Notes: a model not told the origin generated them from the letters alone. 64,000 nt of DNA from Polyangiaceae bacterium (GCA_050287085.1 JBNKBE010000003.1:303350-367349); one strand, 5' to 3'. Positions 1 to 64,000 are shown, counted from the first letter of the stretch. Made by a program: numbers and translations.

Positions 1-1527
1 GGAGCAGAATTTGCCAACGCCGAACGAGGCTATGTCTGCACGCTGAGCGCGCTCGTTCTGAAGTCGAGGACCGCCTACCTCTTCCACGTGGGAGATAGTC
101 GCGTTTACCTCCTTCGAAAAGGTGGGCTCACACAGCTCACGACCGATCATGCGCTTCGAATTGGGGACACTACGACCTACCTCAGTCGGGCCATGGGGCT
201 GGACTCACGGGTCGCCGTCGACTTCAAGCGACTACCCGTCGAGGTCGGTGATGTGTTCCTGCTGACGTCCGACGGAGTCCACGACTACCTTTCCACGGAT
301 GCCTTGGAACGGCTCACGGCGCCGGCTGTTGGAGCCTCTGACCTCGACGCGACCTGTGAGTCATTGATCGAGGCGGCGCTGGCGGAGAACAGTCCCGACA
401 ACCTGACTGCGCAGCTGCTTCGAGTCGACGCCGTCCCCGACGCAACCGCCGATGAATACGTGAAGCGTTTGACGGCACTGCCATTTCCGCCGGAGCTGCG
501 ACCTGGGCTCGTTCTGGACGGCTTTCGAATCGAAGAGGAGCTCCATGCTAGCTCGCGTAGCCAGGTGTATCGCGTCACACGGCTGAGCGACGGCAGGACG
601 TTGGCGCTCAAGACGCCAAGCGTCAACTTCGAGGACGATGCCGGTTACATCGAGCGCTTCGCGCTCGAGCATTGGGTCGGAACCCGCGTCTCAAGTCCAA
701 ACCTGGTGCAAACCCTTGCGCCTCCGAAGGACAGAAGCTGCCTCTACAGCCTGATGGAGTTCGTTGAAGGCCAGACCTTGGAGCAGTGGATCGAACGACG
801 CAGGCGACTTCCGGTACGCGAGATGGGTGAAGTGGCATCGATCGCAGACCAGATCGGTCGTGCCCTCATCGCGCTCCATCGCAAAGGCATCATCCACCAA
901 GATCTGAAACCCAGCAACATCGTGCTCAGCCCAAGCGGGAGCGCAAAGGTCATCGACTACGGCTCGGTGTTCGTCGGGGGCGTCGACGAGATCGCCAGTC
1001 CGATCGTACGCGAGAAGCTCCTGGGAACGGCGTCGTACGCTGCCCCCGAATACGTGTTAGGCCGAGTGCCGACTCGAGCCGCCGATACCTACTCGCTGGG
1101 TTCTGTCGTCTACGAGATGCTCACCGGGCAGTTGCCTTACGGAGAGGCGGGCGCAGCGGCTCGAAGTCCGGCGCACTTTCAGGAGCTGCGCTACCGTTCT
1201 GCTGCCGAGTTGAACCCCTACGTGCCGCCTTGGGTGGACGCGGCCGTCCGCCGTGCTGTGGCTCTGACGCCCGAGGCACGCTACGACGAGGTTACGGAGT
1301 TTCTCTACGATCTGCGGCATCCCAATCTCGAGCTCACGCAGCCCACGACGGCACCGAAGTCCGACGAAGCGCGAACGCGATGGCGTGGGCTGGCCCTGCT
1401 TCTTCTCGTGACCCAATTCGTGACGCTGTTCTGGCTTTCCCAAGTCCACAATAAGCAGCACTCCATCGGCTCCAATGACAAGCTCTCCCACGAGCCATCC
1501 GCTGCGGAACCCCCTGGAACGAACTGA
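1..1527 (+). CDS. Bifunctional PP2C-family phosphatase / Ser-Thr protein kinase with C-terminal TM (5' truncated by window edge)
   Basis: Frame is open from base 1 (GAEFANAERGYVCTLSALV..HVGDSR). PP2C motifs HVGDSR, LTSDG and DNLT; kinase motifs ALK, HQDLKPSN, DYG and APE; hydrophobic segment LALLLLVTQFVTLFWL. Confidence 0.9.
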   Translation, partial: GAEFANAERGYVCTLSALVLKSRTAYLFHVGDSRVYLLRKGGLTQLTTDHALRIGDTTTYLSRAMGLDSRVAVDFKRLPVEVGDVFLLTSDGVHDYLSTDALERLTAPAVGASDLDATCESLIEAALAENSPDNLTAQLLRVDAVPDATADEYVKRLTALPFPPELRPGLVLDGFRIEEELHASSRSQVYRVTRLSDGRTLALKTPSVNFEDDAGYIERFALEHWVGTRVSSPNLVQTLAPPKDRSCLYSLMEFVEGQTLEQWIERRRRLPVREMGEVASIADQIGRALIALHRKGIIHQDLKPSNIVLSPSGSAKVIDYGSVFVGGVDEIASPIVREKLLGTASYAAPEYVLGRVPTRAADTYSLGSVVYEMLTGQLPYGEAGAAARSPAHFQELRYRSAAELNPYVPPWVDAAVRRAVALTPEARYDEVTEFLYDLRHPNLELTQPTTAPKSDEARTRWRGLALLLLVTQFVTLFWLSQVHNKQHSIGSNDKLSHEPSAAEPPGTN

Positions 1528-1589
1528 CGCCACAGCAGGGAAGCCCTTCTCAGCTCGCGTCTTGGGAGGAGCTCTGGCATAGTTGCGCC

Positions 1590-2471
1590 GTGCCGCGCTC
1601 CCTACCCATGGCCCACGCTGCTGAGGCTCGCACAAAGACGCGGCCAGCGGCAGCACGGCCTGCGGGACGCTCTTCGGTGGAAGCCTTCACGAGGGCCGCC
1701 GGGTCGCTCTTATTGGTGCTGACCCTCGGCAACGCTTGCCGTCAGGACCCCACGGAAGTGCCTCCCAGCACAATCACCGAGCCAGGACCCACCGCCACTG
1801 CCGCACCTGAGGCGGCAAGCGACAAGTACACAACAGACGACGCTCTCCCACCGGCGGAGCCCTCGCCGGCTCCCCAATCGCGGCGCGCCCTCAATGTCCT
1901 CGCCATCGGCGACTCGCTCACCGACCTTCGCTCCCATGGCGGCGGGTACCTCAAGTACCTCCAGCGACGCTGCCCCCGATCACACTTCGTCAACCTCGGG
2001 CGCGGGGGCGATATGACCCATCAAATGCGGCGACGTTTCGAAGGCCAGGTGCGCTCAATCCCCGGCAAGTACAGCCACGTGATCGTCTTCGGTGGCGTCA
2101 ACGACATCATCAGCGACGAAACCGCCCATCGGACCAACGACAAGATCGAACGCGATCTGATGGCCATGTATAAGCGCTCGCGGGACTTCGGTGCTCGCGT
2201 GATCGCAATTGCGGTAGCGCCTTGGGGGGGCTTCAAGCGCTACTACAACGCGCGGCGTGGTCGGTCCACCCGTGCTCTCAACGCCTGGATTGCAGCCCAG
2301 GTACCAGCCGCCGTGGATCTCGCGCTCGACCCCTTCGACCTGCTCGCCTGTGGCGAAAGCTTGTGTCCTGAACACGTTCCCCCCTTTCAGGATGGCATTC
2401 ACTTCGGAAAGACCGGACACGAGTTATTGGGACAGGCGCTATTTGACGCGGAATTCAAGAACTGCCTGTAG
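1590..2471 (+). CDS. SGNH/GDSL hydrolase family protein, probable lipoprotein
   Basis: GDSL block I (IGDSLT), block III (GGVND), block V (DGIH); lipobox-like LTLGNAC then a Pro-rich linker. Start uncertain. Confidence 0.85.
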   Translation: MPRSLPMAHAAEARTKTRPAAARPAGRSSVEAFTRAAGSLLLVLTLGNACRQDPTEVPPSTITEPGPTATAAPEAASDKYTTDDALPPAEPSPAPQSRRALNVLAIGDSLTDLRSHGGGYLKYLQRRCPRSHFVNLGRGGDMTHQMRRRFEGQVRSIPGKYSHVIVFGGVNDIISDETAHRTNDKIERDLMAMYKRSRDFGARVIAIAVAPWGGFKRYYNARRGRSTRALNAWIAAQVPAAVDLALDPFDLLACGESLCPEHVPPFQDGIHFGKTGHELLGQALFDAEFKNCL

Positions 2472-2593
2472 TCCCCGCCCTTGCGCCGATGCCCGTCGAG
2501 CCGGGCGATGAGCGGCCCTGTGGTGAAAACCCCTCGCGGGGCCCAAACTCAACAGCTGTTGTCACCGGAGCCGCTTTTGAGTACAGCGGCAGG

Positions 2594-3196
2594 GTGACTG
2601 ACTCCGAACGAACTACCCTGGCCAGTTTGTTGGATAAGCGTTTGCTGCTCACTTTCGGACTGCTCGGCGTGGTGGGCTTCGTAGCTTGCGATGGGGTCAA
2701 TGCGGTTGTGAATCGCGCCTTTGCGGACCCCGCGCTACCAGCACCCAAGCCGGAAAGCTGGAAGCCGGGAACAACCCATCAGGTCGAGCTGACGCTGATC
2801 ACCAAGGACTACACCCGGCTCGACTGCGCGGCAGACGAGGTGCGCGACGGCACCTACTGCAAGTACCTGGCTGACCATAGCCGGCGCCCCAAGGCGCCCG
2901 ACGCTCCGCTGGACGACAACAACGAGCACTTGGTGCAACCCTACCGAACAGCAGTAGGCAACCACTTCCTCATGGTCGCGGGACTGTGGGCCACTCCCGA
3001 CGTGGCTCAGCGAGTGCACGACGAACCTTTCTCAAGCGTCCCCGAAAAGAAGCTCAAGCGCTTTGTCGCCGACTGTCGGGTCCGCTTCGTCGAACCCTTG
3101 GCGAAAGCTGACGTGCGCTGGGGTTCGGGTCAGAAGTGGATCAGCGAAAAATCCGTTTCGGTTGGTATCGCCGAAGAATGCCGGATCGTACGCTGA
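2594..3196 (+). CDS. Hypothetical lipoprotein
   Basis: Hydrophobic stretch ending GFVAC (lipobox-like), four further Cys. Start uncertain (ORF open from 2489). Confidence 0.6.
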   Translation: MTDSERTTLASLLDKRLLLTFGLLGVVGFVACDGVNAVVNRAFADPALPAPKPESWKPGTTHQVELTLITKDYTRLDCAADEVRDGTYCKYLADHSRRPKAPDAPLDDNNEHLVQPYRTAVGNHFLMVAGLWATPDVAQRVHDEPFSSVPEKKLKRFVADCRVRFVEPLAKADVRWGSGQKWISEKSVSVGIAEECRIVR

Positions 3197-3372
3197 GCCG
3201 CTGAAGATCATTCGGGAATGCCGTGTCCCGCGCGCTGAATGGTCCCGGAACGACCCCAGTCGGTAGCCGCTGGAAAGATCGTCTGCCGTCGCCGAGTAGC
3301 TCCGCTGCGTCGTTCCGGCACACGGACATCTGAGTACCTAGACTTACATAACCGGATCCCTAAGATGAGAGC

Positions 3373-3729
3373 GTGCAGTGCCCACATTGCCAGCGCCCAA
3401 TGCTCGCCCTCTTCTACTCATGCGTCTGCGACTACTGCGACGGCGAGGCGCAACTCGACGAGTTCGACCGCGGTTTCATCGTGTGGCGGGATCGCCCATT
3501 GCCCGCAGAAGAGTTCGTCTTTCCAAGCCGTGAGGACGCCGAACGATGGCGGGACGCCAATCGGCTGCAAGGCTACCCAATCGCTTCCGTGCGCGCCCCC
3601 GTTGCCTTTCAATGGCGCAACAGTACCGGCACTATCCAACCACTGGTAACCGCCGATGCATTGGTCACGATCTATCCAGACCACCGCTTCCCGCCGGACA
3701 AGAATCGGGCATTCCTGAGCGCGGACTGA
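3373..3729 (+). CDS. Small hypothetical protein with N-terminal putative Zn-binding motif
   Basis: CPHC..CVCDYC at the N-terminus, protein-like composition, fills the intergenic space before a convergent gene. Confidence 0.6.
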   Translation: MQCPHCQRPMLALFYSCVCDYCDGEAQLDEFDRGFIVWRDRPLPAEEFVFPSREDAERWRDANRLQGYPIASVRAPVAFQWRNSTGTIQPLVTADALVTIYPDHRFPPDKNRAFLSAD

Positions 3730-3755
3730 GGACCGAGGGCTCGGAATCGGACCCG

Positions 3756-6700
3756 CTATGCGCCTCCGGTCTCGAGTCCGCCGCGGTCACCGGCTCGGCG
3801 GTAGGCCCCACTCAAGCGGCGCCACACCGAGAGCAAGTCGAGCATCGCTGCGTACACCGCTGGAACGAGCAGCAGGCATATCACCGTGGCAAATAGCACT
3901 CCGAAGCCAAGGCTGATCGCCATGGGGATGAGGAAACGGGCTTGAGCCGACGTCTCGAGTATCATCGGCACCAAACCTAAGAAGGTCGTCAGACTGGTCA
4001 ACAAGATGGGACGGAAGCGGCGCACCGCGCCCAGCGTGATGGCCTCCAATCCATCGCTCGCGACACTTCTGAACTCGTTGATGGCGACGATCAGGATCAA
4101 GGAATCGTTTACCACCACACCCGACAGCGCAACAATCCCCATCATGCTCATGAGGCTGAGCGAATAGGACATGGCCAAATGACCTAGCAATGCGCCGACC
4201 AAGCCAAAAGGGATCACGAGCATGATGATCAACGGCTGGGCGTAGGAGCGGAACACAACGGCAAGCAGGGCATAGATGCCGAAGAGGGCAAAAAGGAATC
4301 CGATCCCCAATGCGCCGAGGGCCTCGCGTTGGGCGGCTTGTTCCCCTTCAAGCGAAACACCGAGACCACGATAGCGTGAAATCAGTCGCGGAATGATCTC
4401 GCGTTTGACATCCGCAAGCACCTTTCCGGCATTGGTGATCGAGTTGTCGACGTCCGCGCTGACATTGACAACGCGACGCCCTTCACGCCGCTTGATCTCC
4501 GTGAAGGATCGTCCCCGCGCGACGGTTGCCGCGTCGGCCAGTGGGATCTCCCCGCCACCAGGCGTCTGAAGGAGCAACGACTCCACGTCGAATTCGCTAT
4601 GTCTCTCGCTCTGCGGAAGACGCACAAAAACCCGGAGTTCCTCCCTCCCCCGCTGTTCGCGCACCGCTTCCGACCCGAAGAATGACGCACGCACTTGGCG
4701 AGCCAATTCCAGTTCGGTCAATCCCAGGGCACGCGCCTCCGGACGCAACTTGAAGTCCAACTGCTGTTTGCCGGCACTGAAGCCATCGTCGATATCGAAC
4801 ACCCCAGCGTAGCCCTGGAGGGCTTCAGCCAGTTCCGTCGCAGCCTCCTCCAGCACAGCCACGTCGGTATGCGATAGCTCGACATCCACCGGCGCTCCCG
4901 CCGACGGGCCGCCGATATTGTAGTTGAACTTCAGATGCTCGAGCCCCGGTATCTCGCCGACGCGCTGACGCCAGCGTGCAGAAAACTCGCTCGATGTGAA
5001 GGCTCGCTCCCCAAGGGGCACCAAGTACACGGCCACTTCACCGACATGTCCGCCGCCGCCGCGAGCCGCAGTCGGACGAGCACCGCCGGCGAAAAACCCG
5101 GTGTTGCCAACCTGAGCAAATACGCCGCGACTCACCTCATCCTGCCCGCCCATCTCCTCAAGCAGCCCCTGCGCCGAGTGAACTAGCCTATCGATCACCT
5201 CATGAGTGTCTTCCACCGGGGCCCCAAACGGTAGCGCAACGTCGGCCACCACCACGTCGCCTTCCACCTTCGGCATGAACGTGAAATTGACACGGCCCCC
5301 CGCTACGAGCCCTGCGGAAAGGAGCAAAGCGCAGATCCCCAGCGCGATGACCAAGTAGCGATAGTCGAGCGCTCGCCGCAAGAATGGACCAAATGAGCCG
5401 ATGATGAAGCGTTCCACCCCCGCGCTGAAACGCTCCTGATAGCGGTCGATAAAGCCGAGAATCCCGCGCCCTCCAGTCTTGGAATGGGCCAGATGGGCCG
5501 GCAATATGAGCAAAGACTCGATCAGGGAGATGCTCAAAACGGCCATGACCACGATCGGTATCAGCCGGAAGAACTTCCCCATGGCGCCCGGCACAAACAA
5601 CATCGGAGCAAACGCCACCAGCGTCGTCAGGATGGCAAATACCACCGGTACCGCCACTTCCTTGATGCCGGCGACTGCCGCGTCAAGGCCCCGCAAACCT
5701 TCGCTTCGCTTATGGTATATTGCCTCCCCCACGACGATCGCGTCATCCACCACCATGCCTAGGGTCACGATGAACGCAAACAGCGATATCATATTCACGC
5801 TCGCGTCCAGTGGCGGCAAGAAGGCCAGCGCCCCAACGAAAGAGATGGGGATACCAAGCGTAACCCAGAACGCGAGTCGCACCTCCAAGAACAACGCAAG
5901 CACTATCAGCACGAGCACTAGGCCCATCTTTGCATTGTCGGTCAGCAGCTTGAGGCGCTGCTGGTACATTTCGGACCAGTCGGACCAGGTCGAAACACGA
6001 ACGCCTGCGGGCAGGCGAGCTGCGGCGCGCTGCTCGTAGTCCTTGACCGCTTGCGCAACAGCCACGGGCGTCTCATCGCCAACGCGAAAGACGCGGATCA
6101 TCGCCGCCTGCAGACCGTCGAAACTGGCGCTCTGATCTGTTTCCCGAAACCCGTCGTCGATCTCGGCAATCTGCCCAAGACGAATCTCACTGCCGTCGGG
6201 ACGACTCAGGATTGCAATCTGCGCGAACTCATCGCGACTGCGGCGCCGCTCTGCCGTCCGCACCAAGATCTCGCCGGACGGCGTCTTGACCCCACCCCCC
6301 GGAAGTTCGACGCTCGCCCGCCGCACGAGCTGAGAGACTTGTTCGAGCGTGAGGCCGTAGCGCCGCAGTTCGGCCTGTGGCACCTCGATGCTGACCTCGA
6401 GCGGGCGTACCGCGCCGAGCTCGACCACGGTGATGTCATCACTGGCGAGTAGCCCGTCGCGCATATCCTCCGCCAGATGGCGAAGGGCCTTCTCCTCCTG
6501 GTCGCCATAGACCACCAGGGTGATGACCTCACGACGGTTGCTCGCCAAGCTGACGATGGGACGTTCCACGTCCTGGGGGAAGGACGTTATGCGATCGACT
6601 GCGCCCTTGACGTCCGCTAGCGCACGGCTCGAATCTGTTCCGAGTGTCAACTCTACGACCACGACACCCGTTCCTTCGAGTGCGGTGCTACTCACTTCCT

Positions 6701-6989
6701 TGACGCCGTCTACCTCACGCACGGCCTCCTCGACCGCGAGCAGCACGCCCTGTTCGACTTCAGCAGGGCTCGCGCCGGGGTAGGCGACGTTGATCAACAC
6801 CATGTCGAGTTCAAACTGTGGGAACACCTCTTGCTTGACGTTCAGCAGGCTGAGCAATCCTCCGAAGAAGATGGTGAACATCAACAGATTCGCGGCGACG
6901 GCGTTGCCCGCCATCCACGCAAGGGGACCTTTCAGCCTCGAGCGCCACGGTGGAATCGCTTCACCCTGTTCGTCCACGTCAGCCACCAT
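3756..6989 (-). CDS. RND efflux transporter permease (AcrB/AcrD/AcrF family)
   Basis: 1077 aa; YPGASPAEVE, GMVVDDAIVV, GVVVNDS and RFRPILLTSLTT motifs; many TM segments. Confidence 0.95.
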   Translation of the reverse strand: MVADVDEQGEAIPPWRSRLKGPLAWMAGNAVAANLLMFTIFFGGLLSLLNVKQEVFPQFELDMVLINVAYPGASPAEVEQGVLLAVEEAVREVDGVKEVSSTALEGTGVVVVELTLGTDSSRALADVKGAVDRITSFPQDVERPIVSLASNRREVITLVVYGDQEEKALRHLAEDMRDGLLASDDITVVELGAVRPLEVSIEVPQAELRRYGLTLEQVSQLVRRASVELPGGGVKTPSGEILVRTAERRRSRDEFAQIAILSRPDGSEIRLGQIAEIDDGFRETDQSASFDGLQAAMIRVFRVGDETPVAVAQAVKDYEQRAAARLPAGVRVSTWSDWSEMYQQRLKLLTDNAKMGLVLVLIVLALFLEVRLAFWVTLGIPISFVGALAFLPPLDASVNMISLFAFIVTLGMVVDDAIVVGEAIYHKRSEGLRGLDAAVAGIKEVAVPVVFAILTTLVAFAPMLFVPGAMGKFFRLIPIVVMAVLSISLIESLLILPAHLAHSKTGGRGILGFIDRYQERFSAGVERFIIGSFGPFLRRALDYRYLVIALGICALLLSAGLVAGGRVNFTFMPKVEGDVVVADVALPFGAPVEDTHEVIDRLVHSAQGLLEEMGGQDEVSRGVFAQVGNTGFFAGGARPTAARGGGGHVGEVAVYLVPLGERAFTSSEFSARWRQRVGEIPGLEHLKFNYNIGGPSAGAPVDVELSHTDVAVLEEAATELAEALQGYAGVFDIDDGFSAGKQQLDFKLRPEARALGLTELELARQVRASFFGSEAVREQRGREELRVFVRLPQSERHSEFDVESLLLQTPGGGEIPLADAATVARGRSFTEIKRREGRRVVNVSADVDNSITNAGKVLADVKREIIPRLISRYRGLGVSLEGEQAAQREALGALGIGFLFALFGIYALLAVVFRSYAQPLIIMLVIPFGLVGALLGHLAMSYSLSLMSMMGIVALSGVVVNDSLILIVAINEFRSVASDGLEAITLGAVRRFRPILLTSLTTFLGLVPMILETSAQARFLIPMAISLGFGVLFATVICLLLVPAVYAAMLDLLSVWRRLSGAYRRAGDRGGLETGGA

Positions 6990-8262
6990 TCCCCGCCGCA
7001 GTAGTCCGTGGCGGGCCGGCGTCCTCGCCCAAGCCCGCTGCCGGTAGTTTCTCTGAAGCCTTCCCCGGCGCGGAGCGCTCCTGCGCTACGGCTGCGCCGT
7101 CGTCGCCGGCCAGACGCAGTCGCATGCCCGAGACGGGACTTGCAACACGGCTTGTGATGAGCCGCTCCCCCTCCCGAAGCCCCGAAGACGCCAAAACAAC
7201 GTCTGCCGTTCGCCATGCAACGTTCACCCGGCGCGTTTCCAGCTTTCCGTCGCTGTACAGCAGCACGCGGTCGCCGTCTTGTACCGTTCGCGCAGGCAGC
7301 TCAAAGACGTCAACTTGATTACCTGCGGCCAGCTGCACGCTCACAAAAGCCCCCAGCAATAGCGGCAGCCGACTGCCATCCCCTCCCCCGAGTGGATCCT
7401 GCACCTCCACGAGCAGACGCGCCATTCGCCCCGCCGGGTCCAAGTCGCCCAACAGACGCACAACCCGTCCCTGACGCGAAACCTGTGCCTTGCCCGACCC
7501 CTGAGTGACAGTCGCCAGAGCACCGTCCTCGGCTGCTACCCCTCTCAACCCGGGAATCGAAATATGCGCCAAGGCCTCCAAGCTGACAGCCACCTGAATC
7601 CAATAGGCTTCCGTTCCGATCAACGTCGCGGCTTGTGTCTGCGGACTCACCAACTGCCCCAGTTCGACGTTCTCGCTTTGCACCCAGGCGTCAAAAGGGG
7701 CGTTCACGGTCGTTCGTCCAACGTTGAGTTCCGCACGCTCCCGAGCGCTCCTGGCGGCGGCGAGCGAAGCCCGCGCCGTTTCGAGCTGGGGCTGACGCAG
7801 TGCGATGGCACGCCCCTCCGGCGTAGCCCGCTCGTCCTCACCAATGATGGCCCATTCGTCCTGCGCCACGCGATGCTGCATTTGCTCTAGCTTCAACTGC
7901 AGCTCGGCTTGTTCAACCGTGGAGCGTTGCTGCTTGACCGCAAGCCGGTAGTCGCGAGCATCAACTCGCAGCAGCGGCGTTCCCGCCGCAACTCGTCCAC
8001 CGGGAACCAGTTGCTCGTTCAGCCACGTAACTCGCCCCGTGACCTCGGGTTGGATCACGACACGCCGACTGGGCGTTACTGTGCCATGCGCCTCAATAGT
8101 CACCGCGCGCGAGACGCGCCTCAGGGGCTGGGTTTCGACCAGCTCACCGAGGTGCTCGATCGGCTTCTTTGCAGGCTCCGGTCGAGTGCGGACCAGCATC
8201 ACAAGACCCAGAACGCCAACCGCCAGGACCACAATGGGTAATAGTCCCTTTAACCACTTCAT
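6979..8262 (-). CDS. RND periplasmic adaptor (membrane fusion protein)
   Basis: N-terminal TM, PEVTGRV lipoyl half-motif, coiled hairpin, APFDA; overlaps the RND gene start. Confidence 0.93.
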   Translation of the reverse strand: MKWLKGLLPIVVLAVGVLGLVMLVRTRPEPAKKPIEHLGELVETQPLRRVSRAVTIEAHGTVTPSRRVVIQPEVTGRVTWLNEQLVPGGRVAAGTPLLRVDARDYRLAVKQQRSTVEQAELQLKLEQMQHRVAQDEWAIIGEDERATPEGRAIALRQPQLETARASLAAARSARERAELNVGRTTVNAPFDAWVQSENVELGQLVSPQTQAATLIGTEAYWIQVAVSLEALAHISIPGLRGVAAEDGALATVTQGSGKAQVSRQGRVVRLLGDLDPAGRMARLLVEVQDPLGGGDGSRLPLLLGAFVSVQLAAGNQVDVFELPARTVQDGDRVLLYSDGKLETRRVNVAWRTADVVLASSGLREGERLITSRVASPVSGMRLRLAGDDGAAVAQERSAPGKASEKLPAAGLGEDAGPPRTTAAGNGG

Positions 8263-8447
8263 GTTCGTGCTCCGCTAGGTCGAGGCTCTTGCGCCCTAGA
8301 ACGGACGTTCTTCGCCGCGATAAGGTTATCAGTGCGTGCGTACAAGAGCGGAAAACGCCCCCGCATCGCCGGCCAATTGGCCGCCGTACGCCAAGCTCCA
8401 ACTCTGGCATCGCTGCACAACTCGTTCGCTGGTACCACGGCCACCCG

Positions 8448-8897
8448 ATGAATACCAAAGCCGCATTCGTCCTCGCTACCTGGTTCGGTTTTGGCAAGGC
8501 GCCCAAGGCCCCGGGAACCGTGGGTGCGATGGGTGCCTTGCTTCTCTACCTTCCGCTCCGCCACACCTCCAGCGGGGTGTATTGGGGCGTCACGCTGGCC
8601 GTGACCCTGATAGGGACCTGGGCCGCTCATCGCGCTGCCCTCGAGAGCGGGGATCCGGACCCTGGTTGGGTCGTCATCGACGAAGTAGCCGGGGTCTTGA
8701 TCGCCCTCGGGTTGGTCCGCAGCGATGGCCTCTTCGTGGAAGCCGCCGCGTGGGTCCTATTTCGCGTCCTGGATATCTGGAAGCCGGGTCCGATCCACGC
8801 TGCGGAACGACTCCCCCCCAAGGGGTTCGGCATCATGGCCGATGATCTGCTTGCAGGAGCCGTCGCGGGTCTGCTTGCAGGGCTCTTGGCTCTGTAA
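8448..8897 (+). CDS. pgpA: Phosphatidylglycerophosphatase A
   Basis: ATWFGFG..KAPGTVG, DPGWVVIDEVAG, FRVLDIWKPGPI and GIMADDLLAG motifs; ATG at 8448. Confidence 0.93.
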   Translation: MNTKAAFVLATWFGFGKAPKAPGTVGAMGALLLYLPLRHTSSGVYWGVTLAVTLIGTWAAHRAALESGDPDPGWVVIDEVAGVLIALGLVRSDGLFVEAAAWVLFRVLDIWKPGPIHAAERLPPKGFGIMADDLLAGAVAGLLAGLLAL

Positions 8898-8939
8898 CCC
8901 CGGCTTCCTTCTTGGAGCGAGGCCTAGTAGACTCCACCG

Positions 8940-9296
8940 ATGATTCTCGGGGTCTGCAGAATCACCCTCTTCTTGCCAGAAAACGACTCGTTGAAGGGAA
9001 AGCGGTCAGTGTTGCGCCCGCTGCTGGCTAAAGCACGCCACCGCTTCAACCTCGCCGCGGCGGAAGTGGCTCATGCCGACGACCACCACAACGCCGAGCT
9101 CGCCTTCGTTGTGGTTTCCAGCAGCAGCCGACATGTCGACGAAATGTTGGGGCAAGTGGTGCGCTTTTGTGAAAGCACCTGCCCTGCGGAAATCTCCGCC
9201 ATCTCCACAGAACGCATCGCGGTGAACGCCGCCGTTGGTCCCAATATGGCAACCGGGGGCGACTTCGAACTACCTGCACATTGGCGAGGGGCGTGA
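8940..9296 (+). CDS. DUF503 / YlxP-family protein
   Basis: MILGV..LFLPENDSLKGKRSV..RFNLAAAEV signature. Confidence 0.88.
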   Translation: MILGVCRITLFLPENDSLKGKRSVLRPLLAKARHRFNLAAAEVAHADDHHNAELAFVVVSSSSRHVDEMLGQVVRFCESTCPAEISAISTERIAVNAAVGPNMATGGDFELPAHWRGA

Positions 9297-9387
9297 CACA
9301 TCGACCCATGCGATCGGGTTGTGGCTTGACGCCGTAGTAGCGAGCCGCTAGAGGTCGCGCTCCAGTATCGGAGTCGATACACAACCC

Positions 9388-9577
9388 CGTTCGGTGCCCT
9401 CTGGGGCATAAAAGGGAAGCCGGTGAGAATCCGGCACGGTCCCGCCACTGTAAGTGGGTCACGGCAAGGCAACGATGTCACTCGGTCACTCCGGGGAAGA
9501 CGCCTGGCCGCGAATAGACGACGTGCGCTGACGCTTGTTAGTCTATTCACCCCGCAAGTCAGGAGACCTACCGAACG
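9388..9577 (+). ncRNA. Cobalamin (B12) riboswitch
   Basis: Conserved core AAAAGGGAAGCCGGTGAGAATCCGGCACGGTCCCGCCACTGTAA, then GGGAAG and B12-box AAGTCAGGAGACCT; closing helix CGTTCGGT(9388)/ACCGAACG(9577); directly upstream of an ABC/TonB uptake operon. Confidence 0.95.
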
Positions 9578-9611
9578 ACCACGCGCCTAGTCCGCGGGAA
9601 ACGGATGAACG

Positions 9612-10625
9612 GTGTCTCCAGAGAAGTCCCCTTACCCCTCATTTGCCCTGGTTGTGACCGGCCTAATCACGCTGCTGGCGTGTGTGATGCTGCTGTCGCT
9701 CGTCGTCGGTCAAGGAAGTCTGGGTCACGAGGACTTGAAGTACGTCCTGCTCCAACTGCGCGCAGGACGTATGGCCGCAGCTCTCTTGGCTGGCTCGGCC
9801 CTCGCTATTGCCGGTGTGCTCGTTCAGGGTCTGTTCCAGAACCCGCTAGCGAGCCCATCGGTCATCGGCACCACCGGGGGAGCCAGTCTCGGAGGACAGG
9901 TGGCGATGCTTGGGTTCAGTGCCTTTGCTGAAGTAGCCGCACGCGCTCACATCGTGCCCGAGATGGTCTTGCCCATCGGCTGCATTCTGGGGGCGCTATT
10001 GGGATTGATGCTACTGCTATTGCTAACACGCATTGACGCAGATCGCGTGTTGCTGGTGCTAGCGGGCTTCCTGCTTTCGTCGCTCTTTGTAAGCCTGAGC
10101 GGCTTCATTACGAGCGTGGCCCAGGAACGCTGGGAATTGGCTCGCGCCATCGTTTCTTTTGCCCTGGGAGATCTCAGCGGGGCCGGCGCACGCCACATTG
10201 CGCTCGCTCTGCCCTTGGTACTCGCGGGTGGGTTGGGCGCCTTGTTATGGGCCCGCCCCCTCGACTTGATGTTATCGGGCCCCGAAGAAGCGGCGACCTT
10301 GGGAGTCGACGTGGCGCGCTTGAGACGCTGGACCATTCTTTGGACCTCCATTCTGACCGCAGCGGCCGTCAGTCTAGGGGGCAACGTGGGCTTCGTCGGC
10401 CTGGTCGTGCCCCACGCATTGCGACCTTGGGTAGGCACACTGCATGGCCGCTTGATTGTCGCATCGGCGATCGGAGGCGCCCTATTTCTAGTCGCCTGCG
10501 ATGTCATCTGCCGAGTGCTGCCCACGCGCGGCGAGCTCCCGTTGGGAGTCGTCACCGGAATGATTGGAGCGCCTACATTTCTAGTCCTTCTGTTGCGCTA
10601 TCGCGGGGGATACGCGAATGATTAG
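9612..10625 (+). CDS. btuC: Cobalamin ABC transporter permease (FecCD/BtuC family)
   Basis: QGLFQNPLASP, GPEEAATLGVD, GFVGLVVPH and ELPLGVVTG motifs; under the B12 riboswitch. Confidence 0.88.
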   Translation: MSPEKSPYPSFALVVTGLITLLACVMLLSLVVGQGSLGHEDLKYVLLQLRAGRMAAALLAGSALAIAGVLVQGLFQNPLASPSVIGTTGGASLGGQVAMLGFSAFAEVAARAHIVPEMVLPIGCILGALLGLMLLLLLTRIDADRVLLVLAGFLLSSLFVSLSGFITSVAQERWELARAIVSFALGDLSGAGARHIALALPLVLAGGLGALLWARPLDLMLSGPEEAATLGVDVARLRRWTILWTSILTAAAVSLGGNVGFVGLVVPHALRPWVGTLHGRLIVASAIGGALFLVACDVICRVLPTRGELPLGVVTGMIGAPTFLVLLLRYRGGYAND

Positions 10626-11640
10626 GTGCAGCCCCCTCGCTCTGCGGAGCAACTCGGTTAACGGCCTGCTCTTCGCAATCGCCCTAGCGCTGGCCGTCTA
10701 CCAGGCCTTTGCCTCGCGGCCCGATCAGGCGCACAACGTGGCTCGCTACGTAGCACGAGCGCCCTATGCAGCCACGACGCCTGAGCGCCTAGAAGACGGC
10801 ACGCTGGTGCTCCGCGATTTTGGCGGTCAGCCAGTGCCGCTTCGCACCTATCAGCGCATTGCTTCCGGGAGCACCATCGCCGATGAGGTGCTTCTTGAGA
10901 TTGTGGCACCTGAACGCCTGATAGCAGTTGCCGCGAGGTCACTAGAGCATCCCCTTCACGGCCATCGCTATCATGGCAAGAGCGTCATCACATCGACCGA
11001 AGACGTCGAGCATATCCTGTCGCTGGCCCCGGATCTGGTGGTCGTCAACACACTCGGCAACGAGGCGCGCAAACAGCGACTGATCGACGTAGGTATGACC
11101 GTATTCGATCTGGGCGCCATGCGCGGGCTCACCACCCTACTGCCCAATATTCAGAGCCTGGGGCTACTTGTGGGAGAGCCGGAGCGCGCCAAACGCCTCG
11201 CGACTGCGCTGTTGCGACGCATGGCCAGTATCGCAGCCGACATTCCTGAACCCCAGCGCCTGGCTGGCGCCTACGTTGGAGTGCATGGTCAACAGCTATA
11301 CGGCGGCACACGCGGCTCCAGCTATGCCGATGTCCTCGCGGCGGCCGGCGTACGTGACGTTGCTGCACGCGACTTTGACGGTTGGCCTGCGTACGAACCC
11401 GAAGAGCTCCTACAACTCGACCCACCGCTAGTGATCACCCAGCTTGGCACGGCTGAACTTCTATGTCGCCACACCGAGCTTTCTAGACTCGCTGCCTGCT
11501 CGGGCGCCGGACGCATCGTCGAAATCGATCCCCTGGTCTTGGGCAGTCCGGGCCTGGACATGGCGGTCGCCGCCGAGCAGATCCGCGACGCCGTCTATGG
11601 CCCTCCGCGCCTACGTCCGGAGCCGCGAGATGACCTCTAG
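10618..11640 (+). CDS. btuF: Cobalamin periplasmic binding protein (BtuF-like)
   Basis: YQRIAS, EHILSLAPDLVV and EELLQLDP class III SBP motifs; operon context. Confidence 0.82.
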   Translation: MIRCSPLALRSNSVNGLLFAIALALAVYQAFASRPDQAHNVARYVARAPYAATTPERLEDGTLVLRDFGGQPVPLRTYQRIASGSTIADEVLLEIVAPERLIAVAARSLEHPLHGHRYHGKSVITSTEDVEHILSLAPDLVVVNTLGNEARKQRLIDVGMTVFDLGAMRGLTTLLPNIQSLGLLVGEPERAKRLATALLRRMASIAADIPEPQRLAGAYVGVHGQQLYGGTRGSSYADVLAAAGVRDVAARDFDGWPAYEPEELLQLDPPLVITQLGTAELLCRHTELSRLAACSGAGRIVEIDPLVLGSPGLDMAVAAEQIRDAVYGPPRLRPEPRDDL

Positions 11641-13711
11641 CCAAGGGCCAACGCTCAGTCGAAAGCGTGCTCGTGGTCTCCGCGGCGCTCTGCGACAACA
11701 GCCCGGCTTGCTCCTCCGAATACAACTGCTCGGAGGCGGGCTATTGTGCGCCAATCAGCTCGCCTCAGCCAAGGCTCCGCCGGAGGTCGTCATCCGCGAA
11801 CGGCCCCCGCTCCTAGAGCAAGCCGCTCACGCGGGCTCGGGAGCCTCGAGTTCATTGCCCGAGCGAATGCTGCGCGGAGCAGGCGATACTCTCACAGACG
11901 CGCTCGAACGGGTGCCAGGCCTTCAACTCCAACGCGCGGGTGGACAAGCCGACATCGCTACCGCGTCACTGCGCGGAGCCGACGCCAAACAGGTCCCAGT
12001 ATATCTCGGCGGAGTTCGGCTAAACGACGAAGTAAGTGGTACAGCCGATCTATCCCTCGTTCCGCTTCCGATGCTCGAACGGGTGGACGTCTACCGCGGA
12101 AACGCCCCCATCACGGCAGACCGGCTTGGCATTGGCGGCGCCATCTACCTGCACCCACGAAGGCCGCGCAGCGCGGGAGCACGCGTCGGGCTCCGACTGG
12201 GTTCGTTCGGAGAGCGAGGAGCCATCGCGCTTGGGGAATTCGGTACTGGCTCTGCCTCCACGCTGCTTGCCCTGGACGTGCAGGGCGCCACCAACGACTT
12301 TCCCTTCCAAAACGACTTTGGGCAGCGCTTCGTCGTGCGTGAACGTCGCGATAGGCGCAGCAATGCGGACTACACGCAGGCTAACGCCTGGAGCACGAGT
12401 CGGTATCACATCGGACAGCTGAAGATCGAGACGGTACTCAACGCGTTCCGGCGCGAAAAAGGTGTCGCCGGACTACCCAATTCCGGAGTCGACCATGCGC
12501 GCAGCCAGGCGTCACGGTGGCTCGCCGCAACCAACATTCAGGTACCGTGTCGCTCGGCGGGCGGGTGCCAACTCGAATTGTCGACGGCATGGCTCCGCGA
12601 CGGTCAGCTTCTCTCCGATCCGCTGCTCGAACTCAACGGTCGAACCCGGCTCAGTGAGACATCAGGACAGCGTCTCAGCCAAGACCTTCGACTGAGCGTG
12701 CAGACGGCTCCCTGGCTCAGATGGACCGGTGCGGTTCACGCAAGCTACGCCACGTTGGATGTCCTGCGCCTTCGGGTGTTGCCGCATAGCGGCAGTCGAA
12801 GCGTGTTCATCGGCAAGCTCGGTAGCGAGCTGGATCTTGGGACGTGGGCGACGGTACATGGCCTTGCAACGCTCACGTGCCAGACGACCCGCGGTCGAGG
12901 TGAACGCTTCAATCGGGTCACCTACTACGATGGCGGTACGTGTGGCCTGCTCGAACCGACTGGGCGCCTCGGACTGACGGTGCATGCGACAGAACGGATA
13001 GAGGTGTTGGCAAACGCCGGTCGCTATGTGCGCCCGCCCTCCCTGTCGGAGCTCTACGGCATATCCGCCTACGTGCAGGGCAACGAACGACTCGAGCCGG
13101 AGGCGGGCTTGAGCCTCGACCTAGGCACCAGGCTCACTGAAACGTTCGGGCCAATCGAGCTGGCCATGGACGCTTTCGCCTTTCGGCGCACAGCGACCAA
13201 CCTCGTCCGTTATCGACGCAGTGGCCCGCAGAGCGTTACCCCCTACAACGTGAGTCGTGCTCGGCTCCTGGGAATTGACGCATCGGGTTCGGTAGCAGCC
13301 TTCGATCACGTCGCGCTCTCGCTCGCCTGCACGGCCATCGACGCGCGAGAAACGACGGCAGAGCGCCGTCTAGACCCGACTGTCAATGACGTGCTGCCAC
13401 TCACCGCGCCGCTGATTCTACACACCGAGCTGTCGTTTTACACTCGCCAGCATCAGGCCCTGCTGGACACTGACTACGCGGCGCTTGCGCTGAGCGTACA
13501 CCATCGCAGTTCACGTTTCGCAGACAGCGCCGGACAAGTCGTGCTGCCTGCGCAGGACCGCGTGGACGTGGAGTTTCATAGCGATCACTTCAAGGGCACA
13601 CTCCAGGCTCGTCTTGCGGTTCGCAACTGGCTGGCCCAACGCACCCTCGACATCATCGGATTACCCCTCCCCGAACGTAGCTACCACGCCTCCCTGGAGG
13701 CGCACTACTGA
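11630..13711 (+). CDS. btuB: TonB-dependent receptor, probable cobalamin receptor
   Basis: Plug motifs LERVPGL, SLRG and LERVDVYRG; barrel motifs RPPSLSELYG and GNERLEPE; C-terminal aromatic residue. ATG at 11630 chosen (ORF open from 11444). Confidence 0.85.
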   Translation: MTSSQGPTLSRKRARGLRGALRQQPGLLLRIQLLGGGLLCANQLASAKAPPEVVIRERPPLLEQAAHAGSGASSSLPERMLRGAGDTLTDALERVPGLQLQRAGGQADIATASLRGADAKQVPVYLGGVRLNDEVSGTADLSLVPLPMLERVDVYRGNAPITADRLGIGGAIYLHPRRPRSAGARVGLRLGSFGERGAIALGEFGTGSASTLLALDVQGATNDFPFQNDFGQRFVVRERRDRRSNADYTQANAWSTSRYHIGQLKIETVLNAFRREKGVAGLPNSGVDHARSQASRWLAATNIQVPCRSAGGCQLELSTAWLRDGQLLSDPLLELNGRTRLSETSGQRLSQDLRLSVQTAPWLRWTGAVHASYATLDVLRLRVLPHSGSRSVFIGKLGSELDLGTWATVHGLATLTCQTTRGRGERFNRVTYYDGGTCGLLEPTGRLGLTVHATERIEVLANAGRYVRPPSLSELYGISAYVQGNERLEPEAGLSLDLGTRLTETFGPIELAMDAFAFRRTATNLVRYRRSGPQSVTPYNVSRARLLGIDASGSVAAFDHVALSLACTAIDARETTAERRLDPTVNDVLPLTAPLILHTELSFYTRQHQALLDTDYAALALSVHHRSSRFADSAGQVVLPAQDRVDVEFHSDHFKGTLQARLAVRNWLAQRTLDIIGLPLPERSYHASLEAHY

Positions 13712-13735
13712 CCCATTCCTCCATCGAAATCCAAT

Positions 13736-15202
13736 ATGACCGACAATACCCTCGTTTCCATTGATCCGTGTCCGCCCTGGGCGTCCAACACACACCGCTC
13801 CAGCAGCAGGAGTTGCCTTTGCGCGCTAGCACTGGGCGCCGCCTTGACTACTGGCTGCAACTTGGAGGCAGCAAACCCAACCCCCACCGGCCTTGTAACC
13901 CCCGACGGTGGCACCGACGACGAAACGCCCGACGGTGGCCCCAGCGACGAGACGCCCGACTCCCCTGCGGATGCAGGACGCCATGAAGATGCACCTGCAG
14001 ACATGGACTCTGGAGCCGATGCAAACGTCTCCACGACCGACGCCGGAGCAGGCTCAGAGCAGACGGACGAAGCTCACGGCTTTCTCGTCGTCAACACCGA
14101 CTACGAGTCGGTAAGCGTCAGTGCAGTCGACTTCGATGGCCAGGTCCTCAGCCCCTCGCTCATCTCTTCGGCCAGCGCGGACGTTGGCTTATCCGAGCCA
14201 CTCTCTTCCGATCTCGTGCTGCCCTCGACTCCGGCGCAAGGCGGCTCGGCGGTTCTGATCGATCGCAAGCAAGCGGTCCTCAGTTGGCTTCAGGTCGAGA
14301 GCGGCGAGGTCACGGCCCAGCTCCAAGTCGGAACCGGGTTTCAGTCCAATCCTCACGACTACCTCGAGCTGGGTCCAACGCGCGCCTACGTCTCGCGCTG
14401 GGAACCGAACTTCGACGGGGGCAAGGAAGAATACGATGGCGGCGATGACGTTCTCATCGTCAATCCGAAAACCCAGGCCTTGGTTGGCCGGATCGATCTC
14501 CACGCGGCGATCGAAGATGAAAGCTCGGCCTTCCTGGTGCGCCCAGAGCACCTTCTCCCGTTCGGCGCTTTCGTCGCCCTCACAGCGGCCGTGATCGACG
14601 AAACATTCGCGAATATCGCCACGGGACGGGTCCTCTTGCTCGACCCAGCCACGAACGAACTCAAGCAGACGCTCGTGCTCGAGGGCGTGTCAAACTGCGT
14701 TTCGGCAGCGCTTTCGCCGAACGGTCAAACGCTGGCTGTCAGCTGCGGTGGGCCCTGGGGTGTTGATCCCGAAGAGGGCTTTCCGGAATCAGCCATTGTG
14801 CTGCTGGGCTTGGAAGATGAGAGTCTGGTCGAGGTGGATCGCTTTGCCGCCCAGGACTTGGGTGGTGCCAAGCTCAACGAGCTGGCGTGGGCCACGCCCG
14901 AACATCTGCTGTTTTCGACCTACGGAGCTTCAGACGACAAGGGCTTGGTATCACCTGACACAGTGCGCCTCTTGGACATCGCCCAGGGCAAACTCGTTGG
15001 TAAAGCATTGCTCAAGACCCGGGAACAAGCCTACAGCCTGGGAGCGGTGGCTTGCCACGAGCAGAGCTGCGTGGCCGCCGATGCGGAAGACGGGGTGCTG
15101 CATCACTTCACCTTCGACGCGGACGGTCAGGTCGCAAAGCAGCTTGAGTTGTCCCTAGATCAGACAACCGGCCTCCCGCCTCGCTACCTTGGAGTGTTCT
15201 AA
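13736..15202 (+). CDS. Lipoprotein with acidic linker and probable beta-propeller domain
   Basis: Lipobox LTTGC, D/P/T-rich linker, propeller-like motifs (NPHD..RAYVSR, LSPNGQTLAVSC); sits inside the B12 operon. Confidence 0.75.
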   Translation: MTDNTLVSIDPCPPWASNTHRSSSRSCLCALALGAALTTGCNLEAANPTPTGLVTPDGGTDDETPDGGPSDETPDSPADAGRHEDAPADMDSGADANVSTTDAGAGSEQTDEAHGFLVVNTDYESVSVSAVDFDGQVLSPSLISSASADVGLSEPLSSDLVLPSTPAQGGSAVLIDRKQAVLSWLQVESGEVTAQLQVGTGFQSNPHDYLELGPTRAYVSRWEPNFDGGKEEYDGGDDVLIVNPKTQALVGRIDLHAAIEDESSAFLVRPEHLLPFGAFVALTAAVIDETFANIATGRVLLLDPATNELKQTLVLEGVSNCVSAALSPNGQTLAVSCGGPWGVDPEEGFPESAIVLLGLEDESLVEVDRFAAQDLGGAKLNELAWATPEHLLFSTYGASDDKGLVSPDTVRLLDIAQGKLVGKALLKTREQAYSLGAVACHEQSCVAADAEDGVLHHFTFDADGQVAKQLELSLDQTTGLPPRYLGVF

Positions 15203-15219
15203 GGCTACACTCGCTGCTA

Positions 15220-16056
15220 GTGCTCGGACCCAATACCGTGACCATCACCCGCCCCCGAGATACGACGAGCCTCTCGCGCCCGAAGCTTCAGGCCGAAGCC
15301 CTCACCGTAGAGCGCAACGGACGGGTGCTGGTCAAGCACGTTTCATTCGAGGCGCAGGGCGGCGAACTGCTGGCGATTGTGGGCCCCAACGGGGCGGGCA
15401 AGACGTCGTTGCTCAAGGCGCTAGCGGGGGCGCTCCCGTACTCCGGCCGCGCCGTCCTCAACGGCCAGGAGCTCACCAGCGTCCAGCCTAGCGATCGCGC
15501 TCGCCTCATCGCCTACGTGCCTCAGAAGTCACAACTCAGAGCACCGATGCTAGCGCGAGAGGTCGTGGGGCTCGCGCGCTTCGCCCACCGCCCGCTGCGC
15601 GGCTCTTTGGACGGCGGCGATAAGGTCGTCGTTGAGCAGGCCCTGATCGCTACCTCGACGGCGCACCTTGCCGCACGCCGCTTCACTGAGCTCTCCGGAG
15701 GTGAACAGCAACGCGTATTGCTGGCACGAGCGCTCGCGACGGGTGCGCGCACGCTGCTCCTGGATGAGCCGGGCTCAAGCCTAGACGTGCAACATCAGCT
15801 GCTGCTCTTCGAGGAGTTACGCCGCCTCAGGGCGAAGGACTACTGTCTGATCGTCGTATTGCACGAGCTGGACGAGGTCCGGCGCTACGCCGACCGTGCT
15901 CTGCTGCTCCACAACGGAGGAGTCCTCGATGCCGCAAGAGGTCAATGCGTCGTCGACGGCCCGAAGATTCCTGAAGCCTACGGCGTATCGGTGATTCCGA
16001 ATGCGCGCATCGGCTTCGAAATCACGCCCAACAGAGCTCCAAAGGGGGACGCCTAA
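15220..16056 (+). CDS. btuD: ABC transporter ATP-binding protein (BtuD/FepC-like)
   Basis: GPNGAGKT, YVPQ, LSGGEQQR, LLLDEP and H-loop VLH. Confidence 0.88.
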   Translation: MLGPNTVTITRPRDTTSLSRPKLQAEALTVERNGRVLVKHVSFEAQGGELLAIVGPNGAGKTSLLKALAGALPYSGRAVLNGQELTSVQPSDRARLIAYVPQKSQLRAPMLAREVVGLARFAHRPLRGSLDGGDKVVVEQALIATSTAHLAARRFTELSGGEQQRVLLARALATGARTLLLDEPGSSLDVQHQLLLFEELRRLRAKDYCLIVVLHELDEVRRYADRALLLHNGGVLDAARGQCVVDGPKIPEAYGVSVIPNARIGFEITPNRAPKGDA

Positions 16057-16154
16057 GGCCCGCCGACGGAAAAGAGTCAGCCGCGAGCCGGTCGAGCCCG
16101 CCCGCCACCGCAAGAGGCGCGGCCGGCGCAATCTGACTTCCCACGCGCGGGCCG

Positions 16155-17102
16155 TCAGTGTTGGGTCAATTCCGCCGGATCGACCACCGCGGTTGCCAGA
16201 CGACACAGTTCAGGCGGCGGCGGCGTGCCCGGTGCCGGATACTTGGGAAACAACACGTATCCAGCGGCAGAAGCCCGAATTTCTGGGGTGCCGGCTTCGC
16301 TCAAGAGCTCTCCTTCGTCGACAGCAGTCCAGTTGCATAGGCCGGCTCGCAGGCGCTCCGCCCCGGTGCGGACTGAAACCACCTCTCGCGTTGCAAACCA
16401 CCGGACAGGCGCTCCCTCCGGCAACACGGCTCTGAGCGCCGCGCCGCGGGCCCCCGAGTCCACCAACGCAATAGCGCGCAGCATCGCTCGATAGGTTATC
16501 TCGGCCTGAGCGGGGTCATGACCCCGCTCCCCCACCTCGAGCGTCAGCCCGACACGCCCGCGACCCCGGACATACTCGTCTAAGCAGCACGTGCCCGGCG
16601 AGAAGCTCTGACCTGCTGCGCGCGTCAGCCCCAAGGGCGCCGCGGCCAGTGCGTTGGCCCAGTCGCCCAGATCATCTTGCCACGGAAAGGTCCAAAACGC
16701 CGAGGACGTCGGTGTCTGAGTCTGGTGAAAATCTATGAATACGTCAGCATCGTCCAGTATCGGACGCACCCGCTCCGCCAGACGTCGTTCGTGGCTGCTC
16801 GCAGGACGGTCAAAGGTGAACACGCGATTAAAGTCCTCCTCCAAGAAGCGCTGCCCCGCGAGGGCCGCGTCGGTATTGCCGAGAAGGATTGTCACGCGGC
16901 TCCGGGTCTGCACTTCTCCATTCGCCAAGGCGCGTACGAGACGCAGGGCGGCCGGCAAGGTTCCAAATTCGTTGCCGTGTGTCAGACACCCCAGCACGAG
17001 ATGACGCTCGCAGCCGGTACCTGCGAAGTGGTGACAATAGCGGTAGCTATAAGGGCCCGGATGCGCAAGAGCCTCAAACTCACGAAGCGAGTCGACCAGC
17101 AT
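16155..17102 (-). CDS. Succinylglutamate desuccinylase/aspartoacylase (M14-like) family protein
   Basis: HGNE, DFNRVF, IDFH and TLEVG motifs. Confidence 0.85.
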   Translation of the reverse strand: MLVDSLREFEALAHPGPYSYRYCHHFAGTGCERHLVLGCLTHGNEFGTLPAALRLVRALANGEVQTRSRVTILLGNTDAALAGQRFLEEDFNRVFTFDRPASSHERRLAERVRPILDDADVFIDFHQTQTPTSSAFWTFPWQDDLGDWANALAAAPLGLTRAAGQSFSPGTCCLDEYVRGRGRVGLTLEVGERGHDPAQAEITYRAMLRAIALVDSGARGAALRAVLPEGAPVRWFATREVVSVRTGAERLRAGLCNWTAVDEGELLSEAGTPEIRASAAGYVLFPKYPAPGTPPPPELCRLATAVVDPAELTQH

Positions 17103-17573
17103 TCACCGCTCGTAGCTCACAACGCGCTCAGACCAGAAGCAAAAGTGCAACGAGTGCAACAAGAACGCCGGGGGCACTACCCCGGTGCTCTCTCGGGCCG
17201 TGCTGACTCGACGACGTAGGCCGCAGCCCGCATCCCGGACCCCATAAAACCTCGCATTTCTGCGGACGGTCTGCCCCTGGCCCCTCACTTCGACGCAACG
17301 TATGGCCGGACGCTCAGCAATCGTTGTCCAAGGCCGAAGAGGGAGGCCGGCCCCAGGTCCAGACGGCCCGGATCACGGGTCACAATTCCGCTGCACTGCA
17401 AGCTTCCGAGAAGCGCGGACCTGCTTCACCACCGACGTGACCAAGCTTTACTCGACATGGTATTCTTCCCTAGTTTTGTCGGGGGGTCCATTGCAGGACA
17501 ACGCTCGGACCGTCAGGATTGCTGAGTCCCGGCGCGGAGCCCCCGCACTGACATCGAAAGCACACCATACGCC

Positions 17574-19997
17574 ATGCGCTTAGCTCAACCTCCCTTCCAG
17601 TCTCCGTCGACCGATAGTGCTGGCTCCCCCAGCAACCTCACCACCGGTAGTCTCACTACTGAGACGCCAGCACTGAGCGGCCCCGTCAGCGCCGATCTGG
17701 CGACGAATGGCGTGGTAACACCATTGCCTTACCTTGGGTCGCGGCGACGGCTCAGGACTGCGGTGCTGTCGACGACTCTCTCTTTGGCCGCCAGCGTCGT
17801 ATTGCTCAGCTGCGCCGCCGGAGACAAGCCCAGCAACCCGGGTTCGGGCGACGGCAACGGCAGCCCCGGAGCCAATGGCGGCAACGGCAACGGCGGGGGC
17901 TCCAGCGGAAGCGGCTCGAATCGCGGCGACGGCCCCAAGACCCCAGTCCCGGGTGACACTGTCGAAGACGACGACTTCATCCTGGGCGGTGACCTGGCAG
18001 ATCTTCCAGCGCCCGAAGGCTGCGGAGACGGTACGCTCACCACCAACGAAGCCTGTGACGACGGCAATCTGAAGGATGGAGATGGCTGCTCCGCGAATTG
18101 TCTCCAGTTGGAACCTGGGTTCAGCTGCGCCGCCCCAGGTAAGGCGTGCCAAGCCATCGCTCGCTGCGGCGATGGCCTCGTGGCTTCGTCTGAACAATGT
18201 GACGATGGCAATCGCGTCGCGGGCGACGGATGCAGCGAAAGGTGTCGCATCGAGCTCGGTAAGAAGTGCGAAGGCTCACCAAGTGTTTGCACGGACGCTG
18301 AGTGTGGGGACGGCAAGATCGAAGGCGCCGAAGCCTGTGACGACGGCAACAAGCAGCCCTTTGACGGTTGCTCCGCCGTGTGCCTGCGCGAACCCAATTG
18401 TGAAGGCCTCTCCTGCACCTCCGACTGCGGTGATGGCTTGGTCATCAACGAAGAATGCGACGACGGCAACAACATCGATGGCGATGGGTGTTCGTCTACG
18501 TGCAAGACCGAAGAAGGCTTCGCCTGCATACAACAAGCCGTATGTGACAAGCTCGATCCGGATAGCGACGAGTGCATCCTGCGAGTACCGGCGATCTTCC
18601 GCGACTTCTCCGGAAGCCATCCCGACTTTCTGGACGCTACGGGCGACCGAATCACCGCCGGAGAGGTGCTTACGGGGTTGGTCAACGCCGAGCTAGATGC
18701 TGACGGCAAGCCCGCATTATCAGGTACCAACCAGCGGGCAGCCCATATCTCGTCGGCCGAGTCTTTCTCGGAGTGGTACCGCGACGGGAAGTCTGAGTTT
18801 ACGCTGGTGGGTGAACTCGTTCTCTTCGACAACGGTGACGGCGGCTATGTCAACCGCTTCGGCTCCGAAGGTGAGCAGTTCACCTCGATCGATAAGACGC
18901 AAGAGCAGGGCGCCGGCGCGAATCTGCAGCAGTGCGAGGCACGTTGCGCCGAAATGGCGCGCAACGCCCACGGCTCTGGCTGCGACAACCTATGCCGTCC
19001 AAGAACGGACGCCGTACGTCAAACCGACCAGCAGCTGCAACAGGCGACCCAACAGCTGGCGGACGCGGAGAGGCAGCTCGACGACCAGATCCAGCAGGCC
19101 ATCAACCAAGGGATTGACCTAGACGCGGGCGCCCCAATTGGCGTTACGCAAGCCCAAGAGCGTGTCGACGCGGCGGAAGCCACCATCGAAACCCTGACGC
19201 AGCAGGTTGCCGACCTCACGGCAATCGCCGAGGAGTGCACGACGGAATGCGAAGACGAAGTCGCCGAAGACACCAAGCTGTGCACAACTCAGTGTGGCCC
19301 CTGCAGCTACGATCCGGACCAATACTGCATCGGGGGTGAGTTGGTTTATTGGGATGGCAATCCGCTATTCTTCCCGGTGGACTCCGCCACTGGTGCCACC
19401 GTAGACCGGGGGCGAGCCAAGATTCCTGAGCAATACGGGTACGACGGCTGGCCCTGGGAGGACGAGTGGTTCCCGGACGCCCCCGCCCACAACTTCTACT
19501 TCACGTCCGAGGTGCAGTACTGGTTCCGCTTCGAGGAGAACACCAACGCGACGCTCGCCTTCACGGGTGATGATGATGTCTGGGTCTTCATCAACGGCAA
19601 GCTTGCCGTTGACTTGGGCGGCGTTCACGTACCGGAGGACGGGACCGTTACCATCAACCAGGCAAGCGCCGCCAGGTTCGACCTCGAGCCCGGCAACGTC
19701 TACACCATCAAAGTCTTCCACGCTGAACGACAGATGGAGGGCTCTTCCTTCAAGCTGACCCTCTCGGGCTTCGAAGCGACGCCGAGCGAGTGCAAGGCTG
19801 ACTGTGGTGATGGCGTCCTCAGCTTTGGGGAGGAATGTGACGACGGCGTCAACGATGGCGGCTACGGCGAATGCGCCGAAGGCTGCGTACTTGGCCCATA
19901 TTGTGGTGATGGCATCGTCCAACCCGGCGAGGATTGTGACAATGGCCCCGGCGGCGGCCCCGGCTGCCCCAACTGTCGCATCCTGATCATCCAATAG
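17574..19997 (+). CDS. Fibro-slime (PA14-like) domain lipoprotein with Myxococcus Cys-rich (DUF4215-type) repeats
   Basis: Lipobox-like VLLSC, Gly-rich linker, repeated CGDG..E.CDDGN...GDGCS..C; fibro-slime motifs FRDF..HPDF, HNFYFTSE, FTGDDDVWVFING and FHAER. True start may be downstream. Confidence 0.9.
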   Translation: MRLAQPPFQSPSTDSAGSPSNLTTGSLTTETPALSGPVSADLATNGVVTPLPYLGSRRRLRTAVLSTTLSLAASVVLLSCAAGDKPSNPGSGDGNGSPGANGGNGNGGGSSGSGSNRGDGPKTPVPGDTVEDDDFILGGDLADLPAPEGCGDGTLTTNEACDDGNLKDGDGCSANCLQLEPGFSCAAPGKACQAIARCGDGLVASSEQCDDGNRVAGDGCSERCRIELGKKCEGSPSVCTDAECGDGKIEGAEACDDGNKQPFDGCSAVCLREPNCEGLSCTSDCGDGLVINEECDDGNNIDGDGCSSTCKTEEGFACIQQAVCDKLDPDSDECILRVPAIFRDFSGSHPDFLDATGDRITAGEVLTGLVNAELDADGKPALSGTNQRAAHISSAESFSEWYRDGKSEFTLVGELVLFDNGDGGYVNRFGSEGEQFTSIDKTQEQGAGANLQQCEARCAEMARNAHGSGCDNLCRPRTDAVRQTDQQLQQATQQLADAERQLDDQIQQAINQGIDLDAGAPIGVTQAQERVDAAEATIETLTQQVADLTAIAEECTTECEDEVAEDTKLCTTQCGPCSYDPDQYCIGGELVYWDGNPLFFPVDSATGATVDRGRAKIPEQYGYDGWPWEDEWFPDAPAHNFYFTSEVQYWFRFEENTNATLAFTGDDDVWVFINGKLAVDLGGVHVPEDGTVTINQASAARFDLEPGNVYTIKVFHAERQMEGSSFKLTLSGFEATPSECKADCGDGVLSFGEECDDGVNDGGYGECAEGCVLGPYCGDGIVQPGEDCDNGPGGGPGCPNCRILIIQ

Positions 19998-20012
19998 ACT
20001 GGTTTGAGCGGT

Positions 20013-20037
20013 TCGGGCTCCGGATACCGGAGCTCGA
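20013..20037 (+). terminator. Stem-loop downstream of the fibro-slime gene (possible terminator)
   Basis: TCGGGCTCCGG-ATA-CCGGAGCTCGA, 11-bp stem with one G-U pair; no U-tract. Confidence 0.4.
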
Positions 20038-20127
20038 CGCTCTCGCGGCAGGCTCGCTGCGGCACTGGCGCTTGACGCCTTGAGCTGTCGTCAGTTGCTT
20101 GCTTCCCAGAGCGACCAACGCTAGTGC

Positions 20128-21366
20128 GTGAACATGGACTCGAATCCGCTCGACATCGTGTTCACCGGCTTTGGTGTGGTGAACCACCTAGGTCACGACG
20201 TAGAAGACGTAGCCACCCAATTGCGGGAAGGCCGGGGAAAGCCCTTTGCCCGTTGGCAGCCCGCCGTCGAATACGACGGACGTTGCCAGTTGCTCGGCCT
20301 GGTGGAAGCTGACCTGGGAAACAAGGCGCTCAACATCAGCGCCAGCCAAGGTCGCTTCCTGGGCCGTAGCGGACGGCTCGCCCTGCTCGCAGCGCGACAA
20401 GCGGTGGCGCAGTCTGGCTGTGATCCCACAGAGTTGGCGGTTCTCGCAGGCAGTGGCGTCGGCGACTGCGATATGTTCGACGAAATCGCCACCAAGCTAA
20501 GCAAGACGCATAGCATGCGAAAGGTTACGCCTGCTGCCGTTCCCAAGCTGATGGCCTCGACGGTCTCGGCCAACCTCGCCACAGTCTTCGGGGCACGAGG
20601 GCCTTCGTGCAGCGTCACTGCGGCCTGTGCCGGCGGCGCGTACAACATCACCCTCGGAGCGCTCCTGTTGCAGGCGGGCGCCGCCAAGGCTGCGCTCGTG
20701 GGCGGCGCCGAAGCAACTCATCTCAGCTTCTACTCCGGCTTTGACAGCATGCGCGCCTACAACGGAGACGACAACGAGCGGCCCGAACGCGCTTCCCGCC
20801 CCTACGCCAAAGACCGCGCCGGTTTCATCTTCGCCGAAGGCGCGGGCATGGCGGTCATCGAAACTCGGGCTTCAGCGCACTCGCGCGGAGCACGAATTCT
20901 GGGTGAGCTCCGCGGCTTCGGCATGTCATCGGACGGTACCGGAGACATGGTCGCGCCCAGCGCTGAAGGCGGTCTACGCGCCATGCAGGCTGCACTGCGA
21001 CACAGCCAGGTCGCCCCGGTGGATATTGGCTACGTCAACACCCACGGCACGTCGACCCCGCTGGGTGACATCAGCGAAGTGCGTGCCATGCGCTCGGCTC
21101 TCGAGGGCCGCCACGTGCCCTATTCCTCGATAAAGGGCTACACCGGGCACTCGGTGTCGGCCGCAGGCGCCATCGAGGCGATCTTCACCCTAAAGATGCT
21201 CAACGAAGGGTGGGTCGCTCCCTGCATCAACATCGACGAGCTCGATCCTGAGCTCACCGACTACCCGCCCGTCATCAGCCCCGGCCCCTTGGCAGCGGAA
21301 GTCGCTATGTCGAACTCGTTCGGCTTTGGTGGAACCAATATCACGCTCGTGCTGGGCAAGGCCTGA
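20128..21366 (+). CDS. fabB: Beta-ketoacyl-ACP synthase (FabB-like)
   Basis: Catalytic Cys in TAACAG, HGTST, KGYTGH and SNSFGFGGTN; MASTVSANLAT resembles FabB rather than FabF. Confidence 0.85.
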   Translation: MNMDSNPLDIVFTGFGVVNHLGHDVEDVATQLREGRGKPFARWQPAVEYDGRCQLLGLVEADLGNKALNISASQGRFLGRSGRLALLAARQAVAQSGCDPTELAVLAGSGVGDCDMFDEIATKLSKTHSMRKVTPAAVPKLMASTVSANLATVFGARGPSCSVTAACAGGAYNITLGALLLQAGAAKAALVGGAEATHLSFYSGFDSMRAYNGDDNERPERASRPYAKDRAGFIFAEGAGMAVIETRASAHSRGARILGELRGFGMSSDGTGDMVAPSAEGGLRAMQAALRHSQVAPVDIGYVNTHGTSTPLGDISEVRAMRSALEGRHVPYSSIKGYTGHSVSAAGAIEAIFTLKMLNEGWVAPCINIDELDPELTDYPPVISPGPLAAEVAMSNSFGFGGTNITLVLGKA

Positions 21367-22375
21367 GCAACAATTCCAAAGGCGCCCCGTTTCCCGTCTA
21401 TCAATTCGCCGCATCGCAGAGGCCACTTTTGACGAGTGGACGACGGCGTATGAGCAGAGTTCGGATGCCACCTTCTTTCAGGGGCCGACATGGCTCAACC
21501 TTTTCGCCAAGCACTCCGAGGTGGCCGCGCGGGCTCGCTGTGTCCGATTTGAGTGGCAAGACGGTCGGGTAGCCCTTCTGCCGTTTCTCCACACCTCGCC
21601 GCCGCTGGCGCAGTTGCGTGGAGGTGTCTATTGCTCTGCCGCCGACACGTACGGCGGACTGCTCGCGAGCGAGCCACTACCTTTGGAAAACGTCGTCCAG
21701 GTATGGCGATGGCTCTTGTCGCAGGCCGCCCAGGCGCGGGTGCGACCCAACCCGTTTTCTCCTTCACAGGTGGCGGCGTTGCTGGCGGCTCTTCCAGGAC
21801 GAGCTTATGGGGTCAGCTATTGTCCTGACGTCACCCACGCACTGCCTCTTTCTTCCCTTGCTGGCCCCATCTCTTCGCGTTTCCACGACAGTCACCGGCG
21901 TGCCACGAAGCGAGCGCGCAGGGCCGGGGTCAAGTGCTTTGCGAGTCGCTCCGCGAGCGCCCTCGAACGCTACTGGGAGCTCTACACCAAGGCGCGGAAG
22001 CGCTGGGGCACCAGCGCCGGCTCCCACTACTCACTCGCGTTGCTGCAAGACCTGGCCCAGGCCCCTGGCGCCACACTGTGGCTTGCAGAACACAACGGAC
22101 ACACGATTGCTGGCGCCCTCCTCTTGGCCAGTAGGACCCACGTCGCATATTGGCATGGCGCCACCGATCATGAAGCTTACCAGTATCGACCGCTCCACTT
22201 CCTGCTTGAAAGCGCGATCGAAAGCGCCCGCGCTGCCGGCCATCGCTATTTTGACTTCAACCCGAGTGGCGGACATATGGGGGTTCGGCGCTTCAAGGCC
22301 GGTTTCGGCGCGGATATCGTAAGCAGCCCGATGGCGGTCGTAGCGGCTCCCGCGCGGCGCTTGCTCCGCGGCTGA
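21326..22375 (+). CDS. GNAT / FemAB-like acetyltransferase
   Basis: ATFFQ..W, TYGG, RRATKRARRAGV, YWHGA and YFDFNPSGG..GVRRFK..FG. Start overlaps fabB. Confidence 0.82.
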   Translation: MVEPISRSCWARPEQQFQRRPVSRLSIRRIAEATFDEWTTAYEQSSDATFFQGPTWLNLFAKHSEVAARARCVRFEWQDGRVALLPFLHTSPPLAQLRGGVYCSAADTYGGLLASEPLPLENVVQVWRWLLSQAAQARVRPNPFSPSQVAALLAALPGRAYGVSYCPDVTHALPLSSLAGPISSRFHDSHRRATKRARRAGVKCFASRSASALERYWELYTKARKRWGTSAGSHYSLALLQDLAQAPGATLWLAEHNGHTIAGALLLASRTHVAYWHGATDHEAYQYRPLHFLLESAIESARAAGHRYFDFNPSGGHMGVRRFKAGFGADIVSSPMAVVAAPARRLLRG

Positions 22376-22419
22376 AGAAGACCCTCCGGGCTAACTGGAC
22401 GGAAGGAGTCGTAGTCGCC

Positions 22420-22998
22420 ATGCTTCGGAGACCGATGTTCAACTGGATGCAGACCTGGATGGAAGGCGGGCGCGCGCAGCTCGCCGAAGCGCGCCAGCGC
22501 GTTGAGCTGCGGCATCGCTTTCCGAGCACCGCTTTTGAACGAGGGGTGCGGATCAAGGGTCCCCTCGACCATCTGGACATCGGGGCTGGCTCTGTCGTTC
22601 AATGTGGCGCCGTCCTACACCTAGGAGGGGGCACCTGGTGTCAGCATACCGGAGCACTCCGACTCGGCGCCCGCGCAGTGCTGTCGCCGCACGTGGTGAT
22701 TTACGCGGCAGGGCCTGGAGGGGTCCACGTCGGAGACGACTTCGACTGCGGTCCGGGCGTTGGTATCTTCGCGTCGCGCTCGCGTCTTCCCGGCGAGGCA
22801 GCACCTCACTACTTCGCGCCCGTGGTCATAGGCAATCGCGTAACCCTCTTTGCCAACGCCGTGGTCAGCCCGGGCGTCACGATCGGGGACGGCGCCGTGA
22901 TCGCAGCCTGCGCCGTGGTCACCCGCGACGTTCCAGCTGGCGCCTTCGTAGGTGGCGCCCCTGCCCACGTGCTGCGAACAGGCAAGACGCCATCGTGA
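22420..22998 (+). CDS. Hexapeptide-repeat (left-handed beta-helix) acyltransferase
   Basis: PVVIGNRVTLFANAVVSPGVTIGDGAVIAACAVVTRDVP..VGGAPA. Confidence 0.88.
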   Translation: MLRRPMFNWMQTWMEGGRAQLAEARQRVELRHRFPSTAFERGVRIKGPLDHLDIGAGSVVQCGAVLHLGGGTWCQHTGALRLGARAVLSPHVVIYAAGPGGVHVGDDFDCGPGVGIFASRSRLPGEAAPHYFAPVVIGNRVTLFANAVVSPGVTIGDGAVIAACAVVTRDVPAGAFVGGAPAHVLRTGKTPS

Positions 22999-23355
22999 AC
23001 GGCGGGTCTCTATCCAGCTCCCGTGGCAGCGTCGCAAGCGGCATCTAGCGATCCAGCGCTGTCGCCCCCTAGCCCTGCGCTGCCGCTGCGGGCTCCCTCG
23101 GCCCTTGCATGAGACGCGGGGGCCCATCCGCGCTCTTCAGACCGGCGTGAAGAATGTCTGCGACGGGCCAGCTATGACCGTGCGCCCTTCCGGCGGGACG
23201 GGCCGCTTTTCGAGGCGGCGCGTCCACGGCTCCGCCAGTCGTACACGACGCCCACCCAATGCGTTATCATGCACTCGCTTCGCCGCCTAGGCGAGGACAT
23301 ACGGGCTCCAGACAGCAACGGCGCGACGCCGCGCTGCACAGGGGGTAATGGGTAC

Positions 23356-24024
23356 ATGGCAAGCTCAGCTCAAGCACGGAATTATGCGCTCCTTCTCGTA
23401 TTGTTTGTGTTCTCCCTCGGGGCCATCGTGGCATCTTTGCCCGGGGACTGGAATACCGTGGACGGCTCCAAACACGCTGCCAATGTCTCCGGTATCGCGG
23501 TGGGCATGCTGTCGCTGATCCTTGGCTTCAGCAGCTTTCTTCAGGCAACGGAGTTGAACGAAATCAAGTCCCAACAAGAAGAACGAAATCTCCATCTCAG
23601 AGCGATCGAAACACAACTGAAGCAGAGGCAGTTTGTAGATCCTGGAGTCAAGACACTGCTCGAACTCCACAAAGACTTCTGGGACGAGAGCCTCGCGGAG
23701 GCTAGGTCAGTGCTGACAGGGACCCAGGCCTACGAGGCGTCCGCGGCCTGGTTGAAGCGCGAAGACGCGGATACCGAATACACCCTCGAACACTCAACAA
23801 CGCTCGACAAGGTCGACAGACTTTGTTCGCTGGTTCTGCGTGCTTTGCACGTCGCTACTTCCGACAACGTTGGAGAGCGACGCGAAACATTCGCAGGCCT
23901 TGGCTTAACATGGTGGACCCATATTATCGTAAACGGAGAGCACCTACATCCGGCCTATGTCGAGCAGAACTGGAAAAGCATAGCGCGTCTCCACGACCTC
24001 CTGGGCGCGGCAGCCCCTCTTTAA
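23356..24024 (+). CDS. Hypothetical membrane protein (two N-terminal TMs)
   Basis: ATG at 23356; two hydrophobic helices, a short coiled coil and a helical domain; visibly more A/T-rich than its neighbours. Confidence 0.6.
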   Translation: MASSAQARNYALLLVLFVFSLGAIVASLPGDWNTVDGSKHAANVSGIAVGMLSLILGFSSFLQATELNEIKSQQEERNLHLRAIETQLKQRQFVDPGVKTLLELHKDFWDESLAEARSVLTGTQAYEASAAWLKREDADTEYTLEHSTTLDKVDRLCSLVLRALHVATSDNVGERRETFAGLGLTWWTHIIVNGEHLHPAYVEQNWKSIARLHDLLGAAAPL

Positions 24025-24055
24025 GCCGGCAGTTCCGGAAGAACTCGAAGCAGCG

Positions 24056-24736
24056 CTAGTCCAACCGAATTGGCACGTGTTTCTTTGGCTTCTTCACCCG
24101 TCGCCGGCGCTTGGGTTTCGGCTTATCGTCAACCAGCGTCGGCGCATACACGAGCACGTCGTCTTGCTCCGCAGCGACCAGAGTTGTATTGGGATTCACG
24201 GGTTTGACATAGCGGTGAGCGCTGGTATCGAGCGCTACGCCTATCCGTGCCGCCGGTGGGCGCCGGAGCAAGACATGCGCCACGCCGTACGCGTCGGTCT
24301 TAGCAACCTCCCGGCCGTCGACGGATATGCCTATGTCTGGGAATCCGGTCCGAACCAGCAGCACGTTGTCTCGCTCCGTCGGCGTGCAAACCAACGCTTC
24401 CTGAATCGGGGCGATCTTGCCCGTCTGCATGGACCGCACCTGAGTTAACACCACAACAAACTCGTTTTGAGATGTTGTGAACCCTTCGGGACAAGTGAGG
24501 CCCCCCTTGAGACGAGTGCCGTCCGGAGCCTGATGGGTGAAGAGCGCCGTTCCGTTAGCATCCGTAACGCCCTCGCTATGGTGCTCCAACGCAACGCGTA
24601 CACCCGTCAACGGCTGCCCGTCCGATGTCACTGTGATGGCGATTTGATGCTGGGGCACGGGCGGCTTTTCGCAGCCCAAGAGTCCCGCAAACGAGAGCCC
24701 CAGAATGCCAAGCCACCCCCCAAGGCGCGCTGTCAC
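24056..24736 (-). CDS. Hypothetical lipoprotein (beta-rich domains, basic tail), last gene of the Tad left operon
   Basis: Lipobox LLGC; two similar units (GVTDANGTA / AKTDAYGVA); KPKPKRRRRVKKPKK tail; 4-nt overlap with the upstream gene. Confidence 0.75.
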   Translation of the reverse strand: MTARLGGWLGILGLSFAGLLGCEKPPVPQHQIAITVTSDGQPLTGVRVALEHHSEGVTDANGTALFTHQAPDGTRLKGGLTCPEGFTTSQNEFVVVLTQVRSMQTGKIAPIQEALVCTPTERDNVLLVRTGFPDIGISVDGREVAKTDAYGVAHVLLRRPPAARIGVALDTSAHRYVKPVNPNTTLVAAEQDDVLVYAPTLVDDKPKPKRRRRVKKPKKHVPIRLD

Positions 24737-26223
24737 TGTTGCCCTCCCGCCGATACCTTGCTCGCGATTATTCTCGCCATGGCCGAAAGCGCGGGGTCCT
24801 GCGGGTATTCGGTCGCAAGCCTGCGGTAGCGCGTCAACGCCTTGTCGTAATCGCCGTTCAGATACGCCGCCGCCGCCTCGTCGGTATTGAGCACGACGGG
24901 CCCGTCTGCCGGGGCCGGCTCGGGGGTAGCCGTCTTGGTGTCCGAAGAGGAAGGCTTACCATCAAGAGCCTCCAGCGCCTCCCCCTCCTGAGCCGGCGTC
25001 GCCCCTGCGCTCGACGCACTGGGAGCCAAAGCCGACGCACTGGGAGCGGGAATAGCGGGACTATTAGCCTGGTCCGCAGCCGCAATTTGTTCACGAAGCG
25101 CCGGCGAGCTTGAGCCGGCACTGTCGCGCGATTCGAAAAGAAAAGTGGCGCCCAGAACAAGCAGCGCCACAACCGCCCCAAGGCCCAGAAATAGCGTTCG
25201 TGTGGGAACCCCCCCCTTGGCGTCTTTCGACTTGGCTCCTCGTCCCGAGCCCTTGAGCTTCTGCACGAGCTCCGGCGAAACGCCATCCGCCTCCATTGTC
25301 ATCAGGCCCCAATGCCCCCCCGCCTTACTGCTGTCGGACGAAACAGCCTGGATGGGTCCAGTTACGAGACCGCCGCCCGCTGGGGGTCGTCCCGATTCTG
25401 GGGTTGAGCCAGCCAGTGCCGCGGCCGGTCGCCGGGCAAAGTCCGAGGCCGACATTTCAACCGTCGCTCGGCCCCCGGTTGGAGCATGCGGTCGCAAGCT
25501 TGCCGGGATGCCGCTATCGCCGTCCGACTGGAGCCTTGCTCCGCTCTCGAGCTGAGCAGACGTCGCTCCGGGGCCAGCTTGTGCCACTTGCCAAGCTGAT
25601 GCGCTGAGCGGAGATGGCACCCCAACAGAAGAAACGGGATGAGCGTCGGTCACCCCAAGTCCAGCTGGCGCCCGCTCCCCGAAGCCCGCCGGCTGGGGCA
25701 GACCGGAAAGAGGCATGGCCGCCGTCGGTACCTCGGCCGCCGTGGGGCCCACTCCTCGAAAAGACGCGCTCGACCCGTCGGGAAGACTCCCGGGGCGCGA
25801 ACTCCAGGCGGCGGCGCCTGCCTGAGGGAGCTGAAGCGCGCTTGCCGCTCCTGAGTCCGCCGACGCAAGCGGAGGCTCCGCCGCCATATAATTTGCCCCT
25901 CCCGCCGTCGGGTCACCTGCGCGCCAATCCGGGCCCGCCGCGCCCAACTGCGTCCTTTGCAGAAGCTCCTGACGCGCCGGGCCCTGCGCTCGCTCTGAAC
26001 CCGGGTGGGACACATCCACCGGGGGCGCCATGACCATCGTGCCGAACGCACCTCTCGCGCTGGTCGGTGCCGGCCCGACGGGCATGCGACTCCCTTCCGG
26101 AGCGATTGCTTGGATAGGCGTCCCCATCACCTGGGTGCGCAGCAAGGCCTTGTTCGGGCTCGTCCCGGCACGGGGAGACGCCTCGCTTTCGGGTCGGCTT
26201 TCGGGTCGCTTTGGGTCGGTCAT
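24733..26223 (-). CDS. Pro/Ala-rich membrane protein with C-terminal TPR-like motif
   Basis: ATG at 26223 overlaps the CpaF stop (ATGA); long low-complexity region, TM LFLGLGAVVALLVLGATFLF, then AAAYLNGDYDKALTRYRRL. Confidence 0.75.
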   Translation of the reverse strand: MTDPKRPESRPESEASPRAGTSPNKALLRTQVMGTPIQAIAPEGSRMPVGPAPTSARGAFGTMVMAPPVDVSHPGSERAQGPARQELLQRTQLGAAGPDWRAGDPTAGGANYMAAEPPLASADSGAASALQLPQAGAAAWSSRPGSLPDGSSASFRGVGPTAAEVPTAAMPLSGLPQPAGFGERAPAGLGVTDAHPVSSVGVPSPLSASAWQVAQAGPGATSAQLESGARLQSDGDSGIPASLRPHAPTGGRATVEMSASDFARRPAAALAGSTPESGRPPAGGGLVTGPIQAVSSDSSKAGGHWGLMTMEADGVSPELVQKLKGSGRGAKSKDAKGGVPTRTLFLGLGAVVALLVLGATFLFESRDSAGSSSPALREQIAAADQANSPAIPAPSASALAPSASSAGATPAQEGEALEALDGKPSSSDTKTATPEPAPADGPVVLNTDEAAAAYLNGDYDKALTRYRRLATEYPQDPALSAMARIIASKVSAGGQQ

Positions 26224-27335
26224 GATTGCGCTCGTCGGATGGCGGCGTACATCGCGTCCGGCAAATCGTACCCTGCTGCCTGCAGAGCCGACAAGCATTC
26301 CGGCCGATTTCCAGTAGCTTCAAGTTGGCTTTCTTGAAGCGAGGTACCCCGCGTCCCGGTGTAGCGGCGAACGTACAAGTCGTTGAGAACGTAGCGGTTC
26401 CCCTCGTCGCAGCCGACCACTTCCGTGATGTGCGTCACGCCTCGAGAGCCATCCGCCAGACGCGCCACCTGCACGATCGCATTCACAGCGGAGGCAATCT
26501 GCGTCCGAAGGGCAGTGAGCGGCAGTTCGACGTTGCTCATCAACGCCATGGTCTCTAGCCGGCTGAGCGTATCCTTCGGATAGGTCGCGTGAACGGTGGA
26601 CAGACACCCACCGTGGCCTGAGGTCATCGCCTGCACTAACTCCAAGGCCTCACCTCCACGGATTTCGCCGACCACGATGCGATCCGGACGCATGCGCAGG
26701 GTGGCCTTGAATAGATCGCGAATGGTGATCTGCCCCCGCCCGCGGGGGTCTGGCGGGCGGGCTTCCAATTGCACAACGTGATTCTGCTGCAACTGAAGTT
26801 CGCGAGCGTCCTCGATCACCACAACGCGGTCCCCACTCGGAATGAACGAGGAAAGACAATTGAGCAGGCTGGTCTTGCCGGAGCCGGTTCCGCCGGCAAC
26901 AATGACGTTTTGTTTGGCGGCAACGATGGCCTGCATCACGGACGCCGCGTCGGACGTGACAGATCCAAACTGCAGCAGCTTATCGATCGTCAAAGTGTCT
27001 TTAGAGAAGCGCCGAATGGCCACGGACGGACCCTCTGGCGAGATGGGCGGAAGCAAAGCTTCGATGCGTGAGCCATCAGGAAGGCGCCCTTCCAAGATGG
27101 GGTGCAGCTCGTCCAAAGGACGCCCTACAAACTGGGCAATATTACGCAGCGCGCTCATCAGCTGCTCAACGGACTTGAAAGACGCCTCGGTCTTGTGAAT
27201 CTGCCCCTTGCGCTCGATGAAGATCTCGCTGGGTCCGTTGATCATCACCTCACTGACGCTCGGGTCGTCGAGAAATGGGATGATCGGGGCCAGAAAACCA
27301 CGAATCGACTCTTCGTAGACATTCTTCGGGATCAC
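26220..27335 (-). CDS. cpaF: CpaF/TadA-family ATPase, short second copy
   Basis: SEVMING, RLPDGSR, IRRF, GGTGSGKT, EDAREL, LRMRPDRIVVGEIRG and GHGG..TVHA. Confidence 0.93.
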   Translation of the reverse strand: MIPKNVYEESIRGFLAPIIPFLDDPSVSEVMINGPSEIFIERKGQIHKTEASFKSVEQLMSALRNIAQFVGRPLDELHPILEGRLPDGSRIEALLPPISPEGPSVAIRRFSKDTLTIDKLLQFGSVTSDAASVMQAIVAAKQNVIVAGGTGSGKTSLLNCLSSFIPSGDRVVVIEDARELQLQQNHVVQLEARPPDPRGRGQITIRDLFKATLRMRPDRIVVGEIRGGEALELVQAMTSGHGGCLSTVHATYPKDTLSRLETMALMSNVELPLTALRTQIASAVNAIVQVARLADGSRGVTHITEVVGCDEGNRYVLNDLYVRRYTGTRGTSLQESQLEATGNRPECLSALQAAGYDLPDAMYAAIRRAQS

Positions 27336-28027
27336 GGGCTTGTCTCCCCTTGGGGTGCCACGTCGGCAGCGGGAGGCGCAATAGCCTGCTCGTTTGAAGG
27401 CACAACGCTCGAGGATTGTCCTGTAGCCGCAGCTACCTCGCCGGATGCGGGATGCGCGGCAAGCCAGCGCCGGACCTCGCGTCCATGCTTGCCCGCGCTA
27501 TCCACCTGCAGATACCGTTCATAGTAGAGCCGCGTGGCCGCCGGATCAGCGCTCACCTGCCAGAGAGTCTTGCCGTATAGGAACAGGACCTGCGGAGCGT
27601 TGGGGTCGAGCTCCAATGCAAAACGCAGCTGCTCAAGCCCCCGGTCCGGTTGGCCAAGGCCGACGTAGAGTGAGCCAGCCAAAGCGCGCAGCGCGACATC
27701 GTCTGGCTCGACCTCCAACTCCCGAAGTGCGTAGTTTAACGCAGAGCGCAGACGCGAAGCCTCCAAACACACGCGCAGCAATTCCTCCAGCACTGCGCGG
27801 CGCGGATAGCCAGCCGTGCGTGCCGCATTGAAGTAGTGCTCCGCCTTCACGTTGTCTCCCGCCTGCGCATAGAGCTGGGCTGTCTGAAACAACTTTGTTG
27901 GATCCGCCTGCGCAACAGTGCTCGGCACTTTGGCTTCCTCGGATGAATGTCCACAGGACATCGCACCGGTCAGCATCACCACGCCCGCCACGCCCCAGAG
28001 GGAAGCACGTTGTCCCGAAAGCACCAC
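27332..28027 (-). CDS. TPR lipoprotein (TadD/pilotin-like)
   Basis: Lipobox-like AMSC, several TPR helices (ALELDPNA); located in the Tad operon. Confidence 0.7.
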   Translation of the reverse strand: MVLSGQRASLWGVAGVVMLTGAMSCGHSSEEAKVPSTVAQADPTKLFQTAQLYAQAGDNVKAEHYFNAARTAGYPRRAVLEELLRVCLEASRLRSALNYALRELEVEPDDVALRALAGSLYVGLGQPDRGLEQLRFALELDPNAPQVLFLYGKTLWQVSADPAATRLYYERYLQVDSAGKHGREVRRWLAAHPASGEVAAATGQSSSVVPSNEQAIAPPAADVAPQGETSP

Positions 28028-28857
28028 TATCGCCCCTTGAGCTGGTGCTCGATACGACTTCCCAAGCGCACGAGTTGATCTACCTCAGGCAGAGCTTCCC
28101 CATGCAGCAGCTTCAGAAGCTCACGAACGTTGTCCAAGGCGCGGGGCAAATCCTTGTTTTCTAGCGCCAATTCGAGACGCAGTCGCGCGGCCGTGATATC
28201 CGTTCGGACTCGCTCTTGCCAACGGATGCCGGCCTCAGCGGTACGTTTGGCGCCATCAGCGTCGCCCGCTTTGCCGTAACACGAGCTCGCTTCCGCCAAT
28301 AGACGTCCCGCAAGTACCCCGTCGTGCGGGTCAAAAACGTAGCGTTCCTGCTTTGCCGCTGCACCGCGCTCCGCCTCGTGAGCACGATGCAGCGGCTGAC
28401 CTTCGGCGGCTCCGCACGGAACCGGACCAAAAAGCTCGGGGATCTTGATCTCATTGGCGGCGCTACCGTCCACCTTCTCGGGCGCAAAGAAGGATAGGAC
28501 CATGATGGCAACGGCCGCCGCCGCCGCAACCAATATCACTGGAGATGGCCCCCCTTTGCCAACAACCGATTCAGTGCGTGCCACCGTAAACCGGTACGCA
28601 CCCACGAAGAAGTCGGCATCGTAGGGGATCAGGCCGCCGACAAAATCCTTGCCCTCATGCATCATCGGGGGCGCGCCGTGGGCAAGTCGCAACTTAACCC
28701 CATCGTCCATGGGCTTGACCGAGAAATGCTGACCCAACATCTGAGCGTCTTCGAAGCGAATGGCGCTGTCTGAACCGCTACCGATGATGGCGCGTTCGAC
28801 GATCTGAAATCGGCGTTCAGGCTCTCCAGCGCGCGAAGCCTTGAGGGTTGCTTTCAT
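28027..28857 (-). CDS. Membrane protein with degenerate FHA-like N-terminal domain
   Basis: IIGSGSDSAIRFED....QHFSV FHA-like pattern, central TM, helical C-terminal domain; start overlaps the tadC stop by 1 nt. Confidence 0.65.
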   Translation of the reverse strand: MKATLKASRAGEPERRFQIVERAIIGSGSDSAIRFEDAQMLGQHFSVKPMDDGVKLRLAHGAPPMMHEGKDFVGGLIPYDADFFVGAYRFTVARTESVVGKGGPSPVILVAAAAAVAIMVLSFFAPEKVDGSAANEIKIPELFGPVPCGAAEGQPLHRAHEAERGAAAKQERYVFDPHDGVLAGRLLAEASSCYGKAGDADGAKRTAEAGIRWQERVRTDITAARLRLELALENKDLPRALDNVRELLKLLHGEALPEVDQLVRLGSRIEHQLKGR

Positions 28858-29777
28858 CAGAAACTCCCGCCGCCTGAAAGAAAAGGTCCCATCAATAAGA
28901 TGAGAATACACCCCATGAGCAGCATCATGGGGATAATCATGAACACCCCAGCACGAGCGGCCGCCTCCTCTGCTAGCACGCTCCTCCGCATCCGCGCCGA
29001 AGTCGCCTGGATCCGAAGGGCGTCGGCGATTGGATTGCCCTTCTCCTCCGCCTGAATCAAGGCTCGCGTGAAGTCACGGACAGCATCGGTCGGCACACGC
29101 TCTTCAAGTTCCGTCAAGGCTTGCTTTCGAGTCTGTCCTAGCTCAAGCCCGCGCAGCAAGCCTCCAAGCTCTTGGGCGACGACATCCTGCTCGTCTCCCC
29201 CTTCGCTGATCTGACGGAGCGCTCCAGGAAAATCCATCCCCGCCCCCATGCACATGGCCGCCACATCGAGCGCTGCCGGCAGGCCCCGGTCCATGCGCTT
29301 CTGACGGCTGGCGGCCTCATTTCCCAGCTGGGAATGAATCAGCCAGTAGCCCGCACCGGCCCCGATGGCTATCCAAAGAAGGCCTCCGTCGGTCCACACC
29401 ATCACGGCAGCTCCCATGGAACCACATGCCCCAATGCCCACGAGCAACATCGCGATGTACTCGTCTTCAGTAAGACCTAGGTAATAGCCGGCTTCCACGA
29501 GACGCTGACCTTGCACCGCCCCCCACTCGGACAGTCGGGCACCGAGCCCAAAAGGATTGGTGCGCCTGAGCTCCGCCAGAACGGCCCCAATCCGTCGAAT
29601 CAGTGGCTCCGCCACGCGAAATCCGCTGTTCTCTTCCAAAGCCAGAGTGCGCTGACGGCCTCGACTGCCCAACGTCGGACGGGCGATCAAGGGTACGGCT
29701 AGAAACCCGTACACCAGCCAGCCGAGCCCAACGAAAAGCAGGCCGATCGCGGGGTAGCGCAGAAGTGAGTAGTCCAC
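28857..29777 (-). CDS. tadC: Tad platform protein TadC (T2SSF family)
   Basis: LPAALDVAAMCMGAGMDF, ELGQTRKQAL, LIQAEEKGNPIADALRIQA and AEEAAAR. Confidence 0.92.
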   Translation of the reverse strand: MDYSLLRYPAIGLLFVGLGWLVYGFLAVPLIARPTLGSRGRQRTLALEENSGFRVAEPLIRRIGAVLAELRRTNPFGLGARLSEWGAVQGQRLVEAGYYLGLTEDEYIAMLLVGIGACGSMGAAVMVWTDGGLLWIAIGAGAGYWLIHSQLGNEAASRQKRMDRGLPAALDVAAMCMGAGMDFPGALRQISEGGDEQDVVAQELGGLLRGLELGQTRKQALTELEERVPTDAVRDFTRALIQAEEKGNPIADALRIQATSARMRRSVLAEEAAARAGVFMIIPMMLLMGCILILLMGPFLSGGGSF

Positions 29778-29786
29778 GATAGCCTC

Positions 29787-30641
29787 CTAGACGTCCACGG
29801 CGAGAATCTTACGGGCGAGAAGGCCAGCGCTGATCCACAGGATAGCCGCGCCGCTCAGAAGAAGATTTCCCATGAACGTTTCGAACATGGGCTTGAAGAA
29901 CTCCGGCATCATGGAGTTGATCGAAAAGAAGAGCGGGATAGGAATAGCGCTGATAACCCACGCCTGGGCTTTGCCTTCAGCTGTCTTGGTCCGTACCACA
30001 CCCTCGAGCCGCGCCATTTCGCGTAAGCTCTCGGCTGCACGCTCCAAAGTATGTGGCAGGTTTCCACCACTTGAGCGCGCGACAACCAGGGTCGACATCA
30101 CCGTACGCACCGATCGACTGCCGATGCGCTCTGCCCCGAGGGTCAACGCGCGGTCCAGCGGCGTGCCCAGATGGTACTCCTTCAAAATGAGGTCGATCTC
30201 ATCCCGAATCGGAGGCTCCACAATGGTGAGCGTCGCCTGCAGTGAATCTCCGATCGCCGGCGTTGCCTTTAGTGCATTGGCTAGCGACGTGACCCATCCA
30301 TCGAGCTGTTCCTCGATCCGGTTCACGCGCTTGGCATGCTGCTGCCCCAGAATCACATTCGCCAGCGGAACCGCACATAACACCACTGCTCCCAAGAGTG
30401 GCAGCCACAGCAGCAACAGCACGGACGCCGCGATGGCGAGGCCCTGTCCAAGCACGAAGGTCTCCGCCTTCGTCTTCGAATGCATGAGCTTCAGCTTGCT
30501 GGCGATCGACGCGGTGTACGCCCGCAAGCGAGCGCGCGTCTTGGTCTCATAAGGAATCAACTCGTAGGCCAAGAACGTACTGAGCCCAAGGCTCAACAGC
30601 GCTAGCGCCAACCGACCCCAAATGTACGCGGGTACACTCAT
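29787..30641 (-). CDS. tadB: Tad platform protein TadB (T2SSF family)
   Basis: EQLDG..SLANALKA, EYHLGTPLDRAL, GGNLPHTL and VRTKTAEGK; ATG at 30641 overlaps the cpaF stop. Confidence 0.92.
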   Translation of the reverse strand: MSVPAYIWGRLALALLSLGLSTFLAYELIPYETKTRARLRAYTASIASKLKLMHSKTKAETFVLGQGLAIAASVLLLLWLPLLGAVVLCAVPLANVILGQQHAKRVNRIEEQLDGWVTSLANALKATPAIGDSLQATLTIVEPPIRDEIDLILKEYHLGTPLDRALTLGAERIGSRSVRTVMSTLVVARSSGGNLPHTLERAAESLREMARLEGVVRTKTAEGKAQAWVISAIPIPLFFSINSMMPEFFKPMFETFMGNLLLSGAAILWISAGLLARKILAVDV

Positions 30642-32365
30642 AGGTATTCTCCGTCCTCCACAAGTCCATTCGTAATGAACTGGTCCAAAAACGTCGGCAG
30701 GTAGCCGGTCGCTCGAAACTCTCCTTCGATCTTCCCCTTGGGGCTCGTGCCCGTTCGCACGTATGCGAAGATCTCGTTGATCTCGATTTCGCCGTCGTCG
30801 CCAATACCGCAAACTTCAGCAACACTCGTAACGCGACGACTGCCATCGGAGAGTCGAGTCTGCTGGAGGATGATGTGAACGCTGGCTGCGATCTGCGAGC
30901 GGATCGCCCGTATCGGCAAGTCCATACCCGCCATAAGACACAACGTCTCAATCCTGGCTATCGCCTCTTTCGGACTGTTGGCATGTGTGGTCGTCATCGA
31001 CCCTTCATGCCCAGTATTCATCGCCTGAAGCATGTCGATGGCCTCCCCCCCGCGACACTCACCGACCACGATGCGATCCGGTCGCATGCGCAACGCGTTC
31101 TTCACCAAATCGCGAATGGAGTATTCACCCTTACCTTCGAGGTTGGCGGGGCGTGATTCAAGAGAAACGACATGAGTCTGGGCCAGCTGAAGCTCTGCGG
31201 CATCTTCGATAGTAACGACTCGTTCCGACTCAGGTATCGATGCCGACAAGACGTTCAGCAATGTCGTCTTGCCACTGCCCGTTCCGCCTGAGATGACAAT
31301 GTTGCGCCGAACGCGTACCGCGCGGTCCAGAAACCGCGCGATCCGGTCTGTCATCGCCCCGAAGCTTATCAAGTCCTTGATCGTCAGCGGGGTCTTCGCA
31401 AACTTGCGGATCGTGATGCAGGGGCCCTTGATGGCCAAGGGCGGAATCACCGCGTTGACGCGCGAGCCGTCTTTGAGACGAGCATCGACCAGCGGCGTCG
31501 ATTCATCGATCCTTCTCCCAAGCGGAGTCACGATGCGTTCGATAGCCGCACGCACGGATTCGTTGTCCGTAAAGCGAGTGCCGGTCATCTCTAGGCGCCC
31601 GCGACGTTCGACGAAGATCGTCTGCGGATCGACCACCATGATCTCGGAAATATCGGGGTCGGCGAGCAGGTCCTCGAGTGGTCCGAGTCCCAGAGCCTCG
31701 TTGGTTAGCTCCTGAATCAGAAGTTCGCGATCGGCGTGCGCAGGCAGTTCGGACGCCAGTTGGACCACGATACGACGCAGCGCATTGACCACCTTCTCGC
31801 GCAACGACGGGTCGGCAAGCGCGTGACGATCCAGCGTTGGAAGGTCGAGATTGTCCAGCAGTTGTCGCTGAATGCGTCTTCGCAAGAGCGGTGACTCAAC
31901 GCCTGAACTCCGGGAGCGAACCGGTGGCAACTCCGCCATGGAGAGCTGAGGTCGCCGTGACTGGGAAGGCTTGGCGACGGCGGACTGCGGCGAAGGAGTC
32001 CGCACCACCGGGACGGCCGCTGCGGACGGCTGAGCGGATACCGAGTCCGATGCCTGCCCGCAGTTGATGACGAGACGGTACGGGCCAAGGACAAGCTGCA
32101 CCGGGTCGAACATCGGCAGCCTGCGAGAAGCTTTGCTCAGCAACGAATCGTTGACCAGGGTCCCATTGGACGAGAAGTCCGTCACCTCCAGTTGCTCGTC
32201 GCGAATGCGCAATGCAACGTGCCGCCGCGAGATCGACGCCGCGTCCAGGATCAGATCGCAGGACTCGTCGCGGCCGAGCCAAAACGGCTCCGCCGTCAGC
32301 GGGTGGCGGCGCACATCTGGCGCACCGCCACCGTCCTTCTGCACCCGAAACTCAGCCGACACCAT
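30638..32365 (-). CDS. cpaF: FHA-domain-fused CpaF/TadA ATPase
   Basis: N-terminal FHA (LGR..SRRH..SNGT); GLGPLEDLL, GGTGSGKT, EDAAEL, LRMRPDRIVVGECRG and NTGHEG. Confidence 0.95.
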   Translation of the reverse strand: MVSAEFRVQKDGGGAPDVRRHPLTAEPFWLGRDESCDLILDAASISRRHVALRIRDEQLEVTDFSSNGTLVNDSLLSKASRRLPMFDPVQLVLGPYRLVINCGQASDSVSAQPSAAAVPVVRTPSPQSAVAKPSQSRRPQLSMAELPPVRSRSSGVESPLLRRRIQRQLLDNLDLPTLDRHALADPSLREKVVNALRRIVVQLASELPAHADRELLIQELTNEALGLGPLEDLLADPDISEIMVVDPQTIFVERRGRLEMTGTRFTDNESVRAAIERIVTPLGRRIDESTPLVDARLKDGSRVNAVIPPLAIKGPCITIRKFAKTPLTIKDLISFGAMTDRIARFLDRAVRVRRNIVISGGTGSGKTTLLNVLSASIPESERVVTIEDAAELQLAQTHVVSLESRPANLEGKGEYSIRDLVKNALRMRPDRIVVGECRGGEAIDMLQAMNTGHEGSMTTTHANSPKEAIARIETLCLMAGMDLPIRAIRSQIAASVHIILQQTRLSDGSRRVTSVAEVCGIGDDGEIEINEIFAYVRTGTSPKGKIEGEFRATGYLPTFLDQFITNGLVEDGEYL

Positions 32366-32386
32366 CGCGCTACCTCGCGGAAAACA

Positions 32387-33643
32387 TCACTTCGAGGCTT
32401 TGGACGAAGCGCCCTTGCTGGCGTTGTGTGCCCCCTTGCCTTTGGGTGGCAATAGCGGTCCCGTGAGCTCTATGCCTTCGAGGTCACCGCTGTAGTCCTC
32501 GAAGATCTGGAACGCTTCCTGTATCTGCTGCCGCGCTGAGAGGTCTACCGAATCGACCACCGACGGAACGATGAAAAGAACATTCTCCGTATTCTGGTCA
32601 ACGGCTCCCCAAGAACCAAATAGCGGACCCAACACCGGAATCTGGCTGAGGCCCGGCAGACCACTCTGACTTCGGATTGAAGACTGCGCCACCAGGCCCC
32701 CCAACATGACCGACTGCCCGAGCTCTAGATTGATGACCGAAGAAACTCGCGACGTCGTGCGTCCGGGGGTGCCGGTCCCGCGGTCATCCGTCAGGTCGGC
32801 AACGTCGGCAGCCACCACGAGCTCGAGCCGGCCACTCTCCGCATCATAGCGGGGCAGCACCGACACCGTGCTCCCAAACTTGATGCTGATGACCCCCGTA
32901 TTGAGGGCGTTTTGAATGGGGATATTCACTTCGCCGCCGCCCGAGAACTCAGCCTGCGTGCCGTTGGCCGTGATGACCGTGGCGTGGCGCACCAGCTTGG
33001 CGTGCCCGGTGACCTGAGCCAAGTCGAGACGTGGCAACAGCTGACTTGCGCTGAGCGCTGCCGACTGCAAGGCACCGCTCTGCAAGTCGACGGCAAAGGT
33101 TGCGGACGCCTGAGAGGGATATCCCGCTGGCCACGCAATGCCTAGCTGATGATTGTAGCCCTGATCCAACTGTAAGAAGTAGAGATCGAGTCTAACGTTG
33201 TCTTTGAGTTCAACCGCGTAGGGATTCTCCGGCTCCACCGCCCGGATGTCGCTGGATGCGTTCGGATCGGCGACGGTGATGCGGTATTGACGCTGGCTAC
33301 CGTCGGACATCAATAGCAGCAAGGTCGTTGCGCCAGGCCGAAGTGCGACGATTACGAAGTTGTCAGAGCTGGTCGTCAATCGCACGTCGACGATGCCCTT
33401 GACGCCCTCGGAAAACGAGTTGACTCCGTCGCTGGAAATCACCTTCTGCTCGCCGACATTCATGTTGAGCTCGATGAGCGTCGGAGCGGCCGCAGCAACG
33501 GGCACGAGAGCTTCGGCCTGGTACGCGAACGGGGCTCCCAAAGCCGCGAGGATCATGCAGCGGTGCAGCGTCCGCCAACGGCAAGCTCTGCCCAAGGTGG
33601 TGCTGCGCCCAGGCAACTTATCGACCAACTTATTAGTGAACAC
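32387..33643 (-). CDS. cpaC: Tad secretin CpaC/RcpA
   Basis: N-terminal pilus-formation domain (VALRPGATTLL); secretin motifs FSGGGEVNIP, FGSTVSVLP, LELGQSVMLGGL and GLPGLSQIPVLGPLF. Confidence 0.88.
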   Translation of the reverse strand: MFTNKLVDKLPGRSTTLGRACRWRTLHRCMILAALGAPFAYQAEALVPVAAAAPTLIELNMNVGEQKVISSDGVNSFSEGVKGIVDVRLTTSSDNFVIVALRPGATTLLLLMSDGSQRQYRITVADPNASSDIRAVEPENPYAVELKDNVRLDLYFLQLDQGYNHQLGIAWPAGYPSQASATFAVDLQSGALQSAALSASQLLPRLDLAQVTGHAKLVRHATVITANGTQAEFSGGGEVNIPIQNALNTGVISIKFGSTVSVLPRYDAESGRLELVVAADVADLTDDRGTGTPGRTTSRVSSVINLELGQSVMLGGLVAQSSIRSQSGLPGLSQIPVLGPLFGSWGAVDQNTENVLFIVPSVVDSVDLSARQQIQEAFQIFEDYSGDLEGIELTGPLLPPKGKGAHNASKGASSKASK

Positions 33644-34388
33644 GTTCTATCTCCCTTTTGTCAGCTTTCTCAGAGCCGCGACTAACTGTTCGCGGCTCCT
33701 CCGGCGGCGTACCCATAACGTCGCGTTGTGTTGCCTCGGGCAACTCATCGAGTACCTTGATGTCCGCAGCGTTTCTAACCACCAAGAGCAACCGTCCGTA
33801 CTGTTCGGCTGTGGCCAGCCGCTGGCTCTGCTGCGGATCCACGCTCACGACCACCTGCCCTGCCGCTCGCGTTGACACTTTGGCGTCCATCTGACCGCCC
33901 ACCGCGAGCACAAGAATGTCCTGCAACAAGGTCCGCGTGGACGTGGTTTCGCCGTCCGTGAAGAGCACATCCACGCGATCGCCTGGACGCAAGAGGCCAT
34001 CGAAGGTGCCCGCGCTACGCAGCGGGAAGGCCCGCTTTCCCTCTTGTACGGTGCTGCTCAGATCCCGGCCCGAGCGCCCCAAAGCGGCCACGTCACTCCA
34101 CAAGATCGGCTCATTGGCGTCGATCCGCGTGTTGAGACGAACGCCGACCACGCGTTTGACGGCCTCCGCTCGAATGTGGCGCGCGCCCACAAACGCTTGC
34201 GGAATGCTTCTTTGCCCGAGATCGGCCTCCGTCAGGAGGTCGCCTGGCGCTAGATCGTGGGTCGCGATGAGCACGGACATAGGAGCCCCTCCCGCGGCTT
34301 CGTCCTCGACGTGAGCCAGATATAAATGCCCTGCCGCGGCGCCTACGAGGGTCGCTGTAACAGCGGTAAAAAATGCGATCTTATTCAC
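33633..34388 (-). CDS. cpaB: Flp pilus assembly protein CpaB/RcpC
   Basis: N-terminal TM, SAF domain (VLIATHDLAPG), GKRAF, GLLRPGDRVDVL and LLQDILVLAVG; GTG at 34388 with upstream GGGGAAG. Confidence 0.92.
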   Translation of the reverse strand: MNKIAFFTAVTATLVGAAAGHLYLAHVEDEAAGGAPMSVLIATHDLAPGDLLTEADLGQRSIPQAFVGARHIRAEAVKRVVGVRLNTRIDANEPILWSDVAALGRSGRDLSSTVQEGKRAFPLRSAGTFDGLLRPGDRVDVLFTDGETTSTRTLLQDILVLAVGGQMDAKVSTRAAGQVVVSVDPQQSQRLATAEQYGRLLLVVRNAADIKVLDELPEATQRDVMGTPPEEPRTVSRGSEKADKREIERVH

Positions 34389-34695
34389 TACGACTTCCCC
34401 TTGAGAGCTGTAGGAGGGCCCCTCTTGTAGCTCCGTGCCGCACAGCAAGATAGTCCAAATCATTGACCTCCAGGGTTTTTCCCGCGTTTTCCTGACCGCC
34501 AGGTACACCCCGAAGCGTCTCACCGTCTCACAGGCAAGGAGACATCGTGCGGTGCGATTTCCCGGGACAAGCAGCCCGCTCTGGCGCTACACAATCACCA
34601 CGATGCAGGTCGGAGGTAGACATACGCCACGGAGGGACGGTAGACAACGCCCTGCGGCGGTTTCTCCAAACGGGGCGCCCGACGGGCCACGGGGG

Positions 34696-34968
34696 ATGGG
34701 CCAGCGGCTGTATGGAATGACCGTCGGCGTTTGCACGTCGAGCGCCATTGTTGGCCTCGCGCGCTGGGGTCGGCGACGGCGGCACGATGGGCTGCTAGGC
34801 AGCGGCCAAGGCCTGCACCGCGATGCTCAGGGCTCAGTCACCGTTGAATACACCATCATCTTGGTGCTCGTAGCACTCGTTGCCATGTTGCCGCTGATGT
34901 ACCTCGCGGCGGCTATGGTGCAGTATTATAAGGCCAATCGCATCGCGCTGATATTACCACTCCTCTAG
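34696..34968 (+). CDS. Flp-like minor pilin
   Basis: Prepilin site DAQG|SVTVEY followed by a hydrophobic helix. Start uncertain (34696 or 34717). Confidence 0.7.
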   Translation: MGQRLYGMTVGVCTSSAIVGLARWGRRRRHDGLLGSGQGLHRDAQGSVTVEYTIILVLVALVAMLPLMYLAAAMVQYYKANRIALILPLL

Positions 34969-34973
34969 GGTCA

Positions 34974-35010
34974 CACAACCATCGCGTCGTCACAACCATC
35001 GCGTCGTCAC
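34974..35010. repeat. Perfect 17-bp tandem duplication
   Basis: CACAACCATCGCGTCGT twice (34974-34990, 34991-35007) plus CAC. Confidence 0.9.
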
Positions 35011-35185
35011 GTCCTTCGCGGACCGTCGTTGCGCCGCAGTTGGGGTTCACTCCAACGCTCGGGACAGTCAGAACCACCCACAGCAAGACTTCAACCCGGT
35101 TTGCACCGGGACGCGACGGGAGGACCTCGTCCTTGCGTCGCTCCAAACCACCCTTCGGGGTAAGACAGGGAAAGGGAATACACCA

Positions 35186-35410
35186 ATGTCGTTGATTCAA
35201 AAAGTTCGCAATATTAAGAACCTCGAGCTGAGCCGCGACGAGCGGGGGCTGTCCACCGTTGAGTACGTGATCCTGCTTGTGGTCATCGCCGCTCTCTGCG
35301 TCGCTGCTTGGCGCGCCCTGGGCAACGAAGTACAGGGCAAGCTGAACAGCGCGAAGGGGCAGATCAGCACAGAGACCAACATCGAGGGGGCGCAGGGCAA
35401 CGTTGAGTAG
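35186..35410 (+). CDS. flp: Flp (type IVb/c) pilin, probable major pilin
   Basis: 74 aa; DERG|LSTVEY Flp motif; purine-rich RBS region; strong hairpin downstream. Confidence 0.92.
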   Translation: MSLIQKVRNIKNLELSRDERGLSTVEYVILLVVIAALCVAAWRALGNEVQGKLNSAKGQISTETNIEGAQGNVE

Positions 35411-35434
35411 CCTGTGACTCGAGCTGAGCTCGCG

Positions 35435-35474
35435 CACGGCACCTTACGCTTGATACCTCTTGTAAGGTGCCGTG
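35435..35474 (+). terminator. Strong stem-loop after flp (terminator or mRNA stabiliser)
   Basis: Perfect 13-bp stem CACGGCACCTTAC / GTAAGGTGCCGTG with a 14-nt loop. Confidence 0.7.
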
Positions 35475-35539
35475 AGCTGCGCGCCACCTAGGCGTCGAAG
35501 CTCGCGGGCGCTCGCCTGCTTCAAGGAAGGAAAGAATTC

Positions 35540-36052
35540 ATGTTGGCCGCTTGGGTAGCGCTGTTTGCCGCAGGCGCCTCTGCAGCTATCGACGCGCGCA
35601 CGGGCAGGATCCCCAACTGGCTGACGCTGCCGCTCGTGCCTCTGGGAGTAGCACTTCAGGCTCTTGATTCGGGCTCTCGTGGGCTTCTTGCGGCGGGTCT
35701 CGGGGCCCTGTTGTGTTTCCTTGTGCCCTTCGTGATGTTCTGGAGCACGCGGGGCGCGGCCATCGGTGGCGGGGACGTCAAGCTTTTTGCTGGGCTCGGG
35801 GCGTTGCTTGGCCCGGGCATAGGATTGGAGGTCGAACTCGGCGCATTTGTTGCGCTGACCGTGCTAGCGCTCTTCGTGCTCACCTGGCGCGGTCTCTTGT
35901 GGCGCACGCTCAAGAACTCGTTCTGGCTCTTCGCCAATCGCTTCCTTCCCAAGGAGAAGCGTAGAACGCTGCAGTTGCAAGCGATGACGTCGCTCCGCAT
36001 GGGTCCTGCCATCTTCATCTCCTGCGGCATCTCGCACTTCTTGCTGCGCTAG
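35540..36052 (+). CDS. cpaA: Prepilin peptidase CpaA/TadV (A24 family)
   Basis: D..TGRIPNWLT and IGGGDVKLFA aspartic motifs; multiple TMs; RBS AAGGAAGG. Confidence 0.93.
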   Translation: MLAAWVALFAAGASAAIDARTGRIPNWLTLPLVPLGVALQALDSGSRGLLAAGLGALLCFLVPFVMFWSTRGAAIGGGDVKLFAGLGALLGPGIGLEVELGAFVALTVLALFVLTWRGLLWRTLKNSFWLFANRFLPKEKRRTLQLQAMTSLRMGPAIFISCGISHFLLR

Positions 36053-36139
36053 CTGCCTGGCTCAGCTCAGACCCAGCGCAGGTCGCGCCCCAGCGCCCGT
36101 AGCGCCGAGTCCTCCCCTTTGGACCCACGTTTTAGATCC

Positions 36140-37096
36140 ATGACGACCGAGTCGAGCTCCCCTAGCCGCTTCGCCTCCGAGCGTCTCGCCCAAAGCGAAC
36201 GTGGCGCGGTCTACGTTGAATTCATCATCGCGTTCATCCCGATGTTCATCTTCTTTCTCGGGATGCTCCAGCTAGCGTTCATGGAGTCTGGTCAGCTGAT
36301 CGTAAGCATGGCCGCGCAGAAGGCGGTTCGAGCAGCTGTCGTCCAGTTGGACAATCCCAAAGTGTGTCTGAGCGGCGGCAGCCAAGAACGTCAGAATCCA
36401 TTCTTGGGGAGCGGGGGCGCTACCGCCCCGGGCGCTGGCCGAACGAGTGGCAACGAGGTGATGGACAAGATCCGCGCAGCGGCCTACCTACCGCTCGCTA
36501 CACTCGGTCCCCCAGCGCATTCCTACCCTTTCCTGGGCAACGTCCTCAGTGGTTTGAATTTTGCCGGAGAGCAGACAACCCGCATGTTGCTCGGCTACTT
36601 CGCCTACGGTCCTGGGGCAGCGGCGGTCTGGCTGATGGATGAAGTTGGCAATCTCGTTGAACCGGCAGCTCTTCGTGCGTCGCTCAGCGGTGACCACTTG
36701 ATTACGGTCCACGTCCACTACGTCTTTCCGTGTATCGTACCGCTAGCTAGACACATCATGTGCCGTCCCCTCTACGACATGGTTGGGTTGAAGGAATCCG
36801 TGACCCGCCTCAAGGACCGCGCACAGAGCTTGTCTTTCAGCGAGATCATCGCCGATCCGGAAGACGTATGGGACGAGATGGAGTCAGGAGTCCAGCAGAT
36901 AGAAGATCGCATGGACGACAGCAAGGAGCTCTATTCCAAGCTGAAGCGCGCTGAGACCCCCGCACTCATGATGCCCTGGGTATTCGGTGACATGCGATTC
37001 GTGGTCCTCGAGGCTGAGGCTGCACTTCCCAATCAGTGGGCGAGCTACGCTCACGATGCCATCAAGAAACGCTGCGGCGAAGAGGTCGCCCCATGA
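36140..37096 (+). CDS. tadE: TadE-like minor pilin (large)
   Basis: ERG|AVYVEFIIAFIP and AAQKAVRAA TadE motif. Confidence 0.85.
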   Translation: MTTESSSPSRFASERLAQSERGAVYVEFIIAFIPMFIFFLGMLQLAFMESGQLIVSMAAQKAVRAAVVQLDNPKVCLSGGSQERQNPFLGSGGATAPGAGRTSGNEVMDKIRAAAYLPLATLGPPAHSYPFLGNVLSGLNFAGEQTTRMLLGYFAYGPGAAAVWLMDEVGNLVEPAALRASLSGDHLITVHVHYVFPCIVPLARHIMCRPLYDMVGLKESVTRLKDRAQSLSFSEIIADPEDVWDEMESGVQQIEDRMDDSKELYSKLKRAETPALMMPWVFGDMRFVVLEAEAALPNQWASYAHDAIKKRCGEEVAP

Positions 37097-39627
37097 CAGG
37101 ATGCGCCTCGAAGGCGCCTTCACAGGGTGACGTGTCAGGCCAAGGCGCATCGCTCTGGGGTAACCAGCAAGGCGCGATAATGGTCATGGGCTTGTTCATG
37201 GCCACGGTGCTTGTCGGCGCCTTGTACTACGTGGTCGGGATTGGCGAAGCCGTCGCCCACCGCGAGGCCATGCAGGACGGCGCAGACGCCGCCGCACTTT
37301 CGGCGGCGATCACCATCGCCCGCGGCATGAACGCGATCGTTCTGATCAACTTGGTGATGGCCGCGCTCGTGCTGATCATTCTGGTTCTCAAACTGATCGT
37401 CACCCTGCTCGGTATCGCCGCACTCATCTTGGCCGGATGCTTCATGTTCGGTCTGGCTGCTACAGTCGGCGGCTGGGCCTACGAGGTCAATCAGGTAGCG
37501 AACGAAGTACAGAACATCGTCTTTCGGGCATTGGAGGTTTGCCACTACGCGGAATACGTCGTCAAGATCGTCACTCCGGCAGCTGCAGAAGTCGTCACCG
37601 TGACCGACTCAACGGCTCCTCCAGTGCAAATGGCGGTTGTACTTCCCGATCGCTGGACGCTGCCGGTCGAATCGGGTGACTACTCCAAGTTGTGCCGAAA
37701 GGCAGGTGAGTGGACTGGACAGCTCGTTGGCGAGCTCCTGCCATTGCCTCGCTTCGTGGTCAAGGCGCTGAAGAAGGGTGTGGGAGCTCTCGCCGAAAGC
37801 TTGAGCGAGTGGTTCTGCGGCGATGGCGGAGCACGTCCCCCTATGTCGGGCAGCCCGCCGAGCGTCAAGTACGATACCGACAAGGTGTTCCCCACATGGG
37901 CTGAGAACGACCGCTGCGAAGCGAAACGCCTGGACGGAAGCGTCGAGTACGCCACCGCGCCCGGAGAAGGCAAGTGGGATATCGACTCGCCTCGTCCCTA
38001 CAAGGCGGGCAGCACTTGTGACAACGCCGAGAAAACTCGACAGTCTATGTTGCCCCCCGAAGACCACTACGACGATCTCGACGCGATGTGCGAAGCCCCT
38101 TGCGATCGCAAGATCTACGAGTCGAACCTGAGCAACGCGCGTCAGGAGTGCAATGCCGCCAAGCCCGCACACGGAAAAGAGCCGAAGGGCTACATGTACT
38201 CCACAGCGAGGTTCGTCGACGTCTACGAGTGGCACAAGCAGAGCAAAACGTTCTCATTGGTCGATACTGAGGTGAGCGACATCGACGTTCATGGTCGCCG
38301 CGAGGAGGCTCCCTCCGGCAACGGCATCAACGCCGAAGCGCCACCGGCTTCGAACAATCCTTGCGCGAGATACTGGCTGACATTCGACCGTTTCAACAGG
38401 AAGTTGAAACCCTGGAACCTCGCTCCCAACTCGCCCAACGGGGAAATCCGACGTCCAGTTTGTGGTCCAGAACCGACGGGCATTCCGCAGGTGGACCCCA
38501 AGCGCCCCCCGATGCTTGAAGACGGTGCCCTGGTCAAGACCGACCCTTACACCGCGGTCCTGGACGTCTACTACTGTACGATCAAGGTTACCCAAGAACG
38601 CCAGATCTCGATGGACGGCCTGGGGGGCCTGGGCGGAAGTGTTCCCGGAGGCGAAGGAGAAGAACAGGGCGACGACAAGAAGGCCCCATTCTTCGTGGAA
38701 AAGGGATTGGAACAAGGGGCAGGCGCCTTTCAGGTCCGGTCGATCGCCATTGGAAAGGGTGCGCCAGGCGCCTGGGTAGACCGCGTGATCAACGTGGGCG
38801 CTTGGGGCAAACGACTCAAGTGGAGCGAACCCGGTTTGGACTTCGTCGAGGACCTCAAGCTCGGCAACTTCGCGCTCGCGCAAGCTGAGTTCTTCTTCGA
38901 GCCCCCCTCCGACAGCCAGGACGACCATGCCTCCCGAGTTCGACGCGCGACGGACAAGGACAGCTGGAATTGGGAGATGGGTTGGCGTGCTCGCCTTGTC
39001 CCCTTCACCCTTCCTTCCAAGAAGGACGATTCGGGCAAGCAGGGCCAGTCTTCCTCGCAACCCAACGCACGAGGTGGCGGTACGCCTCAACCCGGCACAC
39101 GAGGCGGAGGTGCCCAGCCCCCGACCCAGCCGGGGCAATCCAGCGCTCAAGGTCCAGGGTCGACCGATAGCAACGCGCCACCGCCCCGAAGCCCTGCCGA
39201 CTTCAGCCTCGACCCTTCGGTTTCCTCCCTGCTGCCGCCAGCAGGTGACTATACGAAAGCAGCGCTGAACCAGGCAAAGAGCGGTCTTCAGGAACAAGCG
39301 GGTGCCTTGCCCTGTGTTCCAGGTGCCAGTGTCGGCCTCTTCGGAACGAAGTGTTCACCCCTCCCCGGACTCCCCAATCCGGTAACCGGACTGGACAGAC
39401 TGGACCCGTCGTCACTGCCTTCACCCCAGAGCCTGCTCGATTCCGGAACGTTCTCTTCCCAAGGCATCTCAAAAGCCGCTCAGAAACTCCTTCCGGAGAA
39501 ATTCAGGTTCCCGCCCACGCCGGAAACGCTCTGCGACATTGCAAAAGTGGCAGATGCCGACATCGGCAAGACCTGCGTGCAGGTGATCACGACCGTGGGC
39601 GACGTAGCCGCGCTCATCAATCATTGA
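37093..39627 (+). CDS. tadG: TadG-like large Cys-rich pilin / tip protein
   Basis: QQG|AIMVM (no Glu at +5), MQDGADAAALSAA Tad motif, extra TMs, Cys-rich body; ATGA overlap with tadE. Confidence 0.8.
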   Translation: MTGCASKAPSQGDVSGQGASLWGNQQGAIMVMGLFMATVLVGALYYVVGIGEAVAHREAMQDGADAAALSAAITIARGMNAIVLINLVMAALVLIILVLKLIVTLLGIAALILAGCFMFGLAATVGGWAYEVNQVANEVQNIVFRALEVCHYAEYVVKIVTPAAAEVVTVTDSTAPPVQMAVVLPDRWTLPVESGDYSKLCRKAGEWTGQLVGELLPLPRFVVKALKKGVGALAESLSEWFCGDGGARPPMSGSPPSVKYDTDKVFPTWAENDRCEAKRLDGSVEYATAPGEGKWDIDSPRPYKAGSTCDNAEKTRQSMLPPEDHYDDLDAMCEAPCDRKIYESNLSNARQECNAAKPAHGKEPKGYMYSTARFVDVYEWHKQSKTFSLVDTEVSDIDVHGRREEAPSGNGINAEAPPASNNPCARYWLTFDRFNRKLKPWNLAPNSPNGEIRRPVCGPEPTGIPQVDPKRPPMLEDGALVKTDPYTAVLDVYYCTIKVTQERQISMDGLGGLGGSVPGGEGEEQGDDKKAPFFVEKGLEQGAGAFQVRSIAIGKGAPGAWVDRVINVGAWGKRLKWSEPGLDFVEDLKLGNFALAQAEFFFEPPSDSQDDHASRVRRATDKDSWNWEMGWRARLVPFTLPSKKDDSGKQGQSSSQPNARGGGTPQPGTRGGGAQPPTQPGQSSAQGPGSTDSNAPPPRSPADFSLDPSVSSLLPPAGDYTKAALNQAKSGLQEQAGALPCVPGASVGLFGTKCSPLPGLPNPVTGLDRLDPSSLPSPQSLLDSGTFSSQGISKAAQKLLPEKFRFPPTPETLCDIAKVADADIGKTCVQVITTVGDVAALINH

Positions 39628-39634
39628 GGATGTC

Positions 39635-40228
39635 ATGAACTACAGGCGCCGCGTTACCCCTCGTCGTTCCCCCGCACCCCGGGTCGGCGCCCAGCGTGGT
39701 GCCGCGATGGTCGAGGCTGTGATCATGCTTCCCTTCTTCATTCTGATCTACTTCGGCATTCACTACTGGGGCGCCCAGGAAATCGCGCGAACGCTCGCAA
39801 AGCAACACGCTCGGAGCTGCGCGTGGACCTATTCAAACGACGCTTGCAAGGACACGGCCCGAGTGCAGAAGGTATGTGGCGACCGCGGACGCCTCCATTT
39901 TGGGCGACCTACCGACAGCGGGGGTGCTCCTGATTTGGAAAAAAGCGCGAGTGATCGAGTGAATCAGAAGACGGGTGGAGCCAATCTCCCATCTTCCGGT
40001 CGCAGCGGCAAGATCGGCGATTTCGCGGGCAAATGGCTCGATGAGGCTCTCGAGGCGCTGCTCGGCAAGAAGCGGACTCGAACCGCAAGCATCGACGTGC
40101 GCGCCCCCTCCCTCTTCGCCCAGAAGAGTACGCAGGTGTCGGGCTCCTATCGGCTGACGTGCAACCAAGAGCCGAAGACGATCCGACAACTCTTCAACGA
40201 GCTGTGGAAGAAGATAAGCCCCTTCTAG
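39635..40228 (+). CDS. tadE: TadE-like minor pilin
   Basis: QRG|AAMVEAVIMLP and ARSCAW; RBS GAGGA. Confidence 0.83.
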   Translation: MNYRRRVTPRRSPAPRVGAQRGAAMVEAVIMLPFFILIYFGIHYWGAQEIARTLAKQHARSCAWTYSNDACKDTARVQKVCGDRGRLHFGRPTDSGGAPDLEKSASDRVNQKTGGANLPSSGRSGKIGDFAGKWLDEALEALLGKKRTRTASIDVRAPSLFAQKSTQVSGSYRLTCNQEPKTIRQLFNELWKKISPF

Positions 40229-40257
40229 GACCTCAGACAGACCAGGCAGGCCGCGCG

Positions 40258-41178
40258 ATGGGAATAGTGAAGCGATACCTTGTACAACGATTGGACCGAC
40301 CTTGGGTGAGAGTCGGTCTGCTTGCCTTGACGCTCACCGCAGTCTCGGTCCCCATCAGCTTGCGTATCGCACGGGCCCAGGCGGGCGCCGCGCTGGGCAA
40401 CCTCGCCGAAAACGTCGCAAAGCTTGCCCCTCCCAACGCCGAAGGTGCTCGACAAGCGCTCGAGGTCAACGGCTTTCAACTCGGCATGCGAGTCGAATCA
40501 TCGACGCTGAGCCCTGCTGAAGCGATCACGTTCGCGACCGATGACTGTCGGCTGAGCGCCGGAATGCAGCGCGCGCCCCTCGACTTGAACGATACATTGC
40601 CTTCGCTGAAGGAGCAGTCGAATCCCAGCATCGCCAACGGCGCTGAGGGCGTGCTAGTAGAGGAAACAGGCCAGGGCACCGTGGTCGCCTGCATCGATAC
40701 CAACGGCGTCGAGTGGCTCAGCCACGACATGCTGGAGCGGTTGGAACGCTTCATGACCAACGGCGAACTCGCGGAGTTGGGGGTCGTTCGCTACTACCTG
40801 GTACGTCCCAGCTTGCACGGCTCGACGATAGTACACATGTGGTCGGAGGGGCGTGCCCCCATTCTCAAGATGTTCCCAAAAGACGGAGATGTCCCAGGCA
40901 CGGATCACGACTTCGTACCGCGAGTGGGAGGACAACGCATGCTGTCCGCCAAAGTAGCGACGAATTCTGTGCTGAGCTATCGGCACGAGGGCGAAAGCGT
41001 GGACGCTGTCTGGGAACGCCTTGACGCCCGCCTCGCCGAACGCGGCTTGCGCTCCCGGCCTGTTGGAGAGGGCGCACCAGGGAAACGCGCTTGGGTCGGC
41101 GACGGCTCGCGTGAAAGCTTGGTCACGGTACAGTCGGTCAAGGGCACGACCTACCTGAGCGTCTTTGATCTGCCCTAA
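40258..41178 (+). CDS. Hypothetical exported/membrane-anchored protein, last gene of the pilin operon
   Basis: N-terminal hydrophobic segment VGLLALTLTAVSVPI, globular body, 29 nt after tadE. Confidence 0.7.
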   Translation: MGIVKRYLVQRLDRPWVRVGLLALTLTAVSVPISLRIARAQAGAALGNLAENVAKLAPPNAEGARQALEVNGFQLGMRVESSTLSPAEAITFATDDCRLSAGMQRAPLDLNDTLPSLKEQSNPSIANGAEGVLVEETGQGTVVACIDTNGVEWLSHDMLERLERFMTNGELAELGVVRYYLVRPSLHGSTIVHMWSEGRAPILKMFPKDGDVPGTDHDFVPRVGGQRMLSAKVATNSVLSYRHEGESVDAVWERLDARLAERGLRSRPVGEGAPGKRAWVGDGSRESLVTVQSVKGTTYLSVFDLP

Positions 41179-41234
41179 TCCGAGCACACCAATCGTGCGA
41201 CACGGCCCTCGTGCAACGCGGCCCCGTCGTAGAC

Positions 41235-41678
41235 CTAGCGCTTGACGTCGGGCTTGCCAAAGCGCCGCGGAGGCGATGCCTCTCCCGCACCTGGTCCCGA
41301 CGTCGCGCGACTTTCGTCGCTATCGACCGAAGCCGGCTCGGCTGGAGCGCCAGCTCCGGCCGTCACGTCCCCCTTCGCCGCACCGCTTCCCGACATGGCA
41401 CCCACCAACTCGTCAACGCTTCCCGCTCCCAGGGCCGACTGCACCGCTGGATCCGACAGCAGTGTACGCAGCTTGGCGGCCCCCTTCGCTCGGCCCTTCT
41501 CAAGAGCTTCAGGCAGTGACGGAAAGTCCAACCTGGGAGGCGGAGGCTGACTGCTCGTGCCGAGACTGCCAATCATGGCGCCCGCCTGCCTAGCAATGTC
41601 GACCAAGTACTCGTGAAAAACGATCGCGGCCCCTAGAGCAGCCGTGAAGACAGTCAGATTGATGGCGCTCTTGAACAT
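41235..41678 (-). CDS. Small hypothetical membrane-anchored protein
   Basis: RBS GAGAGGAG before ATG at 41678; N-terminal TM; low-complexity tail. Confidence 0.6.
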   Translation of the reverse strand: MFKSAINLTVFTAALGAAIVFHEYLVDIARQAGAMIGSLGTSSQPPPPRLDFPSLPEALEKGRAKGAAKLRTLLSDPAVQSALGAGSVDELVGAMSGSGAAKGDVTAGAGAPAEPASVDSDESRATSGPGAGEASPPRRFGKPDVKR

Positions 41679-41992
41679 TGTTGCCGCTCCTCTCGACAGT
41701 CTCCATGATGGCCCTCTCGCCGCTGCCGCCGCAAGCACTGAGTATCACGCCAGCGTCTCACCGCACGGCCCAACGGCACGCCGGCGTGTCCGCCCCTACC
41801 GGCAACTGGGCCCCTACCGGCTGCGGGGAAAGCCGCGACGTTGACAGAACGCTCGTGTAGGGGCTTCGTCGCCAGTCGCCTGCCATACGGCCCCTTCCAG
41901 TTCGTTTGCGACCCTACGGGCACCGAGCCCACTGCCCGCTGCTTCGCGCCACGAGGCTGCGCCACCGCCATTTCTCCGCTAGGCTCGATGTC

Positions 41993-43492
41993 ATGGTCAC
42001 CGCGCCCCTGCCCACCGGGGAGTTCGAAGAACTAGCAATCCTGATACGGGGCCACCACGCGCTCATTCACCTCGATGCTCGCGAACTGACGCGCGTCAGC
42101 CGGCTGCTTCACAGCCTAACGGCAGAGTTCGACATGCCATATTTCGAATGGGCACCGGGCGCGGGTCTCAAGCGCGGCGATCAAGCGATGGCTGTCTACG
42201 GCACAGAGCCGCTCAACCAAGCCCTAGCGCATATCGCCAGCAGCAATGTCGTGGCTCTGTATCACTTCAACATGGCGGGGGGATCGCTGGACGAACCACG
42301 AACCATTGCTCTTCTGCACCGCCTGAGTGAACTCTTCAGCCAACACAGCGGCGCGTTGGTGTTCACATTCGTTGACTCATTGCCCAAGGAGGTAGACGCG
42401 GCGCTCGCCCGCGTCGAACTCAAGGGCCCCAGCGCCAAGGAATACTACGAATACCTCAGCGGCATCGTGAAGGACATCCAGAGCCGGCAGCGCGTAGCGG
42501 TGCGGCTCAACAAGGCCCAGCTGCTGGAGCTACTGGGACACCTCAAGGGTCTGACCCTGATGGATGTTCGCCGCCTGATCACTGCGGCCATCATCGAGCG
42601 GGGGGCCCTCGACGAAGAAACGATTCGCCGCGTCATAGACGCCAAAGCGCGCAGCTTTGGGCAGAGCCCCGGCCTCGAATACTTTCCAGCGGAAAGCGAC
42701 TTCAAGGGAATCGCGGGCATGCGTCGCCTGCGGTCATGGTTGGACAAGCGTCGACCGCTATTTGCCGATCCTGGACGGGCGAAGAAGTACGGCCTGACGC
42801 CACCTCGAGGACTGCTGCTGCTGGGTGTTCAGGGGTGTGGCAAGAGCACGGCGGCCAAAGCGGTGGCGACCGCCTTCCGTCTCCCCCTGCTTCGTCTGGA
42901 CGCCGGCGGGCTCTACGACAAGTACGTCGGTGGTACAGAGAAAAACCTGGGACAAGCGCTGAGTACGGCCGAACGTCTCGCCCCCGTCGTGCTGTGGGTC
43001 GACGAAATCGAGAAGGCCCTGAGCCGCGGTGGTGATAGCGACGGCGGCACGTCCCAACGTGTATTGGGCACCTTCCTCACCTGGCTTGCCGAAAGCCAAG
43101 CGGGTGTCTTCGTTGTAGCAACGGCCAATGACGTCACTCGCCTGCCCCCAGAACTACTCCGCAAGGGCCGATTCGATGAGATCTTCTTCGTCGATCTGCC
43201 TTCGACAGAGATTCGCCAAGAGGTATTCTCCGTTCATCTGTCCCGACGCGGACGCGACCCGGCGCAATTCGATCTGGAGCGACTGGGCGCTGCGTCCGAC
43301 GGCTTCAGCGGCGGAGAAATCGAACAGGCTGTTGTGTCAGCTCTGTTCTCAGCATTCAACGCAGGTTCGGAGCTTAACACTGAACTCCTGCTAGCGGAGC
43401 TCCAAGACACCCGTCCGCTATCGATCATCATGGGTGAACAGGTGCAGGCACTCCGCGCTTGGGCGGCGGCGCGCACTGTGGCAGCGGACTAG
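41993..43492 (+). CDS. AAA ATPase, Ycf46-like
   Basis: Degenerate N-terminal domain, then [50 protein letters not shown] and LRAWA. Confidence 0.9.
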
Positions 43493-43515
43493 CGCCAGAA
43501 CGCGCGCCTCTTCTC

Positions 43516-43731
43516 GGGCGAACTACCAAACGCTCCGTGCGCCCTCTCGGTCTGTACTTCTGGGGTCCCGCGTGGATCCTAGGCTCGTACTGCGAATTGC
43601 GTGAAGACTACCGAAACTTTCGCGTGGATCGCATCCAAGCATTGGAAGTTCTGACTCGAACATTCGACCCAGTGTCCCCCAACACTCGGGCGGAGTATCT
43701 GCGCGCTATGCTTGAACGCGACGCCCTCTAG
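43516..43731 (+). pseudogene. C-terminal WYL-domain remnant of a YafY-family regulator
   Basis: RSVRPLGLYFWG..WILGSYCELREDYRNFRVDRI is a typical YafY WYL segment. No HTH domain and no room for one, since the AAA ATPase gene ends at 43492. Confidence 0.8.
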
Positions 43732-43747
43732 CCCCAGGACGGGACAA

Positions 43748-44914
43748 TCAGGACAGTCGCGCCTTGTAGTCGGAGTAGCCAAACCTGCGCACGACCTGTG
43801 GGGGCCTCCCACTCGCCGCCACCACGATGTCGGGATGGTGAACACCGTTGAAGAACGTCGTCTTCACCATCGTATAGATTGCCATATCGTAGAACACCAA
43901 GCGCTGCCCAACCTGAAGTGGTCGCTCAAAAGAGTACGCCCCTATCACGTCCCCAGCCAAACACGTGGGTCCTCCCAATTCGTAGCTATATGGCTTCTCG
44001 TTTGGCTCGAACGCGCCTTCAATCTTAGGACGATAGGGCATCTCCAGCACGTCTGGCATGTGGGCCGTAGCCGAAACATCCAAAATGGCTACCGGCCTGG
44101 GACCGTCCACGATATCGAGCACGCTCGCCAATAGGACCCCGGCGTCCAAAGCGACGGCCTCACCCGGCTCGAGGTACACCTGGACGCCGTAGCGCTCACT
44201 GAATCGACGAATCAACGACACCAACTGGTCCACGTCATAGCCGGGCCGAGTGATGTGGTGTCCGCCCCCAAAGTTCACCCACTCCAATTGCGGGAGAAGT
44301 GCGCCGAAACGCGCCTCGACGGCGTCGAGCGTGCGAGCGAGGGCGTCAGCGCCGAGCTCGCAGAGCGTATGAAAGTGCAGACCGCTGATCCCTGGCGGCA
44401 AGCTAGACGTATAGCCCCGCGCCTCGAACTCAGCATAACGTATGCCGAGACGCGAGCCCGGACGACAAGGATCGTAGAGCGCCGTTGTGACTTCCGAATG
44501 CTCGGGATTGATCCGGAATCCAAAAGCGATGGGGCGACCGCTGCTGCCCGCGAACTCTCGCGCCGCGGCCCCAAAGCGTTCCCACTGCCCGAAGGAATTG
44601 AAAACGACGTGATCGCTAAGGCTCAGACACTCCGCAAGCTCTTCCTCGGTATACGCTGGCGCATAGGTGTGCACGGCACCCCCAAACTCTTCACGCCCCA
44701 GTCGCGCTTCGATAGCGCCGCTGGCACACGTCCCAAAGAGATGGGGCCTCAGCACATCGAAGGTCGCGTGGGCCGCGAACGCCTTCAGCGCCATCAATAC
44801 CCGCGCGCCTGAGCGCTCCGCCACACTGGCGAGTACTTCTGCGTTGGCCTGCAACGCGTCCAGATCGATCACAAAAGCTGGGCTACTGATCCCGTCGAGC
44901 TTTGGAGCGCGCAT
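43748..44914 (-). CDS. nspC: Carboxynorspermidine decarboxylase
   Basis: ALKAF, RINPEHS..LYDPC..SRLG, GLHFHTLCE, NFGGGHHIT, HMPDVLEMPY, CLAGD and YTMVK..FNG. Confidence 0.95.
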   Translation of the reverse strand: MRAPKLDGISSPAFVIDLDALQANAEVLASVAERSGARVLMALKAFAAHATFDVLRPHLFGTCASGAIEARLGREEFGGAVHTYAPAYTEEELAECLSLSDHVVFNSFGQWERFGAAAREFAGSSGRPIAFGFRINPEHSEVTTALYDPCRPGSRLGIRYAEFEARGYTSSLPPGISGLHFHTLCELGADALARTLDAVEARFGALLPQLEWVNFGGGHHITRPGYDVDQLVSLIRRFSERYGVQVYLEPGEAVALDAGVLLASVLDIVDGPRPVAILDVSATAHMPDVLEMPYRPKIEGAFEPNEKPYSYELGGPTCLAGDVIGAYSFERPLQVGQRLVFYDMAIYTMVKTTFFNGVHHPDIVVAASGRPPQVVRRFGYSDYKARLS

Positions 44915-44932
44915 GATTGTTGCCTTTCGAGC

Positions 44933-46120
44933 TCAGGAAGTCACGGGCAGTTCCATCACTTGCCAAGGCAAACCGCGTACGGCGAGCTCGGTCAAGAAGG
45001 GTGCCGCAGGGAACTCTTCCATGTTGTACACGCCCTTCTGATGCCAAGTCCGCGTCAACATCATCTTGGCCCCGACCATAGCGGGCACGCCAGTGGTATA
45101 AGAGACGGCTTGCGCCTGCACTTCGCGGTAGCAGGCCGCGTGATCGCAAACATTGTAGATGAACACCCGCCGTCGCGCGCCGTCTTTGACGCCTTCAATG
45201 ATGCAGCCAATGCTCGTCTTGCCCTCGTAGCCCTCTGCCAGTGAAGCAGGGTCGGGAAGTACCGCTTTGAGAAACTTCAGCGGAACGATCTCGCGCCCCT
45301 CGTAGATGACCGGATCGATCCGCGTCATGCCAACAGCCTCCAAGACGCGCAGATGGGTCAAATACGCTTCTGAAAAAGTCATCCAGAAACGAATACGACG
45401 AAGACCTTTGAGATGCTGCGCCAAGGACTCGAGCTCCTCGTGGTACATCAGATAGGCGCGCCGTACCCCAACCTCGGGGAAGTCGAAATCCTGATGCACG
45501 GTCAGCGGATCGGTCGACTTCCATTCGCCGTCCTCCCAATAGCGTCCACGCGCCGTGACCTCTCGAATATTGATCTCGGGGTTGAAGTTGGTCGCAAACG
45601 CCTTGCCATGGTCACCCGCATTGCAGTCAACGATATCCACGTAATGAATCTCGTCGAACAGCTCGGCCTGCGCGTAGGCACAGAATACATTGGTCACCCC
45701 CGGGTCAAACCCCGAGCCAAGCAACGCCATGATGCCGGCTTCACGGAAGCGCTCTCGATAAGCCCATTGCCAGCTGTACTCGAACTTGGCTTCGTCCGGC
45801 GGCTCGTAGTTCGCCGTGTCCAGGTAGTCCGTTCCCGTCTCCAAGCAAGCATCCATGAGATGCAAATCCTGGTAGGGCAAGGCTACATTGAGCAGCAAGT
45901 CCGGACGAAACTCACGGATCAGGGCGGCGGTCTCGCGCACGTTGTCGGCGTCGACACGCGCGGTCCGGACCGGACGCGGCAGCTGGCGAGCAATCGCGTC
46001 GCACTTGCTGAGCGTCCTGCTGGCGAGACAAATCTCGCTGAAGGTCTCAGGGTCCTGGGCACACTTGTGGGCTACGACGGCGCCGACTCCGCCAGCGCCG
46101 ATGATTAGTACCTTGCTCAT
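44933..46120 (-). CDS. Carboxynorspermidine dehydrogenase (saccharopine dehydrogenase family)
   Basis: IIGAGGVG, NVALPYQDL, YLDTANYEP, GFDPGVT, FATNFNPEIN and YHEELESL; RBS AGGAGG; directly upstream of nspC. Confidence 0.93.
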   Translation of the reverse strand: MSKVLIIGAGGVGAVVAHKCAQDPETFSEICLASRTLSKCDAIARQLPRPVRTARVDADNVRETAALIREFRPDLLLNVALPYQDLHLMDACLETGTDYLDTANYEPPDEAKFEYSWQWAYRERFREAGIMALLGSGFDPGVTNVFCAYAQAELFDEIHYVDIVDCNAGDHGKAFATNFNPEINIREVTARGRYWEDGEWKSTDPLTVHQDFDFPEVGVRRAYLMYHEELESLAQHLKGLRRIRFWMTFSEAYLTHLRVLEAVGMTRIDPVIYEGREIVPLKFLKAVLPDPASLAEGYEGKTSIGCIIEGVKDGARRRVFIYNVCDHAACYREVQAQAVSYTTGVPAMVGAKMMLTRTWHQKGVYNMEEFPAAPFLTELAVRGLPWQVMELPVTS

Positions 46121-46261
46121 GAAGCCTCCTTGACTGGCCTCGGCAAGTCCGAAGCCCAAGATCGTCGAATCACTTTGGCGTCGCACCCGCCGGCACCGCA
46201 GCCGGGCAAGGTGATGGATCAGGCGGCGTCAGGCGGGTCGGACATCAAGCCGAACCAGCCT

Positions 46262-46277
46262 GGCAAACGTGGTGCCG
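46262..46277 (-). promoter_or_regulatory. Possible sigma-54 (-24/-12) promoter or palindromic operator
   Basis: Minus strand CGGCACCACGTTTGCC has GG-N10-GC spacing; it is also a GGCA-N7-TGCC dyad, ~140 nt upstream of the polyamine operon. Confidence 0.3.
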
Positions 46278-46291
46278 CTTGCGAACGCCAG

Positions 46292-48082
46292 TTACTGCTT
46301 GTCTGCGTATTCGTCGAGTGTTTCCGGCACGAAGACCGTCAAAACTCGTGTCACGTACGCGTCAAACCCGGCCGCAGCGTTGCTCGAGTAGACCTGCTCG
46401 GGAGTCAACTTCTCGTGATATATGCGGTTCGTGTCTGGGGGGACCCACTTGGTGAAACGCCGAAGCACAAACGGGCGCTGCCGCCCCGGCAGATAGAACT
46501 CACTGCGCACCATCATGCTCAGCGCAACAAAGACGCCCCGTGGTGATTGCGTCGTGTACGCGCCATTCATTTCTATGCGGTAGCGAATGAGCAGTGTGGG
46601 CACCTCGCTCGGGGGCAATTCGGCCACCGCCGGATCGACCAGCTCGCCGGGAACAAAGTGGAGGATCTCCTGGGGAAATGGCTCCTGCAAGTGGGAGATG
46701 AGCTTGTCCAAGAAGACGCGCTCCCGCGACTCGGCGTAGGAACGAGCGAAGTATTGGGAGGGTAGAGTCTTGTTGCCGACGAAGTAGGCACTTCGACGAA
46801 GCAGGCTATCGGCCCGTTCGACGGAAACCGGCACCTGGGGTTGAACACGAAGCTCAACACGTGGGCCATGTTGTTCCGAATAGTGGATCAGCTCCGCGAA
46901 GAACTCTTGAACGCGCAACCCGCTCTTGGCTCCCGCGACGTAGTTCGCACGAGCCGCCTCGTAGACGGCATGGCGCGCCGCGGCAAGTTCCGCCGCGATC
47001 TTCGGGTGACTGGCGTGGGCGCTCTTGAAAGCGTCGATCGCGGCCAAGGTGCCCTTGGCCCGCACATTCGTGAGCTCGGCGAGGAGTTCATCGCGCAGCG
47101 CCGCGTCGATCCGGTCCTGGATCTGACTCTTCGGATGGGCTTCAGCGTAGGCTTCCACACGCTCCAGAGACCCGCGGGCGGCCCGCAGCTCGGCGATTGG
47201 CAGCAGCAGCTCCCTCACCTCCGACCGTTTGCCCCCTCGCGCCATGTAGGCGCGATAGGCAGCCACGGTATCCCGAGCGCGAACCGCGTCGTAGAGCGCT
47301 CGGTCGGCAAGCTTGTTCCGCGTCAGGAACAGCACGCCCCCAACCGCGGACAAGCTGAAGACGAGCAGGCCATAGCGCAACAATGGCGCGCGACGCCCCA
47401 GACGAATCGAATCCGGAGACGAAAGCGGATTCGAAAAGCCGCTATCGCGGAGCGGGTCGAGCACGGCTAGCTCGCGCCGATTGCCAAGACTGAGAGCTTC
47501 CCCATAGCGCCTCCGGTAGTCGTCGAGTTCTTGGTCCACCGTCTCCGACGCTTTCGGCAGAGTGAAGACGAATTGCGCGGCCCCAAACTGGAGAACAATA
47601 CGCCGCCCCTGTACCTGCTTTCGTGTGAGCTGCGGCCACGGGAATAGGCGCAGACTGTCGCTCGCGGCCACAATGACGCCAACAGGAAATAGGTATGTTC
47701 CGAGTTCGTACGGATAGCGCTCGGGCCGAGTCCGCTCGGACCAAAAACGAGCCAGACAGGCCCCGGCACCAGCCCCCAACACGACGTAGATAGCAGCCAT
47801 CGGACGAGGCTGAAGGGACAAGGGGGAGTCGATCCGCGCCCAACCAAGGACCATCACGACAACGATGCCTATCGCCAGACTGGCAGCCAAGACCAACCAC
47901 AGCCAAGACATCACCCCGGACATAGCGTTGAAGGCAAGCGGCGTCGGGGCGCCTTGCCCACGCGTCGAGGCGACGAATCGATCCTGGATCGGACGCGACA
48001 ACAGGTTGAACTGAAACTCGGTCCGGGGTGCTGGCGCATTCTGCAGCGGCTGGGGAGGCTGCTTGGGTTCCGCGTGCGACAT
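46292..48082 (-). CDS. Hypothetical membrane protein (three TMs plus large soluble C-terminal region)
   Basis: Long ORF with three hydrophobic segments and repeated helical units (DTVAAYRAY, GSLERVEAY, GTLAAIDAF). Confidence 0.75.
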   Translation of the reverse strand: MSHAEPKQPPQPLQNAPAPRTEFQFNLLSRPIQDRFVASTRGQGAPTPLAFNAMSGVMSWLWLVLAASLAIGIVVVMVLGWARIDSPLSLQPRPMAAIYVVLGAGAGACLARFWSERTRPERYPYELGTYLFPVGVIVAASDSLRLFPWPQLTRKQVQGRRIVLQFGAAQFVFTLPKASETVDQELDDYRRRYGEALSLGNRRELAVLDPLRDSGFSNPLSSPDSIRLGRRAPLLRYGLLVFSLSAVGGVLFLTRNKLADRALYDAVRARDTVAAYRAYMARGGKRSEVRELLLPIAELRAARGSLERVEAYAEAHPKSQIQDRIDAALRDELLAELTNVRAKGTLAAIDAFKSAHASHPKIAAELAAARHAVYEAARANYVAGAKSGLRVQEFFAELIHYSEQHGPRVELRVQPQVPVSVERADSLLRRSAYFVGNKTLPSQYFARSYAESRERVFLDKLISHLQEPFPQEILHFVPGELVDPAVAELPPSEVPTLLIRYRIEMNGAYTTQSPRGVFVALSMMVRSEFYLPGRQRPFVLRRFTKWVPPDTNRIYHEKLTPEQVYSSNAAAGFDAYVTRVLTVFVPETLDEYADKQ

Positions 48083-48512
48083 CGTCGCCACACTAACGGC
48101 AACCGAACGCAAAACCAATAATTCAGGGCACGGCAACACAAAGCGTGAGCGCGCATCCCCTCGCTCCGCCCCATTCGGCCCCCGTGAACGTCGACACTCA
48201 GCGCTCACCCGGAGCTGAGTCAGGGGGACTCACTCCCACTCTGGCAAACAAGACAAGCCCTACTGCAAGCTCGCAGGCAGCCTCCAAAACGCACCTATTG
48301 CCTTCTTTCTAGGCTAGCATTTGGTCGCAATTGCGAGGACGCTGACTCTGTTCCATCGTACTCGAATGCGGTCGCGACAGCCATGGCGGGGCCACAGGAG
48401 CATGACCACTAGGGCATGACCAGAAGCCGGACCACAGCGGAGGGCTAGCCAAGTGAAGACAGAAGAGTCATCAGCACGAGAACTATCGTCGACGCGCTTG
48501 GCCGAGCCCGCA

Positions 48513-48902
48513 ATGGGCCTGTCCACCACGCGCCGGATCTTGCTCGTTGACGACGAACCATCGGTGAGGCGTGTGGGAGAAAAGGCCCTGCACCGCGCCG
48601 GATTCGAGGTCCTCTTGGCTGAAAATGGGCAGCGAGCGCTGGAGGTCTATGGGCAACACGGCCCCGGCATTGAACTCGTGATCCTCGATATGTCCATGCC
48701 GGGAATGGGGGGTCTGGAAACGTTCGCGGGGCTGAAAGCGCTGAACGCCAACGTACGAGTACTGCTGTCGAGCGGGTATGACACCGTGGAAGCAAGCGCT
48801 GCCTGCTCTCACGGGGGTCCCATGGGAGTTCTGCAGAAGCCCTATCGCGTCGCTGCGCTCTTGGAGCAAGTCACCGCGGCGCTCAACGCCCCTGCCTGCT
48901 GA
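48513..48902 (+). CDS. Single-domain response regulator receiver
   Basis: LLVDDE, ILDMSMPG, SSGY and QKPY. Start 48453 or 48513. Confidence 0.88.
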   Translation: MGLSTTRRILLVDDEPSVRRVGEKALHRAGFEVLLAENGQRALEVYGQHGPGIELVILDMSMPGMGGLETFAGLKALNANVRVLLSSGYDTVEASAACSHGGPMGVLQKPYRVAALLEQVTAALNAPAC

Positions 48903-49209
48903 AAGGGCCTTGGCCGAGAAAAATAGTGGCTTCGGTTAACCCGGAGCGAACTCGGTAGCCTCGCCTCCCGAGTGGGTCGATGCGTACGCCACCTGCCCTG
49001 CTCGGCGCGCCAGGCTCGCTCAATCAGGCCGCACCGCCTCCCGGGTGGGTGGCTGCGGCGCGTCGACGACGCTTGTGCAGCAGCGACCACAACGCCCGAA
49101 ACACCTACAAATGCAGGGGCACAAGCGCACCCTCTCTTGGCGATCCAGACCAATACATATCCCACCCTGACGCGGGACTCCTCACTCGCTCCACCCAAAA
49201 AGTGAGTTC

Positions 49210-49234
49210 ACCCTACAAAAATAGGGTCTTTTTG
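49210..49234 (+). terminator. Possible intrinsic terminator in the long intergenic region
   Basis: ACCCTA-CAAAAA-TAGGGT followed by CTTTTTG. Confidence 0.4.
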
Positions 49235-49748
49235 CTTGTCCTTTTCGATCTATGAGGACATATAGCCAAGCGTTAGCAGTATGCAGCGATTAAGCGGCAG
49301 TCGGCACGCTTCTGAAGGCGGTTCCCTGACCATCGGATATCGGCCTTGGCGGCACGCTGGCGAGCCCCTCGTACAAGCTTCGGAGCGTGTATGACCGAAG
49401 CGACATGGACGCGGATGGCCAAGAGCAGGTGCCGCTCGTGAGGACCCTCATTGTGGCCTGGCCGCCGCTGCTGCAAGCGGCTCGTTCCCAGATTCAAAGC
49501 AAAACGGTTCAGATTCACTACGGCATGGCCGTATGGCCCAGCAACCAGAATGCCCCAATATGCGGGTCGCCCAAGACCCCCGATGACCCGACTGCCGGGT
49601 CACCCTAAAGCCACGGCGTCCCAGATGAAGATGGAGCTGGTGAAGATGGGGCAAAGTCCGTGTTCGCTCAAACTCACCCCGAAGCGTGAACAAGCACGCA
49701 AAACGCAGGGGGTCCTATGGGACCCGTTAGGAAGTCGAGGTAATCAAT

Positions 49749-50081
49749 ATGGCAGCAGCTAAGACCACCGGGATTAAAGAGAAATACACCAAGAGCCAGA
49801 TTCTGGCCGAGCTCGCAGAAAAGACGGGGCTCAGCAAGAAGGACGTGGGCGGCCTCCTGGAAGAGCTATCCAACCTGATCGAGCGGCACATCAAGAAGAA
49901 GTCCGTCGGCGAGTTTACCCTCCCCGGGCTGCTCAAGATCACCACGGTGCACAAGAAGGCAGTGAAGGCGCGCAAGGGCATCAACCCCTTCACCGGCGAA
50001 GAGCAGATGTTCAAGGCCAAGCCGGCACACACGGTGGTCAAGGTCCGTCCGCTCAAGAAGCTGAAGGAAATGGCCGACTGA
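49749..50081 (+). CDS. hup: HU-family DNA-binding protein
   Basis: TKSQILAELAEKTGLSKKDV, FTLPGL and ARKGINPFTGE. Confidence 0.92.
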   Translation: MAAAKTTGIKEKYTKSQILAELAEKTGLSKKDVGGLLEELSNLIERHIKKKSVGEFTLPGLLKITTVHKKAVKARKGINPFTGEEQMFKAKPAHTVVKVRPLKKLKEMAD

Positions 50082-50144
50082 AGCGCTCTGTTCCTTGCGC
50101 CCCCGACAGACTCCAACCGGAGTTCTTGAAAAGCGCATGATGAA

Positions 50145-50185
50145 AGGCCCGGGCCTCCTAGGGGGTACCGGGCCTCTCTTGTTGT
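50145..50185 (+). terminator. Intrinsic terminator after HU
   Basis: AGGCCCGG..CCGGGCCT stem with an inner helix, followed by CTCTTGTTGT; lies between convergent genes. Confidence 0.65.
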
Positions 50186-50220
50186 GTCGACCGCATGGTC
50201 CCCACTCAGGGCGGCCCGAC

Positions 50221-51150
50221 TCAGCGACGCGGGGTCCCCCCCAGCTGAAGGCGAATCAATTCGCAAACCGAGTAGACCTGCAACGACGTCCCAATCGCCA
50301 ACACACGGCCAGTTCGCGCCCAAGCGCTGAGGGGCCGACCGCCATGTCCACCACGCGACGCGCGGCGCACCCGCCCGAGCGGAGGGAGACAAGCGCGACC
50401 CAAGCACAGACCAAACGCAACCCAATGGGGGTAGCGTTCCCGGGCCATCGTCAGATGCCCTCCTACCAGGCGCGCACGTTTCTTGAGTAGCAGCGCGAGG
50501 CTGGAACGAGCAGGATGACGGACCACAGCGTTCTCCTCGTAAACGAGTTCGACTCCAGCGGCGTGAGCCCGCTGCCCCCATTCCTTGTCTCCGGACGACT
50601 TGAGCTGGGCATTGAACGGTCCCACACGCCGCAATGTATGCGGCGTTGTAAACAGATTCGCCGTCACGCTGTAGTGGCGCTCTTGCACGTACGTTTGTTG
50701 CGAGAAACCAACGGCGAGCTCAAATTCCTCCGCCCACGACGGCCGCCCCCGATGCGGCGTGAACAACACAACGCGTCCACCCACCACGACGAAGGGCCCG
50801 TGTTTCTCGACGGCACGCACCCCCTCCTCCAACCAATTGGGCTCCGGCACGCAGTCTGAGTCAGTGAACGCAACCACATTGCCGGTCACCGCATCCAATC
50901 CGGTGTTGCGGGCCGCGTACGAGCCAGGCCGCCCTTCGCGCAAGAGTCGAGCAAAGGGATAACCGGCTACGATCGCCTCGGGCGGTTGGCGACTCCCGTT
51001 GTCGATCACCAAGACCTCAAATCGTGCGTGTGGCCACGTCTGCTGCGCCAAAGCCTCAAGACAGGTCCGAAGACGCTCCGCATCGTCGAGCACCGGAATG
51101 ATCACACTGACGAAGAATTTGGCGTGAGCGGCCTCAGCTGGCGAGTGCAT
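50221..51150 (-). CDS. Glycosyltransferase family 2
   Basis: VSVIIP, VIDNGS, GSYAARNTG and AFTDSDC (DxD). Confidence 0.92.
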   Translation of the reverse strand: MHSPAEAAHAKFFVSVIIPVLDDAERLRTCLEALAQQTWPHARFEVLVIDNGSRQPPEAIVAGYPFARLLREGRPGSYAARNTGLDAVTGNVVAFTDSDCVPEPNWLEEGVRAVEKHGPFVVVGGRVVLFTPHRGRPSWAEEFELAVGFSQQTYVQERHYSVTANLFTTPHTLRRVGPFNAQLKSSGDKEWGQRAHAAGVELVYEENAVVRHPARSSLALLLKKRARLVGGHLTMARERYPHWVAFGLCLGRACLPPLGRVRRASRGGHGGRPLSAWARTGRVLAIGTSLQVYSVCELIRLQLGGTPRR

Positions 51151-51291
51151 CAACAAAGAAGTCCAAGAGAAGGTGGCGCAAACGCCCCCTCTCTACCGCA
51201 CAGCGCGCGTGAAATCACCCCTTCGAAGGTGCCCTTTCCGGCGTGCAGCAATACCGCTTTTCTGAACGATGCCCCCTTGCTACACAAAGCC

Positions 51292-51771
51292 ATGCCTCTA
51301 CCCCTTGCGGTCCGCGTGTACCTGGAGGACACCGACGCCGGTGGAGTCGTCTACCATGCCAGCTACGTTCGCTACCTCGAACGGGCTCGCACGGAAGCGC
51401 TACGCATGGCGGGTCTTGAGCAAAGTCGCAACTTCGAACACGACCAAAGCTTCGTGGTCGCAAAGCTGGAAGTCCAGTTTCATGCCCCCGCACGCCTCGA
51501 CGCCTTGCTTTGGGTCACTTGTTCTCTCACCGAACACACGGGCGCGCGGCTGATCTTCAGGCAGCGCGTCGAAGACCAGCTCAACGGACGGGTATATTGC
51601 AGCGCTGACGTCCAAGTCGCGTGCATCAGCCTGGCGCGCGGGCGACCCCGCCGCATCGATGCGGCGCTCGTCGAGACGCTGCTCGCTGTCTGCGCGCCGG
51701 ATACGAACCCAGCGGATCTGAGCCCAGCGGCTCCGAGCCCAGCGGATACCAACGCAAGGACAGAAGCGTGA
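51292..51771 (+). CDS. ybgC: YbgC-family acyl-CoA thioesterase
   Basis: RVYLEDTDAGGVVYHASYVRYLERARTE and PARLD. Confidence 0.88.
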   Translation: MPLPLAVRVYLEDTDAGGVVYHASYVRYLERARTEALRMAGLEQSRNFEHDQSFVVAKLEVQFHAPARLDALLWVTCSLTEHTGARLIFRQRVEDQLNGRVYCSADVQVACISLARGRPRRIDAALVETLLAVCAPDTNPADLSPAAPSPADTNARTEA

Positions 51772-52376
51772 CCCAGCGCCCGATGCCACACCGGGTGGCT
51801 GAGGCTTTCGACCACGAAATCGACAAGATCGCTGGGTCGCGTTTTCTTACTCGGCTGATCCCGGCTGATGCCCCGGAACAGGTGCTGGAAGCGCAAGCCC
51901 TGTTGCGCGCGCATCACCCTCACAGTCGCCACGTGTGTTTTGCTTACGTTGGCGATGGTCCGGACGAAGTGCGTTTCTCAGACGACGGCGAGCCCTCGCG
52001 CACCGCCGGCTTTCCTATGCTCAAGGTGCTCCAAGGCGCGTCCATGCGCCGGACAGGAGCTCTCGTCACACGCTATTTTGGTGGTACTAAGCTCGGCACC
52101 GGCGGGCTTGTGCGCGCCTATACCCAAGCCGTTCGCGAAGCCCTCGAGCACTGCCCTCTGCTGCCCTCAGTGCCGCTGCGCCACATTGTCGTTCGCTGCA
52201 GCTACGCTCAGGAGCCGCTTGCACGCCACGCGCTTCAGGCCGCAGAAGTCGAACGCTTGCAAGCCCATTACGACGCGCAGGTAACACTCAGCGGCAGGGC
52301 ACCCGACGTGCGACTGGGCGAGCTGACAACCCGGCTGGAGCCGGCCGAGGGCTTCCTAGTGACCATTGGTGACTAG
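51768..52376 (+). CDS. yigZ: YigZ/IMPACT family protein
   Basis: GSRF, HVCFAY, FSDDGEP..TAG.PML and VTRYFGGTKLGTGGLVRAY; GTGA overlap with ybgC. Confidence 0.92.
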   Translation: MTQRPMPHRVAEAFDHEIDKIAGSRFLTRLIPADAPEQVLEAQALLRAHHPHSRHVCFAYVGDGPDEVRFSDDGEPSRTAGFPMLKVLQGASMRRTGALVTRYFGGTKLGTGGLVRAYTQAVREALEHCPLLPSVPLRHIVVRCSYAQEPLARHALQAAEVERLQAHYDAQVTLSGRAPDVRLGELTTRLEPAEGFLVTIGD

Positions 52377-52470
52377 CGGAGCCGTGTGGCCTGCGCTCCG
52401 CGCCCCCTACTGCGGCACGCGCCACGCAAGAGCAAGCCGACGAGCCGCAGCTCGGACGGGTGGACAGACG

Positions 52471-52680
52471 TCAGTGTGCTGCGGCAGTGGAGTCCGACGC
52501 TCCGGAGCTGTCATGGGCTGCCCCATGCCCGGCTTCGCCGCTCTGCGTCTCCCCGTGAGATGCCCCACTTGCCAGCAGCGCTACGAACCCACCGCCGACG
52601 ACCACAAAGGTCAGACAAACAACAACGATCGCGCCCATGACTCCAGACAGAAAGGGCTTTGGCTCAGTGGATTCAGACAT
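52471..52680 (-). CDS. Small single-TM protein with His/Ser-rich tail
   Basis: 69 aa; one clear TM helix and tail SHGETQSGEAGHGAAH..AAAH; otherwise empty intergenic space. Confidence 0.55.
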   Translation of the reverse strand: MSESTEPKPFLSGVMGAIVVVCLTFVVVGGGFVALLASGASHGETQSGEAGHGAAHDSSGASDSTAAAH

Positions 52681-52911
52681 GCTTTCAAACTTTCCTGCCA
52701 GTGCAGTGGCCTACTCGAACGGCCCCAAGTCACAGGACCTCCGTCCTGACTCGTGGTCGACGGCCGAATGATAGCCAAGAAGTACGAGATGGCAACGACG
52801 ATGTCAGCCCTCGGCTGAAGGCTGGGCGAGCGCGGCTGACCCTGGAACTCCGCTGTACTTCAGGACACCACGCGGTTGCTAGGTCCGACGGGAGCGTGCT
52901 AGGCGCCCCCC

Positions 52912-53826
52912 ATGCCTGCGTTCGTCGATCGCCTGCTCAGCGCCCAGCGCAACTTGGGCCACTGCTTGTGTGTCGGTCTGGATCCCCACCTCTCACACTT
53001 GCCTCCGCCCTTCCGCGTCGCTTCAACCCCACGTACCGACTCGGCCACCATCAAGCAGGTGGAAGGCTTTCTGGACTGCGCTTTGGCCGCGCTGGCCGAC
53101 ACGGTGCCCGTTCTCAAGCCACAGTGTGCGTTTTTTGAACAGCTGGGCCCTGCCGGCTTCGCACTCCTTGCGCGGATTACCCAACGAGCACGCAGCCAAG
53201 GATTCCTCGTCATCATGGATGCGAAGCGAGGGGACATCGGCTCCACCGCCGCCGCCTACGCAAGCACCTTTCTGGCCCCCGGCGCCGAACTCGAGAGTGA
53301 CGCCCTGACCGTCAACCCCTACCTCGGCATGGACAGCCTCGAACCGTTCCTCGCAGCGTGCGAACAACACGACAAGGGGCTATTTGTGTTGTGCAAGACG
53401 AGCAATCCGGGCTCGGGTGACTTCCAAGACCGTCTGGTGGAGGGCGAGCCGCTATTTTTGCACGTGGCCAGGCTCCTGAGTAGCCAGGCTCCAAGACTCG
53501 GCAGCAGTGTCACGGCCTGGTCCGGTCTCGGCCTGGTCGTGGGCGCGACCCACAGCCAACACGCGGAAAGCATTCGTCGAGCTTGCCCGAGCGGCCTTTT
53601 TCTGGTGCCCGGCCTGGGCGCCCAGGGCGCCGCCCCGGAAGACTGCGTCCGTGGGTTCGTTCCTAGCGCTCAGGGCCTCGAAGGCGGCATCGTTTCCGCA
53701 AGCCGAAGTGTGCTCTTTCCGCCCGCGGCCGCCCAGGCTCAAAGGGAGGAGGAGGTATACGACGCCATCAAAGCGAGCGCGCAGCAGACCGCCCGGGCCA
53801 TGGCCGCCGCCTGTCGCGAGACATGA
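52912..53826 (+). CDS. pyrF: Orotidine-5'-phosphate decarboxylase
   Basis: LCVGLDP, KPQ.AFFE, DAKRGDIGST, NPYLG, KTSNPGS, VVGAT and LVPG.GAQG. Confidence 0.95.
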   Translation: MPAFVDRLLSAQRNLGHCLCVGLDPHLSHLPPPFRVASTPRTDSATIKQVEGFLDCALAALADTVPVLKPQCAFFEQLGPAGFALLARITQRARSQGFLVIMDAKRGDIGSTAAAYASTFLAPGAELESDALTVNPYLGMDSLEPFLAACEQHDKGLFVLCKTSNPGSGDFQDRLVEGEPLFLHVARLLSSQAPRLGSSVTAWSGLGLVVGATHSQHAESIRRACPSGLFLVPGLGAQGAAPEDCVRGFVPSAQGLEGGIVSASRSVLFPPAAAQAQREEEVYDAIKASAQQTARAMAAACRET

Positions 53827-53898
53827 ACACGTAGTTCGCTCTGGGCTACCGCCTCGGCGATCGTTGCATGATCGGCCCCGACCCGGCAAAGTAGCCCT

Positions 53899-55077
53899 GT
53901 GCTCAGGCTCTCGTTTCGCCCCGCGCAGAAACCGCCGGCTGCTCCGACCTGGCGCGACGCGCAGCTCTTCGTGGGGCTAACGCCGTCGGAAATGGACTGG
54001 CTCGAGAGACACATCGTCGAGCTTCAACTCGCGCCCGAGCAGATCTTGGTACGCGAAGGGGACACCGGACACGAGCTGTACGCGATCCTCACCGGACAGC
54101 TTTCAGTTACCAAAAGAGAAGAGCACTCCACCCGCGCGCATGAGCTCAAGGTGCTGGGTCCGGGCGACGTTGCGGGCGAACTCGAGGTGCTCGATCCGAA
54201 AGGGCGGGCTGCAACTGTGACCGCCCTTTCACGGTGTCGAATCGCCGTCGTCAACCTCCAACAGCTCCGGCACCAGGACGCGTCCCCTACAAAGCTCGCA
54301 GAAGGCATCTATTTCAAGCTGGTTGCCAACCTGGCCAGCTCGGTCGCCGCAAAGCTACGAGACGGCAGTGCCGACGCCGTTCACGCTGCGCATCGGCGCT
54401 CAGCGATGGGAGAGCTGATCGTCAACGTCATCATCCTGCTGTGTCTCTACGTGCTGCTCGTGGCGTCACTATCGTCGCTGGGCCTCAAGCCCAACAACAC
54501 GATGGTCATCAGCCTCCCTCTGCTGCTCGTCTTCGGGTTCGCAAGTTGGCGCTTCATACGTACCAGCGGTTATCCGGTCCGAACATTTGGGCTGACCCTT
54601 CGGGGACTGCCTCGCAGCATTGGCGAGAGCATCGTCGCCACGCTTCTTCTTCTGCTGCTAACCACCGGTATCAAGTGGATTCTCCTGCAAACCGACTCTG
54701 CATACGAGCAATCAAGACTGATACAATACCCCGATGTCCTCGCTCGCCTGAGTTCGCCAAGAACCCGCGTGCTCGTGGCAGTCTACGCCCTGTCGGCGGC
54801 CGTGCAGGAATTCATCGTACGGGGGGCCCTTCAGAGCATGCTTCAACAGTTCCTCGTGGGTCCGCGTGCGCTGCAGAAGGCCATTCTCGTGTGCGCGCTG
54901 CTGTTTTCAGTCAGCCACCTGCACACCGGCGTACTGTTTCCACTATTGGTCTTTCTTCCGGGTGTGCTGTGGGGGTGGCTCTTCGCGCGCCACAGGAACA
55001 TCGTCGGAGTGACCCTCTCGCATGTAGCGCTCGGCGCGTACGTGTTCTTTGTTCTGGGCATTAAGTTGGCTTCCTAA
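53899..55077 (+). CDS. Cyclic-nucleotide-binding domain fused to CPBP (Abi/CAAX-II) intramembrane protease domain
   Basis: cNMP motifs REGD, GELEVL and RAATV; multi-TM region with QEFIVRG, FSVSH and VTLSH. Confidence 0.85.
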   Translation: MLRLSFRPAQKPPAAPTWRDAQLFVGLTPSEMDWLERHIVELQLAPEQILVREGDTGHELYAILTGQLSVTKREEHSTRAHELKVLGPGDVAGELEVLDPKGRAATVTALSRCRIAVVNLQQLRHQDASPTKLAEGIYFKLVANLASSVAAKLRDGSADAVHAAHRRSAMGELIVNVIILLCLYVLLVASLSSLGLKPNNTMVISLPLLLVFGFASWRFIRTSGYPVRTFGLTLRGLPRSIGESIVATLLLLLLTTGIKWILLQTDSAYEQSRLIQYPDVLARLSSPRTRVLVAVYALSAAVQEFIVRGALQSMLQQFLVGPRALQKAILVCALLFSVSHLHTGVLFPLLVFLPGVLWGWLFARHRNIVGVTLSHVALGAYVFFVLGIKLAS

Positions 55078-55171
55078 GGGCCTGCGAGGGCGAGTCATCC
55101 TGTGCCGCCTGGCAAAACCCGGTCCCGACCAAACCATTGCTCTCGTTGCCCGCGGGCAATCATCGTTGCAG

Positions 55172-56263
55172 CTACGGCTCTCGGGTAGGCGTCGGGACTT
55201 TGACGCGGTCTGCGGCCGTCACTCCACTCAGGACTTCCGCGTTGATCCCATCGCTGAGTCCCAGCTTTATCTGGCGTCGCTCAAACCGTTGCGGGGCTAC
55301 CTCCACGTCGACGAAGGTGTCTTCCTTTTCGAAGGAAACCACGCCTTCCGGAAGCGTCAGCACTTGCTGACGTGCGTCGAGAATCACATCGGCATTCGCA
55401 CTGTAGTTGGCGCGCAGCAGCGTCCCCGATTGGATATCGACCTTCGCTCGCACCTCGAATTCGATCGTTCCCTCCACCTCCACCCCCTTGGGAGCGATGT
55501 ATTCCAGCCGCCCCGAGAACGTCTTTCCCTGGATAGCCCCAACGCGGATGGTCACGGGCATTTGAGGAACGAGTCGCCCAACCTCGCTCTCGTCGACCTG
55601 CCCCTTGAAGACGAGGTCGCCCATGTCCGCTATCGTCGCGATGGTCGTTCCTTCATTGAAGTTATTCGACTCGATCACCGAGCCTCCTACTTCCACGGGC
55701 ACTTCAAGCACCGTTCCCGCCAGGGTGGCCGTCACCTGGTTCGAACTCGTACCGGCTCCGCGCACCGCCCCCTCGCGGACAAGTACCAAATTGTTCTTGG
55801 CCGCACGTAGCTCTTCGCGGCTCAACTCGTCGTCGAGCACCGACTTGTTGTATTCGGCGGCCCCCACCAACTGCTGCTCGTGGAGACGCTCCAGCCTCAG
55901 CTTCTCCGTCTCGGCGACACGCGCGTTGATCTTCGCGGCCGCTACCCGTGCCTCCGCGGCGTTGACACTAACAACGTTGGGAATGATTCGGATTAGCGCA
56001 AGCAGGTCACCGGCCTCGACTTGTTGCCCGGGTGCCACACGGAGCTCGCGAATGATCCCCGAGACCCTGGGCTTGATAGCCACTTCCCGGCGAGGAACGA
56101 TAGCCCCCGCGGCGACTGTCTTCTCCGTAATGTCGCGCACGGTTGGAACGACCGTCTCGAACACCACCGGTCTCTGCTGAGACTTCTGCCACAAGAAAAA
56201 CAGTGTCCAGCCGAATCCCAATAGGACGATCAGAACGACAAGCCATGGGACAAGGCGTTTCAT
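55172..56263 (-). CDS. MacA-like periplasmic adaptor
   Basis: N-terminal TM, IKPRVSGII, G.SVIESNNFNEGT, VDESEVG and GLSDGINAEV. Confidence 0.92.
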   Translation of the reverse strand: MKRLVPWLVVLIVLLGFGWTLFFLWQKSQQRPVVFETVVPTVRDITEKTVAAGAIVPRREVAIKPRVSGIIRELRVAPGQQVEAGDLLALIRIIPNVVSVNAAEARVAAAKINARVAETEKLRLERLHEQQLVGAAEYNKSVLDDELSREELRAAKNNLVLVREGAVRGAGTSSNQVTATLAGTVLEVPVEVGGSVIESNNFNEGTTIATIADMGDLVFKGQVDESEVGRLVPQMPVTIRVGAIQGKTFSGRLEYIAPKGVEVEGTIEFEVRAKVDIQSGTLLRANYSANADVILDARQQVLTLPEGVVSFEKEDTFVDVEVAPQRFERRQIKLGLSDGINAEVLSGVTAADRVKVPTPTREP

Positions 56264-56519
56264 CGAGACCCCCTACCCGTAGCAGGCCCACCACCGCAAG
56301 TGCCGTTTGCCATCCGCGTGAGGGCTACGCCTCTGAACCAGGTCCGCTCGTATTCTGTCATTGGGGCTGTGTCATGGGTCCGCTCGAGACTCGACTCGGG
56401 GTGCGAAGGGGAAGTGCTCTTTGAGGTGTAGCAGACAATACCAGAGAGAAGGTGCCCGCCACGGGGCTCGAGGTGTCCGGCCCCATCCAGCTGGTGACCG
56501 CGTCTTGCACTTGTCGGCT

Positions 56520-57776
56520 TCAGCCATCCGCAGCAAGAGCTGTTACCGGTTGAATACGCGCGGCAAATCGAGCTGGCGCATAGCCAGCAAGCAACCCCAC
56601 GGCGAGCAGCACCAGTACTAGAAGGCCAGCAACCCCAAGGTCGATACTGGGAGCGCCCATGGGGGCATCACTCGAAACCAGGAGCCGCCCGGCGCCTTCG
56701 AGCATCAACACCCCAGCGGCAAGCCCAGCGTACCCGCTCACCAACGTCAGAACCAGTGTCTCTTGCACCACGAGCGATGCGATCGCTCCCGGAGTGGCCC
56801 CCAGAGCCTTGCGAACCCCAATCTCGCGCGTCCGCTCCTTGACGGTGATGAGCATGATGTTGCTGACCCCCAGCGCCGCCGCCAGCAAGGTTGCGATGCT
56901 GACAAACCAGGTGAACGCCCGCACACCGAGGAACAACTTGCCCACGCGAGCAAACTTCGCGCCCACGTTGAAGGAGCCAAGGGCACGCCGATCGTCCGGA
57001 TGAACCAAGTGCTGGCGCTTCAGCACACTTAGAAGCTGTTGCTCAAAGTCCTCCGCGCTCACGTCGTCGCGAGCCATGGCGGCAAACCAGCCCACCCGAC
57101 CCCCGAAGTTGAAGGTGCGTTGAAACGTGGAGAATGGAACGTGAACCGTGCTGTTCTGGCGATCGCCTTGTTGTCCGCTACGATCCGAATCGAACACACC
57201 GACGACCTTGAATTGAATCCCTTTGATCGCGATGTAGCGGCCTAGCACGTCAGGTTGCCCCTGAAATAAGACGCGCCGTACTTGCTCTCCGATCACAGCC
57301 ACCTTGCGCTCCGCTTGCAGATCGAGGCGGTTCAGGAACCGCCCTCGATAGGCAGAAATGCCGTCGATTTCCGCCAGGGCCGGGTAGTCACCCATCACCG
57401 CAAAATTGCCAGCCTTAGCACCGTAGCTAACGTCGTTACCGTCGCGATATCCCCCGAGCTGCGCGCGAGGTGCCAAGTGAACCAGGCCGGGAACGCCCCG
57501 CAGCAACGCCTCAATATCATCTACGTTGAGACCAACGCGCCGCCCCGGGGCAAAGCCCCTGAAGGGCAACGCGGTGCGCTGGCCCCATAGGTAAACGCTA
57601 TTGCTGACGAAGCCCAGCATCTTCTGAGACACACCACGCTGCAACCCCGCTCCAAAACCGAGCATGATGACCAACATGAACACGCCCCAGAATATTCCAC
57701 TCGCCGTCATTAGGGTACGCCACGGGTTCTGCCGCAACGTGTCGATGACTTCCTGCCATGTATCGCGATCGAGCAT
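56520..57776 (-). CDS. MacB-type ABC permease (FtsX family)
   Basis: RTLMT..GIFWG, GRFLN, GVSNIMLITVKERTREIGVRKALGA. Confidence 0.93.
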   Translation of the reverse strand: MLDRDTWQEVIDTLRQNPWRTLMTASGIFWGVFMLVIMLGFGAGLQRGVSQKMLGFVSNSVYLWGQRTALPFRGFAPGRRVGLNVDDIEALLRGVPGLVHLAPRAQLGGYRDGNDVSYGAKAGNFAVMGDYPALAEIDGISAYRGRFLNRLDLQAERKVAVIGEQVRRVLFQGQPDVLGRYIAIKGIQFKVVGVFDSDRSGQQGDRQNSTVHVPFSTFQRTFNFGGRVGWFAAMARDDVSAEDFEQQLLSVLKRQHLVHPDDRRALGSFNVGAKFARVGKLFLGVRAFTWFVSIATLLAAALGVSNIMLITVKERTREIGVRKALGATPGAIASLVVQETLVLTLVSGYAGLAAGVLMLEGAGRLLVSSDAPMGAPSIDLGVAGLLVLVLLAVGLLAGYAPARFAARIQPVTALAADG

Positions 57777-59002
57777 CAGCTGCCCCTCATGGCGATGGCA
57801 GGCTTGACGCGAGCAGCCCGTAGGGCAGGCACCAAGCCCGCCAAGGCCCCGGTGACAATCAGTAGCAGGGTGGCTCCCAGGGCCGCGCCAAAGTCGACCG
57901 ATGGGTTGGTGAAGTATTCGTTGTCGGGAATGATCTGGGCCAACGCCTCAACTACGCCAGCGGCCACCACCAACCCCAAGTAGCCAGCTCCGGTTGTTAC
58001 CAGCAGCGCCTCAATCAGAACGCTGCGCAGAATGACGGCCGGCGTAGCCCCAATCGCCTTGCGAATCCCAAACTCTACCGTGCGCTCTCGAACCGAGATC
58101 AGCATGATATTGCCGACTCCCACCATCCCCGCCAGCAGCGTCCCAATGCCAACAAGCCAGACGAAGGCTCCGATCCAGTCGAAGACCTGCGTCACTTTCA
58201 TGTAAGCCTCCAGGTTGTTGTGAACCCGAACCGCTCTAGCGTCTCGGGGATCAAAAGCATGCCGCTGCCCGAGCAGCTGACGCGTCTTGTCGACGAGCGC
58301 CCGACTCTCGTTCACGTCGTTCGACGCTACCGTAAACATCAACTGATGGATGTGATCTTGCCCGTGGTACACGAGCTGAGCCGTGGAAATCGGAACATAG
58401 ATCTTGCGAAGCTCTCCCTGTTCACCCTCGTCGGTATACAGACCAACGATACGATAGTTCGCACCCCCAACCTCGATGAACTCCCCAATCGGATCCTTGT
58501 CGCCGAATAGGGTACTCTTCACCTCCGGTCCGATGACGGCGACCTTGCGCCGCTCGCGAAGATCTCGCTCGTTGATGAAGCGTCCTGAAAGGAGCAAGGT
58601 CTTCTCCAGATGCAAGTGATCTGGATGGCAACCTCGAACGTCGAACGTCCCGGATTTCTCGCGATAGCGCACGGAGAAGGTGCCGCGCGGAAAGAAGCGC
58701 CCCGTGATGCGCTCAATGCCGGGTATGTGTCGTTGCAGCGCTGGCACGTCCCCGTTATCAAAAACGATGTCTCGCCCCACAGGCTTTCCCACGAAGGGCA
58801 GCGAAGTCTTGCCCGGATTGATCCAAAGGCTGTTGGTCGCATCATCCTTGAAGTCAGCCTTGACTCCCTCGTGCAGACCCCGACCCGCGGCCAATAGTAT
58901 GACGAGCATGAATATCCCCCACGCAACACTGAGAGCCGTCAGTCCAGTGCGCAGGCGGTTTCGCCACAGCAAAGAGAATAGTTCTCCCAGCTCCTCCGTC
59001 AA
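57776..59002 (-). CDS. MacB-type ABC permease (FtsX family)
   Basis: RTGLT..VAWG, GRFIN, GVGNIMLISVRERTVEFGIRKAIGA. Confidence 0.93.
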   Translation of the reverse strand: MTEELGELFSLLWRNRLRTGLTALSVAWGIFMLVILLAAGRGLHEGVKADFKDDATNSLWINPGKTSLPFVGKPVGRDIVFDNGDVPALQRHIPGIERITGRFFPRGTFSVRYREKSGTFDVRGCHPDHLHLEKTLLLSGRFINERDLRERRKVAVIGPEVKSTLFGDKDPIGEFIEVGGANYRIVGLYTDEGEQGELRKIYVPISTAQLVYHGQDHIHQLMFTVASNDVNESRALVDKTRQLLGQRHAFDPRDARAVRVHNNLEAYMKVTQVFDWIGAFVWLVGIGTLLAGMVGVGNIMLISVRERTVEFGIRKAIGATPAVILRSVLIEALLVTTGAGYLGLVVAAGVVEALAQIIPDNEYFTNPSVDFGAALGATLLLIVTGALAGLVPALRAARVKPAIAMRGS

Positions 59003-59721
59003 CGCATTGTCTCCCGAGCGAGCTCCGTCGCAGCGTCCCGCATCACCCGCCCATCGCGCAACGACACGATCCGTTTGGCGCGTTGCGCGATGTCCTGCTC
59101 GTGGGTGACCAGCAAGATCGTGTTTCCTTCATCGTTGACTTCCCCCAGCAGGTCCATCAATCGATGAGAAGTCTCTGAATCGAGAGCGCCCGTGGGTTCA
59201 TCCGCGAGGATCAGCTTCGGCTCTGTAATCAGAGCTCTGGCAACGGCCACACGTTGCTTTTGGCCCCCCGATAGTTCTCCAGGTAGGTGTTTGGCGCGCT
59301 CCTCAAGCCCGACCTTCCGAAGGTAGACCATCGCTCGCTCCATTCGTTCTCGGCGCCGCACGCCTTGATAGTAGAGGGGCAGTGCGACGTTCTCCTGCGC
59401 CGTCTTAAACGCCAGCAGGTTGAAAGCCTGGAAAATGAAACCGATGAAACGGTTCCGATAGTGCGCTGCCCGACGTTCACTCAGCCGCTCGATACGCTCT
59501 CCCGCCAGCCGATAGGCGCCCGAGTCGTAGCTATCCAACAAGCCCAGCACGTTGAGCAACGTGGACTTCCCGGAGCCAGAAGAGCCCATGATGGCAACAA
59601 ACTCGCCGGCGCGCACCGACAGGTCAATGTTCCGCAAGACCGGTAGAGACGTCGCCCCCATGACGTAGCTCTTACATAAGCTCTCGAGCTCGATAAGCGG
59701 CGGTTCACTCACGCCGCCCAC
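58999..59721 (-). CDS. ABC transporter ATP-binding protein (LolD/MacB-like)
   Basis: [31 protein letters not shown] and VTHE. Confidence 0.95.
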
Positions 59722-59973
59722 GACTCCACGCTACCGCTAGCGGTCCCCATTCGAAAGCTGGCAAGCGGCCTATTCGCCTCGGATGACGAGACTAGAACTC
59801 GTGTTGGCTGCACCGACAGGTCATAGAGAGCTCACCTGTAGGTGTAAAGCCCCACCGCTCTGTGAGGGCATGACCTACGAATCCCTACGTCTCGTCGCAC
59901 TGCCCCCTGAACGCCGAACAGCACAAGGTATAATGGCCCCGCACCAAGGTGCCGTATTAAGCTGGAAAGTCGC

Positions 59974-62430
59974 ATGTCCAAACAGATTCACTGTCACGCG
60001 TGTAGCACCCAGTTCGCGGTATCCGCAGAACTCTACGAGAAGCATTTCGCTGGCAAGAAAGCGATTGTGAAGTGTCGACGCTGCGGCGCACACATCTCGG
60101 TAGACGCGCGTGGAGACTCCCTCCGCTGTGAAACCGTCCGCCCTTCTTCGGTGCCACTCGGCCCTTCGAGTTCCCCAGCGTCGAGCTCGATGTTGGGCTC
60201 TTCCAGCCCCGCCCCGGCCAACCCCCCGAGCGCCGCGAGCAGTCCAGCCGGTCGCAATCCGCCCGCCACCGCATCCCAGGAACAGGCCACTGAAGCTCCA
60301 AGGAGCACTTCGCTGAGCGATGCAGCAACGGCGCCGCCGCCAGCCGCCAGGAACGAGCCGGCGCGACAGGTGCCGTTTCAGGAGCCCGCTCCGACCGCCC
60401 CCGTTTTGCCGCGTCCCGCCGCCAAGGGAGGGCTGGAAGCGTTGAAAACGTCGCTTCACCGCCGGGCCGGCACGCCTAGCTTCACGATCCCGAAGCCAGA
60501 GTCCGTATTGGGCGGAGCCGCCGTCGCTGCGCTGTCGAAGCACGAGCCTCCGAGCCCAAGTCGCGACCCCGAAGCCAAGGCGCCCGGCGAGCCTCCGAAC
60601 CCAAGTCCCGAAGCCAAGGCGCCCGGCGAGCCGAGCCCAAGTCCCGAAGGCAAAGCCAAGGAACCTGGCGAACCGAGCGCCCAAGAGGCCCCTCACGAGC
60701 CGGCGCCTCCGCTCAGCGCCTACGAGTCGCGCGTCAAGACCGCTGCGCCCGGCAGCGCTCTCGGCGGCAGAGCCAGCTCCAGCAAGTTCAAGGGCACGCT
60801 TGTGGGTCTACAGGCCCCCGGCTTCGGCGGTCCGGAAAACCCGACCGTTCCGGAGCAGCCCGCCGCCAAACAGCGATCCGGTCACCATGAGGTCGTAACC
60901 CACGACGAGAGCCCACGCCCGCTTCGCGCGCGCCCGGCGAGCCCCCCCCGCCGGGCGCGGGACTTCGGCGCCACCATGGTCGGCGTTGCCCCGCCCGCGT
61001 TCGGAAGCGCCCCACAACCCGAGGCGACCGACGATCTATCGGTCATCGCCGAGTTCCCACCCGATGAGGCGGTACCCGCCAGCGCCGCGGAGCCGGCAGC
61101 CAGACACCCAGGAGAACTAGACTTAGACTTCTCGCCGGAAGAACTGATCGAAGCGGCTTTTGATGCCGAGGTCGGGACCTTGCGTCGCCACGACCCCGCC
61201 GCTACCGAATCGCCCCTGGGAACAGCGTCGCCCGACGCCAGTGGCTCAAGCGCTCCCCATGCCGAACCCTCCGACGCGGGGGCTGCCCCAAACGACTCCA
61301 GCGATCTGGCCAAGCTGGAAGTCAGCGCCGAGGCAGTGCCCACGTCCGACGCGAGTCTCCCGCCGTCGAGCGGAGAGGCTTTGACTGGTGATGACCTATC
61401 GCTGGGGGCCGATGAAGGGCCGTCCGCATGGTTGGCGGAACAGGGTGACGAACGCGTATCCACCCCACCTATCACCGTCGAAGAGTCTTCGGAACGTCCT
61501 CCTCCCGGCGCGGTAGCCCTTGATGCCGTCCGGTCAGAGCCTGCGAGAAAGTCGCGTGGTCGAACGTGGGCCATCGCCGCGGCCACCGTCGCTCTCAGCG
61601 CCGGCGGCGCGGGTCTCTTGTGGTGGCAAACGCAACCTGGCGGACGCCTCGCGCACTGGATTGGCGGCGGCTCGATATCCGGACGAACCGCAAACCCAGC
61701 GACTGCAACCCGCACCGGCCCGCCTGAGTTGTCGGCGGCTCCCGCGGCGGAGCCCCGGGCTCCCGAGCTCAGGCGAGCGCCCGAGGGCGTTCCGGCGTCC
61801 AAAGACCCCGCTTCCGCAGACGAGTCGCTGAACGCCGCGCCCGTTCAACAAGCAAATCCAGAGGGGGTCCCTCCGGCTCCAACAGGGGTGAAGGCGACAC
61901 CAGGCCGGCTACCCGCAGTGCAAGCAAAGGAAACACCCTCCGAACCCATCCGAGCGCTAGCTCCCGCTCCGGAACCCGATCCGAGCGCGCAAGCGGAGCC
62001 CAGCGATCCACCCGATCCGAGTGCGCAAGCGGAGCCCAGCGATCCACCCGACCCGAGCGCGCAAGCGGAGCCCAGCGATCCACCCGATCCGGATGCGCAA
62101 ACAGAGCCGCTCGATCCCGACGAGGGGTCCGCTCCCGCCCCCGGCCTCGACCAAGTCCCCCCCAGCGTGGGCGCGGATCACGTCAGCGCCTTGATGAGCG
62201 TTGCGATCCGTCGAGCTCAGCGCTGCCATCCGGGTGGACACGCCGTCGGCACCGCCACCGTGTTCGTCACCTTTGGACAGGACGGGGCCGTGAGCGACGC
62301 TCACCTAGTCGGCGAGCCGCTGGCAAGCGCGCCGGTCGCCTCCTGCATTTTGGGGCATGTTCGAGTGCTTTCAGTGCCTCCCTTCGACGACGCCCCGTTT
62401 GTCGTCTCAGCGCCGATCGAACTACGGTAA
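59974..62430 (+). CDS. Zinc-ribbon / Pro-rich / TM / TonB-C-like protein (AgmX/GltJ-like architecture)
   Basis: N-terminal CHAC..CRRC ribbon, long low-complexity linker, TM WAIAAATVALSAGGAGLLWW, C-terminal domain RCH..ATVFVTF..DGAV..ASCI..VPPF. Confidence 0.75.
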   Translation: MSKQIHCHACSTQFAVSAELYEKHFAGKKAIVKCRRCGAHISVDARGDSLRCETVRPSSVPLGPSSSPASSSMLGSSSPAPANPPSAASSPAGRNPPATASQEQATEAPRSTSLSDAATAPPPAARNEPARQVPFQEPAPTAPVLPRPAAKGGLEALKTSLHRRAGTPSFTIPKPESVLGGAAVAALSKHEPPSPSRDPEAKAPGEPPNPSPEAKAPGEPSPSPEGKAKEPGEPSAQEAPHEPAPPLSAYESRVKTAAPGSALGGRASSSKFKGTLVGLQAPGFGGPENPTVPEQPAAKQRSGHHEVVTHDESPRPLRARPASPPRRARDFGATMVGVAPPAFGSAPQPEATDDLSVIAEFPPDEAVPASAAEPAARHPGELDLDFSPEELIEAAFDAEVGTLRRHDPAATESPLGTASPDASGSSAPHAEPSDAGAAPNDSSDLAKLEVSAEAVPTSDASLPPSSGEALTGDDLSLGADEGPSAWLAEQGDERVSTPPITVEESSERPPPGAVALDAVRSEPARKSRGRTWAIAAATVALSAGGAGLLWWQTQPGGRLAHWIGGGSISGRTANPATATRTGPPELSAAPAAEPRAPELRRAPEGVPASKDPASADESLNAAPVQQANPEGVPPAPTGVKATPGRLPAVQAKETPSEPIRALAPAPEPDPSAQAEPSDPPDPSAQAEPSDPPDPSAQAEPSDPPDPDAQTEPLDPDEGSAPAPGLDQVPPSVGADHVSALMSVAIRRAQRCHPGGHAVGTATVFVTFGQDGAVSDAHLVGEPLASAPVASCILGHVRVLSVPPFDDAPFVVSAPIELR
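60544..60678 (+). repeat. Imperfect in-frame tandem repeat (EPPxPSPEAKAPG, about 3 copies)
   Basis: Recurring CCCGAAGCCAAGGCGCCCGGCGAGCC and CCCAAGTC blocks. Confidence 0.8.
61975..62108 (+). repeat. 36-bp in-frame tandem repeat, 3 copies plus a partial copy (PDPSAQAEPSDP)
   Basis: CCCGATCCGAGCGCGCAAGCGGAGCCCAGCGATCCA at 61975, 62011 and 62047 (single mismatches); degenerate copy at 62083. Confidence 0.95.
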
Positions 62431-62471
62431 TTGCGCAATCGCAGACTCGCTGCTTCAATGCGCGGCGCGTC

Positions 62472-63269
62472 ATGCTCCCAGATCTTGGACTCTACCTTTC
62501 CATCGGCGCGGTCGCCGGCACAGCCGCCGGACTGCTGGGAGTCGGTGGGGGCATCGTAATAGTGCCAGCCCTCACCTGGGTGCTGGCCACGCGCGGGCTC
62601 GCACCTGAGCAAGTGGGTCAGGTGGCCGTCGGCACTTCGCTCGCCACGATTCTCCCCACGTCTCTCTCGTCGATCTGGGCTCATCACCAGCGCGGCGCGG
62701 TGCTGTGGCCTTACGTCGCACGCCTCACGCCGGGGATCCTCGCGGGCAGTGTACTGGGAGCCAAGGTCGCACTCGCCCTGCCGAGCGCTTGGCTGCAGTC
62801 CGCCTTCGGGGTATTCGCGCTGATCGCCAGCGCTCGCATGCTCCGAGCGGCGCTGCGCACGGAACCGATCCGGGATGGCCATACCTCGAGCGCCCCGCGT
62901 TTCCTAGCCCCGGCCGGGCTCGGTATCGGAACCTTCTCCAGCTTCTTCGGCATCGGCGGTGGAACGCTCACGGTCCCGCTGCTGCGCGCCTTTGACGTCG
63001 GGATACGCAGTGCTGTCGGCACCTCCGCAGCCTGTGGCCTGCCCATCGCTCTAGCAGGTGCCACGACCTTTACGTTCGCAACCCCAACCCCACCGATTCA
63101 CGGCGCGGTCGGCTACGTACTGGGTACGGCGTGGCTTGGGGTCGCCCTGGCCAGCATCGTCACCGCGCGGCTCGGCGCCGCGCTGGCGCACCGCATCTCG
63201 CGCAACAGGCTGCAAGCGCTTTTTGCCTGCCTGCTAGCGATAGCAGCCGTGAAGATGTTGCTGCGCTAG
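62472..63269 (+). CDS. TauE/SafE (TSUP) family sulfite exporter
   Basis: AGLLGVGGG, AVGTSLA, SSFFGIGGG and AVGTSAA; multiple TMs. Confidence 0.93.
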   Translation: MLPDLGLYLSIGAVAGTAAGLLGVGGGIVIVPALTWVLATRGLAPEQVGQVAVGTSLATILPTSLSSIWAHHQRGAVLWPYVARLTPGILAGSVLGAKVALALPSAWLQSAFGVFALIASARMLRAALRTEPIRDGHTSSAPRFLAPAGLGIGTFSSFFGIGGGTLTVPLLRAFDVGIRSAVGTSAACGLPIALAGATTFTFATPTPPIHGAVGYVLGTAWLGVALASIVTARLGAALAHRISRNRLQALFACLLAIAAVKMLLR

Positions 63270-63346
63270 GGACGAACCCGCCCGCCACAGCAAGGGGCTC
63301 GGCCGACATGGTAGGACTCTCCCATCCACGGACCCATAAGCCAGCC

Positions 63347-63406
63347 GTGTTGCCGCACCGGCTGCGGCAACACTGAGGAGACAGCAGCGACTGCCGCCTC
63401 CTCAGT
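63347..63406. terminator. Tandem hairpins between convergent genes
   Basis: 11-bp stem GTGTTGCCGCA/TGCGGCAACAC (63347-63373) and 9-bp stem ACTGAGGAG/CTCCTCAGT (63372-63406). Confidence 0.55.
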
Positions 63407-63459
63407 ATCAGCGGATTGACTCGGGCAGGCCCCGAGCGCTTCCGCTCGCCGCGCCGAGT

Positions 63460-64000
63460 TTACTGCGGGACGTCAATCACGCGGACCTGACAGGCGTTGG
63501 TACACGAATCCGTGTTGATGGTGTTGCCATCGTCGCAGCCTTCGGGACCGTTCTTGATGCCGTCGCCGCAGCGCTCGCCCAGCTGACAACCCTTGCCGCA
63601 TTCACCGTAGCCGCCGTCATTGTCGCCGTCGTCGCACTGCTCTTTGCCATTGCGCTCGCCGTCGCCGCAGCGTGGCCCTAGCTTGCAGCCCGGCGCGCAC
63701 TCACCGTAACCGCCGTCGTTGACGCCGTCGTCGCATTGCTCATTGTCCTGAACGTCTTCGTCGCCGCAGCGGGGAGCCAAGGTGCAGTCTTCCTTGCAGC
63801 CGCCGTATTCGCCGGTGTTCTTCCCGGCGCCCTCGTCACACTGCTCGGGGCCATTGCGCTCACCGTCGCCGCAGTAGGGCGCCGGCTGGCAGTCATAGCC
63901 GCACTCCTTGCCGTAACCGCCGTTCGCGCTGCCCTTATCACAGGTCTCTCCATCGTCCGCGTCGACGCTTCCGTCCCCGCAGTAGGGCCCGAGCGTACAG
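63460..64000 (-). CDS. Myxococcus Cys-rich (DUF4215-type) repeat protein, C-terminal part (truncated by window edge)
   Basis: Frame is open from 63999 (CTLGPYCGDG...); five CGD-type repeats; CDDGVNDGGYGECA is identical to the tail of the 17574 protein. Confidence 0.88.
   Translation of the reverse strand, partial: CTLGPYCGDGSVDADDGETCDKGSANGGYGKECGYDCQPAPYCGDGERNGPEQCDEGAGKNTGEYGGCKEDCTLAPRCGDEDVQDNEQCDDGVNDGGYGECAPGCKLGPRCGDGERNGKEQCDDGDNDGGYGECGKGCQLGERCGDGIKNGPEGCDDGNTINTDSCTNACQVRVIDVPQ

Follow-up and report, generated by a model that had tools for sequence, protein, structure and literature searches.

Tad systems related to the locus

Tad pili are generally adhesive and are regarded as single-motor machines. 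The canonical Tad/Cpa system, with CpaF of Caulobacter as its ATPase, combines one bifunctional ATPase with TadZ, and the minimum architecture described for the motor includes a three-helix bundle. This bundle and the extension face of the ATPase have been assigned to platform binding during extension (Yen 2025, PMC12019362; Whitfield 2026, bioRxiv 10.64898/2026.02.24.707734). FHA-fused CpaF proteins form a published class, which is mostly betaproteobacterial. The Kil system of Myxococcus xanthus (MXAN_3102-3108, 4648-4661) is split over two clusters and is described with a single ATPase; it includes KilD, a BON domain in KilC, and KilP plus four tips encoded elsewhere. A Kil-like Tad cluster is also known in the Bradymonadales (Bradymonas sediminis DN745_00680-00700; Seef 2021, PMC8460266, suppl. 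file 2; Herrou 2025, PMC12075869, Suppl. Data 1), and a compact Kil-like core of Polyangiales has been tabulated (Herrou 2025, PMC12075869, Suppl. Data 1). The Tad system of the predator Bdellovibrio bacteriovorus (Tesseur 2026, bioRxiv 10.64898/2026.07.08.737194) comprises several tadA paralogues with FHA/TPR genes nearby. TadZ and TadA are fused in its main motor, and the additional tadA genes are found at other loci, of which rcpA2-tadA2 can be dispensed with.

Composition and organization of the locus

The locus lies in a window of 64,000 nucleotides from the genome of a Polyangiaceae bacterium (Polyangia, Myxococcota), to which all positions refer. It comprises 17 genes (24056-41178) with two CpaF ATPases and without TadZ. 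Every gene named in the earlier sequence-only reading, which had described a left operon facing a right operon, is present, and Pfam matches and Flp cleavage motifs bear out the core assignments. The core set for a Tad/Flp pilus (T4cP) is complete (Flp pilin, prepilin peptidase, RcpC, secretin, TadA, TadB and TadC, TadE/G), and all core components are homologous to those of the canonical system.

The left operon is located on the minus strand. Its first gene encodes a KilB-like CpaB/RcpC protein (33633-34388, 251 aa; RcpC and SAF), followed by a short RcpA/KilC-like secretin with a pilus-N domain (32387-33643). A BON domain was not detected in this secretin, whereas that of the Bradymonadales has a weak BON match. 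The KilF-like main motor is an FHA-fused CpaF (30638-32365, 575 aa; FHA and T2SSE). Two T2SSF proteins (PF00482) form the platform, namely TadB/KilG-like (29787-30641, 284 aa, refined start) and TadC/KilH-like (28857-29777, 306 aa); the trees agree with the assignments of secretin, main motor and platform. Next is a 276-aa protein (28027-28857) with a degenerate FHA/YscD-like domain, a transmembrane segment and a periplasmic helical domain, which occupies the slot of MXAN_4649 beside kilH. The following TPR protein (27332-28027, 231 aa; Pfam TPR) has a lipobox-like N-terminus as read by eye and is a candidate pilotin; it gave no TadD-specific match in a profile search. The second CpaF/TadA ATPase (26220-27335, 371 aa; T2SSE) precedes a single-pass membrane protein (24733-26223, 496 aa) with a Pro/Ala-rich N-terminus and C-terminal TPR-like helices. 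The cytoplasmic part of this TM-TPR protein shows no sequence conservation, and the N-terminus of its relatives carries either an FHA domain (matched by Pfam in 3 of 18) or, in Bradymonadaceae, a kinase-like domain. The last gene encodes a 226-aa lipoprotein with Ig-like domains (24056-24736), which comes after the second ATPase and the TM gene, as it does in Bradymonadaceae; its Cys22 is invariant in 19 aligned rows, and Big_1 was matched in 5 of the 19 members.

The right operon, on the plus strand, starts with two Flp-type pilins, both with the cleavage motif G|xxxxEY: pilin 1 (34717-34968, G|SVTVEY, start uncertain) and the 74-aa pilin 2 (35186-35410, G|LSTVEY), which is likely the major pilin. 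Repeats in the locus were not meaningful except for a short tandem duplication after flp1. A TadV/KilA-like prepilin peptidase of the A24 family (35540-36052, PF01478) is followed by a TadE-like minor pilin (36140-37096, 318 aa, PF07811), a large TadG-like minor pilin (37093-39627, 844 aa, 17 Cys, PF13400) and a second TadE-like minor pilin (39635-40228, 197 aa, PF07811). The TadG-like protein has the greatest length among 23 homologues compared and may represent a tip with a variable domain. The terminal gene encodes a conserved 306-aa protein (40258-41178) with a long N-terminal helix followed by alpha/beta domains. Its model folds well (pLDDT 84.9), a PDB sequence search with it returned nothing credible or informative, and in relatives the gene usually directly precedes cpaB.

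With refined starts, the overlap of start and stop codons proposed for most left-operon genes was recovered at seven of nine junctions (-11, -4, -1, -1, -4, -4, and -4 nt); the two gaps measure 21 and 9 nt. The divergent layout is present at the locus, but it does not hold as a trait of the system, since none of 33 relatives has it: 30 relative loci are co-directional with cpaB, and one (L013) carries a different inversion. Of the 33 loci used for this comparison, 31 show at least one of the pilin, peptidase, tip or unknown genes. The divergence is a local inversion specific to the Polyangiaceae genome studied. A misjoin at the cpaB/flp1 divergence point is unlikely because this point falls within a single unitig (23248-34968) of a possible source run.

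FHA domains and components searched for in the genome

The FHA domain of the FHA-fused CpaF retains the phosphothreonine motifs G-R, S-x-x-H, and N-G, and the FHA motor shares the class III CpaF architecture. The proposed plurality of FHA modules is reduced by our analysis to this one intact domain. The 276-aa "FHA-TM" protein itself has no Pfam FHA match, its family profile alone matches FHA structures (E 1.3e-5), and the copy in the locus lacks all three motifs. FHA content alone is not distinctive here because the genome contains 44 FHA and 80 kinase matches.

The absence of a recognizable CpaE/TadZ extends to the whole genome, which is 96.8% complete. A TadZ hidden elsewhere was not found in a TadZ profile search, in which the best genome match reached 80 bits compared with 105-232 bits for 11 held-out TadZ proteins. 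No full-length KilD (tandem FHA-TPR) was found in the genome; matches cover the FHA region only (27-31% identity). KilP and Tip1-4 are given as NA for four cultured Polyangiales in the published profile table (Herrou 2025, PMC12075869). With regard to the needle-less T3SS* that partners Myxococcus Kil, non-flagellar SctV/R/U/N/Q/J-like genes are scattered in the genome, as they are in the predator Bradymonas, and SctS/T were not found with these queries. Six genomes carrying both ATPases gave no SctV match (G022, G028, G046, G082, G092, G242).

Phylogenetic position of the core

In trees of the ATPase, the secretin and TadB plus TadC, the core groups with the Kil-like system of the Bradymonadales and stands apart from canonical Tad. 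This agrees with the suggestion of a Kil-like or sister system with extra subunits, as does the lack of a TadZ elsewhere. In the ATPase tree, the partner FHA-ATPases including those of Bradymonadaceae form one clade (99/96), whose sister relation to Myxococcales KilF has moderate support (85/80). Canonical diderm Tad is separated at 100/98 in the secretin tree, in which the two-ATPase group received 91/86. The same group obtained 100/99 in the TadB+TadC tree, where the Kil side comprises Bradymonadaceae only, without Myxococcales KilB/G/H. By gene content and trees, the locus encodes a full Tad/Flp pilus machine that belongs to the lineage of the Bradymonadales Kil-like system.

Like M. xanthus Kil, the locus lacks TadZ and has an FHA-fused ATPase, three minor pilins and a secretin of the short type, and the gene immediately 3' of tadC encodes an FHA protein; the ancestral gene order corresponds to Kil cluster II plus an inserted secretin and ATPase. 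In contrast to M. xanthus, there is one cluster with two ATPases, no full-length KilD, no BON domain and one tip set. The Bradymonadales cluster shares the core order (cpaB, secretin, FHA-ATPase, tadB, tadC, FHA-TM), is contiguous from cpaB to tadC, and is likewise accompanied by a short second ATPase, a TM gene and an Ig-like lipoprotein. In the Bradymonadales, however, these three genes are set apart in a distinct operon whose TM protein is kinase-like, whereas all genes are in one locus in the Polyangiaceae genome. A compact single-locus Kil-like core is thus present as proposed, but it is not new, having already been listed for Sandaracinus, Chondromyces, Minicystis, and Bradymonas.

The second ATPase

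The presence of two ATPases is the most valuable point of the sequence-only reading, and the second T2SSE match with its complete catalytic residues substantiates it. No description of the second ATPase was found in the literature searched, nor any mention of that of Bradymonas in Seef 2021 or Herrou 2025. The gene was recorded in some 79 of the 301 Myxococcota genomes sampled, among which no Myxococcales were identified (a single match, containing a stop, was due to chance). Its absence in Myxococcus rests on the statement of Seef and on 20 cluster-I metagenome loci (flanks of up to 10 kb), in none of which it was seen. Of 23 genomes in the locus's family, 18 carry the two ATPases together and five have neither. 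The second ATPase forms its own clade (100/99) with main subgroups matching those of the partner, which shows that both have been inherited jointly. This clade branches outside all sampled TadA/KilF (94/98). A short ATPase of Omnitrophota (L029) had an unstable position in the tree because of long branches. A pseudo-ATPase or a recent duplicate was ruled out by the 45% identity to the partner, the separate clade and the retained catalytic residues.

The second ATPase has no N-terminal extension domain and retains only one helix of the three-helix bundle, in contrast to the minimum architecture described for canonical motors. Residues were counted in 158 second-ATPase rows, which contain near-duplicates and are weighted toward close kin, and, for the extension face (in Caulobacter numbering), also in 97 other TadA rows. 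The Walker A Lys, both Asp-box Glu, R223, R347, R349, and both His are invariant (158/158), the Walker B Glu is present in 157, and the beta13-14 motif R-x-x-D-G-x-R in all 158. The extension face, N-terminal and turned toward the platform, is however charge-swapped. Position 331 is R/K in 145 of 158 second ATPases (E331 swapped) and D/E in 96 of 97 other TadA; position 197 is R/K in 157/158 versus D/E in 91/97. Conversely, R/K is found at position 198 in none of the second ATPases and in all 97 others, and at position 206 in one compared with 94. Asp at position 329 is fixed in the second ATPases (158/158) and absent from the others (0/97). The retraction-associated C-terminus is less uniform: R387 is R/K in 19 of 38 loci rows and 55 of 120 database rows, and 6 of 38 second ATPases end before the C-terminal retraction motif. 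In the partner motors, this position is R/K in 14/44 rows versus 51/53 other TadA/KilF rows, and R/K is missing from both motors in 16 of 38 pairs. The partner FHA motors keep the beta13-14 motif and may, to judge from this motif, still be bifunctional. A predicted complex of the second ATPase with the cytoplasmic domains of TadB/TadC scored 0.00, giving no answer on binding either way, and its single-sequence fold was unusable (pLDDT 36).

Proposed functions of the two motors

We tentatively propose, at somewhat less than an even chance, that the FHA-fused ATPase extends the pilus and that the short second ATPase is an auxiliary motor for retraction or disassembly on contact with other cells, probably prey. 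The prepilin peptidase would mature the Flp and TadE/TadG pilins, and the TadE-TadG-TadE trio would make a Kil-style tip. Recruitment of the FHA motor might proceed via phosphothreonine signaling, replacing TadZ. The second ATPase would be unable to dock in the usual extension orientation and would therefore act through its C-terminal face or via the TM protein encoded behind it. The intact catalysis, the remodeled extension face, the invariant beta13-14 motif and the relaxed R387 of the partner motors are consistent with this proposal.

A role of the pilus in predation is plausible; the scattered Sct-like genes, which the predator Bradymonas also has, fit this context. The locus is the best candidate for a contact-killing machine in Polyangia. 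Both characterized relatives, Myxococcus Kil and Bdellovibrio Tad, are required for predation, the clade is shared with contact-dependent Bradymonadales predators, and the locus is absent in cellulolytic Sorangium; Tad genes were reported for predatory Polyangiales genera and not for Sorangium (Wang 2023). These points speak against a pilus that serves adhesion, surface sensing or aggregation without prey killing, a reading that still has a substantial minority chance. It would suit the adhesive nature of Tad pili in general, the lack of a demonstrated KilD, KilP or Tip1-4 counterpart, the several carriers without an SctV match, and the predators Haliangium and Nannocystales, which are reported without the genes. 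The mostly betaproteobacterial distribution of FHA-CpaF, the missing full-length KilD, the six SctV-less carriers and the moderate KilF link also count against predation. This question is a separate axis from that of the motors, and the likelihoods given for the two do not sum to one.

As to the motors, the variable R387, the six second ATPases cut before the motif and the beta13-14 motif kept by the partners argue against a retraction role. The swapped face appears newly conserved rather than decayed, and a new binding partner would fit this pattern as well as retraction does. The second ATPase might accordingly be a PilU-like regulatory or booster subunit that makes no platform contact alone; it would either join the FHA motor, by stacking or mixing, or bind an FHA- or kinase-bearing TM adaptor through the remodeled face. 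We regard this as rather doubtful. The fixation of D329 and R/K197 is expected of a new interface, and the variable R387 and the FHA or kinase-like domain of the adjoining TM gene in relatives point the same way; on the other hand, all catalytic and inter-subunit arginines are retained, so that a homohexamer is feasible, and the cytoplasmic part of the TM protein is unconserved. It is improbable that the second ATPase makes up a semi-independent module with the TM protein and the lipoprotein and powers a step other than pilus movement, for example cargo loading or export via the same secretin. The separate three-gene operon of Bradymonadaceae (at 15-19 kb from the core in four of the genomes and at about 2.8 Mb in G012), the VirB11-like architecture of NTD plus ATPase domain only and the deep clade speak for such a module. 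Against it, the gene sits inside the core operon in Polyangia, where codons overlap, the genome has a single TadB/TadC pair and the locus no apparent cargo gene, and the deep branching may be an artefact of rates.

If the second ATPase is indeed an auxiliary retraction motor, it is possibly PilT-like by analogy. PilB/PilT(/PilU) type IVa pili likewise combine a long, N-terminally extended ATPase with a short one of NTD plus ATPase domain; the likeness is one of design, as the second ATPase belongs to the CpaF family and is not a PilT homologue (TIGR01420, E 7e-13 only). In its fullest form, the proposal describes a two-motor Tad pilus in Polyangia, Bradymonadia and related Myxococcota, in which the single, invertible CpaF would have given rise to two specialists, one for extension under FHA control and one dedicated to retraction. 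This would be an independent reinvention of the way PilB and PilT share the work, used to reel in and kill prey. This composite is unlikely to hold in every part.

To explain how a single Tad ATPase can drive both extension and retraction, a 2026 preprint proposed that the motor flips from one face to the other. As a naturally occurring and widespread paralogue with catalysis retained and the extension face alone rewired, the second ATPase offers a direct test of the flip model, for which cultured carriers exist (Chondromyces, Pendulispora). A two-motor locus would be an exception to the single-motor rule of Tad pili.

Gene content and organisation of the locus

All 17 Tad/Flp genes that the sequence-only reading had described as a left operon facing a right operon were present in the window annotation at 24056-41178. 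The minus strand carries ten of them (cpaB, secretin, FHA-CpaF, tadB, tadC, an FHA-like transmembrane (TM) gene, a TPR lipoprotein, the second CpaF, a Pro-rich TM gene, and an Ig-like lipoprotein), with overlapping junctions in seven of nine cases, and the plus strand the other seven (two Flp pilins, a peptidase, tadE, tadG, tadE, and an unknown gene). The GC content of the locus is in line with that of the remaining window, and the divergence point lies inside a single unitig (run X1, possibly the source sample). The two ATPases claimed for the locus, the main motor FHA-CpaF (30638..32365, minus strand) and a short CpaF/TadA of 371 aa (26220..27335, minus strand), are the sole TadA-type ATPases of the genome (6.2 Mb, 96.8% complete), whose only TadB/TadC pair is also encoded here. 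The reported lack of CpaE/TadZ extended to the whole 96.8%-complete genome, in which no TadZ was found; the best protein reached 80 bits against a TadZ profile, below the 105-232 bits of held-out TadZ proteins. The nearest named loci belong to Polyangia (Chondromyces, Polyangiaceae, and Kofleriaceae), which makes the host a probable member of that class. A short exact tandem duplication directly follows the flp1 stop codon (34972-35010) and breaks the unitigs at this place. Orphan genes without homologues among the fetched loci flank the locus at 23269-24024 (plus strand) and 41235-41738 (minus strand). A Ser/Thr kinase gene, one of 80 in the genome, is situated about 23 kb away (window 553-1170; G000:C3:303902-304519), and an orphan Flp pilin with 74% identity to Flp2 of the locus over 46 aa is encoded on another contig (G000:C22:31675-32166, minus strand).

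The divergent organisation is real in the window, but it is not a trait of the system: the arrangement was found in none of 33 relative loci and 30 of the 31 informative ones were co-directional, so the pilin block was inverted locally. In the closest relatives, an insertion of approximately 3.3 kb separates the FHA-like TM gene from the TPR gene (L001:14215-17474; L006:14224-17684). The emphasis on FHA modules was justified for the motor, the only protein whose FHA domain has intact phosphothreonine motifs. The domain of the TM protein is FHA-like at family level and degenerate in the window copy, and FHA richness is ordinary in a genome with 44 FHA and 80 kinase matches. FHA-fused CpaF corresponds to class III CpaF, described as mainly betaproteobacterial (Yen 2025, PMC12019362). 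The compact single-locus Kil-like system exists as proposed, but is not new. Its core is tabulated in Supplementary Data 1 of Herrou 2025 (PMC12075869), where homologues of KilB, C, F, G, and H carry consecutive indices in Sandaracinus (8549-8553), Chondromyces crocatus (627-623), Minicystis (9817-9813), and Bradymonas (132-136); among the rows listed, these four show no match to KilP or Tip1-4. Wang 2023 gives Tad genes for four Polyangiales genera and none for Sorangium. The compact core, FHA fusion, layout, and FHA richness are ordinary features.

Relationship to Kil and canonical Tad systems

In an ATPase tree (IQ-TREE, LG+G4; 60 ATPases picked out of 144), the FHA motor of the window grouped with other Polyangia, family f15 (named Bradymonadaceae here because it matches published rows), and three further Myxococcota families (branch support 99/96). 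This clade was sister to the group containing Myxococcales KilF (85/80). The Myxococcales kilF loci used for comparison were taken from metagenomes; their genes follow the cluster-I arrangement FHA, peptidase, BON-secretin, KilF, KilD. In the secretin tree (48 rows), canonical diderm Tad split off at 100/98 and the two-ATPase group was supported by 91/86; the latter was recovered at 100/99 in the TadB+TadC tree (44 rows, Myxococcales not among them). Judged from these trees, the locus is a sister lineage of Kil on the branch shared with the Bradymonadales system, which agrees with the Kil-like or sister system suggested from the sequence. Strictly speaking, it falls outside the Myxococcus Kil system because two ATPases are present, a full-length KilD was not found in the genome, and no BON domain was detected. 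Its Kil-like identity is largely in print already.

A KilD-like tandem FHA-TPR protein is encoded immediately upstream of the second ATPase in three loci of families f42 and f27 (L110:3545-6010, L111, and L112). A gene elsewhere in the genome (G000:C2:282374-284134, plus strand) combines an FHA domain with a CpaF-like fold, and a recognisable Walker A motif is absent from it. ATPases that are TadZ-TadA fusions, like those reported in Bdellovibrio, occur in several Myxococcota families (loci L099, L100, L116, L117, and L118).

Distribution and features of the second ATPase

The second ATPase grouped in a separate clade (100/99) that branched outside every TadA and KilF in the sample (94/98), and its main subgroups are those also seen in the clade of its partner. 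With a cut-off of E <= 1e-103, matches were obtained in 89 of 301 Myxococcota genomes, including ten near the threshold (nine coincide with main-motor matches and one is an 818-aa frame), which leaves about 79. Both ATPases were detected in the same 18 of 23 genomes of the window's family and neither in the other five, and both in all seven genomes of family f16; in family f15, the second ATPase was found in 23 of 26 genomes versus 25 for the main motor. There, it sits in an operon apart from the core, together with the genes for a kinase-like TM protein and the Ig-like lipoprotein. No description of it was found in the accessible text of Tad/Kil publications outside subscription journals, among them Seef 2021 (PMC8460266), Tesseur 2026 (bioRxiv 10.64898/2026.07.08.737194), Kaimer 2023, Denise 2019, and Seymour 2023, and the conserved second motor appears to be absent from print.

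In an Omnitrophota locus (L029:9107-12351), a TadZ-TadA fusion is immediately followed by a short second ATPase with D329 and an unstable tree position, which suggests that two-ATPase Tad loci exist outside Myxococcota, too. Three loci of family f15 (L149-L151) encode a third, divergent CpaF-like ATPase between FHA genes, two of them without a standard Walker A. One subgroup (L007, L008, L010, L011, and L097) has a shrunken locus with an FHA-less TM protein, a short TM neighbour, and a C-terminally truncated second ATPase; none of five genomes of genus g20 had an SctV match.

Walker A begins at residue 147-156 in 120 database homologues. The distance from the NTD to an in-frame stop is at most 37 codons in nine of 34 second-ATPase loci scored, which leaves room for no more than a single helix of the three-helix bundle; the same measure gave about 108 codons or more in most main motors. 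The bundle is described as part of the minimum architecture, and its deletion yielded no protein (Yen 2025, PMC12019362). Residues (Caulobacter CpaF numbering) were compared in 158 second-ATPase rows (38 from loci and 120 database matches, the window protein counted twice and other near-duplicates included), with nine outgroup or divergent rows excluded. Catalytic residues were retained in 157-158 rows and R217 in 156. Residues of alpha5/loop 8 and the pore loop are predicted platform contacts (Yen 2025), and they carry consistent swaps. Position 197 changed from acidic to basic in 157 rows, R198 was lost in all 158 and R206 in 157, N329 was replaced by D in all 158, and E331 by R or K in 145. 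The usual residues at the swapped positions were kept in 91-97 of 97 comparison rows.

Possible role in predation

By analogy, a predatory role is somewhat favoured for the putative pilus of the locus. The characterised relatives are predatory, Sorangium is listed without the core (Wang 2023; Herrou 2025, PMC12075869), and the TadE-TadG-TadE trio resembles the Kil tips in layout (Herrou 2025). Non-flagellar T3SS export genes also point in this direction; they are reported for Bradymonas as well (Mu 2020). They are scattered singly among housekeeping genes of the genome (G000): SctV (C4:121554-123575), SctU (C4:314521-315576), SctR (C18:8169-8867), SctN (C5:216465-217859), SctQ-like (C7:78782-80011), and SctJ-like (C8:174074-175069); SctS and SctT were not found with the queries used. 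Against predation, an SctV match was absent in six carriers of both ATPases, and no counterpart of KilD, KilP, or the Tip proteins is evident in the locus. The genome also has a long flagellar cluster (G000:C21:53400-72800; rod, MS-ring, C-ring, export apparatus, hook, FlhF, and FliA), and many Polyangia genomes have FlhA-level matches.

Possible function of the second motor

CpaF's N-terminal face has been assigned to extension and its C-terminal one (P386/R387, beta13-14 turn, and C-terminal motif) to retraction (Whitfield 2026, bioRxiv 10.64898/2026.02.24.707734). In the second ATPase, the extension face is rewired, and the beta13-14 motif (158/158) and P386 (155/158) are kept. R387 is relaxed in the partner motors (R/K in 14 of 44, compared with 51 of 53 other rows). 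These residue patterns suggest a division like that of PilB and PilT, in which the FHA motor would drive extension and the second ATPase would act on the retraction side, a role we propose tentatively. R387 is variable in the second ATPase as well, neither motor has R/K at this position in 16 of 38 pairs, and the C-terminal motif is missing from six of 38 second ATPases, all of which count against such a split. The conservation of the swapped face, as expected of a new interface, also speaks against it and would fit a booster or regulator, for which PilU is an analogy; this we regard as rather unlikely. Membership in an independent export module is improbable. The conserved second motor makes it possible to test directly how Tad motors switch direction.
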